A DNA stretch of 64,000 bases. Source: Rebecca billardiae RCC1528 (taxonomy: Eukaryota > Protista > Haptophyta). Numbering within the stretch: position 1 is the first letter of the stretch; each line of letters starts with the position of its first letter. The translations under genes were made by a program, and so were the position numbers. The notes below the pieces were generated by a model that made no database searches, was not told where the DNA came from, and was given only the letters and a program-made list of their open reading frames with translations. Positions 1 through 64,000 of the stretch are shown piece after piece. The stretch covers positions 62,001-126,000 of the forward strand of contig OZ251251.1 of the NCBI GenBank assembly GCA_965240325.2, given 5' to 3'.

Positions 1-476
1 TATCTGCACCAATGGCATCGGTGATGGCCATCATATGAATTCGGCTGGGCCTGGTGCCTGGTGCCCCTCGAACTTGGAGCAATATACACATGCACAGGGG
101 CAGTGTAATGACTCATCAGTATCTGAACGTGTACAGTCGTAGTGCCGTACGTACTTGTATAGAATGTACGACAGATAGCAAGTGCGTCAGCACGGTGTGC
201 GCGCGGAACCCACGCGCGCAGCTGCTGCTCAATGGCACTGTGTGCATCCATCCAGATGCTCAATCGTATAACCGCGCGCGCGTCGTGCTCCTTCTGGCGA
301 TCCGGTGTTACGATACGCTGATGATGCTGCAGGGGTTGCCTGGGGCCGCCAGTCGCCACGCGGGGGGCAGGGCGGCGAGGCAGCGCCCGCCCGCAGCGCC
401 CCGCTCCCCCCCCGTGGACGCTGACTCAAGCCGCACCCACCCCAGCGCGGCGATCCCACGCCAGGGAGGGCGGGCG

Positions 477-936
477 GGAGGCGGAGGAGCGCCGCTGGCT
501 GTCCGTGAGTGTGCCGGCGCCGCCGCGGCCTGCCGCCCGGGGGCCCCGGGCCCGGGCGGGGCCGCTGTGCTCAGGCGTCGGCCGGGGCAGGGTGCGCCGG
601 GGGGCAGTCGCGGCGGAAGCGGTCGACTGCACGACGTGGGCTGCCCTGACCGGCCCCGAAGGTGCGCCTGTCACGCCGAGGGTCGGCCCGCCTGCAGGTA
701 CGCTCACTTTCCGCTTGGTACCCGCGCCGCAAAGGCGAGCTGCTTCCGACTCACATCTCGTCGCCGTCCGGTCACTCCGGCGATGCCGCTGCGAGCGCCG
801 AGCCCGCGTCCGGCCGGGTACCCCCACCTAGCGGGGAGGGGCACGGGCGGCGGCGGAGCAGCGACGCGGCAGTCATAACGCGATAACCGCCGCGGACTGC
901 CAAACCCACCACTCCCGTCGCGTCGGCCATCGCCCC
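477..936. repeat. 460-bp direct repeat B, copy 1 (copy 2 at 4422-4881)
   Basis: Direct sequence comparison; the ORF track gives identical peptides for 662..886 and 4607..4831. Confidence 0.95.
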
Positions 937-1061
937 ATAACCGCGCGCGCGTCGTGCTCCTTCTGGCGATCCGGTGTTACGATACGCTGATGATGCTGCA
1001 GGGGTTGCCTGGGGCCGCCAGTCGCCACGCGGGGGGCAGGGCGGCGAGGCAGCGCCCGCCC
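937..1061. repeat. 125-bp direct repeat A, copy 2 (copy 1 at 268-392)
   Basis: ataaccgcgcgcgcgtcgtgctccttctgg...cagcgcccgccc is present at both positions. Confidence 0.95.
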
Positions 1062-1599
1062 AAAGGGGCGCAGCGCCAGGCGCCACGCCGGCATGGCCGG
1101 CGTCGGCCGGCGCGGCCGAGGCCAGGCCCGGCCCCGACCCCCAGAGGCGCAGCGCCCTGCCCACCACTCCACAGCACGCCGCCGGCGCTTGGCCGCTGCG
1201 CGGCGGGTTTGGCCGCTGCGCGGCGGGTGGCGTGACGCCCCCTCCAGAGCGCTCAGCCCTTCCCAGAGGTCGCCGAGAGCCCGGCAGCGACCTTCCGAGC
1301 AGTGGGGTAACCTGCCCGTCGTCGCGCGCCGGCACCGGCCAGGCGAGGCGCTGCAGGTGACCAGCAGGCCATGCGCCGTCCACTCGCCCGAAATCGCCCA
1401 GCAGCACGCGCGCACCGCCGCCGAGGCCGCCGGCCGGCAAGAGCGCATACGCCCGAGCTGCCGCGGCACACGCCCGAGCCGCCAAGAGGCTCAGGTATCG
1501 ACGCCGGTTCGCCGACAACGTCGTCAATCACGCCCCGGCCGCAGACACCACGTGCGCCCATGAAAGCGCGCCGAAAAATGTGTGCGAGACGACGCGCAC

Positions 1600-1820
1600 G
1601 GATGGTGATGGTCGCGCGGCGCACGCATGATGGTCGCGCGCGCGTGATGATCGGCGCATGATGATCGGTGCGCGCGCATGACGGCGCGCACGAATGATGA
1701 TCGGCACAAGCGCATGATGATCGGCACGCACGCATGATGATCGGAGCGCGCGCATGATGAACTGATGATCGGCACATAATGATCGGTGCGCGCGCATGAC
1801 CGTGCGCGCGCGTGACGATC
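1600..1820. repeat. Short degenerate tandem repeat (gcatgatgatcgg motif)
   Basis: Many copies of gcgcatgatgatcgg-like units; boundaries approximate. Confidence 0.85.
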
Positions 1821-1834
1821 ACGCCCAGCGGCTC

Positions 1835-2785
1835 GAAGATAGACGATGAGCGCCATCACGCTCGAGCGAAGCAGAAGGTGATGAGTGAGGAAGATGGAAC
1901 AGGAATGAGGGAAAGGAACGCGCGGTGCGTGACGGGAAGGATCAGGTGCGCCCGGCGCGAGGGATGGAACACGTGTAGTAGGAACGAAACGGAACGGAAA
2001 GTAGCTGCTTGAGCGACAGGCAGAAAGTCATTGCCGATGATGAGCGCGTCCCCGCTCGAGCGACACAGAAGGTGGCGAGCGAGAAAGGCGGAGCTGGGAT
2101 GAAGGAAAGGAACGCGCGGTGCGAGATGGGAAGGACCAGGAACGTGCAGCGTGAGGCAGGGAATGCACGTAGATCGGAACGGAACCGGATTGAAGGAGAG
2201 TCAGAGGAACGCGCGGTGTGACACTGAAGTGGAACGCTCCGGACCGCGCGTAGGAACGGAACTGAAGGCAGCTGCTCGAGCGAGAGGCAGAAGGTGATTG
2301 ACGATGAGCGCGTCCACGATCGAGCGAAGCAGACGGTGACGCGCGTGGATGACTGGCCAGGAGTGCAGGATAGGATTGGCTCATGGCTGTGGAGACGGAA
2401 CAGACACGCGCGGCGTGAGGAAAAGGACGCACGCGCGTCGTGTAGATCGGAACGAAACTGGAATGAAGGAGAGGAATGCGCGGCGTGAGACGGAAGTGGA
2501 ATGCTCGGACCGCGCGCGGGAACGGAAATGAAGGCCGCTGCTCGCGCGATAGGCAGAGGGTGATTGACGATGAGCGCGTTCACGTCGAGCGAGGCAGAAG
2601 GTGACGCGTGCGGATGATTGACTGGGATGAAGGAGAGGAATGCGCAGCGTGAGTAAATGGAAGTGGAACGCTCGTACCGCGCACGGGAACGGAACTGAAG
2701 GCCGCTGCTCGAGCGATAGGCATGAGGTGATTGACGATGCGCCCGTTCACGCTCGAGCGAAGCGGAGGGTGACGCGCGCGGACGA
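1835..2785. repeat. Degenerate purine-rich tandem repeat with units of about 170-270 bp
   Basis: Recurring gacgatgagcgcg...cgagcgaagcag...gaagga(a/g)aggaa(c/t)gcgcgg blocks near 1842, 2035, 2300, 2567 and 2733. Confidence 0.75.
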
Positions 2786-3400
2786 GAAGTTACGCGCATG
2801 TGAGGCGCAACGTCAGGCAGGCACATGTGACGCGCGAAGAAGTTAAGCGCAGTGAGGCGCAGAGAAGTTATCATAGGCGGTGCAAGTGACCCGCAAAGAT
2901 ACGCGCATGTGAGGCGCAAAGTTGGGCGCATGATTGTGACGCGCGGAGAAGTTAGGCGCAGTGAGGCGCAGAGAAGTTAGGCGCAAGTGACCGTTAGGCG
3001 CAAGTGACACGCGAAGTTACGCACATGTAAGGCGCAAAGTTAGGCGCATGTGATGCGCGGAGAGGTTAGGCGCAGTGAGGCGCGCGGAGAAGTTAGGCGC
3101 AGTGAGGCGCAGAGAAGTTAGGCGCAAGTGATGACAGTTAGGCGCAAGTGACGCGCGAAGTTACGCGCATGCAAGGCGCAAAGTTAGGCGCATGTGACGC
3201 GCGGAGAAGTTAGGCGCAGTGAGGCGCAGAGAAGTTAGGCGCAAGTGACCGTTAGGCGCAAGTGACACGCGAAGTTACGCACATGTAAGGCGCAAAGTTA
3301 GGCGCATGTGATGCGCGGAGAGGTTAGGCGCAGTGAGGCGCAAAGACACGCGCATGTAAGGAGCAAAGTTACGCGCATGTGACGCTCGGAGAAGTTGGGC
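2786..3400. repeat. Minisatellite built on gaagttaggcgca units, with a higher-order duplication
   Basis: Many (ga)agttaggcgca(gt/ag/tg) units; about 2935-3080 recurs at about 3195-3340. Confidence 0.9.
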
Positions 3401-3599
3401 GCAGGCTGACACGCAGCCGCGCGAGTGCGGGTTCAGGCGAGCGGCGGCGAGCGGCGGCGGCGTGCGTGACACGAGCATGCCGCGTGCGAGCGGCTTGGTC
3501 CGTATCGATATGCGCCCCGCCTTCGCGCGCTGCCGAAGGACGTAGAAGTAGCAGCATGGATGTGGCCACTGCCCGCCCCGCCGAAGCGCGCTCCATCCA

Positions 3600-4380
3600 C
3601 AGCTCGAGCGAGGTGGCGGAAGGTGATGATGAGTGCGCTCTCGCGCGAGCGAAGCAGACGGCGATGAGCGCTGAGTGACCGCGACGGACGCCCGCGCACC
3701 GGCACCTCCCGCGGCGCCCCGCTGCGCGCTCAGCCGCCGGACGCTGCAGGAGGAGTAGCACTGATGCACTCGTCGTCATCCCCAGGATACAAGCGCGCTC
3801 GAGCTCGAGCGAAGCAGAAGGCGCGGAGCGCGCGGCTCGTTCGAGCGAAGCAGAGGGTGGTGAGCTAGGAGCGCGCACGACGGGCGGCAGCGCACCGCTC
3901 CCTCGCGCTCCGCTCCGCTGTGCGCCCAGCGCCGGAAGCCGCAGGGGACCCCGAAGCAGCACTGGTGCAATTGCATGAGGCCGGGCGTGATGAATGCGCT
4001 GAGGGCGCTCTCGCTCGAGCGAAGCAGATGGCGATGAGCGCTGAGTGACCGCGACGGACGCCCCTGCACCGGCACCTCCCGCGTCGCCCCGCTGTGCGCT
4101 CGGCCGCCGGACGGTGCAGGAGGACGCCGAAGCAGCACGGATGCACGCGTCATCCCCAGGATAAAAGCGCGCTGGCGCACGAGCGAGGCAGAATGCGCGG
4201 AGCGCGCGCCTCGCTCGAGCTAGGCAGAGGGTGGTGACGAGCGAAGAGCGCGCACGATGGACGGCAGCGCACCGCCCCCTCACACTCCGCTCCACTGTGC
4301 GCCCAGCGCCGGAAGCCGCAGGCGACCCAGAAGCAGCACGGGTGCAATTTCATGAGGCCGGGCGGGATGAATGCGCGCGC
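3600..4380. repeat. Two degenerate units of about 360-380 bp
   Basis: gcgatgagcgctgagtgaccgcgacggacgccc at about 3661 and 4031; gcgcccagcgccggaagccgcagg at about 3922 and 4299. Confidence 0.75.
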
Positions 4381-5104
4381 TGCTCGCCACACCGAGGGGA
4401 CACCGAGGAACGAAGAACGAAGGAGGCGGAGGAGCGCCGCTGGCTGTCCGTGAGTGTGCCGGCGCCGCCGCGGCCTGCCGCCCGGGGGGCCCGGGCCCGG
4501 GCGGGGCCGCTGTGCTCAGGCGTCGGCCGGGGCAGGGTGCGCCGGGGGGCAGTCGCGGCGGAAGCGGTCGACTGCACGACGTGGGCTGCCCTGACCGGCC
4601 CCGAAGGTGCGCCTGTCACGCCGAGGGTCGGCCCGCCTGCAGGTACGCTCACTTTCCGCTTGGTACCCGCGCCGCAAAGGCGAGCTGCTTCCGACTCACA
4701 TCTCGTCGCCGTCCGGTCACTCCGGCGATGCCGCTGCGAGCGCCGAGCCCGCGTCCGGCCGGGTACCCCCACCTAGCGGGGAGGGGCACGGGCGGCGGCG
4801 GAGCAGCGACGCGGCAGTCATAACGCGATAACCGCCGCGGACTGCCAAACCCACCACTCCCGTCGCGTCGGCCATCGCCCCCTCACTCTCGATGATGAGT
4901 GCCGCCCCGCTACAATGCCATCGCACCTTCGGATTGGGCCATTCGATCGCCGGCGCATCACCACGCCACGCACGCGCAGCGCGAGCTCGAGCGCCGGGCT
5001 GCTCAGCACAGCAGTGCTGGCACGCGAGGCTGCATGCGCGGCGCGTGTGCACGCCGCACTCACAAGGCTGCAAATGAGCACCGCACCCGCCACTGGCCGG
5101 CCGC

Positions 5105-6532
5105 TCAGCGCAGCCCACAGCGCAGGGGCGGCAGCTGCACCACGCGCTGCGGCATTGGCTGCTCTCCGCGATCGTTGCCCACGCCCAGGCCGAGCGCGCC
5201 CACATGTGCGCCGCACCCGTGCACGCCGCCGTCCGCTGTGACGCAGAGGGCGTGGGAGAGGCCAAGCGAGCAGTCGAGCACGCGCGCATGCGCGAGGCCC
5301 TCCACCCGCTCGGGCAGCAGCGCGCAATCCACTTGGTCCCCCAGCCCCAGCTGGCCTTTGTAGTTGAACCCAAACGTGTGCACGCTGCCGTCCGCGCACA
5401 CCACCGCGCTGGTGTAAGAGCCCGCGCTGGCGCGCACGGCACGCATGCCGCCCAGTGCTTCGATGCGCGTAGGCACCAAGCGATTGGTCACGTCATCGTG
5501 GCCGAGCGCGCCACGAGAGCCGTCTCCGAAGGAGTGCACGCCGCCCGCTGCGTCCACCACCAGGCTGTGCTCGTAGCCAGCGCTCACGTGCACGGCGCGC
5601 ACGCCGTCCAGCGCCTCAATGCGCAGTGACGTGTGCTGCGCCTGCCAGTCGCCGTGGCCAAGGCGGCCGTACACGCCGTCGCCGCATGCGTACACGGCGC
5701 CGCACGCCGTGAGCAGCAGCGTGTGCCGGCCGCCCGCCGCCACGCCGCCAACGCGCACGCCGTCCAGCGCCTCGATGCGCGTCGGCTGCAGCCGGTCCTT
5801 CTTGTTGCCGTGGCCGAGCTGGCCTTGGCTGTTGTAACCCCAGCTGTACGCCGCGCCACCAGCCGTGAGCGCGAGGCTGTGGTCGTCGCCAGCGCTTATG
5901 CCGACGACGAGCTCCGCGCCCAGCGCCGCCACCTGCACGAACGCCCGTCGCTCAGCCTTGTCGCCCACGCCCAGCTGGCCGTAGTCGTTGCTGCCGCACG
6001 CGTACACGGCGCCCGCCTCGCTCAGCACGAGCAGGTGAGTGCCGCCGGCCGCCACTGCACGCACGCGCACTGCCACCAGCGAGCTTACGCGCGCCGGCAC
6101 GAGCACGGCCGTCTCCATGCTGAGCTCGGGATGGCCCAGCGGTGCGCCGCATGTGTGCACGCCGCCGGCACCGTCAACAAAGGCGGAGAAGCCCATGCCA
6201 AAGGTTGGGCTGGCGGACGCGACGTGCGCGTGCGCGTGAGCTAGATCGGGGATGCGCTCGCGCGCGAACAGATCCTCCGCCCACGTGGACACGCCCGCGG
6301 GCAGGGCCGCCGGCAGCGCGACCTCGTGCCCACGCGCGCGCGCGCGCTCGCGCAGCGCGTGCTCGAGCGGCGCGCCGCGGAAGAGGCGCGCGGCGGCGTT
6401 GGCGGCGACGAGGTCGCGCACGTCATCGAGGTGGACGAGGATGCGCGCGATCAGCTCGGGCGGCAGGGCGGTTAGCCGCACCGCCGCCGCTGCCGAGCGC
6501 GCCTGGGTACGCGCGCGCGTCGTCGGCGCCAT
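5105..6532 (-). CDS. F-box-like + 7x RCC1-repeat protein, copy 1 (475 aa)
   Basis: Starts at the family ATG (MAPTTR). F-box-like LTALPPELIARILVHLDDVRDL; repeats of AG..H.L.L...G.VY..G.N..GQLG.G; ends LPPLRCGLR. The upstream ORF extension is spacer read-through. Confidence 0.9.
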   Translation of the reverse strand: MAPTTRARTQARSAAAAVRLTALPPELIARILVHLDDVRDLVAANAAARLFRGAPLEHALRERARARGHEVALPAALPAGVSTWAEDLFARERIPDLAHAHAHVASASPTFGMGFSAFVDGAGGVHTCGAPLGHPELSMETAVLVPARVSSLVAVRVRAVAAGGTHLLVLSEAGAVYACGSNDYGQLGVGDKAERRAFVQVAALGAELVVGISAGDDHSLALTAGGAAYSWGYNSQGQLGHGNKKDRLQPTRIEALDGVRVGGVAAGGRHTLLLTACGAVYACGDGVYGRLGHGDWQAQHTSLRIEALDGVRAVHVSAGYEHSLVVDAAGGVHSFGDGSRGALGHDDVTNRLVPTRIEALGGMRAVRASAGSYTSAVVCADGSVHTFGFNYKGQLGLGDQVDCALLPERVEGLAHARVLDCSLGLSHALCVTADGGVHGCGAHVGALGLGVGNDRGEQPMPQRVVQLPPLRCGLR

Positions 6533-7002
6533 GCTTGTTGCCCACGCCGGCCGACACGACGACGGTTGCCGACTTCGTCCCGAACTCATCAGGCGACTGG
6601 GAGGACACAGACTCATCCGCCGTATCTGAACGTGTACAGTCGTAGTGCCGTATATACTTGTTGTAGAATGTACGACCGGATAGAGTCTATATAGTGCGTC
6701 AGCACGGTGTGCGCGCGGAACCCACGCGCGCAGCTGCTGCTCAATGGCACTGTGCGCATCCATCCAGATGCTCAATCGTCTCACTCTCGATGATGAGTGC
6801 CGCCCCGCTACAATGCCATTGCGCCTTCGGATTGGGCCATCCGATCGTCGGCGCATCACCACGCCACGCACGCGCAGCGCGAGCTCGAGCGCCGGGCTGC
6901 TCAGCACCGCAGTGCTGGCACGCGAGGCTGCATGCGCGGCCCGTGTGCACGCCGCACTCACAAGGCTGCAAATGAGCACCGCACCCGCCACGGGCCGGTC
7001 GC

Positions 7003-8427
7003 TCAGCGCAGCCCACAGCGCAGGGGCGGCAGCTGCACCACGCGCTGCGGCGATGGCTGCTCTCCGCCATCGTTGCCCACGCCCAGGCCGAGCGCGGCCG
7101 AATGTCTGCCGCACGCGTGCACGCCGCCGTCCGCTGTGACGTAGAGGGTGTGACGATCGCCAAATGAGCAGCCGAGCACGCGCACGTGCGCGAGGCCCTC
7201 TACCCGCTCGGGCAGCGTGCGATCCACTGTGTCCCCCAGCCCCAGCTGGCCGAAGCCGTTGTCCCCGAACGCGTGCACGCTGCCATCCGCGCACACCACC
7301 GCGCTGCTGTGACAGCTCGCGCTGGCGCGCACGGCACGCATGCCGCCCAGCGCCTCGATGCGCGTGGGCACCAAGCGACGCGCCACGTCACCGTGGCCGA
7401 GCGCACCACAATAATTGTCTCCGAAGGAGTGCACGCCGCCCGCTGCGTCCACCACCAGGCTGTGCGCCGTACCAGCGCTCACGTGCACGGCGCGCACGCC
7501 CGCGAGCGCCTCGATGCGCAGTGGCGTGCGCTGCCGCTGCTCGTCACCGTGGCCAAGGCAACCAGCATAGCCATGCCCGCACGAGTACACGGCGCCGCAC
7601 GCCGAGAGCAGCAGCGTGTGGCAGCTGCCCGCGGCCACGCCGCCCACGCGCACGCCGTCCAGCGCCTCGATGCGCGTCGGCTCCAGCCGGTGCTCCGTGT
7701 CGCCGTGGCCGAGCTGGCCACAGCCGTTGCTACCCCAGCTATACGCCGCACCCGCAGCCGTGAGCGCGAGGCTATGGCCATCGCCAGCGCGTATGCCGAC
7801 GACGAGCGCCGCGCCCAGCGCCGCCACCTGAACGAACGCCCGTCGCTCAGCCTTGTCGCCCACGCCCAGCTGGCCGTAGTCGTTGCGGCCGCACGCGTAC
7901 ACGGCGCCCGCCTCGCTCAGCGCGAGCAGGTGCGTGCCGCCGGCCGCCACTGCACGCACGCGCACTGCCGCCAGCGCGCTTACGCGCGCCGGCACGTGCA
8001 CGGCCGTCTCCATGCTGAGCTCGGGATGGCCCAGCGGTGCGCCGCATGTGTGCACGCTGCCGGCACCGTCAACAAAGGCGGAGAAGCCCGTGCCGATTGT
8101 TGGGCTGGCGGACGCGACGTGCGCGTGCGCGTGAGCTAGATCGGCGATGCGCTCGCGCGCGAACAGCTCCTCCGCCCACGTGGACACGCCCGCGGGCAGG
8201 GCCGCCGGCAGCGCGACCTCGTGCCCACGCGCGCGCGCGCGCTCGCGCAGCGCGTGCTCGAGCGGCGCGCCGCGGAAGAGGCGCGCGGCGGCGTTGGCGG
8301 CGACGAGGTCGCGCACGTCATCGAGGTGGACGAGGATGCGCGCGATCAGCTCGGGCGGCACGTCGGTTAGCTGCACGGTCGCCGCTGCCGAGCGCGCCTT
8401 GGTACGCGAGCGCGTCGTCGGCGCCAT
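7003..8427 (-). CDS. F-box-like + 7x RCC1-repeat protein, copy 2 (474 aa)
   Basis: Same architecture; starts MAPTTRSRTK. Confidence 0.9.
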   Translation of the reverse strand: MAPTTRSRTKARSAAATVQLTDVPPELIARILVHLDDVRDLVAANAAARLFRGAPLEHALRERARARGHEVALPAALPAGVSTWAEELFARERIADLAHAHAHVASASPTIGTGFSAFVDGAGSVHTCGAPLGHPELSMETAVHVPARVSALAAVRVRAVAAGGTHLLALSEAGAVYACGRNDYGQLGVGDKAERRAFVQVAALGAALVVGIRAGDGHSLALTAAGAAYSWGSNGCGQLGHGDTEHRLEPTRIEALDGVRVGGVAAGSCHTLLLSACGAVYSCGHGYAGCLGHGDEQRQRTPLRIEALAGVRAVHVSAGTAHSLVVDAAGGVHSFGDNYCGALGHGDVARRLVPTRIEALGGMRAVRASASCHSSAVVCADGSVHAFGDNGFGQLGLGDTVDRTLPERVEGLAHVRVLGCSFGDRHTLYVTADGGVHACGRHSAALGLGVGNDGGEQPSPQRVVQLPPLRCGLR

Positions 8428-8926
8428 GCTACCGCGAATTGACCCGACGATGATGACGGTTGGCGAGCGGCTGGTTGCCCGGCGCAGGCAGGACGACAGA
8501 ACATCAGTCATACAGTACGGCTCTATTGAACGTGTACAGTCGTATCTTACTAGTAGTACTTGTACAGTGCACAGCAGATCGCGCGACAGCACGGCGGCGG
8601 TGTGCGCGCGGAACCCACGCGCGCAGCTGCGCTGCTCGCCAATGCTGGCACTGCGCGCATCTCACCATCTCACTCTCGACGATGAGTGCCCGCCTACCAC
8701 GCGACGCGCAGCGCGAGCTCGAGCGGCTGCTCCAGCACAGCTGTGCTGCCACACGAGGCCGCATGCGCAGCCCGTGTGGCGCGGGCTGATGGCAGCGGGC
8801 CTGAGTGGCTGGCGCATGGCTGCGACGCCTCACTGACCATGTCCGAAGAGAGCAGCGGCGAGCACTCGCACACGCCGCACTCGCAACACTGCGCGTGAGC
8901 ACCGCACCCGCCACGGGGCCGGCCAC

Positions 8927-10390
8927 TCAGCACGCCTCAGAGCGCAGGGGCGGCAGCTGTGCCACGCACTGCGGCGCCGGCTGCTTTCCGCCATCGACGC
9001 CCACGCCCAGGCCGAGCGCGCGCGAATGTGCGCCGCACGCGTGCACGCCGCCGTCCGCTGTGACGTAGAGGGCGTGGAATTGGCCAAACGAGCAGTCGGC
9101 CACGCGCGCATGCGCGAGGCTCGCCACCCGCGTGGGCAGCATGCGATCCACTGTGTCCCCCAGCTCCAGCTGGCCGTAGGCGTTGAACCCAAACGCGTGC
9201 ACGCTGCCGTCCGCGCACACCACCGCGCTGCTGCGAGAGCGAGAGCCCGCGCTGGCGCGCACCGCACGCATGCCACCCAGTGCGTCGATGCGTGTGGGCA
9301 CGACGCGTTGGGCCGCGTCGCCGTGCCCGAGCGCACCAATATAATTGCATCCGAAGGAGTGCACGCCACCCGCCGCGTCCACCACCAGGCTGTGCAGACC
9401 GCCTGCGCTCACGTGCACGGCGCACACGCCCGTGAGCGCCTCGATGCGCCGCGGCGTGCGCTGATCCTGCTCGTCGCCGTGGCCAAGGCGACCGTACATG
9501 CCGTCGCCGCACGAGTACACGGCGCCGCACGCCGAGAGCAGCAGCGTGTGGCCGCCGCCCGCGGCCACGCCGCCCACGCGCACGCCGTCCAGCGCCTCGA
9601 TGCGCGTCGGCTCCAGCCGGTGCTCCGTGTCGCCGTGGCCGAGCTGGCCGGAGTAGTTGTAACCCCAGCTGTACGCGCACCCAGCAGCGGTGAGCGCGAG
9701 GCTGTGGTGCCCACCGGTCATGACGCCCACGACGGCTGCACCGTGCAGCGCCCTGACGGGAGCAAACGAACGCCGCTCCTCCGTGTCCCCCAGCCCCAGC
9801 TGGCCGTACTTGTTGTTGCCGCACGCATACACGGCGCCCGCCTCGCTCAGCGCGAGCAGGTGGACCTGACCAGCGGCCACTGCGGCCACGCGCACCGCGC
9901 CGAGGGAGGCGACGTGCGTGGGCAGGCGCACTTCGGGGCTTTCCGCGTGCCCGATGGCCGCGTTCACCCGGTACTCACCTGTCGGCCACCTGTGCTCGTC
10001 CCGCACCTCCTCCTCGCCGCACGTGTGCAGCCCGCCATCCGCGTCCACAAACGCGCTGTACTGATAGCCGGCCGCCACCGGGGATGCGTGCACGCGCGCG
10101 AGCTCGAGCACGCGCTCGCGCGCGAAGAGCTCCTCCGCCCACGTGTAGACTCCGGCGGGGAGTGACGCCGGCAGCGCGCGCTCGTGCCCGCGCGCGCGCG
10201 CGCGCTCGCGCAGCGCGCGCTCGACCGGCGAGTACCCGCCGGGCGGCGCGGCGCGGAAGAGGCGCGCTGTGGCGTTCAAGCTGGCGAGATCGCGTGGCGG
10301 AAGGGGCGAGATGATGCGGCCGAGCAGCTCGGGAGGCAGGTCGTCTAGCAGCGCGAGGCGACGCGCGTGCGCCTGTGCCGTGCTGGCCAT
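8927..10390 (-). CDS. F-box-like + 7x RCC1-repeat protein, divergent copy 3 (487 aa)
   Basis: MASTAQ...LDDLPPELLGRIISPLPPRDLASLNATARLFR (a more canonical F-box). Distinct blades 1-2 with an insertion, family-like blades 3-7, ends LRSEAC. Confidence 0.88.
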   Translation of the reverse strand: MASTAQAHARRLALLDDLPPELLGRIISPLPPRDLASLNATARLFRAAPPGGYSPVERALRERARARGHERALPASLPAGVYTWAEELFARERVLELARVHASPVAAGYQYSAFVDADGGLHTCGEEEVRDEHRWPTGEYRVNAAIGHAESPEVRLPTHVASLGAVRVAAVAAGQVHLLALSEAGAVYACGNNKYGQLGLGDTEERRSFAPVRALHGAAVVGVMTGGHHSLALTAAGCAYSWGYNYSGQLGHGDTEHRLEPTRIEALDGVRVGGVAAGGGHTLLLSACGAVYSCGDGMYGRLGHGDEQDQRTPRRIEALTGVCAVHVSAGGLHSLVVDAAGGVHSFGCNYIGALGHGDAAQRVVPTRIDALGGMRAVRASAGSRSRSSAVVCADGSVHAFGFNAYGQLELGDTVDRMLPTRVASLAHARVADCSFGQFHALYVTADGGVHACGAHSRALGLGVGVDGGKQPAPQCVAQLPPLRSEAC

Positions 10391-10696
10391 CGCTCCCGCC
10401 CCCCCTGCTCCCGCCACGCCGGGCGAGTGTTGGCGTGGCTGGACTCAACCGCAAACGGTCCGGCGCCAGTGGAGCACTCTCACGCTGTCTCCGTGACTCC
10501 GACTCCGTCTCCTGCTCACGCGATCAGACTAGCTGACTCACTCACTCACTGAGACTGCGTCAATCGGGGCACTCGTCGCGCCGAGACTCGGCACGCTACG
10601 AGCTAGAGCAGCGCGGGCGATGACTCATAGCAGTCGTACACGCGGCCACCCTAACAGGACTGCGCGTGAACACCGCACCCGCCACGGGCCGGCCGC

Positions 10697-12121
10697 TCAG
10701 CGCAGCCCACAGCGCAGGGGCGGCAGCTGCGCCACGCGCTGAAGCGTTGGCTGCACTCCGAAATCGTCGCCCACGCCCAGGCCAAGCGCGCCCGAATGTG
10801 CGCCGCACGCGTGGACGCTACCGGCCACTGTGACGTAGAAGGCGTGCACTGGGCCAAACAAGCAGTCGACCACGCGCGCATGCGCGAGGCCCTCCACCCG
10901 CTCAGGCAGCGTGCGATCTATTCGGTCCCCCAGCCCCAGCTCGCCAAAGTTGTTGCTCCCAAACGCGTGCACGCTGCCGTCCGCACACACCACAGCGCTG
11001 GTGCAAAAGCCCGCACTGGCGCGCACGGCACGCATGCCACCCAGTGCTTCGATGCGCGTAGGCACCCCGCGATTGGCCATGTCACCGTGGCCGAGCGCGC
11101 CGCCGGAACCAACCCCGAAGGAGTGCACGCCGCCCGCTGCGTCCACCACCAGGCTGTGCAAAAAGCCCGCGCTCACGTGCACGGCGCGCATACCAGCTAG
11201 CGCCTCGATGCGAGTCGGCGTGCGCTGCCGCTGCGCGTTACCGTGGCCAAGACGACCGTGCAAGCCTTCGCCGCACGAGTACACGGCGCCGCACGCCGAG
11301 AGCAGCAGCGTGTGGAGGCTGCCCGCGGCCACGCCGCCCACGCGCACGCCGTCCAGCGCCTCGATGCGCGTCGGCTCCAGCCGGTGCGCCGTGTCGCCGT
11401 GGCCGAGCTGGCCTTCGCTGTTGCCGCCCCAACTGTACGCAGCGCCAGCGGTCGTGAGCGCGAGGCTGTGGTAAGCCCCAGCGCGTATGCTGACGACGAG
11501 GTCCACGCCCAGCGCCGCCACCTGCACGAACGCCCGTCGCTCAGCCTTGTCGCCCACGCCCAGCTGGCCGTAGCCGTTGCGGCCACACGCGTACACGGCG
11601 CCCGCCTCGCTCAGCGCGAGCAGGTGGTACCCACCCGCCGCAACGGCCCGCACGCGCACCGCCGCCAGCGAGCCCACGTACGTCGGCACGAGCACGGCCG
11701 TCTCCACGCGGAGCTCGGGATGGCCCAGCGGTGCGCCGCACGTGTGCACGCCGCCCTCCGCGTCAACAAATGCGGAAAGTCTCATCTCGGCGTTTGGGCT
11801 GGCGGACGCGACGTGCGCGTGCGCGTGCGCGAGCTCGAGCAGGCGCTCGCGCGCGAACAGCTCTTCCGCCCACGTGGACACGCCCGCGGGCAGAGCCGCC
11901 GGCAGCGCGGCCTCGTGCCCGCGCGCGCGCGCTCGCTCGCGCAGCGCGTGCTCGAGCGGCGCGCCGCGGAAGAGGCGCGCGGCGGCGTTGGCGGCGGCGA
12001 GGTCGCGCACGTCATCGATGTGGACGAAGATGCGCGCGACAAGCTCGGGCGGCACGTCGGTCAGCTGCACGGTCGCCGCTGCCGAGCGCGCCTTGGACCG
12101 CGAGCGCGTCGTCGGTGCCAT
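10697..12121 (-). CDS. F-box-like + 7x RCC1-repeat protein, copy 4 (474 aa)
   Basis: Same architecture; the ATG lies 95 bp from the left end of the MULE. Confidence 0.9.
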   Translation of the reverse strand: MAPTTRSRSKARSAAATVQLTDVPPELVARIFVHIDDVRDLAAANAAARLFRGAPLEHALRERARARGHEAALPAALPAGVSTWAEELFARERLLELAHAHAHVASASPNAEMRLSAFVDAEGGVHTCGAPLGHPELRVETAVLVPTYVGSLAAVRVRAVAAGGYHLLALSEAGAVYACGRNGYGQLGVGDKAERRAFVQVAALGVDLVVSIRAGAYHSLALTTAGAAYSWGGNSEGQLGHGDTAHRLEPTRIEALDGVRVGGVAAGSLHTLLLSACGAVYSCGEGLHGRLGHGNAQRQRTPTRIEALAGMRAVHVSAGFLHSLVVDAAGGVHSFGVGSGGALGHGDMANRGVPTRIEALGGMRAVRASAGFCTSAVVCADGSVHAFGSNNFGELGLGDRIDRTLPERVEGLAHARVVDCLFGPVHAFYVTVAGSVHACGAHSGALGLGVGDDFGVQPTLQRVAQLPPLRCGLR

Positions 12122-12216
12122 GCTGTTGCCCACGCCGGCCGACTCGCTCGACGACAACGACGGTTGGCGGCTGGTTGCCCGACGCAGGCAGGACGACAGT
12201 ACAGTCATACAGTTTA

Positions 12217-12692
12217 GGGAATCCTCCGGAAGTCCGACGAGGACCGACCGAGCAACCAGAACTCCGACAAACCTCCGCATCTCAGCACGGCGATTTCCGG
12301 ACTGGCACCCCCGCCAGTTTTCCGACGGCCAGAAGCTTCGGGAGCGAGCAAATGGCGCCGCTCGCCCGCAACGCGGAAGATACCGCTCGCGGCGAACCGG
12401 CGCGAACGCCCGCCTTGTATTCGGGCGGAGTACCCTAATGAGCGGGGGTGGGCACTTTCGTATTGCGCGCAGCCTGACGCCCACCCGCGACGAAACGACG
12501 CCGTCGACTCCTCCCGCCCGGACCGCCGCCGGAACGTTGCTCGTCAATTAGTTAGAGAAATGCGACGCCGGGGGGCGCGCCGCAAAACTTGCTCCCGAGC
12601 TCGCCACGAGGGAGGGCTGGGCGTGAGCACGACGTTAAGGGGGTACGCCTTCCACGCGCGCGGGCGTCGTGCGCGCGCGCGGCGCATCGCGC
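12217..12692 (+). repeat. Left terminal inverted repeat of the MULE (about 470 bp)
   Basis: Reverse complement of about 29468-29957; near-identical for about 395 bp, then patchy. Confidence 0.92.
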
Positions 12693-13023
12693 ACACGCAC
12701 CGACCGTTCTTGTTCCCTGCGGCCTCCCCTCGCAGGAGTTCCCCCTTCTCGCATCCGAGTCGGTCTGAGGCGTCGACGGTCGCCGGCCGCGACGAGCAGG
12801 CAAGTCGCACTCGTGATTCGTGAATGGTGCGAGGTCGCGGTGGGCCGGGGCGGGTGTGTGTGGTCGGCAGCGATGTTGGTGGCGTGCGCCGCCGCGCGCG
12901 CGCACACCGCACCACTCCCATGCGCCCCCGTCCCCTGTCTGACGATGTGCCCCGTGTGTGTGCTCGCGCGCGCCTGCGTTTGCCTCTCCGCCGCACGTGC
13001 TGGCACGTACCGCGCAGGCGGGC

Positions 13024-16000
13024 ATGCGGCATGTGTCCGCCGGCCCCAGCAGTCAGGACGACCTGCTGCTCGTGGACGCGGTGATCGCAGCGGCTGACGA
13101 CGCGTTGTGCACGCTGCAGTTCTCCTCGGCAGCAGCCCCGTGGACGTTCACCTTTGGTCTGGTGCTGTGCACCCTCGGCGTGGTCCACAGCACCGACGTG
13201 GGCCTTGGCGCCGCCGCCGCGCAGGTCACAGTGCCGCGCGTATGGGGTGGCAGCGGCGCCGACGCGCTGCTCACTGTGGTGGAGTGTGCGGAGTTGTTGG
13301 CTTCGCACCCGGACGCGCTGCGTGAGCGCGCGGACTCGGTGGCGCGCGTGTGCGCGGCGGCCCTTTGGTTCAGGGCCGTCGCGCAGATCGCCGTGCGCGC
13401 TGCCTGTGGTGCTTCCGCCGACGGGGCTCTGGCGGAGGAGGGCAGTTTCGCGGAGACGGCGCGACTGACGGCGTCCGCAGCGGCGCTCGGAGGGAAACCG
13501 GCGCCGCCGCCCGCAGGCACGTCCCACGCGCGCCGCTCGGGTGGCGCGGAGTCGCTGTCGCCGTCGTCCTCGGCGCCGACCCCAGGGCAGCACGCACGCG
13601 CCGCTGAGCACGCGCAGGGCGCATGCGCGTGGGCAGTGCGTGCGGCCTGGGCCGCCGCTCCGTTCCGGACGAAGCTGGCTCTGGCGGCGTTGTGCGCCCC
13701 CCGTCCGGATGCCCGCCCAGGTGCTGGGACTGGCGGAGGCGTCGACGACGTGCTCCCGGCGACGACGGCGGCGGCGGCGGCGCCGTCGGGCGCTTGGACG
13801 GGCGCGCCCCCCCCGTGCCCGCCGCTGTCATGCCCGTCCGAGGCGGTGATGTACTACGCGCGCGCCGTCTTCGGCGCGGACGCTGGCCAGTCCGAGCCTC
13901 TGTTCGTCGCCTTCGAGCGCGTGGCGTCGTGGCCAGCAGGCCGCAGCAGCCTCTGCGCGGACGCGCTGCGTGCGCGAGCGGCGGAGCTGCGCACGCAGGC
14001 GTACGCTGCCGTACGCGCGCTCTGCGCGCCCGTGCCGGCGCAGCCGCGCGCGTTCGTTCCCGCGTCGGCTGAGCAGGCACGCTGGCGCGACCAGCAGCTG
14101 CGTGCGGAACTCGAGAGCGCCCGCTTGGCGTGGCTCGGCGCCGTCTCGCAGGCCGTCGTGGGGGCCGGCGAAGGGGTGGCGGCAGATGGAGCGCCGCGCG
14201 CTGCCACGTCCGGCGCCGCCGCTGGACGTGACGCCGCCGTGCGCGCAGCCGCCGTCAGGCTGCGTGCTGCCGTGGTCGCCGACGGCCACGCCGGTCTTGC
14301 GGCCTTTGTGGCCGCGTGCGAGGACGGCTCGCTGCGCGAAGGGTGGCTGGCGCGGCCGTTGCTGCGGGCCGCCTCCACCATCGCCGAGCGCACCGTGTGG
14401 GCAGTGGTCATCCCGCTCGCGCCCGCGCTGGTGCACGTCGGCGAGGGCGCGCGTCTGCACCCCTTGCTCGACGCCACCTTCGCGCAGGCCCTCGTGGCCG
14501 GCGCGGCCGTCTCGCAGCCGCCAGTGACGCTGGTGCTGACGCTGTGCGGTGCGCACGCTGTCGTGGGCGCCGCTGCGCCGTGGCGCGACGAGGTGACGAG
14601 CGCGGCGTCGGGCGCGATGCGCCCTGCCTCCGCCGTGGTGGTGCCGCGCGCGCTGCCGCCTGCAGGCGAGCCGCCGCTGGGCGACGCGCTGGCGCCGACG
14701 CCTGCGGCGGCGCCCGCGCCCAGCCTCGACGACATGCTCGCGCATAACACCGCGGTTGGGCGCGCGCTGCAGGCCGCGTTTGGTGCCGCCGCTGCGGCAC
14801 CGCAGCGTTTGGACATGGACATGGGCGTGCTGGTTGGCCCGTTGCGCGAGTACGTGCTGCAGCACGCAGGCCTCGGCGGGGACGGCGATGCGTCCATGCC
14901 CTTGCTGGATGAGGGTGGCGGCCTCCTGCGCACGGTGCACGCGTACCAGTCCGCGGACGCGGGCGGCGAGGCGGCCGCGCAGCGGCGCTGGGGGGTGGGC
15001 GACCACGGCTCCTCTGCGCGCTCGGTGCTGGGGTGCCGCGCCTTTGAGCGCGTGGTGGCGGCGCTGAAGGGCGTCGTGAGCTCGTTGTTCCGCGGCGACG
15101 CCTCTGACGGTGTCCGCGGCCTCGACGCGCTCGACCTCACGGCCTGGCATGTCTTCGGGCGGCCGATGCGTCCGCCCGACGGGGGCCGCGGCACGTGCGA
15201 CGACGGCGACGTCACGACGTACGGGTGGCACGTCGACGGCACGACCGACGAGGACCATCTGTGGACGGCAGTGGTCCTCTTGCACTTGCCGCAAAGTGTG
15301 CCCACCAATCCCTTCCCGCTGCAGACGGTCGGCGCGCGCCCCCCCGGTGCGCGCGCCGACGCCGTGCCGCTGCACGGCGACGTTGCCCTGCAGGAAAGCG
15401 CAGGTGCAGTGCACATCTTCCCCGCCATGTGGCATCACCGCTCGGCCCCCAGTGCGCGCGCCGCGTCCTCGGGGTCCGTGCCGTCGTCCTCGCGCAAGAG
15501 GCCTACGCGTCAGGGTGCGGCGGACGCGCTCGTCCTGAAGGCTGTGTTCTCATTCGGGGGGCGGGGCCTCGCGGACACATTCCGCGCTTCGTTCACGCCG
15601 CCGCCGAGCGCGCCTCGCCCCGCCGCCACGCCGTGCGCGGCGCGCTCCGACCCGCCTCCCACGCCGTATCGGCTCGTGCCCGCCCTCGAGCGCGGGCTCC
15701 AGCACTCGTTTGAGACCAGGCTGCGCTGGGGGGCTGAGCCCACGCGCGCTGGCGCTGACGCCCGCTTCCGGCTCGGCTCGCCTGCGCACCACGAGTACGT
15801 CTCCCGCCTGGTGGTCGACCTGCCGACCGCGGCGCACGGCCAGCAGGCGCCGTCGGACCACGAGCAGCGGGCCTGGGCGCAGTCGGCGCTGCAGCTGGCG
15901 CTGCCCGTGTGCGCTGCCGACGGCGCGCAGCTCGCACATGAGCGCGCAGCGGCGCCTGCCGTGCCCCACGTCGTGGGGCTTGCGGGCGGCCACCCCGCGC

Positions 16001-19000
16001 CTCACGCCGACGGCGGTGGGCGCGCGCCCACCGCCGCGGCCGCGCACGGCACGGGCGCGCACGTGGGCGCCCCCTTTGACGAGGGCGCGCGGCCCCCACG
16101 CGCCGATGGCGTTGACGACCCGGCTGTCGGGCCGCGCGCGCCCACGGCCGTGCGTCGCCCCGACGCAGCGTCCGCCCCGCTGCGGCACACCGGCGCCCGC
16201 CAAAGCTCGAGCTCGGACGCGCCGGGCGCGCACGAGCCCGCGTCGCCGCGGCCTGGCGATGGGCACTCTTCGCCCGCTCGCGTGGCAACGCCAGCGCCGG
16301 GCGCACCCTGCGCTGCGGGCGACGCCGTGCCCTGCGTCGCGGTGACGGTGCCCGGCGCTGCTGTGTGCGCCGCGACGGCGCGCCCGCCACTCCACCCGGC
16401 GGGGCCGCCCCTCGACAGCAGCAGCGCGCGCGCGGTGATCGCGCAGCCGCCCGGCTGCGCCTCGCGCGCGCCGCCGCAGCCGCGCGGCGCCTCCGGTGGC
16501 GACGGCGGCAATGACGACGACGACGCGCGGCTGAGGGCCCTCCCTGCGCTGCCGCACGCAGGTGGCCTCTTGTCCGGCGGGGACCTCGCCCTGGCCCTGC
16601 ACGCCGGCCAGCGTGCCCACCTCGGTGGCCACCTTGCCGACGCGTTGGCGACGGAGAAGTCGGCGCCCGCATGGGCGCGCGGTGGAGTGCCCCTCGTCGA
16701 CGCGTCCGTGGGCCATAGGACGCACACGACGGCGGCCGCCCGCGGCAACGCGCCGCTGTTCGCCCTGAGCGCGGACTGGCCGACGATGCGCGTCGGCGAG
16801 TCCGACGCCCGCGGCGAGCCGCTCGTCACGGACGCCGATCCCGCCAGTGCCGCCATCGACGTGCGCGACTGGGAGGAGGGCATCGCGGACGACGACTGCG
16901 CGGACGCCCGCGCGCGCGCGGCGCAGGCGGCACTGCAGGCGGACGAGTCCGCCGACAGCGACGCCGCTCGCGCGCGCGACCCGCTGGCTGCCCTCATGCC
17001 GTGTCCACCCATCGTCGCTCGCGCGCAGCCGCCCTCCACCGGTCCCGCCGAGCCCCGCGCCGGCCAGGCCGGCGCCCGGCTTGTTGCGCCGGAGTCGCTG
17101 CACCACGGCGGTGACGCCGGGTACTTCCGCTACTCCGCGCCGTCGAGCACCTCGGCGAGCACGTCGGCGGCAGCGCACCGCCTCGAGCTCCGGCCCCTGG
17201 CACTGTGGAGGAAAATGGGCTTGCGGGCGCCGCGCCCGTACTCCCAGGTGAAGGCGGACGCCACCCTGCTCGAGCCCCCGATGGTGCGCCAGGTGTACCC
17301 GCGCCTCGCCGACGCGCTCACGCACGCCTCGGAGTGCGCGCTGCACCGGGGGGCCATGCCGCCGACGCGGCGCGTCGACCGCGCCAAGCTGACGATCGGA
17401 TGCCCCACGCCCGGGTGCCCGTCCGTGGTGGTGGTGGGCCCGTCGAAGTACGTGGACACGTTTGGCGCGCCGCCGTGGGCCGTGCAACGCTCGGTCGCGC
17501 ACGGCTCCATGTGCCGCAACCTGCGCATGGGCAAGGGGTCCGAGGAACACCCCATCGGCTCGCTGCCGCGCCCGACCAACCAGCCGGGCGTGCGCACGAC
17601 GCCGTACTCCCAACACGAGCTCGGGCGGGCGATCGTCGAGGACTGGAAGGCGCGCTTGGCCCGGCGCGGGACCACGCACGCGCAGCTGTGCTACGGCCCG
17701 CAGCAAGCACGAGAGGTCGCGCGCCAGCTGGACGCAGAGCTCCCCATGGGTGAATCGCTCATCGCGCGAGCGCACAAAGAAGCGCGCGCCGAGATCTACG
17801 GGGACGACACGGCCATGTCGCGCGACCTCGTGGCCGTGTGCGCGTCGCTGTCGCAGGAGGGCAACGAGGTCGCGCCCATCATCTTCCACGAGAACTCGGT
17901 CGAGGACGCGCTGCTGGCCATGTTCGGCCGCGTGCACGACGAGGTGCAGCAGGGGCTGCCGGCGGGCGCGCAGCGCGCGGCCTTCAACCCCGACGCGGCG
18001 GAGGTGCAGAAGGCGCTGGCTGACGTGCGCGGCAAGAAGGCAGTGGGTGGCTTCCACTACGTGCCCAAGCAGGCCAAGGCGCTTTACCGCGAGCACTTTC
18101 ACGCGAAGGGCAACACTGCCGCGTTCAGCGACGCGTGCTTCCTGCACCGCCCCGCCAGCGGTGGCGCGAAGCGCGCGGGTGCGCGCGCCCGCCGCACCCG
18201 GGCACGCCCTCGCGACGCCGCGTGCGTCCGTGCCGCCTCAGCGCCCGCCCGTCTGACCTGCCCGCGCGCACGCACGCGCGCGACGCAGGCATGCTCTTCG
18301 TCACGCTGGCCGTGAACGCCAACCGGCAGCTGTTCGTCTTGTGCGTGTCGTACATCGTCGACGTGGAGTGCCTGGACTCGTGGTGCGCGCACGTCGGATA
18401 CCTCATGCAGCACCTCGGCGGGGCGGCTGTGTGGGACGACCCCAACGGCGTCACCATCTCGGACGGCCAGAAGGGCCTGCGCGGCGCGTGGAAGCTGCTG
18501 TGCCCGCGCAGGCACCTCTTCCTGTGCACGTTCCACAAGCGCCAGACCTTCATCACTGGCTACGCACACTCGGCGAACGAGGTGCCCACCATCCTGCGCG
18601 TGTTCGACGCGTGCGTGGACGCGTTGACCGAGGAGGTGTGGGAGGCCGCCTGGGTGGAGATGCCAGAGTCGGCCAAGCGCATCCTCGACGTCATCCCCCG
18701 CGAGGAGCTCTTCCCGTGCTTCGCGCCGGTGTCCCTGCGCGGCTACGTGACGTCCGCGCCGGCGGAGTCCTTCATGCACTGGCTGCTGCCGGTGCGCAAG
18801 GCGCAGGGCCCGGTGTGGATGCTGCTCGACCTGCACGACAACCTCTTTCGCCTCTACGCGACGCACCGCAGCGTCGCCGTGCGCCACGCCCTGAAGCCCG
18901 ACGCCGATGATGAGGTGCACGGGTTGCCGCCACGGCACCTGGAATACGTGCGCCAGCAGGTGAGCACGGCGCGCACGCTCTCTCAGGTGGAAGTGCACCG

Positions 19001-22000
19001 TGTCCTCGACGGGCCGCACGCAGGTGCCCTGCGCATGCTCAACACCACGGACGGCTCGGCGCCGCGCCACGTGTACCTCGACGAGTTCCGGTGCTGCGCG
19101 TTGCTGCGCCGCAAGCGCCTGCCGTGCATGCACTTCTGCCGCGTGGCGACCTCCGTCGGCCGTGCCATGGGCACGTGCTTGCCCCAGGACCTGCGCTGCG
19201 AGACGTGGTTCGCGCAGGTGGGCCTTCGGGTCGAGCGCGACGCCAACGACACCCGGGTGGACACGCTCGGGCGCGTCGTGGCCATCACCAAGCCCGACGT
19301 CATCACACCGCCCCAGCGCCTGGAGGACGCCATTGCGGCTCTGCTGCTGCCCGCTCTCGCCAAGCGCGCCCTGCTCGAAAAGTACGTGGCCATGCCAGCG
19401 GTGCCCGCGCGCGTGGGCAGGCCCGCGTCCTCGGCGCGACGGCTGGCGTTCTGGGAGGGCCGCGCCGGGGCGCGCCACCCGCGCGCACCGCGCGCGCGCG
19501 CGCCGCGCGTGCAGTTGGGCAAATCCGCGGCGTCGTACGTGCGCCCCTTGAGGGAGCAAGCCCCGGACGGCGACTTCGCCCGGCGCGTGCGCGAAGCGCA
19601 CCGCGACGAGCTCGCGCGTGTGCTCGAGGGGCTGCCGGAGCACCTGTACGGCATCGCGCACACGCACGTGCTCGACGACACTAACGTGCTCGTGCGCGTG
19701 GCCGGCCCGCTCCGCGAGGGTGTGGTTGCGAACCAGCGACGTCGCCACTTTGCCACGTACACGGCCGGCACGACCGCCGCCGCGCAACTGCGCTGCTGCG
19801 CGTGTTTCGACCCCGAGGCCGCGGACCTCAGCGCGGCGTGGCCGGCGGACTCGCCGCCGATCGACCCCCGACTGGCGTGCCAGGGCTGCGCCTGCTTCAT
19901 CCACTCGCCCGCGCAGTGCAAGTATGTGTGGCACCTCGGCGCGCTGGACAGCGGGCTGTACATGTGCACGTGCTGCTACTTCCTGCTCGTCGCGGGGGCG
20001 TGGAAGCGCCTGCGCGAAGCGCGCGCAGCCGCGGCGGGCGAGGCGGCGGCGCCCGACGGGCCGCGCGGCGCGAGGCCGGAGGACGTGCCATACCACCGTA
20101 TGCGCGGACAGCACGGCGGTGGGGCCGCGCGCGGCGACCCCGCGCGCACCGCAGGCGCGCGCGGGGGCCGCGCAGGCGGCCGCGGGGGCCGCGGCGCGGC
20201 GGCGCCCGCGCCCGGGCGCGCGCAGCCGGCGGCCGCCCAGACGCGCGACGGCGCCGCCGCGGCGGGCGCGGGCGCGCGCGGCGGCCCGCGCCGGCACTGC
20301 GCGCGCGCGATCGCCTCGCAGGCACTTGGCGGCACCGGCGTACGCATGGGCTTCGCGACGGCACCGATGCCAAACGCCGCCACGCAGCGGCCGGCCGCAC
20401 CGCCTGAGGGCACGACGGGCCCGCGCAGTGGCGCGGACGCCGGCACGACGCCCGCCGCGCGCGCGCGCGCGCACGCCGCGGAGCCGCTGCCGGCCACGGG
20501 CGACACAGTACCGCTGGCGGCGACTGAGCATCCCTTCCGCCCCCCGTGGCCCGGCGCCCACGCGCCACCGCCACCGGGTGCGCGAGTCCCTCGGGCGCGC
20601 GCGGGCGCGGCAGAGCCACCGGCGGAGGCGGCGGAGTCCGAGTCGGCGTACGCGCGCCTCGCTGACGACAGCGCCGCAGTGCTCGCGGCGTTGCAGCGCA
20701 TACCTGGCATCGGTCGGGGCAGGGCAGCCATGTTCATGTGCAGTCGCGGCCTGTCAGCACCGTGGCCCACGCTCAGCGAGACGGCCGGTGACGCATTCGG
20801 CGCGTCCAGCGCGACGACGGGCAAGGTGCTGGCACAGTTTGCGCGCGCCGCCGCCGCCCCCGCCGAGCTGGCGCGCGCGCACGCGTCGCCCGCCGTGCCC
20901 GCCGAGGGCAGTGGCGGCGCGAGGGGCTCGGGCGGCGCCGCTCCGAACGCGGCCTCCCACGTGTGGGCGCACGCAGGCGCACACGACGTCGCGGCGGCGG
21001 CGGCGGGCCTGGCGGACGTCCTGGCTGGCGGCGGCGGCGCGGGCGCAGGCGCCGCAGGCCAGGCGGGCGCCGCGGCTGGCACCTCCCGCGCGGGCGCGGG
21101 GGCCGCGTCTGCGCCGTGCGCGCCCAAGCGCCCTCGGACTGCGGCCGCCGCCGACGACGCGGGCGGTGCGGCCGCGGATGGGCGCCTGCCGCCGGCTTCG
21201 CGCCAGGCGGCGGGCGCCCGCGCGTCCACGGCGGGGCCATCGTCGGCGGCGCGGTCGGTGCCGACGCCGGGCCCAACGCGCGCAGGCGCCGACCTGCTGG
21301 GGACGGCGCGTGGCACGTCTGGTGCCGCGGACGACACAGCCGTCGCCACCGCGGACGACGCGGTCGCCCACTTGGCGCGCACTGGTCTGCCGGTGCGCGA
21401 CGCTGGAGCGCGCGCCGCGGGCGATGACCGCCACGCGCCGGTGCGCCTGTTCCACGCCGCCGACGCCGCCGCCGGCGCAGACGACCACGACGCCGAATTC
21501 GCCCGATTACGGCTCTGCTGCGCCCAGGCAGTGCTCGACGACCTCTGGGGCGCGGGCGCCGCACAGCCGTTGCCCGTGCCAGCCGACGGTGACGACGTGC
21601 TGCACGCGGTGCTCGCGCACGCGCACGCGCGGGCGCGTCCGCCCAGCACGCTTGAGGCCCTGTGGTGGGCGTGCTGCGCGCGGCGCCTGCGCGCGGCGGC
21701 CGCGTCGTGGCTGGCCGCGCACGCGCATGCCACGCCCACCGAGCACTCCGTCGGCTGGGGTGGCGCGCTGGGCCCGGCCGAGTCGGCAGAGGACCTGCGA
21801 GCGCAGGCGCGCTTCATCGGCTTGTGCGGCGCTGACGTGCGCGCACTTCCCCCGGAGAGCGCAGGTGGCGACGAAGCTGGGCAGGCGCGTTTGCGGGCTC
21901 TGCGCATGGTGGCCCCCGACGACTCGTCGTCGTGGCACACCCCCGGCCAGGGCGTGCGCGATCTGGACGACGCAGTGACGCTGGCAGTGCGAGCGGCGGA

Positions 22001-23930
22001 GTACACGTGCGACGGGTACGTCAGCAGCCCGGGCAACACGTGCGATGGCCCTGAGTGGTACGCGGCAGTCGCTCGCGCCGCCGGCGTGCACCTCCTCGTC
22101 TTCGACATGGCCTACGCACGCCGAGCTCGCGACGTGCACGGCGTCGCCATGCGTGAGCACGTGCGGTGGTATCCTCCGACGGCAGTGCGCGTGCCGCCGG
22201 CGCCGGCGGCGCCACGCGCTCGCGGGGGCGCCGGCGCGAAGCGCCGGCGCGCCGACACGCCCGACGCAGGCGCCGCGCACGCGGACGCACGTCCGCTGTG
22301 CGAAGCGCGCCTGAGCCTGGGACGCGAGACGCACGCACGCGTCCTGCGCACGCTCGACGTCGGGGCGATGGGCACCGGCTGGGTGGCCATCGTGCGCAAC
22401 GTGTGTCCTCGCCGGCAGTTCTACGCAGTGGTTGCGCCGCAGGCCACCCCGCGCGCGCACGGGGTGTTGCCGGCGTCGCGCTGGAGTGCGTTCCAGCCGG
22501 CTGCGGACGCGCACGTGAGGCTGGCGTCCAGGCGGCGCGGGTGCGAGGTGGATGCGCTGGACCCGAGCGCGTTCGGCACCGAGGTGGTCCCTCTCGACGG
22601 CTCCGACGGGGCATGGCGGTGCGACGTGGGCTTGGGGCTGCGCCTGGCCTTGGGCGAGACCGCCGCTGACGTGACGGCGGAGCGATGCCGCGCTGACGTG
22701 ACGGCGGGTGATGCCGCGCCACGCGGCGCAGCCGCGCCGCGCGCCGCGGCGGCGACGGACGCCACCGTGGACGCGGGTGCGGCGGCGCCGGCGCCCGCCG
22801 GGCACGGGGCTGCGCCGGCTGCGGTGGCTCCGGCGGCCGCCGCACACGTGCACGCGCCGGTGGACGACGCCGCGGTCCTGCTCGAGCGCCTGGGCTTCCC
22901 CGTGCTGCCCCTGCCGCCGGCGTTGCCGCCCGAGGCGCGGGCTGGTGCACAGACCGGAGCACCCGGCGGCGTGGATGGCGACGGCAACGTCGCCGCGGCC
23001 ATCCGCGAGCTCTTCGGCGGCGGCACGAGCGTGCAGGACGTTCCCGGCGATGGCGACTGCTACTTTCACGCGTGGCTCGCGCACGACACGCGTGGCGTGC
23101 GGGCCGACCTGCCCGCCGCCAACGCGCGCGCGCAGACGCTGCGCGACGGCGTGTGCTCGTACATCGCGTCGTGGGAGGACGAGCACGGACCGGGCGAGAC
23201 GCTCGGCACGGCGTCGGCCACGGCGTCGGCGGCAAGCGCGCTCGGCATGCTTGGCGTCAAGCCAGCATCCATCCCCCGGGCCCGCACCGGCCAAGGACTC
23301 GAAGTGCAGGACGAGGACTGGCAGGAGGTGCTGCCACTGCCACTGCGACATACTGGAGGCGTGCGGACGCTGGGAGCAGCGGCGCGCGCGTACGCGCGCG
23401 GCGCCCGGTACACGGGCGACGGCGCTGGCGCGCATGCGGCGCGCGCTGGTGCGTGGTCGGCGTGGGGCTCGCACGTCGCGACGGCGCGCGCCACGGGCCT
23501 GCCGCTGGTGGTCCTTGAGCTGCGCGGCGGGGCTACGCCGGAGGAGGCGGCGTGGCGCGCGTTCACCGACAACGTCTGGTTCTACCCCGTGCAGACGCGG
23601 CCGGGCCTTCGCTGGCGGCGGACTGACGACGGCGGGCGCAAGGGCAGCGTCGCAGTGAGCACGCATGCGCACCTGCGCCTGCGTGACGAGCGCACGCGGC
23701 GCGCCTTGCAGCGTCTGGACGTCACGCAGTTGGGCACGACGTGGATGGCCGTGGTGTACGACGGCCGTTGCCACTTCGGCGCGGTGGTGTCGGCGACGGC
23801 GCCCCTGGAGGCGCGTTCGGCGCGCGACAACAACGAGGGGCGTCTGGCGCACTTCATGCGAGCTACATCACCCTTGCAGGGGTACGTTGAGTGCGCACCA
23901 CGCCGCCTGAGCACGCCAGGTGCCAGCTAA
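13024..23930 (+). CDS. MULE transposase polyprotein (about 3600 aa if spliced): 2OG-Fe(II) oxygenase-like, MuDR/WRKY-type Zn finger, DDE core, SWIM, PHD, HhH, inactive OTU-like and intact OTU domains
   Basis: ORFs 12958..18315 and 18135..23930 join in frame through a phase-1 intron (donor 18161 or 18179, ctgac branch site about 18253, acceptor cgcag ending 18288). This restores SDACFL..G-MLFVTLAVNANRQLF...ECLDSW...TISDGQKGL...HLFLCTFH...TSAPAESF (MULE D-D-E) and CCALLRRKRLPCMH (SWIM). The true start may lie in the TIR (12560); further introns are possible. Confidence 0.8.
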
Positions 23931-26900
23931 CAGAACGACAGGCGCCGACTCACGGCACCGGCCGGCCGGCCTGCGTCCGAGCTGACGACGACATAGCACG
24001 GGCCGGCACAGTGTGGGCCCCCGGCGGCGTGTATCAGTGTTGTCGCGCGTGGCGCTGCTTGCATCCCGCTAAGACCTGCGCTAAGACCTTCTCGGCGGGC
24101 CCCGCCGTAGGCCCTTGTGGCGCCGTCACTGCGAGTGGCGCAGAGGCGCTGGCCGGGGGGGTGCCTGTGGCAGTGTGCTCGGAGAACCGGGCTCAGGCCA
24201 CGGCGATTCCGACGAGCCACTCCGCCGGCACCCCGGGTGCCGAGCTCGTGGCCAGATGCTGCCAGCGGTGGCGGCCACCCGCGTGGCCGCCCCGGGTGGC
24301 GCGCAGCCTGTGCACGCCACCGCGACGCGCGCGCGCGCACGGGGGCGGTCGGGCGCGACTGAGCCAGGGCTGCGCGTACACGCCGCTCGGCGTGCGCACG
24401 GCTGGCGCCGCCCGATGTGGTGTGTGCGCGCACCTGTGGGCGGCGCGTGGGCACGTCAGGACGCGCCCTTGTGGGTCGGCGTCTACTGCGCGGCCGGCGG
24501 GGGCTGGCCCGCGGGGGCTTCGTCGGCCTGCGCGGCCGGCGCACGGAGCGACAGTGCAGCGGCCTGGCGGGCACACGCGAGTCAGGGGGCGGCACTCGGC
24601 GCCGCGCGCGCTGGCCGAATGCGACCGGCGGCGGCGCGCCACGCCGTGCCGTGGGTGCGCGCGACGTGGGCGCAGCGGACGCAGCGCTCACCGACGGGCC
24701 CGCAGCCGGGGCGTGCGCGCCGTGCGGTGCTTCGCCTGTTGGCAGCTGGACGCACGCCGCGTGCGCCGACGCGTGCGGGCCGGGCTGTGCGCCACCTGCG
24801 CTGCGGTCCATCATGAACTGCGTCAACGCCTGCATAGACGCCACCATCGCGCTCGCGATCTCGTCACGTTTCATTGCGGCCGCGCGATCCTCGTCGCGTC
24901 GGCGCGCCGCCTCCGCGCGCTCCTGCTGGCGCCAGGCCTCGTCCGCCGCGCGCTCCTGCCGGCGCCGCTCGTCGTCCGCCGCGCGCCAGGCCTCGTAGTC
25001 CTTCTGGCGCTTGGCGTCGTTCGCAGCGAGTTGTCCGATCGCTTGTGCCATTGCGTTGGGGATGCCGTGCACCATCTCAGCGAGCTGGGCGTGGGCCGCA
25101 GCGAGCTCGGTGCACATGCGCGTCGCCTGTTCGGGTGGCCCGGGTGCGCGCGCGACGGCGGATGGCCGTGTGACGGCGACGCGGCCCGGGTCGCCGACCG
25201 GCCGGCGCGCCACCACACGCCCACCGGCGGCGCCGCCCGCGCCGCCCGCGTCGGCGCCGCGTTCGTTCAGGCGACGCTTGCGCGCTGGCGCCGCCTGTAC
25301 GTGCCGCGCCAGCGAGGGCGCGCGCCTGTGGAGCGCGGCGGCGTACATCTTCGGCGCGTCCACGCCGCTGCTTTTGCCGGTGACTGGGTCCGCCGGGTGC
25401 GTCCAGAGCCGATCCTGGCAGAACGGGACGATGTCAGCCCACACGCTGATGCACAAGGGGCGAAAGTCCACAATCGCACCCAGGGGCGGCGCGGCAGGTG
25501 GCGTCCCGGCAGGCGGCGGGCGCGCCAGGGCGGCTGCCTTCACGGGGTCGCGCATGTGCGGGACGAAGAACAGCGTGCCGAAGTTGCCGGCGTCGGCGTC
25601 GTCGCCGGCCGCCGCGCGGCTGTGCGTTGACAGCGCCTCCGTCGACTTCCACGAGCGCGTCTTCGAAGGCACGTAGGTGAACTCGAGCACCTCGTCCCGG
25701 TGGAGTGCCCGCGAGCTCGTGTCGGCGTTGAGCACGCGGTCGTAAGCACCGGCGTTATCCTCGGAGACGGCGAGGAGCTCGAAGGTGAGCCGCTTCTTCC
25801 GCTCGGGCGCGACGAGCCGTGCGCTGACGATGCGCACCTTGGTGAGGTAGTCCGCCGCCTCGAAGGACGCACCATCGCCCACGCTGACGTCGGCGAGGGC
25901 GTCGTATCGCAGGTGTGCCGCCTTGACGCGCAGCACGAGCGCCGAGGCGCACGCGATGGCCGCCGCGACGCACGTGTGCTTCGAGGCGAGCATCAGCTCT
26001 TGTTCATGGACGGGCAGCTCGCCGACGACGCCTGCGACGCGCACGCGCGTCCCACCGCCCGGCCGGGGGAGAGGCCTGTCAAACGAGCGCTGCGGGCGGC
26101 CGGCGACCATGATCTGGTGGAGCGTGTGCAGCAGGTCCGCCGACGCCGCCGTGCCCCCAATCACGTCGTAGTTCGACTGCACGTACGTGAGCGCCGCCTC
26201 CGCGATGGCCGCGGCGTTCGTCATGAGCCCGGGCGGGTCGCCATCGGGCGCCCAATGGCATGGCCCGATGCCGAGCGCGCTGCACACCGCGGAGGCGCCC
26301 ATGAGCACGTCCGTGGACGTCGGGACCACGTCCCGGCGCGGGCGGGGCGGCAACGCGTCCGTCTCGTCCGGGCTGGGCGGCGAGTCGTGGAGCGCGGGGG
26401 CGGCGTGCTGGACGGGGGGCGCAATGGCCCGCGGCGGCGCTGACTGCAGCTCGCACGCAGCAACCTCACGCCGGCTGACGGCGGCGGCGAAGGCGTCGAC
26501 CGTGAGGTCCGTGCACGTCGCAGCCGTCATCGCGCCCGCCGCACCACTGGGCGGCCGCGTGGCGAAGGTGAGGAGGCGCCAGCCCTTCTCGAAGCGGATG
26601 GCGTACGCGTGCGCGCCGACGACGGGCTCCGACTCGTCGGTGTCGTCGGTGTCCACGGACCGGTAGTCCACCACGGCCACGGCGGCGTGCAGCAAAGGCG
26701 ACGTCCCCTGCTCAGCGGGCGCCCGCAGCGGCGTGGGCACAAGCGCGCACCAGGAGGGCGCCTGTGCAACCACGGCGGGGAGGCCGAACACCGCCTGTCC
26801 CGAGCGCCGCATCGAGGGCAACGCAAGCGCCCGGTGAACCCAGGGCGCGTCGCCGCCTGCGACGCCATCGTCGTCGGCCTCAGCGTCCGCTAAGGCGACT

Positions 26901-29614
26901 CGCACGTCCGCGTCGAGGACGTAGGGCAACGGGCCGTGCACACCGAAGTGCTCGCCTGCTGCGCGCAGGGCGAGCTCAGAGACAGAGCCGCCGACGCTCG
27001 CGGCGGCGCCGGCGTAGAACTCGCGCACCGCATCGTCCACCTCGCTGCGCGTGTACAAGGCGCCCGAGGCGCACAGCTCGCGCACAGCGTCGGCATCCGT
27101 GAGCACGCCGAAGTGCTTGTTGTTCGTGGCATCGCACACCACGTTCACCACGCGGACCGTGCCGCCGCCGCCGCCGAGATGCCGTGACGCGAACGCGCGG
27201 TTGAACCTGAGGATGGCCGGCACCAATCGGCCGTTGTTCGGTTGCGGCCCGTGCTTCGTCGTCCGCGCGTCCGCATCCGCCACCGCGCTGGGGCGCACCA
27301 GCACGTGCGCGTGCGCCTGCGCCGGCGCGGCGGGCGTGTCTCCGCCGAACCTCCGGCGTTTCCCGTAGATGCCGCTGAAGAAATGATCCACGTGCTGCAA
27401 GACATCGCTCATCGCGAACAGCTCGCGTGAGCCGCCGTCGCCGCTGCCGTAGACGCCGCCGCCGTCGTCAGCGTGGCCGCCACCGCCGGGTTGCGCGGCG
27501 GCGGGCGCCTGCTGTGGTGCATGGGAGTGCGACCCCGCTGCGCCAGCCGCCGCTCCACCCATCGACGCCGTCGCCGCCCGTGCCACCTCGCCCGAGGCAG
27601 CACCACCGGAGTCATCTGAGTTGACGCCCGCGGGGCCGTCGGCGGCCGCAGCCGGCGCCGGCGGCGCCGGCGCCGCCGCGGTGACGCCGGTGGCAGCCGC
27701 CCGCGCCTCGGCGGGTGCGCGTGGCGGCTCGGCGCGTTCGGCGCGCGTCGCGGTCGACGCCGTCGCCGCCCGTGCCACCTCGCCCGAGGCAGCACCACCG
27801 GCGTCATCTGAGTTGACGCCCGCGGGGCCGTCGGCGGCCGCAGCCGGCGCCGGCGGCGCCGGCGCCGCCGCGGTGACGCCGGTGGCAGCCGCCGGCGCCT
27901 CGGCGGGTGCGCGTGGCGGCTCGGCGCGTTCGGCGCGCGTCGCGGGGCCGCCGGCGGCCGCAGGCGGCGGCGCCGGCGCCGCCGCGGTGACGCCGGTGGC
28001 ACCCGCCAGCGTTTCGACGGGTGCGCGTGGCGGCTCGGCGCGTTCGTCGCTTGTCGCGGGGCCGCCGGCGGCCGAAGGCGGCGCCGCCGGCGCCGCCGTG
28101 ACGCCGGCGACCGCCGTCGGCGCCGGCGGCGGCGCCGGCGCCGGCGCCAGCGTTGCGACGGGTGCGCGTGGCGGCTCGGCGCGTTCGTCGCTTGTCGCGG
28201 GGCCGCCGGCGGCCGCAGGCGGCGCCGCCGGCGCCGCCGTGACGCCTGCGACCGCCGTCGGCGCCGACGGCGGCGCCGGCGCCGAGGTGACGCCGGGCAG
28301 CGCTTCGGCGGGTGGCGCAAGTGGCGGCTGGCGGCGCATGGCCCGCGTCCGCACGCCGCCGCGCCCGTTGTGGTGAGCCGCCCCCTGCGCGCCGCGCTGC
28401 CCCGCAGCCTCCTGCTGGATGCCCTGGGCGGCGTAGCTGCCGCCGCCCACGCGCGTGCTGCCGTGGCGGGCCGGCCGGCCGTCGGCGCCCTGCTCGGCGC
28501 CCTGCTCGGCGCCCGGCTGGGCGCCCTGCTCGGCGCCCTGCTCGGCGCCCGGCTCGGTGCCCTGCTCGGCGGCCTGCTTGCCATGCCCGGCGCCCGGCTG
28601 GGCGCCCTGCTCGGCGCCCTGCTCGGCGCCCTGCTCGGCGCCCTGCTTGCCCTGCTCGGCGCCCGGCCCGGCGCCCGGCCCGGCGCCCTGCCCGGCGCCC
28701 GGCTGGGCGCCCTGCTCGGCGCCCTGCTCGGCGCCCGGCTCGGCGCCCTGCTCGGCGGCCTGCTTGCCCTGCTCGGCGCCCGGCTCGGCGCCCGGCCCGG
28801 CGCCCGGCTGGGCGCCCTGCTTGCCCTGCTCGGCGCCCTGCTCGGCGCCCGGCTCGGCGCCCTGCTCGGCGGCCTGCTTGCCCTGCCCGGCGCCCTGCCC
28901 GGCGCCCGGCTGGGCGCCCTGCTCGGCGCCCTGCTCGGCGCCCGGCTCGGCGCCCTGCTCGGCGGCCTGCTTGCCCTGCTCGGCGCCCGGCTCGGCGCCG
29001 AGCAGGGCGCCGAGCAGGGCGCCCTGCTCGGCGCCCTGCTCGGCGCCCTGCCCCTGCTCGGCGCACTGCTCGCCGGCGGGCGGCGCACGCACGTGCGCCG
29101 CTGGCACCCTCTTCAACGAGCCTGCGCCCTCGACTGTTCCATCCGCGGACGCACCGACGGTGTCGCCAGGGACCGCAGCCCACGCATGAGCAGACACTCC
29201 CTCGGCAGCCCGGAGGACGTACGTCTGCACTCGCCCGTGTGCGCCGACCCCAAGCGCCGCGACCACAGCACGGACTGCCGGTGCACCCTGCTCGTACACC
29301 ACGTCCACAGCAGCCCCGTTCGCGAAGCTCGTCGCAGTCGGAGTCGTCCCCGCAGGCGGTGGCGGCCTGCGCGCGGCACGCGGGCACGACGCCGCGCAAC
29401 GACGCAGAACGCACGGCGTGACGACATGCGCGAGCGCACGCCGCGCGCGCGAACGAAGACACACGCGCGCGCGATGCGCCGCGCGCGACCACGCGGCGCG
29501 CGCACGACGCCCGCGCGCGTGGCAGGCGTACCCCCTTAACGTCGTGCGAGGCATCGATCGTCCCTCGTGGCGAGCTCGGGAGCAAGTTTTGCGGCGCGCC
29601 CCCCGGCGTCGCAT
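23927..29614 (-). CDS. MULE second (accessory) gene of unknown function, with a possible N-terminal Tudor/Agenet-like domain, AEQG repeats and a C-terminal coiled coil
   Basis: 1895-codon ORF starting at an ATG in the right TIR. Probable in-frame intron 29367-29531. Globular-looking middle region; coiled coil [26 protein letters not shown]. The 3' end (below about 24700) is uncertain. Confidence 0.65.
27560..28300. repeat. Coding tandem duplications (about 120-190 bp units, ERAEPPRAP...[10 protein letters not shown])
   Basis: Four ERAEPPRAP-containing units; two near-identical units contain [21 protein letters not shown]. Confidence 0.85.
28482..29065. repeat. 12-bp coding minisatellite (gccctgctcggc; [12 protein letters not shown] on the minus strand)
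   Basis: Dozens of in-frame units, visible directly in sequence and translation. Confidence 0.95.
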
Positions 29615-29957
29615 TTCTCTAACTAATTGACGAGCAACGTTCCGGCGGCGGTCCGGGCGGGAGGAGTCGACGGCGTCGTTTCGTCGCGGGTGGGCGTCAG
29701 GCTGCGCGCAATACGAAAGTACCCACCCCCGCTCATTAGGGTACTCCGCCCGAATACAAGGCGGGCGTTCGCGCCGGTTCGCCGCGAGCGGTATCTTCCG
29801 CGTTGCGGGCGAGCGGCGCCATTTGCTCGCTCCCGAAGCTTCTGGCCGTCGGAAAACTGGCGGGGGTGCCAGTCCGGAAATCGCCGTGCTGAGATGCGGA
29901 GGTTTGTCGGAGTTCTGGTTGCTCGGTCGGTCCTCGTCGGACTTCCGGGGTTTTCCC
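29468..29957 (-). repeat. Right terminal inverted repeat of the MULE
   Basis: Inverted copy of 12217-12692. Confidence 0.92.
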
Positions 29958-30440
29958 TACAGTTTACTAAGAATAAGAGACGCACACAGCTCAGGCAGGC
30001 GAGATTGACGCCCGCCAACTGTACGGCTCTGCTGAACGTGTAGAGTCGTATCTTACTACTTGTACAGTGCACAGCAGGTCGTGCGACGGCACGGCGGCGG
30101 TGTGCGCGCGGAACCCACGCGCACAGCTGATGCTCAATGGCAATGCGCGCGTCATCCGACCTTCTGGCCCTCTCCATTATCATGAGTGCCCGCCTATACC
30201 ACGCCACTCTGTAAATCGCAGCGCAAGCTCGAGCGGCTGCTCCAGCCCCGCCGTGCTGCCACAAGCTGGCTGCATGCGCGGCCCGGGTGGCACGGGCTGA
30301 TGGCAGCTGCCTGCTCAGTGGCTGGTGCATGGGTGCGACGCCTCACTGACCATGTCCGAAGAGAGCAGCGGCGAGCACTCGCACACGCAGCACTCGCAAG
30401 ACTGCAGCGTGAGCACCGCACCCGCCACGGGGCCGGCCTC

Positions 30441-31865
30441 TCAGCGCAGCCCACCGCGCAGGGGCGGCAGCTGCGCCACGCGCTGCGGCGTCGGCTGCTC
30501 TCCGCCATCGATGCCCACGCCCAGGCCGAGCGCGCCCGAATGTCGGCCGCACGCGTGCACGCCGCCGTCCGCTGTGACACAGAGGGCGTAGGCTTGACCC
30601 AGTGAGCAGTCGAGCACGCGGGCATGCGCGAGGCCCTCCACCCGCGTGGGCAGCGCGCGATCCATGCTGTCCCCCAGCCCCAGCTGGCCACAGTGATTGT
30701 CCCCAAACGTGTGCACGCTGCCGTCCGCACACACCACTGCGCTGCTGTGACAGCCCGCGCTGGCGCGCACGGCACGCATGCCGCCCAATGCCTCGATGCG
30801 AGTGGGCACGACGCGTTGGGCCACGTCACCGTGGCCGAGCGCGCCACAATCGGCGTCTCCGAAGGAGTGCACGCCGCCCGCCACGTCCACCACCAGGCTG
30901 TGCGACCAGCCCGCGCTCACGTGCACGGCGCGCACGCCCAATAGCGCCTCAATGCGCCTCGGCGTGTGCCGATCCTGCTCGTCACCGTGGCCGAGCTGGC
31001 CGGAGCGGAGGTCCCCACAAGAGTAGACTGCGCCACAAGCCGAGAGCAGCAGCGTGTGCCCACAGCCCGCGGCCACGCCGCCCACGCGCACGCCGTCCAG
31101 CGCCTCGATGCGCGTTGGCTCCAGCCGGTGCTCCGTATCGCCGTGGCCGAGCTGGCCGTAGCCGTTGTCACCCCAGCTGTACGCAGCGCCGGCAGCCGTC
31201 AGCGCGAGGCTGTGATGGTAACCAGCAGCAATGCTGAGGACGAGCTCCGCGCCGAGCGCCGCCACCTGCACGAACGCCCGTCGCTCAGCCTTGTCGCCCA
31301 CGCCCAGCTGGCCGTAGGCATTGCCTCCGCACGCGTACACGGCGCCCGCCTCGCTCAGCGCGAGCAGGTGGCGCCTACCCGCCGCAACCGCGCGCACGCG
31401 CAACGCCTCCAGCGAGCCCACGCGCGTCGGAACGAGCACGGGCGCCTGCTTGCTGAGCTCGGGATGGCCCAGCGGTGCGCCGCATGTGTGCACGCCGCCG
31501 GCACCGTCAACAAAGGCGGAACATTTCCTCCCGAAAGCTGGGCTGGCGGACGCGACGTGCGCGTGCGCGTGCGCGCGTTCCAGTATGCGCTCACGCGCGA
31601 ACAGCTCCTCCACCCACGTGGACACGCCCGCGGGAAGGGCCGCCGGCAGCGCGGCCTCGTGCCCGCGCGCGCGCGCGCGCTCGCGCAGCGCGTGCTCGAG
31701 CGGCGCGCCGCGGAAGAGGCGAGCGGCGGCGTTGGCGGCGGCGAGGTCAAGCACGTCATCGAGCTGGGCGAGAATGCGCGTTATCAGCTCGGGCGGCACG
31801 CCGGTCAGCCGCACGGTCGTCGCTTCCGAGCGCGCATGGGTAGGCGCGCGCGTCGTCGGTGCCAT
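30441..31865 (-). CDS. F-box-like + 7x RCC1-repeat protein, copy 5 (474 aa)
   Basis: Same architecture; ends LPPLRGGLR. Confidence 0.9.
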   Translation of the reverse strand: MAPTTRAPTHARSEATTVRLTGVPPELITRILAQLDDVLDLAAANAAARLFRGAPLEHALRERARARGHEAALPAALPAGVSTWVEELFARERILERAHAHAHVASASPAFGRKCSAFVDGAGGVHTCGAPLGHPELSKQAPVLVPTRVGSLEALRVRAVAAGRRHLLALSEAGAVYACGGNAYGQLGVGDKAERRAFVQVAALGAELVLSIAAGYHHSLALTAAGAAYSWGDNGYGQLGHGDTEHRLEPTRIEALDGVRVGGVAAGCGHTLLLSACGAVYSCGDLRSGQLGHGDEQDRHTPRRIEALLGVRAVHVSAGWSHSLVVDVAGGVHSFGDADCGALGHGDVAQRVVPTRIEALGGMRAVRASAGCHSSAVVCADGSVHTFGDNHCGQLGLGDSMDRALPTRVEGLAHARVLDCSLGQAYALCVTADGGVHACGRHSGALGLGVGIDGGEQPTPQRVAQLPPLRGGLR

Positions 31866-32362
31866 AATCCATATGCTTGTTGCCCACGCCCGTCGAGTCG
31901 CTCGACGAGTCGACGACGACGACGGTTGGCGGCCGGCTACCCGTACGACTGCTCTGTACGTGTAGAGTCGTTACTCCGTCGTATATATATCTTACTACTT
32001 GTACAATGCATAGCATCAGGTGCGACAGCACGGCGGCGGTGTGCGCGCAGAACCCACGCGCGCAGCTGATGCTCAATGGCGATGCGCGCATCATCTCCAT
32101 CTCACTCCCGATGATGAGTGCCCGCCTACCACGCCACGCGCAGCGCGAGCTCGAGCGGCTGCTCCAGCCCCGCTCTGCTGCCACAAGCTGGCTGCATGCG
32201 CGGCCCGGGTGGCACGGGCTGATGGCAGCTGCCTGCTCAGTGGCTGGTGCATGGGTGCGACGCCTCACTGACCATGTCCGAAGAGAGCAGCGGCGAGCAC
32301 TCGCACACGCAGCACTCGCAAGACTGCAGCGTGAGCACCGCACCCGCCACGGGGCCGGTCGC

Positions 32363-33787
32363 TCAGCGCAGCCCACAGCGCAGGGGCGGCAGCTGCACCA
32401 CGCGCTGCGGTGTTGGCTGCAGGCCGCCATCGTAGCCCACGCCCAGGCCGAGCGCGCCCGAATGTACGCCGGATGCGTGCACGCAGCCGTCCACGGTGAC
32501 GTAGAGGGCGTGCGCTTGACCCAGTGAGCAGTCGAGCACGCGCGCGTGCGCGAGGCCCGCCACCCGCTCGGGCAGCGTGCGATCCAATGTGTCCCCCAGC
32601 CCCAGCTGGCCGTAGCTGTTGTACCCAAACGTGTGCACACTGCCGTCAGCGCACACCACAGCGCTGGTGCAAGAGCCCGCGCTGGCGCGCACGACATGCA
32701 TGCCGCCCAGTGTTTCGATGCGCGTGGGCACCAGCCGAGCGGTCAGGCCACCGTGGCCGAGCGCGCCGCCGGAACCAACCCCGAAGGAGTGCACGCCGCC
32801 CGCTGCGTCCACCACCAGGCTGTGCAAAAAGCCCGCGCTCACGTGCACAGCGCGCATACCAGCTAGCGCCTCGATGCGAGTCGGCGTGCGCTGCCGCTGC
32901 GCGTTACCGTGGCCAAGACGACCGTGCAAGCCTTCGCCGCACGAGTACACGGCGCCGCACGCCGAGAGCAGCAGCGTGTGGAGGCTGCCCGCGGCCACGC
33001 CGCCCACGCGCACGCCGTCCAGCGCCTCGATGCGCGTCGGCTCCAGCCGGTGCGCCGTGTCGCCGTGGCCGAGCTGGCCTTCGCTGTTGCCGCCCCAACT
33101 GTACGCAGCGCCAGCGGTCGTGAGCGCGAGGCTGTGGTAAGCCCCAGCGCGTATGCTGACGACGAGGTCCACGCCCAGCGCCGCCACCTGCACGAACGCC
33201 CGTCGCTCAGCCTTGTCGCCCACGCCCAGCTGGCCGTAGCCGTTGCGGCCACACGCGTACACGGCGCCCGCCTCGCTCAGCGCGAGCAGGTGGTACCCAC
33301 CCGCCGCAACGGCCCGCACGCGCACCGCCGCCAGCGAGCCCACGTACGTCGGCACGAGCACGGCCGTCTCCACGCGGAGCTCGGGATGGCCCAACGGTGC
33401 GCCGCACGTGTGCACGCCGCCGTCCGCGTCAACAAATGCGGAAAGTCTCATCTCGGCGTTTGGGCTGGCGGACGCGACGTGCGCGTGCGCGTGCGCGAGC
33501 TCGAGCAGGCGCTCGCGCGCGAACAGCTCCTCCGCCCACGTGGACACGCCCGCGGGAAGGGCTGCCGGCAGCGCGGCCTCGTGCCCGCGCGCGCGCGCTC
33601 GCTCGCGCAGCGCGTGCTCGAGCGGCGCGCCGCGGAAGAGGCGCGCGGCGGCGTTGGCGGCGGCGAGGTCGCGCACGTCATCGATGTGGACGAAGATGCG
33701 CGCGACAAGCTCGGGCGGCACGTCGGTCAGCTGCACGGTCGCCGCTGCCGAGCGCGCCTGGGGACGCGAGCGCGTCGTCGGTGCCAT
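32363..33787 (-). CDS. F-box-like + 7x RCC1-repeat protein, copy 6 (474 aa)
   Basis: Same architecture; nearly identical to copy 4 through blade 5. Confidence 0.9.
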   Translation of the reverse strand: MAPTTRSRPQARSAAATVQLTDVPPELVARIFVHIDDVRDLAAANAAARLFRGAPLEHALRERARARGHEAALPAALPAGVSTWAEELFARERLLELAHAHAHVASASPNAEMRLSAFVDADGGVHTCGAPLGHPELRVETAVLVPTYVGSLAAVRVRAVAAGGYHLLALSEAGAVYACGRNGYGQLGVGDKAERRAFVQVAALGVDLVVSIRAGAYHSLALTTAGAAYSWGGNSEGQLGHGDTAHRLEPTRIEALDGVRVGGVAAGSLHTLLLSACGAVYSCGEGLHGRLGHGNAQRQRTPTRIEALAGMRAVHVSAGFLHSLVVDAAGGVHSFGVGSGGALGHGGLTARLVPTRIETLGGMHVVRASAGSCTSAVVCADGSVHTFGYNSYGQLGLGDTLDRTLPERVAGLAHARVLDCSLGQAHALYVTVDGCVHASGVHSGALGLGVGYDGGLQPTPQRVVQLPPLRCGLR

Positions 33788-34297
33788 GCTGTTTGCCCAC
33801 GTTGGCCGAGTCGCTCGACGACGACGACGGTTGGCGGCTGTTTGCCAGACGCAGGCAGGACGACAGTACAGTCATACAGTACGGCTCTGCTGAACGTGTA
33901 GAGTCGTATCTTACTACTTGTACAGTGCACAGCATCAGGTCGTGCGACAGCACGGCGGCGGTGTGCGCGCGGAACCCACGCGCGCAGCTGGTGCTCAATG
34001 GTAATGCGCGCGTCATCCGACCTTCTCCCTCTCCATTATCATAAGTGCCCGCCTACCACGCCACTCTGTAAATCGCAGCGCAAGCTCGAGCGGCTGCTCC
34101 AGCCCCGCCGTGCTGCCACAAGCTGGCTGCATGCGCGGCCCGGGTGGCACGGGCTGATGGCAGCTGCCTGCTCAGTGGCTGGTGCATGGGTGCGACGCCT
34201 CACTGACCGTGTCCGAAGAGAGCAGCGGCGAGCACTCGCACACGCAGCACTCGCAAGACTGCAGCGTGAGCACCGCACCCGCCACGGGGCCGGTCGC

Positions 34298-35716
34298 TCA
34301 GCGCAGCCCACAGCGCAGGGGCGGCAGCTGCACCACGCGCTGCGGTGTTGGCTGCAGGCCGCCATCGTAGCCCACGCCCAGGCCGAGCGCTGCCGAATGT
34401 GCGCCGCACGCGTGCACGCCGCCGTCCGCTGTGACGTAGAGGGCGTGGGTGTCGCCAAGTGAGCAGTCGACCACGTGTGCATGCGCCAGGCCCTCCACCC
34501 GCTCGGGCAGCAGGCGATCCATTCGGTCCCCCAGCCCCAGCTGGCCAAAGCTGTTAGACCCAAACGTGTGCACGCTGCCGTCAGCGCACACCACAGCGCT
34601 GGTGCAAGAGCCCGCGCTGGCGCGCACGACACGCATGCCGCCCAGTGTTTCGATGCGCGTGGGCACCAGCCGAGCGGTCAGGCCACCGTGGCCGAGCGCG
34701 CCACCGCGACCGCGTCCGAAGGAGTGCACGCCGCCCGCTGCGTCCACCACCAGGCTGTGCTCGTCGCCCGCGCTCACGTGCACGGCGCGCACGCCAGCGA
34801 GCGCCTCGATGCGCCGCGGCGTGCGCTGATCCTGCTCGTCAGCGTGGCCAAGGCAGCCGCCAAAGGCATTCCCACACGAGAACACGGCGCCGCACGCCGA
34901 GAGCAGCAGCGTGTGCCCACAGCCCGTGGCCACGCCGCCCACGCGCACGCCGTCCAGCGCCTCGATGCGCGTCGGCTCCCACCGGTCCTCCGTGTCGCCG
35001 TGGCCGAGCTGGCCGTAGCCGTTGTGGCCCCAGCTGTACGCCGCACCGGCAGCCGCCAGCGCGAGGCTGTTATGGAAACCGGCAGCGATGCTGAGGACGA
35101 GCTCCGCACCCAGCGCCGCCACCTGCACGAACGCCCGTCGCTCAGCCTTGTCGCCCACGCCCAGCTGACCGCAGTCGTTGCGGCCACACGCGTACACGGC
35201 GCCTGCCTCGCTCAGCGCGAGCAGGTGATTGTAGCCGGCCGCCACTGCACGCACGCGCACTGCCGCCAGCGAGCCCACGCGCGTCGGCACGAGCACGCGC
35301 GTCTCCATGCTGAGCTCGGGATGGCCCAGCGGTGCGCCGCATGTGTGCACGCCGCCGGCACCGTCAACAAACGCGGAGAAGCCCATGCCTATGGTTGGGC
35401 TGGCAGACGCGACGTGCGCGTGCGCGTGCGCGAGATCAGAGATGCGCTCGCGCGCGAACAGCTCCTCCGCCCACGTGGACACGCCCGCGGGCAGGGCCGC
35501 CGGCAGCGCGGCCTCGTGCCCGCGCGCACACGCGCGCTCGCGCAGCGCGTGCTCGAGCGGCGCGGCGCGGAAGAGGCGAGCGGCGGCGTTGGCAGCGGCG
35601 AGGTCGCGCACGTCATCGAGGTGGACGAGGATGCGCGCGATCAGCTCGGGCGGCAGGGCGGTCAGCCGCACCGCCGCCGCTGCCGAGCGCGCCTTGGTAC
35701 GCGTCGTCGGCGCCAT
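34298..35716 (-). CDS. F-box-like + 7x RCC1-repeat protein, copy 7 (472 aa)
   Basis: Same architecture; starts MAPTTRTKARS; first gene of the left array. Confidence 0.9.
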   Translation of the reverse strand: MAPTTRTKARSAAAAVRLTALPPELIARILVHLDDVRDLAAANAAARLFRAAPLEHALRERACARGHEAALPAALPAGVSTWAEELFARERISDLAHAHAHVASASPTIGMGFSAFVDGAGGVHTCGAPLGHPELSMETRVLVPTRVGSLAAVRVRAVAAGYNHLLALSEAGAVYACGRNDCGQLGVGDKAERRAFVQVAALGAELVLSIAAGFHNSLALAAAGAAYSWGHNGYGQLGHGDTEDRWEPTRIEALDGVRVGGVATGCGHTLLLSACGAVFSCGNAFGGCLGHADEQDQRTPRRIEALAGVRAVHVSAGDEHSLVVDAAGGVHSFGRGRGGALGHGGLTARLVPTRIETLGGMRVVRASAGSCTSAVVCADGSVHTFGSNSFGQLGLGDRMDRLLPERVEGLAHAHVVDCSLGDTHALYVTADGGVHACGAHSAALGLGVGYDGGLQPTPQRVVQLPPLRCGLR

Positions 35717-37267
35717 GCTGAACGACGCGACGGTTGGCCGCCGCCAAGCGATGGTCAAAACTCAAAAGAGCTGCTGAATTTATTCCGCCACGAAATCGCT
35801 GCGGCTGGCGCGCTCTGATTCTTAGTAGCTAGTAAACTGCGTCGTACATCGCCCGTCATCGGGGCTGCGTGGAATTTGAGGGCGGCTCCAGCCACAGTCA
35901 GGGACGTCCACTGACCCTATGGGGGGGGTGCATTTAGACGAACCCCTGGGAGCCAGGGAGCGATGAGGGTACCAATCGAAAGATCTCCGGGGCGGCGGAC
36001 GAAGCCGCAGGTTCAAAACCGAAGCCGCAGACGATTTCGTATGTTTCTTTGTCCTTGAACGCGTCGTCACAGCCGAACACGGAGGACTCCATCGTGCTGA
36101 ACTTTTTTTTGGCCTCCCGGACCGGTCTCCACTCTCCCGCACGATGGAGTTCCGCGGAGCGGGCGAGGAGATGAGACGTCTTGGGAGGCCTTGATCCGGG
36201 CGCATCCGCTGGTTGGCCGCGGCACCCTGTCGCGCTCGCGCCTCGGGTGCACCTTCGTGCACTGAGAGTCACCGATGGGCGAGAAGCTGCTCGTCGACTC
36301 GAGCAAGCTGCGCGCTGTCCGCGTCGAGCTGCTCGCGCCGGCGGCCACACCTCGCGGCGGTGCGGGCGTGCGCATGAGCTTGTCGGCTTCTAGCTGCTCG
36401 CGCCCCGGGCCGCGCCGTCAGCTCGTGGTGCCACGGGTATGCGCACGAGCTCGTGCTTGGCTGCAGCTCCTCAGAAACCTGCCACAGCTGGCTGGCTCAG
36501 AGCTTGTTCGCGAGTGCTGAGGTGCGGCGTGGCCTGCGCGGTGCGCCGCAGCGGTCAATGCGTTGCTCGATCCTGCACTGCGCTACGTCTTGACTCGCGA
36601 GGGAGGCGCCGATATCGGGGCTGTGTGTAATGCGTCATGGCCGCCCGGCGCAGAGCCGACGCCGCACGACGCAGCCCTCAGCCAACACCAGCGAACACGG
36701 TCTGCTATGCGAATATTCTGGCGAGTTGGGGCCTTATTGAGGCGTATTTGGTCCTTCGATCGGCTGGGGGGAGCCCCCCCCCAGACCCCCCCAGAGAGTC
36801 TGAATGCACCCCTGCTGGACGTCCCGGACAGTGACCGGAGCCGGGCCGGTCGATGTGCGGCGTGTGGCACCAGTGGCAGTGAGCGGCCGCGCCTGATGTG
36901 GTACCGGGCTGCACGGCGCGCGGGGCCGCGCGAACCGGCGCCCTGCCGCGCCCGCCGGGCGCCCGCGCCGCAGCGAGTCCGGCGGACCGTCACGGCCTGG
37001 GCCCGCTGCACCGTCACCGGCACGCGGGCCGAGCATGCGCTGACGACCGTGCGGCGCCAGCCGCGCGGCGACGGGCGGCCATGGGCGAGCCGCCCTTTCC
37101 GACCGTGCCGCGAGACTCGCGGCGCAACGCAGCTGCATGCCGCCGCCATGCGCCTAATGCCGGGCGCAGGCGGGGTGGTGCCCTGCTGTGCTGAGCTAGG
37201 TGGCGGTGCTGCGTACTCGTGCGGTCGCAGCGTCAGCCCCCGCCCTTCGTAAGCGTCCGTGCCCCCG

Positions 37268-39594
37268 CTACGGCCGCAGCGCCGCCCCGGCCCCCTTGAG
37301 CACCTTGTCCAGCAGCGAGCCCTCGGTGGCGAGCGCGGAGGCGGCGGCGCCGCCGGGCGCGCGCGGCGTGCTGAGCAGCCCGGCGCCGCCACCGGGCGCG
37401 GGTGTGCCCGCGGCGCTGTCGGGCCTGGCGCCGCCCGCCGCGGCGCCACTGCCCTCGCGCGCGGGCATGGAGGACGACGTGAAGACATACGACTTGGAGC
37501 AGGAGGTGCCGCCGCCGCCGCTGCAGGGCCGAGAGGAGAGGGGGTCGGCGGCGCATGCGCGCGCGCGCGCGCGCGCATGCGCAGAGTGGCGCGGGGTGCG
37601 CGTGAGCGCGCGGCGACGGATGGGGTGCGCGTGCGGGCGTGCGCGGCGCGTGCGCGCGGCGGCCCAGGGTGTAGGGGCACGTGCGGGCGCGCGGCGTCGC
37701 GCGCGCGGCGCGCGCGCGCACCCGCCGAGCCGGCCGGACTTCTCCGCGTGCTGCAGCCGGCTGAGGAAGCCGACGCCGCCGAAGAAGCCGGCAGCATGGC
37801 TGCCGCCCACCGCAGCATGGCCGCCGCCGGCGAGCGAGCCCTGCCGGCTGAGCGAAGTTGGCGCGACGAGGGAGGGCTGGCGCGAGAGGGTCGAGGGGAG
37901 CGCCGTCGGCCGGAACGCGTCCGCGCCGCCGCCGCGAGCGCCGCCGCCCTCCGCCCCGCCCAGCGAGGCGCTGCCGTCCGAGCACGCCGTGCGCGCGCGC
38001 TTGAGGCCCGCGTGCGGCGGCGCGCCGAACGCGCCGCGCGTGCCCTCGGTGTCGGCGAGCGACTCGAGGCTGCGGCGCGCGGCGCGAAGCGAGCGTGGGC
38101 GAGGCGCGCGGGTCAGCGCGAGTGCGCGGGCGCCGCCGCGGCACGGGCTGCCCTCTTCCCCGACGCCAGCGCGCGGCGCGGGTCGGCGCGCGGCGCGCGC
38201 GGGTGCGCGCACAGCTGCTGCGAGCTCTCGTCCCCCTTGCCGAGCGTTTCGAGCAGCGCGGCGTCGAGCGACGCGCCCGCGTCGGCCGCGCGCAGGCTGC
38301 GGCTGCGCCGCTGCCGCCACACGGCCGGCTTGGGCGCGGCGCGCCGCCCGTCCACACGACACACCTCCTCCGAGCGCGCCGCCGCCTCCGCCTCCGCCTC
38401 CGCCGCCTCCTCCTCGCAGTCGGAGAGCGCGAGCGTCGGGCGCGCCGCGTCGCACTGCGGCGCGGGCGGGCGCGCGGGCGGGCACGCGCGCGCGCGCGCA
38501 GCCGCCGGGGGCGTGAGCGCACAGCCGCGCGCGCGAAGGGCACGGTGCGCGCGTGCACACAGCTTGGATGGCCGCACACCGCACCATTCTGTACTCGGCA
38601 GCCACCTCCTCCGCCGCCTCCTCTGCCTCCGCCTCTGCCTCCGCCGCGGGCTGCGCGGCCGCGTCGTCGGCGTCGGCGTTGCCATCCGTCGGCTCCGCGC
38701 CCTCGCCGCGCCGCCGCTTGCGCCGCGCGCCGGTGGCAAACCCGCCGCCCTCCGCCTCCGCCTCCGCCTCCGCCTCCGCCTCCGCCTCGGTCGGAGGCGT
38801 CGGGCCGCCCTGCTGCGCCCCCGCCTCCTCCGACGAGTCGCTCAGCCGCGCGCCGCGGCGCAGCCGCGCGTGCCGCCGCGCGCCCGCGCCGCCCGCCTCG
38901 TCGCGCGCGTCGAGCGCCGCCTCCGCCGCGGCGCGCGCGCCCAGCGCCAAGCAGCCCTCCGCCTCCCCCGGACTTTCCGCCTCCCCCGGACTTTCCGGCT
39001 CGGCGGACGCGTCGGCGCTGCCGCCGGGCGCGCGCGGCGACTCGGACGCGTCCGGCGCGATGAAGCCCTCCAGGTCCGAGCCGCCGGCGTCCTCCTCCGC
39101 CTCGGAGTCCGGCTCCGCCCCGGACTCCTCCGCCCCGGACTCCTCGGTCTCGTCCGCCTCGGCACACACCAGCCCGCCGGCCGGCGCGCGGCGACGCTTG
39201 GCGGCGCGCGGCGCGCCGGCGGGCTGCGGCGCGTCGGCGGCGGCCGCGCCCGCCTCCGCGCGCCGCTTGGCGCCGTACGTGCGCACGGGCGGCGGCGGCT
39301 TGGGCGGCGGCGCACCGTCGTCCGCGCCCGCCGCGCCCGCGCCTGCCTCTGGCCCCGGCTGCTGCGGCTGCTGCGGCTGCTGCGGCTGCGGCTGCGGCTG
39401 CGGCTGCTGCTGCGGCTGCGGCTGCGGCTGCGGCTGCGGCTGCGGCTGCGGCTCCGTCAGCTCAGCTTCGGGCGCCAGCAGCGGCATCGACTCGCCGAGC
39501 TCGAGGCCGAGCGACTGCGACATCGAGCCCAGCCCGAGCCCGAGCCCGAGCCCCAGCCCCGCGTCATCGCCGCCGGGGGTGCCGTCCTCGACTC

Positions 39595-39637
<43 letters not shown>

Positions 39638-42600
39638 GGCGGCGGCGTCGGCGCCTGCGGCGGCGGCGGTCGGCGGGTCGGGGGCGGCGTCCGCGGCGGC
39701 GGGCGGCGGCTCGGCGCCGTCGTCCCACAGCTGCTGCGAGTCCTGCACCTCCGCCGGCGGCATGCCGCCGCCACCGCCGCCGCCAACCGCCGCGACGGCC
39801 GCGTCGGCTGCCGTGTCCGCCGCCACGCCCTCGGCCACGTCGTCCGCGGCGGGCGCGTGCGCTCCGGCGGTCTGGGCGGCGTCGGCCTCCGCGTGCGCGG
39901 GCTCGCCCAGAAAGTCCGCCGCCAGCAGGTCCTCCTCCTCCTCCTCCTCCTCCTCGCCCTCCTCCTCCTCCTCCTCCTCCAAGTCCGGGAGCAGGCTGCA
40001 GAGTCCGGCCGGGCGCACTCGCCCCTCCGCCTCGTCCGCGGGCACCACCCCGCGCTCCACTGCGTCCCGGAGCTTCGCCGCGGCGGCGGCGCGGCCGAGG
40101 GAGGCGCGCAGCGCGGAGCGCACGCCGAGGAGCACGCCTGCGCAAGCGCGGAGGGCGCGCGCGCGCGAGGGCGACGCCGAGCGCGCGGATCAGCGCGCGG
40201 CGCACGGCTCCTGCGCGCCGCGGGCGCGCCGTGCGCGGCGCAGCGGCGCGGCGCGGCGCGGCGCGGCGCGGCGGCGGCGGCGGCGCGCTCACCTGAAGAT
40301 GTGGGGGCGGCGGCGGCCGCGGCCTGCTGCGCGCTCGTGCGGCCGGTGCGCAGCGCGGCGGTGCGCGCGGCGGGCACGAGCACGAGCTCGTCCTCCTCCT
40401 CCTCCCCTTCCTCCTCCTCCGCCTCCGCGCCCTCGCCCTCGAGCGCCGCGTCGAGCGCGGCGGCGAGCGCGTCGTCGTCGTCCTCGTCGTCGGCCTCGGC
40501 CGCCACGGCCGCCGCCTCCGCGCTCGGCGCCGCCGCGGCCGCCGCGTCGGCGTCGCCCGGCGCGCCCAGCGTCGGCGGCGCGGCGGCGCTCGGCGGCGGC
40601 GGCGCGGCGCCGAGCGCGGCGTCGGCCGCGGCCTCGGCGCGCGCGGCGCGCTCGGCGCGCGCCTCCGCCTCCGCCGTCGCGATGGCGGCGCAGAGCTGCG
40701 AGCAGAACAGGCGGCCGCCCGCGCGGCGCGCGCGGTCGTCCGGGCCGATGTGCTTCACGCAGTGCGCGCACGTCGGCAGCGCGGCGGCGGCGGGCAGCGC
40801 GGCGCCGCCCGCGGCCGCGCCGCCGGGCGGCGGCGCGGCCGCCGCCCCCGGCGGCGCCGCCGCCGCGGCCGCCGCGCCGTCGTGCGCGGGCGGCGGCGGC
40901 TGCGCGGGCGGCGCGGCGGCGGGCTCCGCGCCGCCCGTCTCCGCGCCCCCGTCCTTCTCGCGCGCGCCCGCGCCCTTCACCTTCGCGCGGATCTTCCCGA
41001 CCAGAAGCTTGAGCGACGTCACCTCCGCCGAGGGCGCGGGCAGCAGCAGCGCACCGCTGGCCCCGTGCTCGCGGATCAACGCCTGTGCGGCCGAGTGCAC
41101 GGCGGCCATGTCGTCGCCGTGCGCCGCGGCGCGCGCCGAGCGGCGGCGCGGCGCGCGCTCGGCGCCGCCGCCCTCCGAGTCCGACCCCGCGAACGACTCG
41201 TCGTTCTCCGAGTCGAACAGGTCGCCCAGTCCGGCCGCGCCGCCGAGTCCGGCCGCGCCGCGCCGCGCGCCGGCCGCGTCCGCGCCCGCGCCCGAACACT
41301 CGTCATCAGAGTCGGCGTCTGAGGAGCCGCCCTCGCCCTCGCCCTCCGAGTCGGAGCCCGAGCGCGCGCCGCGGTTCTCGCGGCTGCGTGGCGCGCGCGC
41401 GGGTTGGAGCGGGGAGACGCGCGGCACGGCCGCACGCCGCGGCGGGCGGGCGCGCGAGCGAGCGGGCGTGTCAGCGCGGCGTGCGGTCACGCGGCGGCGC
41501 GCGGGCGCGCGGACGCGCGGCGGCGCGCACCGCCAGAAGGTCTCCTGCCGCGCCTTCTTCTTCTTCTCCTTGTCGAGCAGCGCGATCCACGCCTCCTCCT
41601 CGTCCTCGTCGCCGCCGCCGCCCGCCTGCGCCGCGCGCGCCGCGCGCTTCGCCTCGCGGCGCGCGGCCTTGGCGGCGGCGCGTGCGCGCTCGGCGTCGGC
41701 GGCGGCCGCGGCGCCGTCGGCGGCGCCGTCCGCGCCATCGGCCGCGCGGCGCGCGCGCGCGGAGGCGGCGGCGGCGGCCATGGCGTCGTCGTCGTCCTCG
41801 CCGTCAGCCGCCACCATCGCCGCCGCCTCCGCCTCCTCCTCCTCGCCACCCGTCGCGCCGCCGCCGTCGTCGGCGGCGGGCGCGGCGCCGCCGGCCGCGC
41901 CCTCGGCGCGCGCTGCCGTGGACGCCGCCCTCGCCGCCGCCTTTGCGGCGCGCGCCGCGGCCTGCTCCTCCGCCGTCGGCCCAAAGTAGTACTCCCACGC
42001 GAGCGCGCGCTCGAGCAGCCGCGCCAGCTTCGCGCGCACCTCCGCCGTCACGCCCGGCGGCAGCAGGCCCCTCGCGCCCGCCGCCTTGGCGGTCGGGCCG
42101 GAGGCGGCGCCGCCGCCGCTGCCGCCCTTGCCGCCGCCGCCGCCGTGCGCCGCGCCCGCGCCGCGCGCGCGCTCGTCGCGCGCGACGGCGCGCGCGGACT
42201 GCTTGATCAGCTGCACGTTGTGCACGCCGCGCGCGTCCCGCACGGGCAGCCGCCAGCTCGACTTGGACGCTGCGCCGCCGCGCCGCGCGGCGCGGGGGCG
42301 GGCGCGGGGCGTTGTCAGCGCGCGGCGCGCGGCGCGGGCGGCGCGCGGCGGCGCGCGGCGGCGCGCGGCGGCGCGCGGCGCGCACAGAGGCTGCCGCGGA
42401 AGAGGAAGGCGCTCGAGGGCAGCGCCGACTTGTCGATGAGCCCCGCGCGCGCGTGGCCCGGCGGGTAGCTCGAGAACGCCTCGCGCCCGCCCACCTCGGA
42501 TTCGTCAATATTGGGCGGCGGCGCGCGCGGCTTGGGCACGCGCTTGCCCTGGGGCCGCGCCGCCGCGTCGGTGTCGGAGCCGGAGCCCTCGTCCTCCGAG

Positions 42601-43814
42601 CCGGAGCCGCCGGCGCGCGCGCGCCGGCCGCGCGCGCCGCCGCGCGCGCGGGCCTTGCCGCCCGCACCGCCGCCGCCGCGCCGACCCGCCGCCGCGCCGC
42701 GCGCGCGCCGGCGCACGAGCCCGCGCTCAGAGTCGGAGGAGGAGCCCCCGGACTCGGCGTCGTCGCCGGACTCGTCGGCGCTGCTCGGCGCGGCGGCAGC
42801 AGCGCCGCCGCCGTCGTCCGAGCCGCTCTCGTCCTCCGCCACCGCCGCCTTCGCGCGCTTCGCGCGCGCCGCGGGCGGGGGCTCGGCCGGGGCGGCGTAC
42901 TGCGCCGCTCGATCCCACCGGCTCGCGCCGAGCGCGGCGTGCACGCGCGAGCGCGGCGCGGCGCCGGCGCCGACGGCCACGGGGTCGGGCCCGCCAGCCG
43001 CATCGGCGCCGTCGGCAGCGCCGTCGCCCTCGCGCGCCATGCCGCCGCCCTTCTCGCCGGCGCCGTCCTCCTCCTCGCCCTTGTCGTCGTCGTCGTCGTC
43101 GTCGTCGTCGCGCAGTGAGGCGACGGCTGCGAGCGCGCGCGCCTTGCGCGACGCACCGGGGCGGGAGAGGCGCGACGGGCGCGGCGAGGCGGCAGCGGGC
43201 TTGGCGCGCGCGGCGCGCTCCTTCTTGCCGCCCTTCTTCCGCCCGGCCTCGCCGCCCTTCGACTTGCGCCGCTTCGCCTTCGCCGCGCGCGGCGCCGCAG
43301 CTCCATCGGCCTCCGCCTCCGCCTCCGCCTCGTCGTCGGCAGCGCCGGCGGCCGCGTCGTCGGCGGCGTCGGCGTTGGCGGGCGCGGCGCGGCCGAGACG
43401 GCCACGGCGACGCGGCGCGATCACCAGCTCCTCCTCCTCGTCGCTGTCCACCTCGTCCACCGCCGCGCGAGCTGCGGCCGCGTCGGCGTCCGCGCGCGCT
43501 GCCGGCGGCGCGCTCGGCGGCGGCTGCGGCGGCGTGCCGGCCGGCGCTTTCGGCGCGGCGGCGAGCGCCACTTGCTTGTCCACGAGCGCGTCGAGGTCGA
43601 GGTCGTCATCCTCGTCCGACGCGTCGCTCTCGTCCTCGATCACCGCGGGCGCGCGCGCCGCGGGCGCGCCGCCGCCCGCCTCGGCCGCGGCCGCGGCCGC
43701 GCCGCCATCGCCCTCGGCCGCGGCGGCCGCGGCGGCCGCGGCGTCGAGTGCCGGGGGCAGCGGCGCCGCCTCCAGGAACGCGTCGAGGGCCACGTCCTCC
43801 TCCGAGTCCGACAT
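37268..43814 (-). CDS. Large acidic multi-exon protein, Claspin/Mrc1-like replication checkpoint mediator (tentative)
   Basis: Starts MSDSEEDVALD; coding segments lie in ORFs 42315..43883, 39457..42243 and 37268..40135, separated by GC-rich introns. VHSAAQALIRE...VTSLKLLVGKIR resembles the Claspin HSE.QRLIRE motif; acidic AEADETEE...DLEGFI segment; C-terminal SKSYVF; also a CxxC...FCSxxC Zn finger. Exon borders not fully resolved. Confidence 0.5.
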
Positions 43815-45283
43815 GCCCGCACACGCGCGCGCGACGAGAGCACCGCCGCCGCTCGTCGGTCGATGTGGCCAACGACCGCGCAAAGCTTTGACTGCGCCGA
43901 CCGAGGTCGTGCCGTTGGCACTTGGCCGCCCCTCGATTACATACAGTTTGTGCGTCGAGTCCGGGCCAGCCCGGGTATTCCGGGCTTCTCGCGTGGAAAA
44001 GGCATCAGCGGATCAGCCGCTTCGACGTGGTGGACGCGCGTGTGGGAGTAACCTCGCTTGCCCTGGGGGCCAGCTCCGGCAGCGCAGACTCCAGTGCTGC
44101 GCGCGCGTCCGCGGCGGCGCGTCCGTCTCGGCGTCGCCTTCGGGGCGCTGCGCAGCGGGCGGGGGCCGGCACTGCGCCCCAGCGGGCCCCAGGTGGTAGA
44201 CACCGTTGCGTCGCGCCCGACGCGATCGGTCTGGGCCGGGTAGGGCTGCCCATCACGCGGCCGCGGGACTCCACCGCAGACGCAGGCCGTTTCAGTCACT
44301 CATCATGACACTGGCACTCCGGGCCGATCGGCCCGGTGACCATAATGCTGATTGCTGACGAGCGACTTGTCACAGCCGCAATGCCGCTCTCACGCCGATA
44401 CGCGCGCGTCATCGTCCTGCCCCGATCATCTGATGCGACACTAGGCAGCACGACTGATGATGAGCAGTCCGCCTGACGTCGGCGCCGGCGGCCGCGCCTG
44501 CAGCAGGGCCAGCCGGGTCCGCCGGCGGTGCCGCAATGTCAGGCCGAACAGACTGTTACCAGAACTCTCTCCGCGCTGTCTGCCGTCCGATTCAGTCGCG
44601 GCCGGCGTCCGGGCGCGGAACGACAGTGGCGCGGTGCCGAGTAATAAACTGACGACGGAGTCAATCCCCGAGGCGGCCGGAGGCATGCAGGAGGACTACT
44701 GCGCGCTAGCTGGCTGGGTCTGGCCGTGGCGCAGGGCGGCAGATCCGGCATCGATCGGCGGCCACGGCCCGGACGGAACGTCAGCCGCCGACGAAGTCCC
44801 GGCCGGCGCCGCCCGGCCGCGCCACGCGGACCGCTGTGCACGCATGACTACTACTGCGCCGGCCGGTGCTGCCACTTCGTCCTCATTCCTGCGATCGAAC
44901 CATCACGCCGCCGCGGACGTGACGACATATGATCATATATAAGAACTCGTCGGACGCGTATTAGCATCGTCGGCTGACCATTTGACACCAACCATCGGCG
45001 GGAAGTTGCGGCCTGGCGGTCTGCGCTCAGCGCTCGGCCCGGACTCCGCGTGAGTGCCAATAAAGATTGTCGTCGAATCACGGACGCGATGAAATAAGAG
45101 CGCCTGGCCCGCCCGCATTGACACCGCCAGCCGGCAGGCTGCGGCGGGCGCCCGCTGCCCGGGCCGAGGGCGCCACGCGCGCCGGAGCCTCAAGAGGCCT
45201 CGCCGCCGCATCCGCGCTGTTGCTGCACGGCGCCGCGGCCCGCACGCCGCGAGGGTCTGGCGGGTGGACGGGTGCAGCCGCCG

Positions 45284-46718
45284 TTAGCGCCGCCCGCCAC
45301 CGCTCGCGGCGGTGTCGCCGCGTCGGCTGGCGGTGTCGCTGCCGCCGAAGCCGAAGCCGCCCTGGTCGCTGTCGGGCGAGCCCGGCGGGCGCGGCTTCCG
45401 CCGGTACCGCCCCATGGACGCGTCCGCGCCCTGCGCGCGCCGCTGCGCGAGCGCCGCGTCGTACTGCGCCTTGGCGGCCGCGGTCTGCGCCAGCGCCGCT
45501 TCCTCGTGGGCGGCGGCGGCGCGGCGCTTCTCCGCCTCGCCCTGCCAGAGGGCAAGCAGGCGCTGCCGCTGCGACTGCATGCTCCGCTCCATCGAGAGCT
45601 CGAGCCCCTCGCGCACCCGGCTGCGCTGCGCGTCCGCGCGCGCCCGGTGCGCCCGCGCCGCCTCGGCGCGCGCCGCCTCCTTCGCCTCGACCGCATACTG
45701 CCCAAACGCGCGCACCTGCGCCGCGCCCTCGGCGTGCCGGCCCTCGAGCGCGCGCCTGCGGAGGCGGGGGGCGAGGGCGGAGCGGTGAGGTCAGCCCGAC
45801 GCCACGGGTGCGCCACGGCGCCCGGTGCGCACGGAAGGAGAGGCGTGTGCGCTCAGGGCTGCCGGAGCGCCGCAGACCGGCCGCCGCGCGCCGACGACGG
45901 CCGCGCGCGCGCTTGGGGGCCCGGGGGGGCGGGGGGGGGCGCGGGGCGGCCTGGGGGGGCGGCCTGGGGGCCCCGGGGGCCTGCGGGGGCGCGGGGCTGC
46001 GCTCCTCACCCCCCTAACCCTAACCCAACCACCCTAACCCTACCCTAACCGCCGGGTGCGCTCCTCACCTCGGGTCTCGGACGGTGGAGCGCCACGCGGC
46101 GATCTGCGCGCGGCGGTGGGCCACCGCCATGTGGTGCGCCTGCCGCGACTGCTGGATGTAGTCGCGGTCCGCCTCGATGCGTTGCCGATGCGCCGGCACG
46201 CCCGCCACCCTGCGACGCGACGCGCGGCGCCGCCGCCCCGGCGCAGCGCACACGCTCAGGTATGAGCGCGCGGGCGCGCGGCGGGCGGGTGGCGTAGCGG
46301 CGGCGCGGGGCGGCGGCGCGCTTCGCGGCGGCGCGCACCTCTCCTGCGCCGCGCGCTCCACCGCGCTGCGCACCGCGCCCTGCCTCGCCTGCCGCACGGG
46401 CGCGAGCCGGCGCTGCCGCTCGACCGTCTGCTCGGCCCACGAGCTGCGGAGGTCGTGGTAGCGCTCGTGCAGCTGGTCGAGCTCGGAGCGGTGCGCGTGG
46501 AGGTACTCGTCCCGCGCGAGCAGGTTCGCCTCCTTCTGCAGGTCGCGCGTCGTCACGATTTCGTCACGGCGCATCTGGTTGAGAAGCCGCTCGCGCTCCT
46601 TCATGTTGGCGACCGCGGCGTTGATTGACGAGCGGGTCTCGTGGTAGAGGGCGGTGACGTCGGAGGAGACGACGGATTCACCGCGGCGCTCGGCCATCGC
46701 CATCGCGCCGCTCGCCAT
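45284..46718 (-). CDS. Three-exon coiled-coil protein of unknown function
   Basis: MASGAMAMAERRG...AAQE / ...HRQRIEADRDY...RDPR / ...VRAFGQYAVEAK...GGGRR*. GT donors at about 46338 and 46068; helical E/R/A/Q-rich composition. Confidence 0.65.
46011..46050. repeat. Interstitial telomere-like tract (CCCTAA)n, degenerate
   Basis: cccctaaccctaacccaaccaccctaaccctaccctaacc, inside an intron. Confidence 0.85.
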
Positions 46719-47148
46719 CCTCGCCGCCGCGCGCAGCGCGCGCCCCGCGGCCTCCGCTGGCAGTGCTGGCGCCCGCCACCGATGCGCGATGGCGTAACGA
46801 GCTGTTTCCGCTCGGCTGCGATTTGCGCGAACTCCGGGAAATCGCCTTTTTCGCGAGGCCTTTCGTGGCCCGGCCCTCTTTTAATTCGGCGCCAGTTGAC
46901 GAAGCGGGCTGGGAATCGTCGCCGAGCGGCCCAATCCGGGAGCGCTCCGGAGCCGGTTCGCGCCGCGAGGGGCTTCGGCACAAAAGGCGCCGCAGATTCC
47001 CGCCGGACAGATCTCCCAAGGCGCGCCTCGCGGATATTGGCGGGATATGACGGAATGTGCCGCAGATGCCTCCGCGGCTCCCCTCTGCGGCAGCCAGGAC
47101 CGACACGCAGCAGCGCTAATTTGCGTCGTCGGCCCTCAAGCGCTTGAG

Positions 47149-47448
47149 GTGAGTGCGCGCTGTGGCGCCACGCGCCCTCGTCCCCGCCGCGCGGCGCGCG
47201 CGGGCGGGCGCGGGCGGCGGGCGCGGCGCGCGGCTTGGCGTGGGTTGGACGCACGTGCCGCCGCGCGTGCGCTCCGGCCGCCTGCCGCCCGCTCGTCGCC
47301 GCGCCGCCGCGCCGCCGCGCGCGGCGCTACGGCGCGCCGCCGGCGGCGGCGCCGCGCGATCGCTCGCCGGGAATCTTGCGCGCGCGGCGGCTGACGCGGC
47401 GTGTCCCCGCGCCCCGCGGCGTGCGCGTGCGCCGCACCGTCCCGGCAG
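47149..47448 (+). other. Probable 5'-UTR intron of petC
   Basis: GAG|GTGAGT donor, gctgac branch site at about 47390, cggcag acceptor 15 nt before the ATG. Confidence 0.55.
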
Positions 47449-47463
47449 ACCGCTCCGCTCGCC

Positions 47464-48577
47464 ATGTTCCGCTCGCTCGTCGCACTCAGCGCCCTCGCCG
47501 CCGTGAGCGGTTACAGCGTCGCGTCGGGGCCGCGCGCTCCGGTCGCGCGCCGCTCGGCGCTGGCGGCGAAGCCGGCGGGTGTGGCGATGGCGGCGGCGGA
47601 CGACTTCGTGCCGGACATGGAGCGCCGCGTGATCATGAACGCGCTCCTCGTCGGCGCCACCGCCGTCCCCGGCCTCTGGCTCGCCGGCGGGTACGCCTAC
47701 TTTTTCCTGCCGCCGGGCGGCGCGGGCTCGGGCGGTGGCCAGGTGGCGCGCGACGCGCTCGGCGACGAGGTGACGGTTGAGAAGTGGCTGGCGACGCACG
47801 CGGCGGGCGAGCGCAAGCTCGTCGAGGGCCTGAAGGGCGACGCCACCTACCTCATCGTCACGCCGGAGAAGAAGATTGAGGTGCGGCCCGCGCGACACAC
47901 GCGACACACGCGCGACACGCGCGCCGGGCGCTTTGGCCGCGCGGGCGGCCGCGCGGGCGGCCGGCTGCCCTCGGCTGCCCTCTGGCCTCTGCTGGGCTGG
48001 TGCCTGCGCTGCCTGCCGGCGTGCCGCGGCGGCTCCGTGGGCTCGGCTATCAGGCCGGTGGGACCGATTGGCCGGCTGCGGGGGCTGTCCGGGCGGGCGC
48101 CCGCCCTGGGACTGCTCCGCCTCTCGGGCGGCAGCGCCGCATGGACGGCAGGCAGCGCAGCGCAGCGCAGCGCGCAGGCAGCACCCACCCCTGTGACTGT
48201 GACTGTCTGGGGGCGCGTCTGGCCTGCATCGCGCGCGCCTGGCCTGCCCGGTGGTGGTGGCAGCCCGCCCACGCCCGCGCACCCGCTCACCGCCCCCTTC
48301 CCGCGCGTCCCCTCCGCCGCGCCCTCCCGCCGCGCAGAGCTACGCCCTCAACGCCGTCTGCACGCACCTCGGCTGCGTCGTCCCCTGGAACTCCAACGCG
48401 CAGAAGTTCATCTGCCCGTGCCACGGCTCGCAGTACGACTCGACGGGGAAGGTGGTGCGCGGGCCGGCGCCGCTGTCGCTGGCGCTGGCGCACGTGAACC
48501 AGGACTCGGGCAAGGTGGTGCTCTCGACGTGGACGGAGGAGGACTTCCGCACCGGCCTGCAGCCGTGGTGGAAGTAA
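47464..48577 (+). CDS. petC: Cytochrome b6f Rieske Fe-S protein precursor (218 aa; exons 47464-47880 and 48338-48577)
   Basis: [26 protein letters not shown], Rieske boxes CTHLGC and [29 protein letters not shown]. Phase-0 GT-AG intron; N-terminal signal peptide followed by a transit-like peptide. Confidence 0.97.
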
Positions 48578-48910
48578 GCGCGCGGCCGGCGCCTCGGCCG
48601 CGCCGGCGGGCTGAGCCGGATCGACGCTGTGCGCAGCGAGCCGGCCGCCCGCCGCCGCGGGCACCACAACTGTCAGCCGCACCGCCTGCCACGTGGTGCA
48701 GGAGGTGCGGCACGCGCTGCGCGCCGGCCGTCGCCCCCGCGGCGGCTGGGCTCCGGCAGCGCGGGCCATGCGCATGTCGGATTATAGCTGCTATTTACGT
48801 CTTCACCATCACTGCGACTGAGCCTGTGCATACAAACCGTAATCAGAGCCACCGTTTAAAAGCGCATCGCCGAATTGAATGCAAGGGTGGGCGTGGGCAC
48901 CATCGGCAGC

Positions 48911-50320
48911 ATGGCGCCGACGACGCGCGCCCGCACTCAGGTGCGCTCGGCAGCGGCGGCCGTCCGGCTGGCCGACGTGCCACCCGAGCTGATCGCGCGC
49001 ATCATCGTTCACCTCGATGACGTGCGCGACCTCGCCGCCGCCAACGCCGCCGCGCGCCTCTTCCGAGGCGCGCCGCTCGAGCATGCGCTGCGCGAGCGCG
49101 CGCGCGCGCGCGGGCACGAGGCCGCGCTGCCGGCAGCCCTGCCCGCGGGCGTGTCCACGTGGGCGGAGGAGCTGTTTGCGCGCGAGCGCGTGTTCGAGCT
49201 CGTTCGCGCGCACACGAACGCCGTCTCTGCCAGCCAATGTTCCGCCTTTGTCACCGCGGACGGCCGCGTGCTCACGTGCGGCGCGCCGCTGCGCCATCCC
49301 GAGCTCAGCATGGGTACGGACGTGCTCGTGCCGACGCGCGTGAGCTCGCTGGGGGTGGTACGCGTGCGCGCCGTGGCAGCCGGTGGTAGGTACCTGCTCG
49401 CGCTGAGCGAGGCGGGTGCCGTGTACGCGTGTGGCCGCAACGGCTACGGCCAGCTGGGCGTGGGCGACAAGGCTGAGCGACGGGCGTTCGTTCAGGTGGC
49501 GGCGCTGGGCGCACAGCTCGTCGTCGGCATCAGCGCGGGTGATCGCCATAGCCTCGTGCTGGCGGCTGCGGGTGCGGCGTACAGCTGGGGCGACAACCGC
49601 TTAGGCCAGCTCGGCCACGGCGACACTGAGCGCCGGCTGCAGCCGACGCGCATCGAGGCGCTGGACGGCGTGCGCGTGGGCGGCATGGCTGTGGGCGGCT
49701 GGCACACGCTGCTGCTCTCGGCGTGCGGCGCCGTGTACTCGTGCGGTGACGGCTTGTACGGCCGCCTTGGCCACGGCGACTGGCAGGCGCAGCACACGCC
49801 ACTGCGCATTGAGGCGCTGGACGGCATGCGCGCCGTGCACGTGAGCGCGGGCAACGAGCACAGCCTGGTGATGGACGCAGCGGGCGGCGTGCACTCCTTC
49901 GGGTACGGTGGCCGTGGCGCGCTCGGCCACGGTGACGTGGCCAATCGCTTGGTTCCTACGCGCATCGAAGCACTGGGCGGCATGCGTGCAGTGCGCGCCA
50001 GCGCGGGCTGTCACAGCAGCGCGGTGGTGTGCGCGGACGGCAGCGTGCACGCGTTTGGGAGCAACAGAAGTGGCCATCTGGGGCTGGGGGACACAGTGGA
50101 TCGCATGCTGCCCACGCGGGTGGCGAGCCTCGCGCATGCCCGCGTGCTCGACTGCTCACTGGGTCAAGCCTACGCCCTCTGTGTCACAGCGGTTGGCTGC
50201 GTGCACGCGTGCGGCCGACATTCGGGCGCGTTTGGCCTGGGCGTGGGCATCGATGGCGGAGAGCAGCCGACGCCGCAGCACGTGGCACAGCTGCCGCCCC
50301 TGCGCTGTGGGCTGCGCTGA
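48911..50320 (+). CDS. F-box-like + 7x RCC1-repeat protein, copy 8 (469 aa)
   Basis: Same architecture with a shorter blade-1 loop; first gene of the right array. Confidence 0.9.
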   Translation: MAPTTRARTQVRSAAAAVRLADVPPELIARIIVHLDDVRDLAAANAAARLFRGAPLEHALRERARARGHEAALPAALPAGVSTWAEELFARERVFELVRAHTNAVSASQCSAFVTADGRVLTCGAPLRHPELSMGTDVLVPTRVSSLGVVRVRAVAAGGRYLLALSEAGAVYACGRNGYGQLGVGDKAERRAFVQVAALGAQLVVGISAGDRHSLVLAAAGAAYSWGDNRLGQLGHGDTERRLQPTRIEALDGVRVGGMAVGGWHTLLLSACGAVYSCGDGLYGRLGHGDWQAQHTPLRIEALDGMRAVHVSAGNEHSLVMDAAGGVHSFGYGGRGALGHGDVANRLVPTRIEALGGMRAVRASAGCHSSAVVCADGSVHAFGSNRSGHLGLGDTVDRMLPTRVASLAHARVLDCSLGQAYALCVTAVGCVHACGRHSGAFGLGVGIDGGEQPTPQHVAQLPPLRCGLR

Positions 50321-51391
50321 GCGACCGGCCCGTGGCGGGCGCGGTGCCCACGCGCAGTCTTGCGAGTGCGGCGTGTGCGAGTGCTCGCCGCTGCTCTCTT
50401 CGGACATGGTCAGTGAGGCGTCGCAGCCATGCGCCAGCGACTGAGCAGGCAGCTGCCATCAGCCCGTGCCACACGGGCCGCGCATGCAGCCAGCTTGTGG
50501 CCGCACCGACGGCGGTGCTGCGGAGCAGCCGCTCGAGCTCGCGCTGCGCGTGGGCCGCGTGGCGCGCCAGGCGCCGGCGGATCTGGCGAGGGCATTTCAT
50601 AGGGAGGCGGCACTCATATCAGTCGTCATATCGTCCGGATCGATCGCGCGCGACGAGAGTAGTGAGATGGAGATATGATGCGCATCATCATATTGCCAGC
50701 ATTGATGAGCACCAGCTGCGCGCGTGGGTTCCGCGCGCACACCGCCGCCGTGCTGTCGCACCTGCTATGCGAAAATTGAAATGTTCCGCGCTGTCCAACG
50801 GCAAAGCGCGGCGGATGGCGGCTTCGCCGCCGCATGGGCGCGCGAGTCGCCATTGCCAGCAGAAGACGTGCGTCACAGGCAAGGAAGCGGGCAGATGGCG
50901 CGTCGCACGCGTCGTGGAAGTCGGTCGCGACGCTCGCCAGCCTCAGCGCGCGCGGCGAAGCCACGTCCATGGGCGCCCAGCGTGCAGGCGGCACGGCCAC
51001 GCCGCTCGGCCGCGGCGACCGGCCTCGCACGCGTTCTTGCGGCGCGAAAGAGCATCCCAGCTGCGGTAATTTGCCTTGTGCGTCGGGAGACGTGTGCCAG
51101 CTAGCCAATGCGCACGCGCCGCGAGCTGCACGGCGTGCGCACACGTCGCCCGCCGCGCGGCCGGTCGTGCGCCGAAAGCGGCACAGCGAGAGAGGGCCCC
51201 GATCCGAGTGTAGGATGGCCCGCCGCGCGGCCGGGCGTGGCGGCGTGCGCCGAAAGCGGCACAGCGAGAGAGGGCCCCGCCGATCCGAGTGTAGGCGCCA
51301 GCGCCAGGGCCCTCCACAAGTCCAAGGATCCTGGGTCTTGGGTCCTTCGCGTTTGTCCAGCTGGCGCAACGCCCCTGTGTCGTCCTACCTC

Positions 51392-52816
51392 ATGGCACCG
51401 ACGACGCGCGCGCCTACCCAGGCGCGCCCAGCAGCGGCGACCGTCCGGCTGACCGACGTGCCGCCCGAGCTGATCGCGCGCATTCTCGCCCACCTCGATG
51501 ACGTGCGCGACCTCGCCGCCGCCAACGCCGCCGCTCGCCTCTTCCGCGGCGCGCCGCTCGAGCACGCGCTGCGCGAGCGCGCGCGCGCGCGCGGGCACGA
51601 GGCCGGGCTGCCGGCGGCCCTGCCCGCGGGCGTGTCCACGTGGGCGGAGGAGCTCTTCGCGCGTGAGCGCATACTGAAGCTCGCGCACGCGCACGCGCAC
51701 GTCGCGTCCGCCAGCCCACACCCCTTGAAGAGATTGTCCGCCTTTGTGGACGGTGCCGGCGGCGTGCACACGTGCGGCGCGCGGCTGGGCCATCCCGAGC
51801 GCCGCGTGGAGACGTACGTGCGCGTGCCTACGCGCGTGAGCTCGCTGGCGGCGGTGCGCGTGCGAGCAGTGGCTGCCGGCAGCTTCCACCTGCTCGCGCT
51901 GAGCGAGGCGGGCGCCGTGTACGCGTGCGGGGGCAACGGCTTCGGCCAGCTGGGCGTGGGCGACAAGGCTGAGCGACGGGCGTTCGTGCAGGTGGCGGCG
52001 CTGGGCGCGGAGTTCGTCGTCGGCATAAGCGCTGGCAACGACCACAGCCTCGCGCTCACGGCTGGTGGCGTGGCGTACAGCTGGGGCCACAACAGCCAAG
52101 GCCAGCTCGGCCACGGCGACACGGAGCACCGGCTGCAGCCGACGTGCATCGAGGCGCTGGACGGCGTGCGCGTGGGCGGCGTGGCCACGGGCGGCGACCA
52201 CACGCTGCTCCTCTCGGCGTGCGGCGCCGTGTACTCGTGCGGGGCTGCCATTGGTGGTCGACTTGGCCACGGTGACGAGCAGCGGCAGCGCACGCCGACG
52301 CGCATCGAGGCGCTCGCGGGCGTGCGCGCCGTGCACGTGAGCGCGGGCTCAGGGCACAGCCTGGTGGTGGACGCGGCGGGCGGCGTGCACTCCTTCGGAT
52401 ACAATTATTGTGGTGCGCTCGGCCACGGTGACGATGTGCATGGCTTGGTGCCCACGCGCATCGAGGCACTGGGCGGCATGCGTGTCGTGCGCGCCAGCGC
52501 GGGCGTTTGCAACAGCGCGGTGGTGTGCGCGGACGGCAGCGTGCACGCGTTTGGGAGCAACCACTGTAACCTTCTGGGGCTGGGGGACCGAATGGATCGC
52601 GCGCTGCCCGAGCGGGTGGAGGGCCTCGCGCATGCGCGCGTGGTCGACTGCTCGCTTGGCCACGTGCACACCCTCTACGTCACAGCGGACGGCGGCGTGC
52701 ACGTGTGCGGCGAGCGTTCGGCCGCGCTCGGCCTGGGCGTGGACAGCGATGGCGGAGAGCAGCCGACGCTTCAGCGCGTGGTGCAGCTGCCGCCCCTGCG
52801 CTGTGGGCTGCGCTGA
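51392..52816 (+). CDS. F-box-like + 7x RCC1-repeat protein, copy 9 (474 aa)
   Basis: MAPTTR start within ORF 50834..52816. Confidence 0.9.
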   Translation: MAPTTRAPTQARPAAATVRLTDVPPELIARILAHLDDVRDLAAANAAARLFRGAPLEHALRERARARGHEAGLPAALPAGVSTWAEELFARERILKLAHAHAHVASASPHPLKRLSAFVDGAGGVHTCGARLGHPERRVETYVRVPTRVSSLAAVRVRAVAAGSFHLLALSEAGAVYACGGNGFGQLGVGDKAERRAFVQVAALGAEFVVGISAGNDHSLALTAGGVAYSWGHNSQGQLGHGDTEHRLQPTCIEALDGVRVGGVATGGDHTLLLSACGAVYSCGAAIGGRLGHGDEQRQRTPTRIEALAGVRAVHVSAGSGHSLVVDAAGGVHSFGYNYCGALGHGDDVHGLVPTRIEALGGMRVVRASAGVCNSAVVCADGSVHAFGSNHCNLLGLGDRMDRALPERVEGLAHARVVDCSLGHVHTLYVTADGGVHVCGERSAALGLGVDSDGGEQPTLQRVVQLPPLRCGLR

Positions 52817-53343
52817 GCGGCCGGCTCGTGGTGGGTGCGGTGCTCATCTGCAGCCTTGTGAGTGCGGCGTGCACACGGGCCGCGCATGCAGCCTCGCGTG
52901 CCAGCACTGCGGTGCTGAGCAGCCCGGCGCTCGAGCTCGCGCTGCGCGTGCGTGGCGTGGTGATGCGCCGGCGATCGAATGGCCCAATCCGAAGGCGCGA
53001 TGGCATTGTATGGATAGGGGGGCGGCACTCATCATCGAGAGTGAGACGATTGAGCATCTGATGGATGGATGCGCACAGTGCCATTGAGCAGCAGCTGCGC
53101 GCGTGGGTTCCGCGCGCACACCGTGCTGACGCACTAGCTATCTGTCGTGCATTCTACAAGTACGGGAATACGACTGTACACGTTGTACACTGAGGTCGTT
53201 CAGATACTGATGTGTCTGTAAGGCAGTCGTAAGCTAGTACTGTATGCCGACTGTATGGGGGTAATGTCGTCCTCCCAGTCGGCTGAGTTCGGGAAGTAGG
53301 CCAACCGTCGTCGTCGAGCGACTCGGCCCGGCGTGGGCAACAG

Positions 53344-54771
53344 ATGGCACCGACGACGCGCGCGCCTACCCAAGCGTGCTCAGCCGCGGCGACCGTGCGG
53401 CTGACCGACGTGCCGCCCGAGCTGATCGCGCGCATCCTCGCCCACCTCGACGACGTGCGTGACCTCGCCGCCGCCAACGCCGCCGCGCGCCTCTTCCGCG
53501 GCGCGCCGCTCGAGCACGCGCTGCGCGAGCGCGCGCGCGCGCGCGGGCACGAGGCCGCGCTGCCGGCGGCTCTGCCCGCGGGCGTGTCCACGTGGGCGGA
53601 GGAGCTGTTCGCGCGCGAGCGCATAACGGAGCTCGCGCACACGCACGCGCACGTCGCGTCCGCCAGCTCAAACGTCTTCATGAGAGTTTCCGCCTTTGTC
53701 GACGGTGCCGGCGGCGTGCACACATGCGGCACACCGCTCGGCCTGTCCGAGCTCAGCATGGAGACGCCCGTGCTCGTGCCGACGCGCGTGAGCTCGCTGG
53801 TCTCGGTGCGCGTGCGGGCCGTTGCTGCGGGCGGGATCCACCTGCTCGCGCTGAGCGAGGCGGGCGCCGTGTACGCGTGCGGCGACAACGGCTGCGGCCA
53901 GCTGGGCGTGGGCGACAAGGCTGAGCGACGGGCGTTCGTGCAGGTGGCGGCGCTGGGTCCGGAGCTCGTCGTCAGCATCGCTGCTGGCTTTCGCGATAGC
54001 CTCGCGCTGACGGCTTTCGGTGCGACGTACAGCTGGGGCGGCAACGGCTGTGGCCAGCTCGGCCACGGCGACACGAAGCACCGGCTGGAGCCGACGCGCA
54101 TCGAGGCGCTGGACGGCGTGCGCGTGGGCGGCGTGGCCACGGGCCGCGACCACACGCTGCTCCTCTCGGCGTGCGGCGCCGTGTACTCGTGCGGCAATGC
54201 CAATGCTGGTCGGCTTGGTCACGGCGACGGGCAGGAGCAGCGCACGCCGCGGCGCATCGAGGCGCTCGCTGGCATGCGCATTGTGCACGTGAGCGCTGGT
54301 ACGGCGCACAGCCTGGTGGTGGACACAGCGGGCGGCGTGCACTCCTTCGGGGGCGGTCACGGTGGCGCGCTCGGCCATGGTGACGAGGCCAATCGCTTGG
54401 TGCCCACGCGCATCGAAGCACTGGACGGCATGCGTGTCGTGCGCGCCAGCGCTGGCTATCTCTCCAGCGCGGTGGTGTGCGCTGACGGCAGCGTGCTCAC
54501 GTTTGGGTACAACGGTTACGGCCAGCTGGGGCGTGGGGACACAGTGGATCGCACGCTGCTGCCCGAGCGGGTGGAGGGCCTCGCGCATGCGCGCGTGCTC
54601 GACTGCTCGCTTGGCCTCTCCCACGCCCTCTACGTCACAGCGGACGGCGGCGTGCACGCGTGTGGCTTACATTCGGGCGCGCTCGGCCTGGGCGTGGGCG
54701 ACGATGGCGGAGAGCAGCCAACGCCGCAGCGCGTGGTGCAGCTGCCGCCCCTGCGCTGTGGGCTGCGCTGA
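53344..54771 (+). CDS. F-box-like + 7x RCC1-repeat protein, copy 10 (475 aa)
   Basis: Same architecture. Confidence 0.9.
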   Translation: MAPTTRAPTQACSAAATVRLTDVPPELIARILAHLDDVRDLAAANAAARLFRGAPLEHALRERARARGHEAALPAALPAGVSTWAEELFARERITELAHTHAHVASASSNVFMRVSAFVDGAGGVHTCGTPLGLSELSMETPVLVPTRVSSLVSVRVRAVAAGGIHLLALSEAGAVYACGDNGCGQLGVGDKAERRAFVQVAALGPELVVSIAAGFRDSLALTAFGATYSWGGNGCGQLGHGDTKHRLEPTRIEALDGVRVGGVATGRDHTLLLSACGAVYSCGNANAGRLGHGDGQEQRTPRRIEALAGMRIVHVSAGTAHSLVVDTAGGVHSFGGGHGGALGHGDEANRLVPTRIEALDGMRVVRASAGYLSSAVVCADGSVLTFGYNGYGQLGRGDTVDRTLLPERVEGLAHARVLDCSLGLSHALYVTADGGVHACGLHSGALGLGVGDDGGEQPTPQRVVQLPPLRCGLR

Positions 54772-55245
54772 GCGACCGGCCCCGTGGCGGGTGCGGTGCT
54801 CATTTGCAGCCTTGTGAGTGCGGCGTGCACACGGGCCGCGCATGCAGCCTCGCGTGCCAGCACTGCGGTGCTGAGCAGCCCGGCGCTCGAGCTCGCGCTG
54901 CGCGTGCGTGGCGTGGTGATGCGCCGGCGATCGAATGGCCCAATCCGAAGGCGCGATGGCATTGTAGGCGGGGGGCGGCACTCGTCGTCGAGAGTGAGAC
55001 GATTGAGCATCTGATGGATGGATGCGCACAGTGCTATTGAGCAGCAGCTGCGCGCGTGGGTTCCGCGCGCACACCGTGCTGACGCACTATAGACTCTATC
55101 TGTCGTACATTCTACAATAATAAGTATACGGCACTACGACTGTACACGTTCAGATACAGTACGGCGGATGAGTCTGTGTCCTCCCAGTCGCCTAGTTCGG
55201 GAAGTCGGCCAACCGTCGTCGTGTCGGCCGGCGTGGGCAACAAGC

Positions 55246-56670
55246 ATGGCGCCGACGACGCGCGCGCCTACCCAGGCGCGCTCGGCCGCGGCGACCGTCC
55301 GGCTGACCGACGTGCCGCCTGAGCTGATCGCGCGCATCCTCGCCCACCTCGATGACGTGCGCGACCTCGCCGCCGCCAACGCCGCCGCGCGCCTCTTCCG
55401 CGGCGCGCCGCTCGAGCACGCGATGCGCGAGCGCGCGCGCGCGCGCGGGCACGAGGCCGCGCTGCCGGCGGCCCTGCCCGCGGGCGTGTCCACGTGGGCG
55501 GAGGAGCTGTTCGCGCGCGAGCGCATCTCCGATCTAGCGCACGCGCACGCGCACGTCGCGTCCGCCAGCCCAACCTTCGGTATGCGCTTCTCCGCCTTTG
55601 TTGACGGTGCCGGCAGCGTGCACACATGCGGCGCACCGATGGGCCATCCCGAGCTCAGCATGGGTACGGACGTGCTCGTGCCGACGCGCGTAGGCTCGCT
55701 GGAGGCGGTGCGCGTGCGAGCAGTGGCTGCCGGCCATTCCCACCTGCTCGCGCTGAGCGAGGCGGGCGCCGTGTACGCGTGCGGCGGCAACGACGACGGC
55801 CAGCTGGGCGTGTGCGACAAGGCTGAGCGACGGGCGTTCGTGCAGTTGGCGGCGCTGGGCGCGGCGCTCATCGTCGGCATACGCGCTGGCGGTGGCCATA
55901 GCCTCGCGCTCACGGCTGCGGGTGCGGCGTACAGCTGGGGTAGCAACTGCTGTGGCCAGCTCGGCCACGGTGACACGAAGGACCGGCTGGAGCCGACGCG
56001 CATCGAGGCGCTGGACGGCGTGCGCGTGGGCGGCGTGGCCTCTGGGCACCAGCACACGCTGCTGCTGGCTGCACGCGGTGGGGTGTACTCGTGCGGGAAG
56101 CCCTATGGCGGCCGCCTTGGCCACGGTGACGAGCAGCGGCAGCGCACGCCGAGGCGCATCGAGGCGCTCGGTGGCGTGCGCGCCGTGCACGTGAGCGCGG
56201 GCCATGAGCACAGCCTGGTCGTGGACGCGGCGGGCGGCGTGCACTCCTTCGGAAATGGTGACGCTGGTGCGCTCGGCCACGGTGACATGGCCAATCGCTT
56301 GGTGCCCACGCGCATCGAGGCACTGGGCGGCATGCGTGCCGTGCGCGCCAGCGCTGGCTATCTCTCCAGCGCGGTGGTGTGCGCTGACGGCAGCGTGCAC
56401 ACGTTTGGGTACAACTACTACGGCCAGCTGGGGCTGGGGGACACAGCGGATCGTGCGCTGCCTGAGCGGGTGGAGGGCCTCGCGCATGCGCGCGTGCTCG
56501 ACTGCTCGATTGGCCAAGCTCACGCCGTCTACGTCACAGTGGATGGCAGCGTGCACGCATGCGGCAGACATTCGGGCGCGCTCGGCCTGGGAGTGGGCAA
56601 CGATGGCGGAGAGCAGCCAATGCCGCAGTGCGTGGTGCAGCTGCCGCCCCTGCGCTGTGGGCTGCGTTGA
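55246..56670 (+). CDS. F-box-like + 7x RCC1-repeat protein, copy 11 (474 aa)
   Basis: Same architecture. Confidence 0.9.
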   Translation: MAPTTRAPTQARSAAATVRLTDVPPELIARILAHLDDVRDLAAANAAARLFRGAPLEHAMRERARARGHEAALPAALPAGVSTWAEELFARERISDLAHAHAHVASASPTFGMRFSAFVDGAGSVHTCGAPMGHPELSMGTDVLVPTRVGSLEAVRVRAVAAGHSHLLALSEAGAVYACGGNDDGQLGVCDKAERRAFVQLAALGAALIVGIRAGGGHSLALTAAGAAYSWGSNCCGQLGHGDTKDRLEPTRIEALDGVRVGGVASGHQHTLLLAARGGVYSCGKPYGGRLGHGDEQRQRTPRRIEALGGVRAVHVSAGHEHSLVVDAAGGVHSFGNGDAGALGHGDMANRLVPTRIEALGGMRAVRASAGYLSSAVVCADGSVHTFGYNYYGQLGLGDTADRALPERVEGLAHARVLDCSIGQAHAVYVTVDGSVHACGRHSGALGLGVGNDGGEQPMPQCVVQLPPLRCGLR

Positions 56671-56964
56671 GCGACCGGCCAGTGGCGGGTGCGGTGCTCA
56701 TTTGCAGCCTTGTGAGTGCGGCGTGCACACGGGCCGCGCATGCAGCCTCGCGTGCCAGCACTGCGGTGCTGAGCAGCCCGGCGCTCGAGCTCGCGCTGCG
56801 CGTGCGTGGCGTGGTGAATAAGGTGATGCGCCGGCGATCGAATGCCAATGGCCCGATCCGAAGGCGCGATGACATTGTATCAGGATAGGGGGGCGGCACT
56901 CATCGTCGAGAGTGAGACGATTGAGCATCTGATGGATGGATGCGCACAGTGCCATTGAGCAGCA

Positions 56965-57874
56965 GGCCTGTTTTATTTCTACGAGAGCCCAACGGCGACA
57001 TTCGCCAAAACCGGGTAAAATGGCGGCTTGCCCGCTGGTGGTGGGTGCCGGCGCGATTGCGGAGTAGGGATGGCACGTCGTTGGCGCATGTTCGTACTAG
57101 GGCGCTGAGCTGTAGCGAAAGGTGTTGCCAAGGCATGCTGCTTAGCCTTGCCATGGTGCTTCGCCATGACACAGAGGTCACTCGCAGCGCACGGCGGTGT
57201 GACGATCGCCGCGCCGCGGCGGCAAACCGCAGTTGCGGGCGCGCTGCGAGCTGCAAGCACTCTGCCTTGGCTGCGTCGCGCCCGTGTCAGTTGCTGAACC
57301 AGCATTGTTGAACAACCGATGGGCTGCAAACGATACCAGCTACACTCGCTCCGCCGCCACTTCCTTGTCGAGCGTGAGATGCTTCCGTTGCGTGCGCTCG
57401 CATGCAGCTTGCCGCCTGCATTTGAACGTGGTCACGGCAGGTTGGTGGGCTGGTTGCTCAGGCCTCCTCGGCGTAGATGACGACAGGGTGCGTGCCACGC
57501 GCACCCATGACGCGGGAAAGGCGTGCACACGCGTCCTCGCGCATCTGGCAGGCTGCAGTCTTGGCCAAGATGATGCCAGAACAAGCCTGCCAGTGCCTCG
57601 CCGCGCGGGTGCGAGCGCGCAGAGAGATCTGGCTTCTGACCCGTGCTCTTCAGTGTACCTCGTGTGCGACGACGACGAGGCGGACGAGCGCCGCAACTGG
57701 ATTCCTGCACTCACCGGTCACCGAGGAGTGCAGGAATCGCATTCCTCGCGCACGCCGGGGCCGCCATCGGCCGTGAGAGGTACACTGAACGGGGCGTGAC
57801 ACCGATTCCCACTGGCGGGCACGGGTTTGTCGCCGTGACATAGTAAATGGAATCTGGTAGAAATAAAACAGGCC
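56965..57874. mobile_element. 910-bp non-autonomous TIR element (MITE)
   Basis: Perfect 18-bp TIR GGCCTGTTTTATTTCTAC, flanked by AGCA on both sides. The empty site cattgagcagcagctg is seen in paralogous spacers. No transposase ORF recognised. Confidence 0.88.
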
Positions 57875-58138
57875 AGCAGCTGCGCGCGTGGGTTCCGCGC
57901 GCACACCGTGCTGACGCACTAGCTATCTGTCGTACATTCTACAAGTACGGCAATACGACTGTACACGTTGTACACTGAGGTCGTTCAGATACTGATGAGT
58001 CTGTAAGGCAGTCGTAAGCTAGTACTGTATGCCGACTGTATGGGGGTACAGTAATGTCGTCCTCCCAGTCGGCTGAGACTGAGTTCGGGAAGTCGGCCAA
58101 CCGTCGTCGTCGAGCGACTCGGCCGGCGCGGGCAACAG

Positions 58139-59563
58139 ATGGCACCGACGACGCGCGCGCCTACCCAGGCGCGCCCAGCAGCGGCGACCGTGCGGCTGAC
58201 CGACGTGCCGCCCGAGCTGATCGCGCGCATTCTCGCCCACCTCGATGACGTGCGCGACCTCGCCGCCGCCAACGCCGCCGCGCGCCTCTTCCGCGGCGCG
58301 CCGCTCGAGCACGCGCTGCGCGAGCGCGCGCGCGCGCGCGGGCACGAGGCCGCGCTGCCGGCGGCCCTGCCCGCGGGCGTGTCCACGTGGGCGGAGGAGC
58401 TCTTCGCGCGTGAGCGCATACTGAAGCTCGCGCACGCGCACGCGCACGTCGCGTCCGCCAGCCCACACCCCTTGGAGAGATTGTCCGCCTTTGTCGACGG
58501 TGCCGGCGGCGTGCACACGTGCGGCACGCGGCTGGGCCATCCCGAGCTCAGCATGGGTACGGACGTGCTCGTGCCGACGCGCGTGAGCTCGCTTGTGTCG
58601 GTGCGCGTGCGGGCCGTTGCGGCGGGCGGATGGCACCTGCTCGCGCTGAGCGAGGCGGGCGCCGTGTACGCGTGCGGCGACAACGGCTGCGGCCAGCTGG
58701 GCGTGGGCGACAAGGCTGAGCGACGGGCGTTCGTGCAGGTGGCGGCGCTGGGTCCGGAGCTCGTCGTCAGCATCGCGGCTGGCTTTCGCCATAGCCTCGC
58801 GCTGACGGCTGCCGGCGCGGCATACAGCTGGGGTGACAACGGCCACGGCCAGCTCGGCCACGGCGACACGGAGCACCGGCTGGAGCCGACGCGCATCGAG
58901 GCGCTGGACGGCGTGCGCGTGGGCGGCGTGGCCGCGGGCGGCGGCCACACGCTGCTGCTCTCGGCGTGCGGCGCCGTGCACTCGTGCGGCGACGGCATGT
59001 ACGGTCGCCTTGGCCACGGCGACGAGCAGGAGCGGCACACGCCGCTGCGCATCGAGGCGCTATCAGAAGTGCGTGCCGTGCACGTGAGCGCGGGCTCACG
59101 GCACAGCCTGGTGGTGGACGCAGCGGGTGGCGTGCACTCCTTCGGAGACGGTGGCCGTGGCGCGCTCGGCCATGGTGACGACGCGCATGGCTTGGTGCTC
59201 ACGCGCATCGAGGCACTGGGTGGCATGCGTGCCGTGCGCGCCAGCGCGGGCGTTCTCAGCAGCGCTGTGGTGTGCGCGGACGGCAGCGTGCACACGTTTG
59301 GGTCCAACCGCTTTGGCCAGCTGGGGCTGGGGGGCACAGTGTATCGCACGCTGCCCGAGCGGGTGGAGGGCCTCGCGCACGCGCGCGTGCTCGACTGCTC
59401 ACTTGGCGGTCGCCACACCCTCTACGTCACAGCGGACGACGGCGTGCACGCGTGCGGCGAGCGTTCGGGCGCGCTCGGGCTGGGCGTGGGCTACGGTGGC
59501 GGAGAGCAGCCGACGCCGCAGCGCGTGGCGCAGCTGCCGCCCCTGCGCTGTGGGCTGCGCTGA
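58139..59563 (+). CDS. F-box-like + 7x RCC1-repeat protein, copy 12 (474 aa)
   Basis: Same architecture. Confidence 0.9.
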   Translation: MAPTTRAPTQARPAAATVRLTDVPPELIARILAHLDDVRDLAAANAAARLFRGAPLEHALRERARARGHEAALPAALPAGVSTWAEELFARERILKLAHAHAHVASASPHPLERLSAFVDGAGGVHTCGTRLGHPELSMGTDVLVPTRVSSLVSVRVRAVAAGGWHLLALSEAGAVYACGDNGCGQLGVGDKAERRAFVQVAALGPELVVSIAAGFRHSLALTAAGAAYSWGDNGHGQLGHGDTEHRLEPTRIEALDGVRVGGVAAGGGHTLLLSACGAVHSCGDGMYGRLGHGDEQERHTPLRIEALSEVRAVHVSAGSRHSLVVDAAGGVHSFGDGGRGALGHGDDAHGLVLTRIEALGGMRAVRASAGVLSSAVVCADGSVHTFGSNRFGQLGLGGTVYRTLPERVEGLAHARVLDCSLGGRHTLYVTADDGVHACGERSGALGLGVGYGGGEQPTPQRVAQLPPLRCGLR

Positions 59564-60050
59564 GCGGCCGGCTTGTGGCGGGTGCGGTGCTCATTTGCAG
59601 CCTTGTGAGTGCGGCGTGCACACGCGCCGCGCATGCAGCCTCGCGTGCCAGCACTGCGGTGCTGAGCAGCCGACGGCGCTCGAGCTCGCACTGCGCGTGC
59701 GTGGCGTGGTGATGCGCCGGCGATCGAATGGCCCAATCCGGAGGCTCGCGATGGCATTGTAGGGGGGCGGCACTCGTCATCGAGAGTGAGACGATTGAGC
59801 ATCTGGATGGATGCGCACAGTGCCATTGAGCAGCAGCTGCGCGCGTGGGTTCCGCGCGCACACCGTGCTGACGCACTGCAGACTCTATCTGTCGTACATT
59901 CTACATCAATAAGTATACGGCACTACGACTGTACACGTTCAGATACGGCGGACGTACGGCGGATGAGTCTGTCGTGTCCTCCCAGTACCTAAGTACCTAA
60001 GTTCGGGAAGTCGGCAACCGTCGTCGTGTCGGCCGGCGTGGGCAACAAGC

Positions 60051-61478
60051 ATGGCGCCGACGACGCGCGCGCCTACCCAGGCGCGCTCGGCCGCGGCGAC
60101 CGTGCGGCTGACCGGCGTGCCGCCCGAGCTGATCGCGCGCATTCTCGCTCACCTCGATGACGTGCGCGACCTCGCCGCCGCCAACGCCGCCGCTCGCCTC
60201 TTCCGCGGCGCGCCGCTCGAGCACGCGCTGCGCGAGCGCGCGCGCGCGCGCGGGCACGAGGCCGCGCTGCCGGCGGCCCTGCCCGCGGGCGTGTCCACGT
60301 GGGCAGAGGAGCTGTTCGCGCGCGAGCGCATCTCCGATCTAGCGCACGCGCACGCGCACGTCGCGTCCGCCAGCCCAACCTTAGGTATGCGCTTCTCCGC
60401 CTTTGTTGACGGTGCCGGCAGCGTGCACACATGCGGCGCACCGCTGGGCCATCCCGAGCTCAGCATGGAGACAGCCGTGCTCGTGCCGACGCGCGTGAGC
60501 TCGCTGGCGGCGGTGCGCTTGCGAGCAGTGGCTGCCGGCAGCTTCCACCTGCTCGCGCTGGGCGAGGCGGGCGCCGTGTACGCGTGCGGCTTCAACGAGT
60601 ACGGCCAGCTTGGCGTGGGCGGCAAGGCTGAGCGACGGGCGTTCGTGCAGGTGGCAGCGCTGGGCGCACAGCTCGTCGTCGGCATCAGCGCGGGTGATCG
60701 CCATAGCCTCGTGCTGGCGGCTGCGGGTGCGGCGTACAGCTGGGGCGACAACCGCTTAGGCCAGCTCGGCCACGGCGACACTGAGCGCCGGCGGGAGCCG
60801 ACGCGCATCGAGGCGCTGGACGGCGTGCGCGTGGGCGGCGTGGCCGCGGGCAGTAGGCACACGCTGCTGCTCACGGCGTGCGGCGCCGTGTACTCGTGCG
60901 GCAACGGCTTGTACAGCCGCCTTGGCCACGGTGACGAGCAGGAGCAGCGCACGCCGAGGCGCATCGAGGCGCTGGACGGCGTGCGCGCCGTGCACGTGAG
61001 CGCGAGCGCGCCTCACAGCCTGGTGGTGGACACAGCGGGCGGCGTGCACTCCTTCGGGGGCGGTCACGGTGGCGCGCTCGGCCACGTTGGCGTGTCCAAT
61101 CGCTTGGTGCCCACACGCATCGAAGCACTGGACGGCATGCGTGTCGTGCGCGCCAGCGCTGGCTATCTCTCCAGCGCGGTGGTGTGTGCTGACGGCAGCG
61201 TGCACACGCTTGGGTACAACGGCTACGGCCAGCTGGGGCTGGGGGACACAGTGGATCGCACGCTGCTGCCCGAGCGGGTGGAGGGCCTCGCGCATGCGCG
61301 CGTGCTCGACTGCTCGCTTGGCCTCCCCCACGCCCTCTACGTCACAGCGGACGGCGGCGTGCACGCGTGTGGCTTACATTCGGGCGCGCTCGGCCTGGGC
61401 GTGGGCGACGATGGCGGAGAGCAGCCAACGCCGCAGCGCGTGGCGCAGCTGCCGCCCCTGCGCTGTGGGCTGCGCTGA
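60051..61478 (+). CDS. F-box-like + 7x RCC1-repeat protein, copy 13 (475 aa)
   Basis: Same architecture. Confidence 0.9.
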   Translation: MAPTTRAPTQARSAAATVRLTGVPPELIARILAHLDDVRDLAAANAAARLFRGAPLEHALRERARARGHEAALPAALPAGVSTWAEELFARERISDLAHAHAHVASASPTLGMRFSAFVDGAGSVHTCGAPLGHPELSMETAVLVPTRVSSLAAVRLRAVAAGSFHLLALGEAGAVYACGFNEYGQLGVGGKAERRAFVQVAALGAQLVVGISAGDRHSLVLAAAGAAYSWGDNRLGQLGHGDTERRREPTRIEALDGVRVGGVAAGSRHTLLLTACGAVYSCGNGLYSRLGHGDEQEQRTPRRIEALDGVRAVHVSASAPHSLVVDTAGGVHSFGGGHGGALGHVGVSNRLVPTRIEALDGMRVVRASAGYLSSAVVCADGSVHTLGYNGYGQLGLGDTVDRTLLPERVEGLAHARVLDCSLGLPHALYVTADGGVHACGLHSGALGLGVGDDGGEQPTPQRVAQLPPLRCGLR

Positions 61479-61950
61479 GCGTCCGGCCCCGTGGCGGGTG
61501 CGGTGCTCATTTCCAGCCTTGTGAGTGCGGCGTGCACACGGGCCGCGCATGCAGCCTCGCGTGCCAGCACTGTGGTGCTGAGCAGCCCGGCGCTCGAGCT
61601 CGCGCTGCGCGTGCGTGGCGTGGTGATGCGCCGGCGATCGAATGGCCCAATCCGAAGGCGCGATGGCATTGTAGGGGGGCGGCACTCATCGTCGAGAGTG
61701 AGACGATTGAGCATCTGGATGGATGCACACAGTGTCATTGAGCAGCAGCTGCGCGCGTGGGTTCCGCGCGCACACCGTGCTGACACACTAGCTATCTGTC
61801 GTACATTGTACAAGTACGGCAATACGACTGTACACGTTGTACACTGAGGTCGTTCAGATACTGATGAGTCTTTGTCGTCCTCCCAGTCGGCTGAGTTCGG
61901 GAAGTCGGCCAACCGTCGTCGTCGAGCGACTCGGCCCGGGTGGGCAACAG

Positions 61951-63375
61951 ATGGCACCGACGACGCGCGCGCCTACCCAGGCGCGCCCAGCAGCGGCGAC
62001 CGTGCGGCTGACCGACGTGCCGCCCGAGCTGATCGCGCGCATTCTCGCCCACCTCGATGACGTGCGCGACCTCGCCGCCGCCAACGCCGCCGCGCGCCTC
62101 TTCCGCGGCGCGCCGCTCGAGCACGCGCTGCGCGAGCGCGCGCGCGCGCGCGGGCACGAGGCCGCGCTGCCGGCGGCCCTGCCCGCGGGCGTGTCCACGT
62201 GGGCGGAGGAGCTCTTCGCGCGTGAGCGCATACTGAAGCTCGCGCACACGCACGCGCACGTCGCGTCCGCCAGCCCACACCCCTTGGAGAGATTGTCTGC
62301 CTTTGTCGACGGTGCCGGCGGCGTGCACACATGCGGCGCGCGGCTGGGCCATCCCGAGCTCAGCATGGAGACGTACGTGCGCGTGCCTACGCGCGTGAGC
62401 TCGCTGGCGGCGGTGCGCGTGCGAGCAGTGGCTGCCGGCAGCTTCCACCTGCTCGCGCTGAGCGAGGCGGGCGCCGTGTACGCGTGCGGCAGCAACGGCT
62501 ACGGCCAGCTGGGCGTGGGCGACAAGGCTGAGCGACGGGCGTTCGTGCAGGTGGCGGCGCTGGGCGCGGCGCTCGTCGTCGGCATAAGCGCTGGCGGTGG
62601 CCATAGCCTCGCGCTCTCGGCTGCCGGCGCGGCGTACAGCTGGGGCCGCAACTGCGATGGCCAGCTCGGCCACGGCGACACGGAGCACCGGCTGGAGCCG
62701 ACGCGCATCGAGGCGCTGGACGGCGTGCGCGTGGGCGGCGTGGCCACGGGCGGCGACCACACGCTGCTCCTCTCGGCGTGCGGCGCCGTGTACTCGTGCG
62801 GGGCTGCCATTGGTGGTCGCCTTGGCCACGGTGACGAGCAGCGGCAGCGCACGCCGACGCGCATCGAGGCGCTCGCGGGCGTGCGCGCCGTGCACGTGAG
62901 CGCGGGCTCAGGGCACAGCCTGGTGGTGGACGCGGCGGGCGGCGTGCACTCCTTCGGATACAATTATTGTGGTGCGCTCGGCCACGGTGACGATGTGCAT
63001 GTTGTGGTGCCCACGCGCATCGAGGCACTGGGCGGCATGCGTGTCGTGCGCGCCAGCGCGGGCGTTTGCAACAGCGCGGTGGTGTGCGCGGACGGCAGCG
63101 TGCACGCGTTTGGGAGCAACCACTGTAACCTTCTGGGGCTGGGGGACCGAATGGATCGCGCGCTGCCCGAGCGGGTGGAGGGCCTCGCGCATGCGCGCGT
63201 GGTCGACTGCTCGCTTGGCCACGTGCACACCCTCTACGTCACAGCGGACGGCGGCGTGCACGCGTGCGGCACACGTTCGGCCGCGCTCGGCCTGGGCGTG
63301 GGCGACGATGGCGGAGTGCAGACGACGCTTCAGCGCGTGGTGCAGCTGCCGCCCCTGCGCTGTGGGCTGCGCTGA
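61951..63375 (+). CDS. F-box-like + 7x RCC1-repeat protein, copy 14 (474 aa)
   Basis: Same architecture; blades 4-7 almost identical to copy 9. Confidence 0.9.
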   Translation: MAPTTRAPTQARPAAATVRLTDVPPELIARILAHLDDVRDLAAANAAARLFRGAPLEHALRERARARGHEAALPAALPAGVSTWAEELFARERILKLAHTHAHVASASPHPLERLSAFVDGAGGVHTCGARLGHPELSMETYVRVPTRVSSLAAVRVRAVAAGSFHLLALSEAGAVYACGSNGYGQLGVGDKAERRAFVQVAALGAALVVGISAGGGHSLALSAAGAAYSWGRNCDGQLGHGDTEHRLEPTRIEALDGVRVGGVATGGDHTLLLSACGAVYSCGAAIGGRLGHGDEQRQRTPTRIEALAGVRAVHVSAGSGHSLVVDAAGGVHSFGYNYCGALGHGDDVHVVVPTRIEALGGMRVVRASAGVCNSAVVCADGSVHAFGSNHCNLLGLGDRMDRALPERVEGLAHARVVDCSLGHVHTLYVTADGGVHACGTRSAALGLGVGDDGGVQTTLQRVVQLPPLRCGLR

Positions 63376-63900
63376 GCGGCCGGCTCGTGGTGGGTGCGGT
63401 GCTCATCTGCAGCCTTGTGAGTGCGGCGTGCACACGCGCCGCGCATGCAGCCTCGCGTGCCAGCACTGCGGTGCTGAGCAGCCCGGCGCTCGAGCTCGCG
63501 CTGCGCGTGCGTGGCGTGGTGATGCGCCGGCGATCGAATGGCCCAATCCGAAGGCGCGATGGCATTGTAGGGGGGCGGCACTCATCATCGAGAGTGAGAC
63601 GATTGAGCATCTGAGATCATCTGGATGCATGGATGCGCACAGTGCCATTGAGCAGCAGCTGCTCGCGTGGGTTCCGCGCGCACACCGTGCTGACGCACGA
63701 GCTATCTGTCGTACATTCTGCAAGTACGGCAATACGACTGTACACGTTGTACACTGAGGTCGTTCAGATACTGATGAGTCTGTAAGGCAGTCGTAAGCTA
63801 GTACTGTATGCCGATTGTATGGGGGTAATGTCGTCCTCCCAGTCGCCTGAGTTCGGGCCAACCGTCGTCGTCCAGCGACTCGGCCCGGCGTGGGCAACAG

Positions 63901-64000
63901 ATGGCACCGACGACGCGCTCGCGTACCAAGGCGCGCTCGGCAGCGGCGGCCGTCCGGCTGACCGACGTGCCGCCCGAGCTGATCGCGCGCATCCTCGTCC
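63901..64000 (+). CDS. F-box-like + RCC1 protein, copy 15 (5' part; runs off the window)
   Basis: MAPTTRSRTKARSAAAAVRLTDVPPELIARILV follows a standard spacer. Confidence 0.85.
   Translation, partial: MAPTTRSRTKARSAAAAVRLTDVPPELIARILV

Follow-up and report, generated by a model that had tools for sequence, protein, structure and literature searches.

A hypervariable tandem array of F-box-like/RCC1 propeller genes in the haptophyte Rebecca billardiae as a probable ubiquitin-ligase receptor repertoire

Fourteen genes of the haptophyte Rebecca billardiae RCC1528 are most likely a repertoire encoding substrate receptors of SCF (Skp1–Cul1–F-box) ubiquitin ligases, a reading to which we assign a probability of roughly 0.6. 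They are found in a 64-kb stretch of a very GC-rich genome (the window, meaning all of the DNA analyzed), where tblastn with one copy identified 14 full-length, intact, intronless paralogues of 469–487 aa. The combination of an F-box with an RCC1 domain is itself already known from mammalian FBXO24, and haptophyte proteins of this architecture are already present in databases under automatic names. What is new here is a positively selected expansion of putative F-box receptors built on an RCC1 propeller, in a haptophyte. No description of a hypervariable array of F-box and RCC1 proteins emerged from a literature search, the libraries searched contained no protein with more than 50% identity to the paralogues, and the one DNA sample searched gave pieces of only 45–198 nt.

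Organization of the array

All 14 genes are uninterrupted open reading frames (ORFs) from a conserved start to a stop, beginning with MAPTTR in every copy except G03, which begins with MASTAQ (Table 1). This agrees with a previous sequence-only reading of the same DNA, which had counted 14 intact paralogues and quoted near-invariant scaffold strings; these strings are found in most copies. The tblastn search revealed no silent donor cassettes, pseudogenes or partial copies of at least 60 aa within the 64 kb, such as a DGR-like or donor-conversion system would be recognized by. In Pfam scans, a PetC anchor and a PT repeat were the sole matches among 21 long ORFs of the window, with no reverse transcriptase. 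G03 carries an 18-aa insertion in blade 1, at the same place as a longer insertion in the outgroup P0001. A TIR element is also present inside the array, roughly 90 bp upstream from the G04 ATG.

Table 1 Paralogues of the array and domains of the reference copy (positions within the window)
Feature	Position	Strand	Remarks
G01 F-box-like/RCC1 paralogue	5105..6532	-	475 aa, intact
G02 F-box-like/RCC1 paralogue	7003..8427	-	474 aa, intact
G03 divergent mosaic paralogue	8927..10390	-	487 aa
G04 F-box-like/RCC1 paralogue	10697..12121	-	474 aa
G05 F-box-like/RCC1 paralogue	30441..31865	-	474 aa, intact
G06 F-box-like/RCC1 paralogue	32363..33787	-	474 aa, intact
G07 F-box-like/RCC1 paralogue	34298..35716	-	472 aa, intact
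G08 F-box-like/RCC1 paralogue, blade-1 loop shortened	48911..50320	+	469 aa
G09 F-box-like/RCC1 paralogue	51392..52816	+	474 aa, intact
G10 F-box-like/RCC1 paralogue	53344..54771	+	475 aa, intact
G11 F-box-like/RCC1 paralogue	55246..56670	+	474 aa, intact
G12 reference paralogue, modelled with AlphaFold2	58139..59563	+	474 aa
G12 residues 19–100, F-box-like three helices and long linker helix	58193..58438	+	
G12 residues 105–474, seven-bladed RCC1-like propeller	58451..59560	+	
G13 F-box-like/RCC1 paralogue	60051..61478	+	475 aa, intact
G14 F-box-like/RCC1 paralogue	61951..63375	+	474 aa, intact

Domain architecture of the encoded proteins

The RCC1-like domain is unambiguous, with Pfam matches to PF25390 (E = 1.5e-69) and PF00415 (E = 9e-63) that both exceed the cut-off. 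The AlphaFold2 model of G12 (pLDDT 92.3, pTM 0.90) comprises 28 strands in seven blades, preceded by four N-terminal helices. Among solved structures, UVR8 has the closest fold (Foldseek TM 0.92 by target, 31–32% identity) and also matches strongly in sequence (E = 6.8e-83). It is followed in Foldseek by the RLDs of HERC2 and HERC1, with a TM of 0.88 to those of HERC2. RCC1 proper is a distant sequence match (E = 6.7e-25), ranked behind UVR8 and HERC.

The N-terminus resembles an F-box at close to the limit of detection. When three of the window copies were scanned over their whole length, they scored 14.9–24.0 bits against the Pfam F-box-like profile, just below its cut-off of 24.3. Of the N-termini of 30 family members, the F-box-like profile matches 22 (best E = 6.9e-08) and the F-box profile 11. 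A family profile searched against the PDB returned F-box proteins as its top matches, aligned at their F-box: FBXO31 (E = 0.0043), then FBXO22, FBXW7, GID2 and FBH1. The G12 model shows a three-helix F-box fold N-terminal to the interaction domain, with helices at residues 25–33, 38–47 and 54–66 and a linker helix at 84–100. For this N-terminal model, each of the nine best structural matches is an F-box chain of a Skp1 complex, with weak E-values (at least 0.7), and the model aligns on the F-box and linker of Fbw7 with a TMq of 0.54–0.55, the higher value over 89 columns. Its core, LPPEL-x-x-RI, is nearly invariant among the copies, and the third F-box helix carries Phe in place of the usual Trp. 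Used alone as a query, the N-terminal region retrieved no significant relatives. Together, profiles and model support a probable, near-threshold F-box identity. The F-box-like plus RCC1 propeller architecture proposed from sequence alone is supported by Pfam, AlphaFold2, profile and fold searches.

Hypervariable slots on one face of the propeller

Variation among the paralogues takes the form of two slots per blade, within AG-xx-H and G-x-N/G-xx-G. The 39 slot codons were defined by repeat register and not by variability; they correspond to G12 residues 109–115, 130–131, 164–165, 181/183/184, 216–217, 233/235/236, 268–269, 285/287/288, 320–321, 337/339/340, 372–373, 389/391/392, 424–425 and 441/443/444. 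The pN is 0.49 in these codons versus 0.084 in the other 354 propeller codons. The sequence-only reading had described blades that each combine variable loops with an unchanging scaffold, and this contrast, with slots in all seven blades, bears it out. Its lists of variants were reproduced as well, giving 10 distinct pairs for AG-xx-H in blade 2, 11 strings for CG-xxxx-G in blade 4 and 11 pairs in blade 5, while the blade-1 loop, also said to vary, occurs in 12 distinct versions in the 14 genes.

Rather than being scattered over the structure, which would have spoken against the earlier proposal, the variable sites cluster on one face: of the 36 sites with at least five residue states, 32 fall in the 122 "face A" loop residues (Fisher p = 1.1e-16), these loops being the s2–s3 and s4–s1 classes on a common propeller face. 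Loops of the opposite face are conserved like strands (0.15 versus 0.13). Slot residues are rich in Tyr, Phe, Ser, Asp and Cys, with Trp at 0.6%. The slots align with W233/R234, W285/R286, W337/R338 and W198/W250/W302 of UVR8, Trp and Arg residues that form the UVR8 dimer interface (PMC7455749, PMC5091643).

Selection on the slots

The ratio of slot dN to scaffold dS is 4.13 (bootstrap CI 3.30–5.20), a value whose dS may be lowered by codon bias (GC3 0.87) and gene conversion, with non-coding flanks agreeing in direction. With slot codons left out of tree building, blade-partitioned trees gave 4.11. Replacement in the slots at about four times the silent rate of the scaffold indicates positive or diversity-enhancing selection, and the diversifying selection suggested previously, for which a ratio of 1 or less would have been adverse, is upheld. 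After Bonferroni correction, twelve single sites, every one of them a slot, lie above neutral expectation. Inside the slot codons alone, dN/dS is 1.42 (CI 1.02–2.01), whereas purifying selection acts on the N-terminus and scaffold (omega 0.46).

Nucleotide distances point the same way, at 0.457 for slots, 0.108 for fourfold sites and 0.035 for the 3' flank, a 13-fold difference between slots and 3' flanks. Even between copies with all 24 flanking codons in common, 32% of slot residues differ. The array is thus a tandem family of 14 copies with positive selection confined to its putative substrate-binding domain.

Relatives elsewhere show both states of these positions. Among seven metagenomic relatives, slot diversity is 0.91 versus 0.33 elsewhere in the protein, revealing a second lineage with hypervariable slots. 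In three land-plant orthologues the slots are conserved (0.08 versus 0.20).

Recombination between paralogues

Recombination or gene conversion between the paralogues is frequent. The PHI statistic lies about 15 SD below permutations (0/300), and the nearest-neighbour paralogue changes along the gene, so that the genes are mosaics: G04 and G06 are near-identical over residues 1–330, and G03 shares 90–97% nucleotide identity with G12 across residues 241–330. Sharing of slots between copies falls off with distance; of the 89 slot haplotypes that are shared, 72 have identical nucleotides. The same amino acid is encoded by different codons in 19% of cases in slots versus 13% in the scaffold. Blade-sized cassettes re-assorted in this way give every gene a unique combination. 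Such pervasive exchange is an addition to the sequence-only reading, from which it was absent.

Proposed function and alternative explanations

The slot pattern is that expected of a recognition repertoire. Skp1 would be the docking partner of the F-box-like three-helix module and the linker helix, and the propeller would offer one face made of 14 loops, two per blade, on which approximately 39 positions would determine the ligand of each receptor; a protein bound there would then be ubiquitinated. Slot diversity stems from fast amino acid replacement combined with re-assortment of blade cassettes among paralogues. The hypervariable face argues against a single fixed partner, as for RCC1 proper, the Ran exchange factor. 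Fast-evolving non-self proteins of viral, transposon or parasite origin are the most natural candidates for putative ligands. Tentatively, the locus could be one piece of a genome-wide, germline-encoded, recombination-shuffled "antibody-like" F-box/RCC1 system, whose faces would recognize such proteins and send them to the proteasome.

Diversified binders could also operate outside SCF complexes, as stoichiometric inhibitors, decoys or scaffolds or via another effector, leaving the F-box-like helices as a mere structural cap or dimerization module. The likeness invoked for this is that of RCC1-fold inhibitors of the BLIP-II type; moreover, RCC1 folds are versatile binders, and the Foldseek matches include UVR8, HERC2 RLD2 with a peptide, RPGR–PDE6D and RCC1–Ran. 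We consider such a role unlikely, because the N-terminal module is strongly conserved, the F-box match of the relatives is clear, the top profile and fold matches are almost all F-box proteins, and FBXO24 shows that an F-box plus RCC1 architecture can enter an SCF complex. Nevertheless, the sub-threshold Pfam scores in all three window copies scanned whole, the weak structural E-values of the N-terminus and its lack of significant relatives when searched alone would fit it. Little credence is given to endogenous or selfish conflict (mating or self/non-self compatibility, hybrid incompatibility or toxin–antidote-like drive) in place of parasite defence, since Pfam scans of the 21 long ORFs revealed no partner locus in the window, neither an S-RNase-like gene nor a toxin. 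Its appeal lies in the signature of tandem, fast-evolving F-box genes that the array has in common with S-locus clusters and young Caenorhabditis F-box genes, and in the proximity of the array to transposons, a TIR element lying within it. Young F-box genes are linked to hybrid incompatibility in one study (PMC11573670), and F-box is often mentioned in another, which describes Caenorhabditis toxin–antidote elements (PMC12680543).

Two further explanations concern how the slots came to vary. Targeted mutation or templated patch conversion at slot codons, with selection just removing failures, might account for slot differences of 2–6 nucleotides flanked by 45–93 identical nucleotides on each side, for a lower GC3 in slots (0.69 versus 0.87 elsewhere), as recently written codons would show, and for a coding scaffold divergence three times that of the 3' flank. 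It is improbable, however, given that donor cassettes, pseudogenes and partial copies are lacking in the window, that nucleotide-identical shared haplotypes and the decay of sharing with distance are what ordinary recombination predicts, and that same-residue codon differences are barely higher in slots than in the scaffold. No eukaryotic mechanism aimed at codon pairs spaced at intervals of 17–35 codons is known to us. Neutral drift of unconstrained loops without any recognition function, with gene conversion keeping the scaffold uniform, is very hard to credit: neutral loops cannot outpace silent sites fourfold or adjacent non-coding DNA 13-fold, and conversion tracts would homogenize slots spaced every 17–35 codons unless opposed by selection. 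The demonstrable activity of gene conversion and the modest slot-only dN/dS would suit drift, but the conserved opposite-face loops, the conserved slot positions of land-plant orthologues and the 14 intact ORFs would not.

Comparison with known systems

FBXO24 shares its two-domain architecture with the array proteins; SKP1, CUL1 and RBX1 co-precipitate with it, and it promotes both the K48-linked ubiquitination of MIWI and its degradation (PMC10932545). Unlike the array genes, it is conserved between human and mouse, and hypervariability has not been reported for it. The 30 best Swiss-Prot fold matches do not include it, and it appeared only as a language-model look-alike at 0.94.

UVR8 has its interface Trp and Arg residues at the positions of the array slots. 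An identity as a UVR8 photoreceptor was considered and rejected: a conserved GWRHT Trp triad (W233/W285/W337) is absent from the array proteins, and the aligned positions are hypervariable slot "a" pairs (FR, GG and SR in G12). The array proteins, unlike UVR8, carry an F-box-like N-terminus, and UVR8 has not been described in a diversifying array.

HERC1 and HERC2 likewise use RLD propellers as protein- or peptide-binding modules within ubiquitin ligases; each RLD, however, is part of a giant HECT ligase and not an exchangeable adaptor, and we are aware of no paralogue repertoire of HERC proteins. Fbw7 and beta-TrCP place an F-box and a helical linker ahead of a propeller, as the array proteins do, and bind substrate through one propeller face. 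Their propellers are WD40 rather than RCC1 and have defined phosphodegron pockets, and each of the proteins is encoded by a conserved single gene.

Other F-box expansions use FTH/FBA, Kelch or LRR recognition domains, in contrast to the RCC1-like propeller of the array. The array further differs from them in its strictly periodic variable positions, two slots per blade, in the visible shuffling of blade cassettes between paralogues and in its haptophyte host. The nematode, plant FBX and S-locus F-box families are described as large tandem expansions in which the F-box is conserved and positive selection is concentrated in the substrate-binding domain, and an immune or conflict role has been proposed for them (PMC8120010, PMC5392922).

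Implications

If the SCF receptor reading is true, haptophytes would join nematodes and plants in F-box receptor arms races, with a new recognition fold. The contrast between hypervariable algal and conserved land-plant slots provides a ready map of the putative ligand-binding face in this group of F-box-like RCC1 proteins. For protein engineering, the family would be of interest as a natural library of combinatorial binders, in which each blade of an RCC1 propeller bears two variable patches rich in Tyr, Ser and Asp. Should the antibody-like reading prove true, the receptors would form a class of RCC1-fold innate immune receptors not described before in eukaryotes. Little is known of how marine phytoplankton recognize viruses or parasites inside the cell, and this family offers a concrete, testable candidate, with a fixed scaffold, approximately 39 defined specificity positions and SCF ubiquitination as a plausible effector route.

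Gene array and its surroundings

The window, at 66-82% G+C, carries 14 paralogues with an F-box-like module and an RCC1 propeller, numbered G01-G14 along it; when one copy was searched against the window with tblastn, 14 full-length matches were obtained and no other match of at least 60 aa. Each of the 14 genes is a single uninterrupted open reading frame (ORF) of 469-487 aa that opens with a conserved start, MAPTTR (MASTAQ in G03), and ends in a stop. The sequence-only reading had described 14 intact paralogues with variable slots, and every slot list that it quoted was recovered. Spacers between the array genes are mostly about 0.3-0.5 kb long. Because many of them are conserved and the 3' flanks are of two types, the repeat unit is taken to be a gene together with its spacer, about 1.9 kb. 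Within the 250 nt compared downstream, type A follows G01, G02 and G09-G14, type B follows G03 and G05-G08, and G04 fits neither. Upstream of most copies (300 nt compared), a recurrent GC-rich, partly palindromic motif, CAGCTGCGCGCGTGGGTTCCGCGCGCACACC, is found along with a ACGACTGTACACGTT box. These upstream motifs and the 3' flank types may represent a shared promoter and terminator. The composition of the window fits that of the Diacronema lutheri genome, with 73.25% G+C and 45% single-exon genes; the paper on that genome mentions neither F-box nor RCC1 (PMC8379373).

Positions of the gene groups and neighbouring features in the window
Feature	Position	Strand	Description
G01-G04	5105-12121	minus	array genes
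G03	8927-10390		mosaic; first half 68-82% identical to nearest paralogue
TIR element	12208-29966		17.76 kb; 406-nt terminal inverted repeats, 98% complementary
Repeats inside TIR element	28480-29050		dense, imperfect, GGCGCCCTGCTC-type
Spacer-like stretch	about 30020-30050		about 50-80 nt past far end of TIR element; resembles G06 upstream spacer
G05-G07	30441-35716	minus	array genes
GC-rich region	36000-44000	both	extreme G+C (78-82%); overlapping ORFs of 900-1576 aa
ORF with PetC anchor	47401-49020	plus	residues 68-114, PF25471, E = 2.9e-17
G08-G14	48911-63375	plus	array genes
C-terminal tail (example)	59537-59560		LPPLRCGLR, Cys at -4

The array contains an element with terminal inverted repeats (TIRs), placed about 90 bp upstream of the ATG of G04; a short direct duplication (ACAGTTT) flanks this element. 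It had been proposed to be a Mutator element with a giant multidomain transposase; the inverted repeats are real, but the claimed transposase, OTU and dioxygenase domains have no Pfam match in the 13 long ORFs scanned there. One frame of its internal repeat array matches a PT-like disordered repeat (PF04886, E = 2.9e-08). Just upstream of G08, between the two inverted arrays, there appears to be an ordinary photosynthesis gene, as indicated by an ORF that matches the Rieske iron-sulfur subunit PetC at its transmembrane anchor. The ORFs of the GC-rich region gave no Pfam match and are at most candidate genes.

Domain architecture

The propeller is recognized by Pfam as an RCC1-like domain (E = 1.5e-69) with six RCC1 repeats (E = 9e-63), and among proteins of solved structure its sequence is closest to UVR8 (6.8e-83), followed by the RCC1-like domains (RLDs) of HERC1 and HERC2. 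An AlphaFold2 model of the reference copy, G12, built from an alignment of the 14 copies with 27 homologues, reached a pLDDT of 92.3 and a pTM of 0.90; in it, seven blades made of 28 strands follow four N-terminal helices. Foldseek placed UVR8 closest to this model (TM 0.92 by target, 31-32% identity), followed in order by the HERC2/HERC1 RLDs, RPGR, RCC2 and RCC1.

When three window copies were scanned whole, the Pfam F-box-like family scored 14.9 and 24.0 bits in two and gave no match in the third, at a cut-off of 24.3. In an alignment of 30 family N-termini, drawn from window copies and homologues, F-box-like was detected in 22 (best E = 6.9e-08) and F-box in 11. The top matches of the corresponding profile among PDB sequences are F-box proteins aligned at their F-box, namely FBXO31 (E = 0.0043), FBXO22, FBXW7 and GID2; FBH1 ranks fourteenth among the 14 matches listed (E = 0.98). 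For a separate N-terminal model (87 residues, pLDDT 84), the nine best structural matches are F-box chains from Skp1 complexes, and the F-box and linker of Fbw7 could be superposed with a TMq of 0.54-0.55; these matches are weak (E of at least 0.7), as expected with a short helical query. Searching with the N-terminal region alone returned no relatives at E <= 0.001. Profile and model comparisons together suggest that the module is probably an F-box, which would dock Skp1.

At the C-terminus, the 14 genes share the tail LPPLRCGLR, and their relatives end in PGL(C/R)xxA. In some family members the tail resembles a CaaX box. A prenylation box at CGLR was considered and rejected, given that Cys and Arg alternate in relatives and Cys occupies position -4 in 6 of 120 homologues; the tail is more likely structural.

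Position of the variable sites

Only the repeat register was used to choose the 39 slot codons, which comprise the pair of residues that each blade has between (A/S/L)G and H/S ('a' slots), the x positions of G-x-N/G-x-x-G before QLG ('b' slots), and the blade-1 equivalents. Pairwise pN was 0.49 in the slots, compared with 0.084 across the remaining 354 propeller codons and 0.074 in the N-terminus, in agreement with the proposal of a constant scaffold with variable loops in every blade. Tyr (7-fold), Phe (3.8-fold), Cys, Ser and Asp are over-represented in the slots, whose GC3 of 0.69 is lower than the 0.87 found elsewhere.

A check of the propeller face independent of the slots relied on the strand order of the model, in which beta-meander loops alternate between faces, which puts the s2-s3 loops on the same face as the s4-s1 loops. 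Of the 36 sites with at least five residue states, 32 fall on this face, whereas the opposite-face loops hold one (Fisher p = 1.1e-16) and are conserved like strands (0.15 vs 0.13). In the HMMER alignment to UVR8, the 'a' slots correspond to W233/R234, W285/R286 and W337/R338 of the GWRHT motifs, and the first 'b' position corresponds to W198, W250 and W302. In UVR8, the dimer interface and its salt bridges are built from these residues (PMC7455749, PMC5091643). As judged from strand topology and UVR8 homology rather than computed exposure, hypervariability is confined to one face of the modelled propeller.

Recombination among paralogues

The nearest paralogue switches along nearly every gene; in G13, for example, it is G11, then G08, then G10. 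The PHI statistic is about 15 SD lower than in permutations (0/300), whether the slot codons are included or left out. Given one shared slot haplotype, the frequency of sharing another declines from 0.47 at neighbouring slots to a baseline of 0.05 across the gene. Because 72 of 89 shared slot haplotypes are identical at the nucleotide level, sharing is attributed to descent or transfer, not convergence. All 14 genes carry a unique slot combination. The repertoire has thus diversified by slot replacement and re-assortment of blade-sized segments.

G03 seems to be an old lineage that gene conversion has replaced in part: its residues 241-330 are 90-97% identical to G12 in nucleotides, and its blade 1 carries an 18-aa insertion, with a longer one at the same place in the 50% identical outgroup P0001 (L001:153-1703).

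Selection on the slots

Over whole genes, dN/dS is about 0.6. Since recombination is pervasive, a single-tree site model was replaced by pairwise, local-flank and blade-partitioned estimates, the last using one tree per blade, built from non-slot codons only, with changes counted by parsimony. The ratio of slot dN to scaffold dS was 4.13 (bootstrap 95% CI 3.30-5.20) and, by blade-partitioned trees, 4.11, upholding the earlier claim of diversifying selection. On the blade trees, 335 non-synonymous changes fell in 34 gap-free slot codons and 375 in the remaining codons, which number about 327. With Bonferroni correction, 12 single sites exceeded what neutrality predicts, each of them a slot.

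Non-coding DNA was added as a reference because codon bias (GC3 0.87) could depress dS. Among the eight genes with a type A flank, the distance was 0.035 for the 3' flank and 0.108 for fourfold sites, and it reached 0.457 for slot nucleotides. In 30 comparisons in which two genes were identical over the 24 codons surrounding a slot, 32% of slot residues differed nonetheless, typically through 2-4 nt differences in the slot with 45-93 identical bases on either side. Within slots alone, dN/dS is just 1.42, with an elevated dS of 0.57, and the same amino acid is encoded by a different codon in 19% of instances, compared with 13% elsewhere. Most of the excess in slot dS is probably an artefact of path-averaging over multi-hit codons, and scaffold dS and non-coding flanks were therefore taken as the neutral references. 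Against these, omega at the slots is well above 1.

Relatives and comparative control

The best match in a search of 5.8 billion proteins was 50% identical, and no protein above that identity to the array genes was found in the libraries searched; an exhaustive search of cluster representatives, in which giant multi-RLD proteins crowded the matches, reached at most 45%. Among the Atlas look-alikes are haptophyte clusters combining RCC1 and F-box domains and the chordate FBXO24 cluster. The contigs of P0001 and of the metagenome relative P0014 show single copies with unrelated neighbours rather than tandem arrays.

Seven metagenome relatives with the F-box-like and RCC1 layout (P0014, P0021, P0028, P0032, P0035, P0037 and P0078; mean identity 62%) show a slot diversity of 0.91 vs 0.33 elsewhere, and constitute a second lineage hypervariable at the same slots. 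In three land-plant orthologues of the same layout (P0033, P0034 and P0095, some automatically named UVR8-like), slot diversity is 0.08 vs 0.20 elsewhere. Fixed function thus goes with conserved slots and family expansion with hypervariable ones, as expected of a ligand-binding face.

Functional interpretation

Expanded, adaptively evolving F-box families and the F-box plus RCC1 architecture are already known. Full-text literature searches returned no description of an RCC1 propeller as a hypervariable recognition module, of a strictly periodic design of two slots per blade with cassette shuffling, or of such genes at array scale in a haptophyte. For one array gene no RNA run was listed, and the single DNA sample with any sequence in common yielded contig pieces of 45-198 nt, uninformative on expression either way.

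Several other explanations were weighed. Loops varying neutrally, set beside the slot omega, are very improbable, and mutation targeted to the slots, which are the places where otherwise identical stretches differ, is improbable as well. A role in compatibility or in conflict with selfish elements is somewhat less doubtful but still unlikely. The strongest of the alternatives, though itself unlikely, is that the proteins are binders acting without SCF, the Skp1-Cul1-F-box ubiquitin ligase.

We favour, with a probability of roughly 0.6, a reading of the genes as SCF substrate receptors that form a repertoire shaped by diversity-enhancing selection. Its firm components are the fold, the conserved F-box-like module, the restriction of hypervariability to a single face, the high omega at the slots, the shuffling among paralogues and the intactness of every copy. 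A similar case is FBXO24, an F-box and RCC1 protein that enters an SCF complex and drives degradation of its partner (PMC10932545). Nematode F-box families offer an earlier example of substrate-binding domains under positive selection, with an immune role proposed for them (PMC8120010, PMC5392922). In such a repertoire, the F-box-like module would dock Skp1, and the protein bound by the variable propeller face would be ubiquitinated.

Follow-up and report, generated by a model that had tools for sequence, protein, structure and literature searches.

MuDR is about 5 kb in length and encodes a transposase of about 800 amino acids, while Mutator elements in general mostly span 2.5-5 kb (up to about 10 kb) with transposases usually shorter than about 1,000 residues. 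Typical Mutator motifs of the catalytic core are CxxH after the second aspartate and a glutamate in an E-S context. The hallmarks of Mutator-like elements (MULEs) have been described along with Rehavkus of arthropods and annelids, which features a 9-bp target site duplication (TSD), terminal inverted repeats (TIRs) of up to 400 bp, a PHD finger, a minisatellite before the 3' TIR and one open reading frame (ORF), and whose placement inside or beside Mutator is debated (PMC6446971). Fusions of Ulp1- or OTU-type cysteine proteases to DNA transposases have been described as well (PMC2836005), examples being MULEs with Ulp1 (such as KI-MULEs), Ginger1 with OTU or Ulp1 and Helentrons with OTU/VTD (PMC2836005, PMC9741609). 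Transposon-encoded DUB domains can be active, and deubiquitinase activity has been shown for the Helitron VTD (PMC9741609). Moreover, certain fungal DNA transposons carry TET/JBP dioxygenase genes, which are thought to counter silencing (PMC12730594).

The locus analysed here lies in a 64,000-nucleotide stretch of contig OZ251251.1 from the haptophyte Rebecca billardiae RCC1528, referred to as the window. With a probability of roughly 0.8, it represents an autonomous Mutator-superfamily DNA transposon that moves by cut-and-paste and was active very recently, with the architecture proposed in Table 1. An initial annotation made from the window alone had described an intact 17.7-kb element with a perfect 9-bp TSD and near-identical TIRs, which alignment of the ends and inspection of the flanks bore out. 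Every motif that it listed, from the CX4C..HX3C finger, the catalytic D and E, the CC..CxH and C4HC3 patterns to the HhH-like and OTU-like Cys/His motifs, was also found in place.

Table 1 Features of the transposon and its target site (positions are those of the window)
Feature	Position	Strand	Basis and remarks
Left TSD copy, TACAGTTTA	12208..12216	.	Exact match to 29958-29966
Complete transposon	12217-29957		17.7 kb; ends and 9-bp duplication both intact
Left TIR, about 462 bp, terminus GGGAATCC	12217..12678	+	97-98% identical to right TIR
Transposase gene, exon 1	13024..18160	+	First in-frame ATG to predicted donor; 1,712 codons plus 1 base; open in nine copies; periodicity
Oxygenase-like island, identity tentative	15004..15600	+	HxD 15229-15237, later His 15433-15438, Lys 15538-15540
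CX4C...HX3C zinc-finger-like motif, upstream of catalytic core	17401..17514	+	Motif; no Pfam match
Proposed first catalytic Asp, in FSDACF	18130..18132	+	End of exon 1; 67 residues before second Asp in spliced model
Predicted GT-AG intron, 128 nt	18161..18288	+	Enumeration of frame-restoring introns; identical in all nine copies
Transposase gene, exon 2, stop codon included	18289..23930	+	ORF, periodicity; open in nine copies
DDE core, second part	18291..18790	+	D 18462-18464, CxxH 18525-18536, E 18765-18767; sub-threshold match to Pfam MULE PF10551
SWIM-like CC...CxH pattern	19092..19133	+	Motif; no Pfam SWIM match
C4HC3 cysteine-rich finger, PHD/RING-like pattern	19794..19976	+	Motif
Helix-hairpin-helix-like motif	20691..20726	+	Pfam HHH (PF00633), E 0.037, 14.3 bits (cut-off 24)
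OTU-like module 1, degenerate	21540..22490	+	Asp for Cys at 21585-21608; Gln for His at 22410-22433
OTU-like module 2	22992..23830	+	Cys 23058-23060, His 23772-23774
Second gene, ORF3, convergent with transposase gene	23927..29614 (ORF bounds; gene bounds approximate)	-	ORF, periodicity
Minisatellite arrays before right TIR, in frame in ORF3	27562..29051	-	114-192-nt units 27562-28284; 12-nt unit x49 28482-29051
Right TIR, about 462 bp	29496..29957	-	97-98% identical to left TIR
Right TSD copy, TACAGTTTA	29958..29966	.	Exact match to 12208-12216

Structural assignment followed the criteria used for Mutator elements, namely a TSD of 8-11 bp, typically 9 bp, and TIRs of tens to hundreds of base pairs. 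The TIRs given in Table 1 correspond to the long type; the element starts with GGGAATCC at its left end and closes with GGTTTTCCC at its right end. Mismatches between left and right TIR comprise bases 6-9, a 12-nt block and two isolated positions; as they recur identically in every copy examined, they are uninformative on the age of the element. The right copy of the TSD doubles as the first nine bases of an abundant short repeat.

A genome-wide copy search, as had been proposed with the initial annotation, yielded 20 TIR matches in the 72-Mb genome and at least nine full copies, which reside at different sites and are 99.4-99.8% identical. Substitutions among these nine range from 4 to 51 per 17.7 kb (mean 0.14%). 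Seven of them are flanked by their own perfect 9-bp TSD, always AT-rich and differing in sequence save one shared hot-spot sequence, while two are without a matching TSD. Segmental duplication was considered as the source of the copies and rejected, since differing flanks together with individual TSDs in seven copies indicate transposition events. The transposase reading frame is kept throughout, the 3,592-codon gene being open in all nine copies (3,587 codons in one of them), and all indels within the reading-frame bodies are multiples of three; the sole exception, a deletion of 2 bp shared by C1 and C8, falls within the last eight codons of ORF3. Synonymous and nonsynonymous counts among such young copies are too small to reveal selection. 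Hence, the suggestion of a young element holds, and the family is young, intact and probably still moving.

The uninterrupted ORFs noted before were recovered as three open frames at 12958-18315 (+), 18135-23930 (+) and 23927-29614 (-), with lengths far beyond chance at 75% GC, where stops are estimated at about 1.4% per codon. Codon-position GC periodicity agrees with these frames (GC3 0.86-0.88). Most likely, the two plus-strand ORFs are spliced into a single gene with about 3,592 codons, as the initial annotation had assumed, the splicing being predicted from sequence. Comparison with a sister family in the same genome (copies C13, C24 and C27; protein identity to the element 33-66%) backs this model. 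At the exact intron point, its members carry a stretch of 185, 179 or 177 nt, two of these three lengths shifting the frame, while they are colinear with the element on both flanks at 54% and 66% identity; a gap of variable length in this very position supports an intron. Exon 1 is 50-54% identical to its sister-family counterpart. The exons were searched separately, and the joined exons 1 and 2 served solely for codon and stop counts. The predicted product contains 21% alanine and long low-complexity stretches, its conserved islands being spaced by long Ala/Gly/Pro/Arg-rich linkers, which differ in length in the sister family.

Within this protein, the zinc-finger-like region is 54% and the second part of the DDE core 66% identical to the sister family. 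The spliced model gives a D-67-D-100-E triad with CTFH at 18525-18536 and AES at 18762-18770, as read by eye and not from a family alignment. Pfam returned no match on whole ORFs, the weak MULE and HHH matches having come from piecewise scans. In these, MULE was the sole transposase family matched (PF10551, E 0.0054, 17.6 bits against a gathering cut-off of 27.6, profile positions 16-95 of 99), the scanned piece lying in exon 2 and the first Asp outside it in exon 1. Word-index protein searches with the core retrieved no relatives (E up to 1), and a PDB sequence search with the DDE piece gave no match. Regarding the claim of a Mutator element, TSD, TIRs, DDE spacing and convergent genes thus speak for it, whereas the profile match stays below the curated cut-off. 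Mutator membership is formally unproven but likely, considering the D-67-D-100-E arrangement with CxxH, the long inverted ends, the 9-bp TSD and a MuDR-like pair of convergent genes.

Two other readings concern the family as a whole. The sub-threshold MULE match and the lack of relatives among the public proteins searched would also suit a DDE lineage of its own, so far undescribed and close to Mutator/Rehavkus, which shares no more than long ends and the 9-bp duplication; both the C4HC3 finger that follows the core and the minisatellite preceding the 3' TIR do recall Rehavkus. Such a placement is nevertheless distinctly unlikely, as MULE is the only transposase family to score, with most of its model covered, and as both the CxxH and the E-S motif fit Mutator. 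Likewise, the family might be non-autonomous, with the 128 nt at 18161-18288 being a frame-breaking insertion and the copies having moved in trans or by segmental duplication. While the presence of the same interruption in all copies and the two copies without TSDs would agree with this, an insertion is unlikely to persist in the way observed in the sister family, which is interrupted at the same residue with variable length and conserved flanks. Furthermore, the canonical GT..AG ends restore the frame and yield the spacing that is usual downstream of the first Asp, and both ORFs are intact in nine copies with differing flanks, seven of them with their own TSDs. Non-autonomy therefore has very little probability, and an autonomous Mutator element is the preferred reading.

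The initial annotation had further assigned several accessory domains to the transposase, among them an oxygenase-like one. In the corresponding N-terminal island, which is 50% identical to the sister family, the spacing from the H-V-D motif to the later His is plausible for a metal triad. A lead was obtained from language-model neighbours (Atlas), which pointed to DUF4246/OGFOD2-like proteins with a score of 0.87, below the 0.9 line of the tool, and low recognition. No match to the island was found in Pfam, NCBIfam or PDB sequences (the latter with E up to 10), an exhaustive HMMER search of the piece against 1.84 billion representative proteins gave 0 matches, and a DUF4246 model run on the genome matched one host gene and not the element. 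AlphaFold2 without alignment reached a pLDDT of 32. The proposed oxygenase-like domain thus failed in the Pfam, NCBIfam, PDB sequence and HMMER searches; a diverged iron/2-oxoglutarate oxygenase is a possible identity of the island.

At the C-terminus, a probable pair of OTU-like modules is present, the first of them degenerate and the second retaining Cys and His. Both modules are related to each other (BLASTP E 3e-6, 29% identity over 129 amino acids), and module 2, which is 33% identical to the sister family, displays PGDGDC at 23043-23060 and C-H-F at 23769-23777, corresponding to a D-G-x-C loop followed by His. Its Atlas neighbours (score 0.92, 176-178 shared features) belong to OTU families in 21 of 30 cases, and its Cys loop aligns near-exactly with that of a nairovirus OTU domain in the PDB (16 residues, E 0.1). 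In contrast to these observations, which speak for the claimed OTU domain, the Pfam OTU model (PF02338) gave no match on the module pieces at E up to 10; across the genome, it matched 14 host OTU genes and none of the copies of the element. AlphaFold2 without alignment gave no usable fold for module 2 (pLDDT 32).

For the smaller motifs, a similar picture emerges. The C4HC3 finger, 57% identical in the sister family, shows the spacing C-x2-C-x24-C-x2-C-x4-H-x4-C-x15-C-x2-C and sits where the PHD-like finger had been described, but the Pfam PHD profile gave no match. The helix-hairpin-helix motif is also present, yet its Pfam match is sub-threshold. The SWIM assignment did not stand, as it failed in every profile search and the CC...CxH pattern departs from the CxC...CxH signature of SWIM (PF04434). 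Overall, Pfam scans of short tiles, with E allowed up to 10, returned no match for OTU, 2OG oxygenase, PHD or SWIM, and NCBIfam and PHROGs gave nothing relevant. The initial annotation had itself named failure of the accessory domains in profile and structure searches as grounds for dismissing its proposal; in the profile searches they did fail, and the alignment-free structure models were uninformative. Its assumption of a new MULE lineage fared better: no relatives of the element's proteins were found in word-index searches (residues 1-480 of exon 2, compared with long proteins; core plus finger; the OTU piece) or in metagenome and viral scans. Hence, as far as the public data searched go, the lineage appears to be new.

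The convergent second gene (ORF3, gene B) shows clear codon periodicity in a core at about 24934-27454 and shares 37-38% identity with its counterpart in the sister family, while its product has no family or PDB match. That ORF3 is an antisense artefact was rejected on account of its own periodicity, the nearly exclusive occurrence of triplet indels and the approximately 38% identical sister-family counterpart. Length variants of the minisatellites from copy to copy are multiples of 12.

According to the mechanism proposed, the zinc-finger-like region and the DDE core would bind the ends and excise the element, followed by reinsertion with a 9-bp stagger, here at AT-rich 9-mers, and gene B on the minus strand would act as a fast-evolving helper. 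Module 1 of the OTU-like pair has lost the catalytic Cys and His, both of which module 2 keeps. Module 2 would most likely act by removing ubiquitin or a ubiquitin-like modifier; the alternative is that it cuts the giant precursor itself. The extra modules might also not be enzymes. In this case, low-complexity linkers and lineage-specific, non-catalytic domains that bind DNA or host factors or mediate multimerisation would simply inflate the transposase, and the HxD..H and Cys/His motifs would be chance or relics. This is a possible, if rather unlikely, explanation. It draws on the missing Pfam, NCBIfam, PHROG and PDB sequence support for oxygenase, OTU, PHD and SWIM, on an oxygenase-like piece with an Atlas score of just 0.87 and no relatives in the HMMER search, and on the alanine-rich, low-complexity composition. 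It is at odds, however, with islands that remain 33-57% identical in the sister family despite differing linker lengths, and with the OTU neighbours and the near-exact OTU Cys loop of module 2. If module 2 is a protease, it could still be a processing enzyme cutting the 3,592-residue polyprotein and not a host-directed deubiquitinase. OTU-like proteases of some RNA viruses act in polyprotein processing and have dual roles. A single unusually long open frame with islands parted by disordered-looking linkers would suit this role, as would the sister family, for which the spliced model likewise gives a single long gene that ends in the protease. Still, a processing protease is unlikely, as transposon-encoded proteases have so far been discussed as ubiquitin or SUMO hydrolases (PMC2836005, PMC9741609). 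Going further, the modules could be transposase-fused counter-defence enzymes, comprising an active OTU-type hydrolase, a degenerate ubiquitin-binding decoy and a protein-hydroxylase-like oxygenase, which would strip ubiquitin-type marks or modify chromatin or repair factors at the transposition site, or include a protease processing a polyprotein; this proposal is speculative and on balance improbable. The anti-silencing or targeting toolkit suggested earlier is conjecture.

Irrespective of these modules, the transposase gene is approximately four times the usual Mutator length, and almost all of the element escapes standard profile libraries in this very GC-rich protist genome. As a single genome holds both a sister family and nine copies that are nearly identical, the system is tractable. 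Should the C-terminal module be an active ubiquitin-type hydrolase, the link between transposition and ubiquitin/SUMO would extend to OTU in Mutator; counter-defence by OTU or oxygenase, or polyprotein processing, would, if true, be a mode not described for Mutator elements.

Compared with known systems, the element resembles MuDR in its TIRs of hundreds of base pairs, the 9-bp duplication, the two inward convergent genes for a DDE transposase and a helper, and the insertion near host gene 5' ends, the start codon of an RCC1/F-box-like gene lying 96 bp downstream of the present insertion. It differs from MuDR in its 17.7 kb length and a transposase of about 3,592 amino acids with islands flanking the core on both sides, in a gene B without detectable similarity and in the sub-threshold MULE profile match. 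Rehavkus, compared by description, shares the 9-bp TSD and TIRs of hundreds of base pairs, and the C4HC3 pattern and the arrays before the right TIR recall its PHD finger and minisatellite; in contrast to this animal group with one ORF, however, two genes are present here, the minisatellites are in frame in gene B and the finger is missed by the PHD profile. With the fungal TET/JBP transposons, the element has in common a putative iron/2-oxoglutarate oxygenase on a DNA transposon, whereas its weak neighbours are DUF4246/OGFOD2-like and the island shares the reading frame of the transposase. Finally, as in protease-fused transposases, a papain-like cysteine protease module is located C-terminally, here predicted from sequence, but it occurs as a tandem pair with one degenerate member and has diverged beyond the reach of the Pfam OTU model. 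Mutator elements with a protease in the described set carry Ulp1, not OTU (PMC2836005, PMC9741609).

The Mutator-type transposon in the window is real and young, as had been proposed in the initial annotation from its uninterrupted ORFs, perfect target site duplication (TSD) and near-identical terminal inverted repeats (TIRs). Among elements of this kind, it is diverged and unusually large. Identical 9-mers flank both sides, the TIRs extend over approximately 462 bp with 97-98% identity between both ends, and all listed motifs were found again at their positions. Differences between left and right TIR (bases 6-9, one 12-nt block and two single positions) recur in every copy and hence are a family trait, giving no measure of age. 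As the GC content of the window amounts to 70-80%, its long open frames need to be treated with care, yet even so an estimate from base composition predicts approximately one stop per 73 codons. The codon-position GC tracks the named frames, with GC1/2/3 values of 0.78/0.62/0.88 in both plus-strand ORFs and 0.80/0.65/0.86 in ORF3, and strong local codon periodicity is observed in the non-repetitive parts.

Features of the element and location of its sister family (window positions unless a contig is named)
Feature	Position	Strand	Remarks
Element	12217-29957		TIRs and flanking TACAGTTTA
TSD, 9 bp, TACAGTTTA	12208-12216 and 29958-29966		identical left and right of element
ORF, very long	12958-18315	+	open frame
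ORF, very long	18135-23930	+	open frame
ORF3 (gene B), very long	23927-29614	-	open frame
Oxygenase-like island	~15004-15600	+	HxD and later His at plausible spacing
Predicted intron, GT-AG, 128 nt	18161-18288	+	frame-restoring; usual spacing after first Asp
DDE core, read by eye	D 18130, D 18462, CxxH 18525-18536, E 18765	+	A-E-S context at E
C4HC3 finger	19794-19976	+	pattern real; 57% conserved in sister family
OTU-like module 1	21540-22490	+	Asp for Cys, Gln for His
OTU-like module 2	22992-23830	+	PGDGDC Cys loop (Cys 23058), C-H-F (His 23772)
Sister family copies	G000:C13:2395716-2406867, C24:1206560-1217702, C27:990735-1001857		33-66% protein identity

The genome-wide search for TIR copies suggested earlier gave 20 TIR matches in the 72-Mb assembly of 41 contigs (with the window at G000:C35:62001-126000) and nine full-length copies with 99.4-99.8% identity, next to truncated copies on contigs C22 and C17. 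A query with gene B gave a further match on C7 (99% identical over the matched stretch). The nine copies differ by 4-51 substitutions (mean 0.14%). Their flanks are unrelated apart from one short shared repeat, and seven of the copies are each bordered by a perfect 9-bp duplication (TACAGTTTA in three cases; TAGATTCAA, TAACGATAA, TTTGTTTTA and GTACAAAAT in one each), all AT-rich in a genome of 72% GC. Thus, the copies represent separate transposition events, and segmental duplication as their origin is ruled out. None of the nine copies has an interrupted transposase frame, and a single premature stop occurs in gene B, in copy C39. Indels within the ORF bodies are all multiples of three except for a 2-bp deletion at 23951 in C1 and C8, which lies past the transposase stop and inside the last eight codons of ORF3. 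The element is probably active. In the nine-copy alignment (window 12217-29957), transversions (51) outnumber transitions (38), and variable sites are about threefold scarcer in exon 1 of the transposase gene than in its exon 2 or in gene B.

A matching 9-bp duplication is absent at the copies G000:C10:1131353-1149118 (L023/L033) and G000:C12:33954-51719 (L026/L036), which are two of the youngest. The left 9-mer of one differs from the right 9-mer of the other by a single base; a simple exchange between both elements was rejected, as the reciprocal pair does not match. The three copies sharing TACAGTTTA (window, C22:479615-497380 and C5:2621158-2638923) abut the exact first nine bases of an abundant short repeat (window 29958-30022), for which a genome search with the 65-mer gave over 1,100 first-look candidates, with 40 of 40 scored matches being 100% identical from base 1. 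At the C22 copy, this repeat is found on both flanks in inverted orientation, indicating that the target was a palindrome. Either the TACAGTTTA repeat edge is an insertion hot spot or there is an unrecognised link between both repeats. Copy G000:C1:2949542-2967329 (L037) has a second TACAGTTTA nine bases leftward, preceded by ...GTCACTTCCC, which resembles the end of another TIR element, of GGGAA type, with the same target sequence.

The two plus-strand ORFs, overlapping out of frame at 18135-18315, are predicted to form one spliced gene, in agreement with the initial annotation. Here, the motif FSDACF (18124-18141), with the likely first catalytic Asp, closes exon 1, and the second ORF resumes with the sequence expected after it. 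The intron boundaries GT 18161/AG 18288 were picked among enumerated frame-restoring introns by spacing after the first Asp; nearby GC-AG introns may be alternatives. Independent support for an intron comes from comparison with the sister family of related elements in the same genome, which shares 53-54% identity with the 318 residues closing exon 1 and 66% with the start of exon 2. Between these matches, its three copies contain 185, 179 and 177 nt, two of these lengths breaking the frame into two ORFs and the third leaving one 3,254-codon open frame. Such a length-variable stretch, free of codon constraint at a conserved position between conserved coding flanks, is intron-like. From the first ATG (13024), the spliced model yields a product of 3,592 residues (3,587 in copy C8), about one fifth of which is Ala, with long Ala/Gly/Pro/Arg-rich linkers between conserved islands. 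Exons were searched separately, and the joined sequence was used only for codon and stop counts.

Regarding transposon type, a Pfam scan of whole ORFs gave no match, and the start of exon 2 matched the MULE domain at E 0.0054 (17.6 bits against a gathering score of 27.6; profile positions 16-95 of 99), the sole transposase family scoring in the Pfam scan. In the spliced model, the putative catalytic residues, as read by eye, are spaced D-67-D-100-E, which, with the CxxH and the A-E-S context, fits the Mutator pattern. No relatives were found in word-index protein searches or a viral scan using the core, nor in metagenome scans, which weakens formal Mutator membership. Overall, the sequence features point to a deeply diverged lineage of the Mutator superfamily with a probability of roughly 85%.

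The accessory enzymes ascribed to the transposase are partly plausible and unproven. Among these, the C-terminal modules are quite likely OTU-like. The PGDGDC Cys loop of module 2 is textbook OTU-type, OTU families, with haptophyte and giant-virus clusters among them, make up 21 of its 30 protein-language-model neighbours (score 0.92, 176-178 shared features), module 1 is related to it (BLASTP E 3e-6), and the module recurs in the sister family with 33% identity. The sole match in a PDB sequence search was the Cys loop against nairovirus OTU domains (E 0.1 over 16 residues). Against the OTU assignment, the Pfam OTU model did not match the module at any threshold tried and, across the whole genome, identified 14 host OTU genes and none of the element copies. 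A word-index protein search with the OTU piece gave no match, and an AlphaFold run of module 2 with no alignment reached a pLDDT of 32.

An oxygenase-like nature of the N-terminal island is more tentative and somewhat doubtful. Its counterpart in the sister family shares 50% identity with it, and its language-model lead to DUF4246 and OGFOD2-like proteins (0.87, low recognition) lies below the evidence line of the tool. The proposed oxygenase domain found no backing in Pfam, NCBIfam or PDB sequences, nor in an exhaustive search for relatives among 1.84 billion representative proteins; the DUF4246 model matched one host gene only in the genome and not the element, and AlphaFold, again with no alignment, gave a pLDDT of 32. 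For the suggested PHD-like finger, the conserved C4HC3 pattern holds, but PHD and RING profiles do not match. The supposed SWIM motif reads CC..CxH rather than CxC and had no profile match, and the HhH motif is matched by Pfam below threshold (E 0.037).

Gene B is a real, fast-evolving second gene. Its N-terminal third is repetitive (a 12-nt unit repeated 49 times plus units of 114-192 nt), its core (24934-27454, about 840 codons) displays clear periodicity and a coiled-coil-like stretch, and no codon periodicity was found in the tail (23930-24800). The sister family has a counterpart, likewise convergent, with which it shares 37-38% identity, and no family or PDB match was obtained for it. 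The sister family is laid out as the element is, with oxygenase-like island, core, Cys-rich finger, OTU-like tail and convergent second gene, having approximately 660 fewer residues between finger and OTU tail. The element itself sits among minus-strand RCC1-repeat genes arranged in tandem, at least seven in number (window 5105-12214 and 30441-35758; Pfam RCC1/WD40_RLD, E down to 1e-74) and at least one of them with an F-box-like motif. On the left, it ends 96 bp upstream of where translation of the neighbouring minus-strand gene 10697-12121 begins (start codon 12121-12119) and, hence, in the 5' flank of this gene. A 1,576-codon plus-strand ORF at 37259-41989, without Pfam match, lies where the GC content of the window peaks (81-84% GC, 38000-44000).

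Element structure, copy number, intact frames and conserved islands are direct observations. Mechanistically, the transposase would bind the long ends of the element, excise it and reinsert it at AT-rich 9-mers, with a stagger of 9 bp. Its C-terminal module would most likely act, while the element transposes or afterwards, as a hydrolase of ubiquitin or of a ubiquitin-like modifier; alternatively, it may process the giant precursor. Ulp1 is known from MULEs and OTU from Ginger1 and Helentrons (PMC2836005), Helitron DUB modules are active (PMC9741609), and, in fungi, DNA transposons outside Mutator carry TET/JBP genes (PMC12730594). By analogy with these precedents, the conjectured anti-silencing toolkit put forward earlier is plausible and only partly new. 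Mutator elements are marked by a 9-bp duplication and ends of hundreds of bp (PMC6446971), and the present element likewise has a 9-bp duplication and ends of about 462 bp. Its two genes converge from both ends as in MuDR, and its C4HC3 finger after the core, together with minisatellites just before the 3' TIR, recalls the Rehavkus group (PMC6446971).
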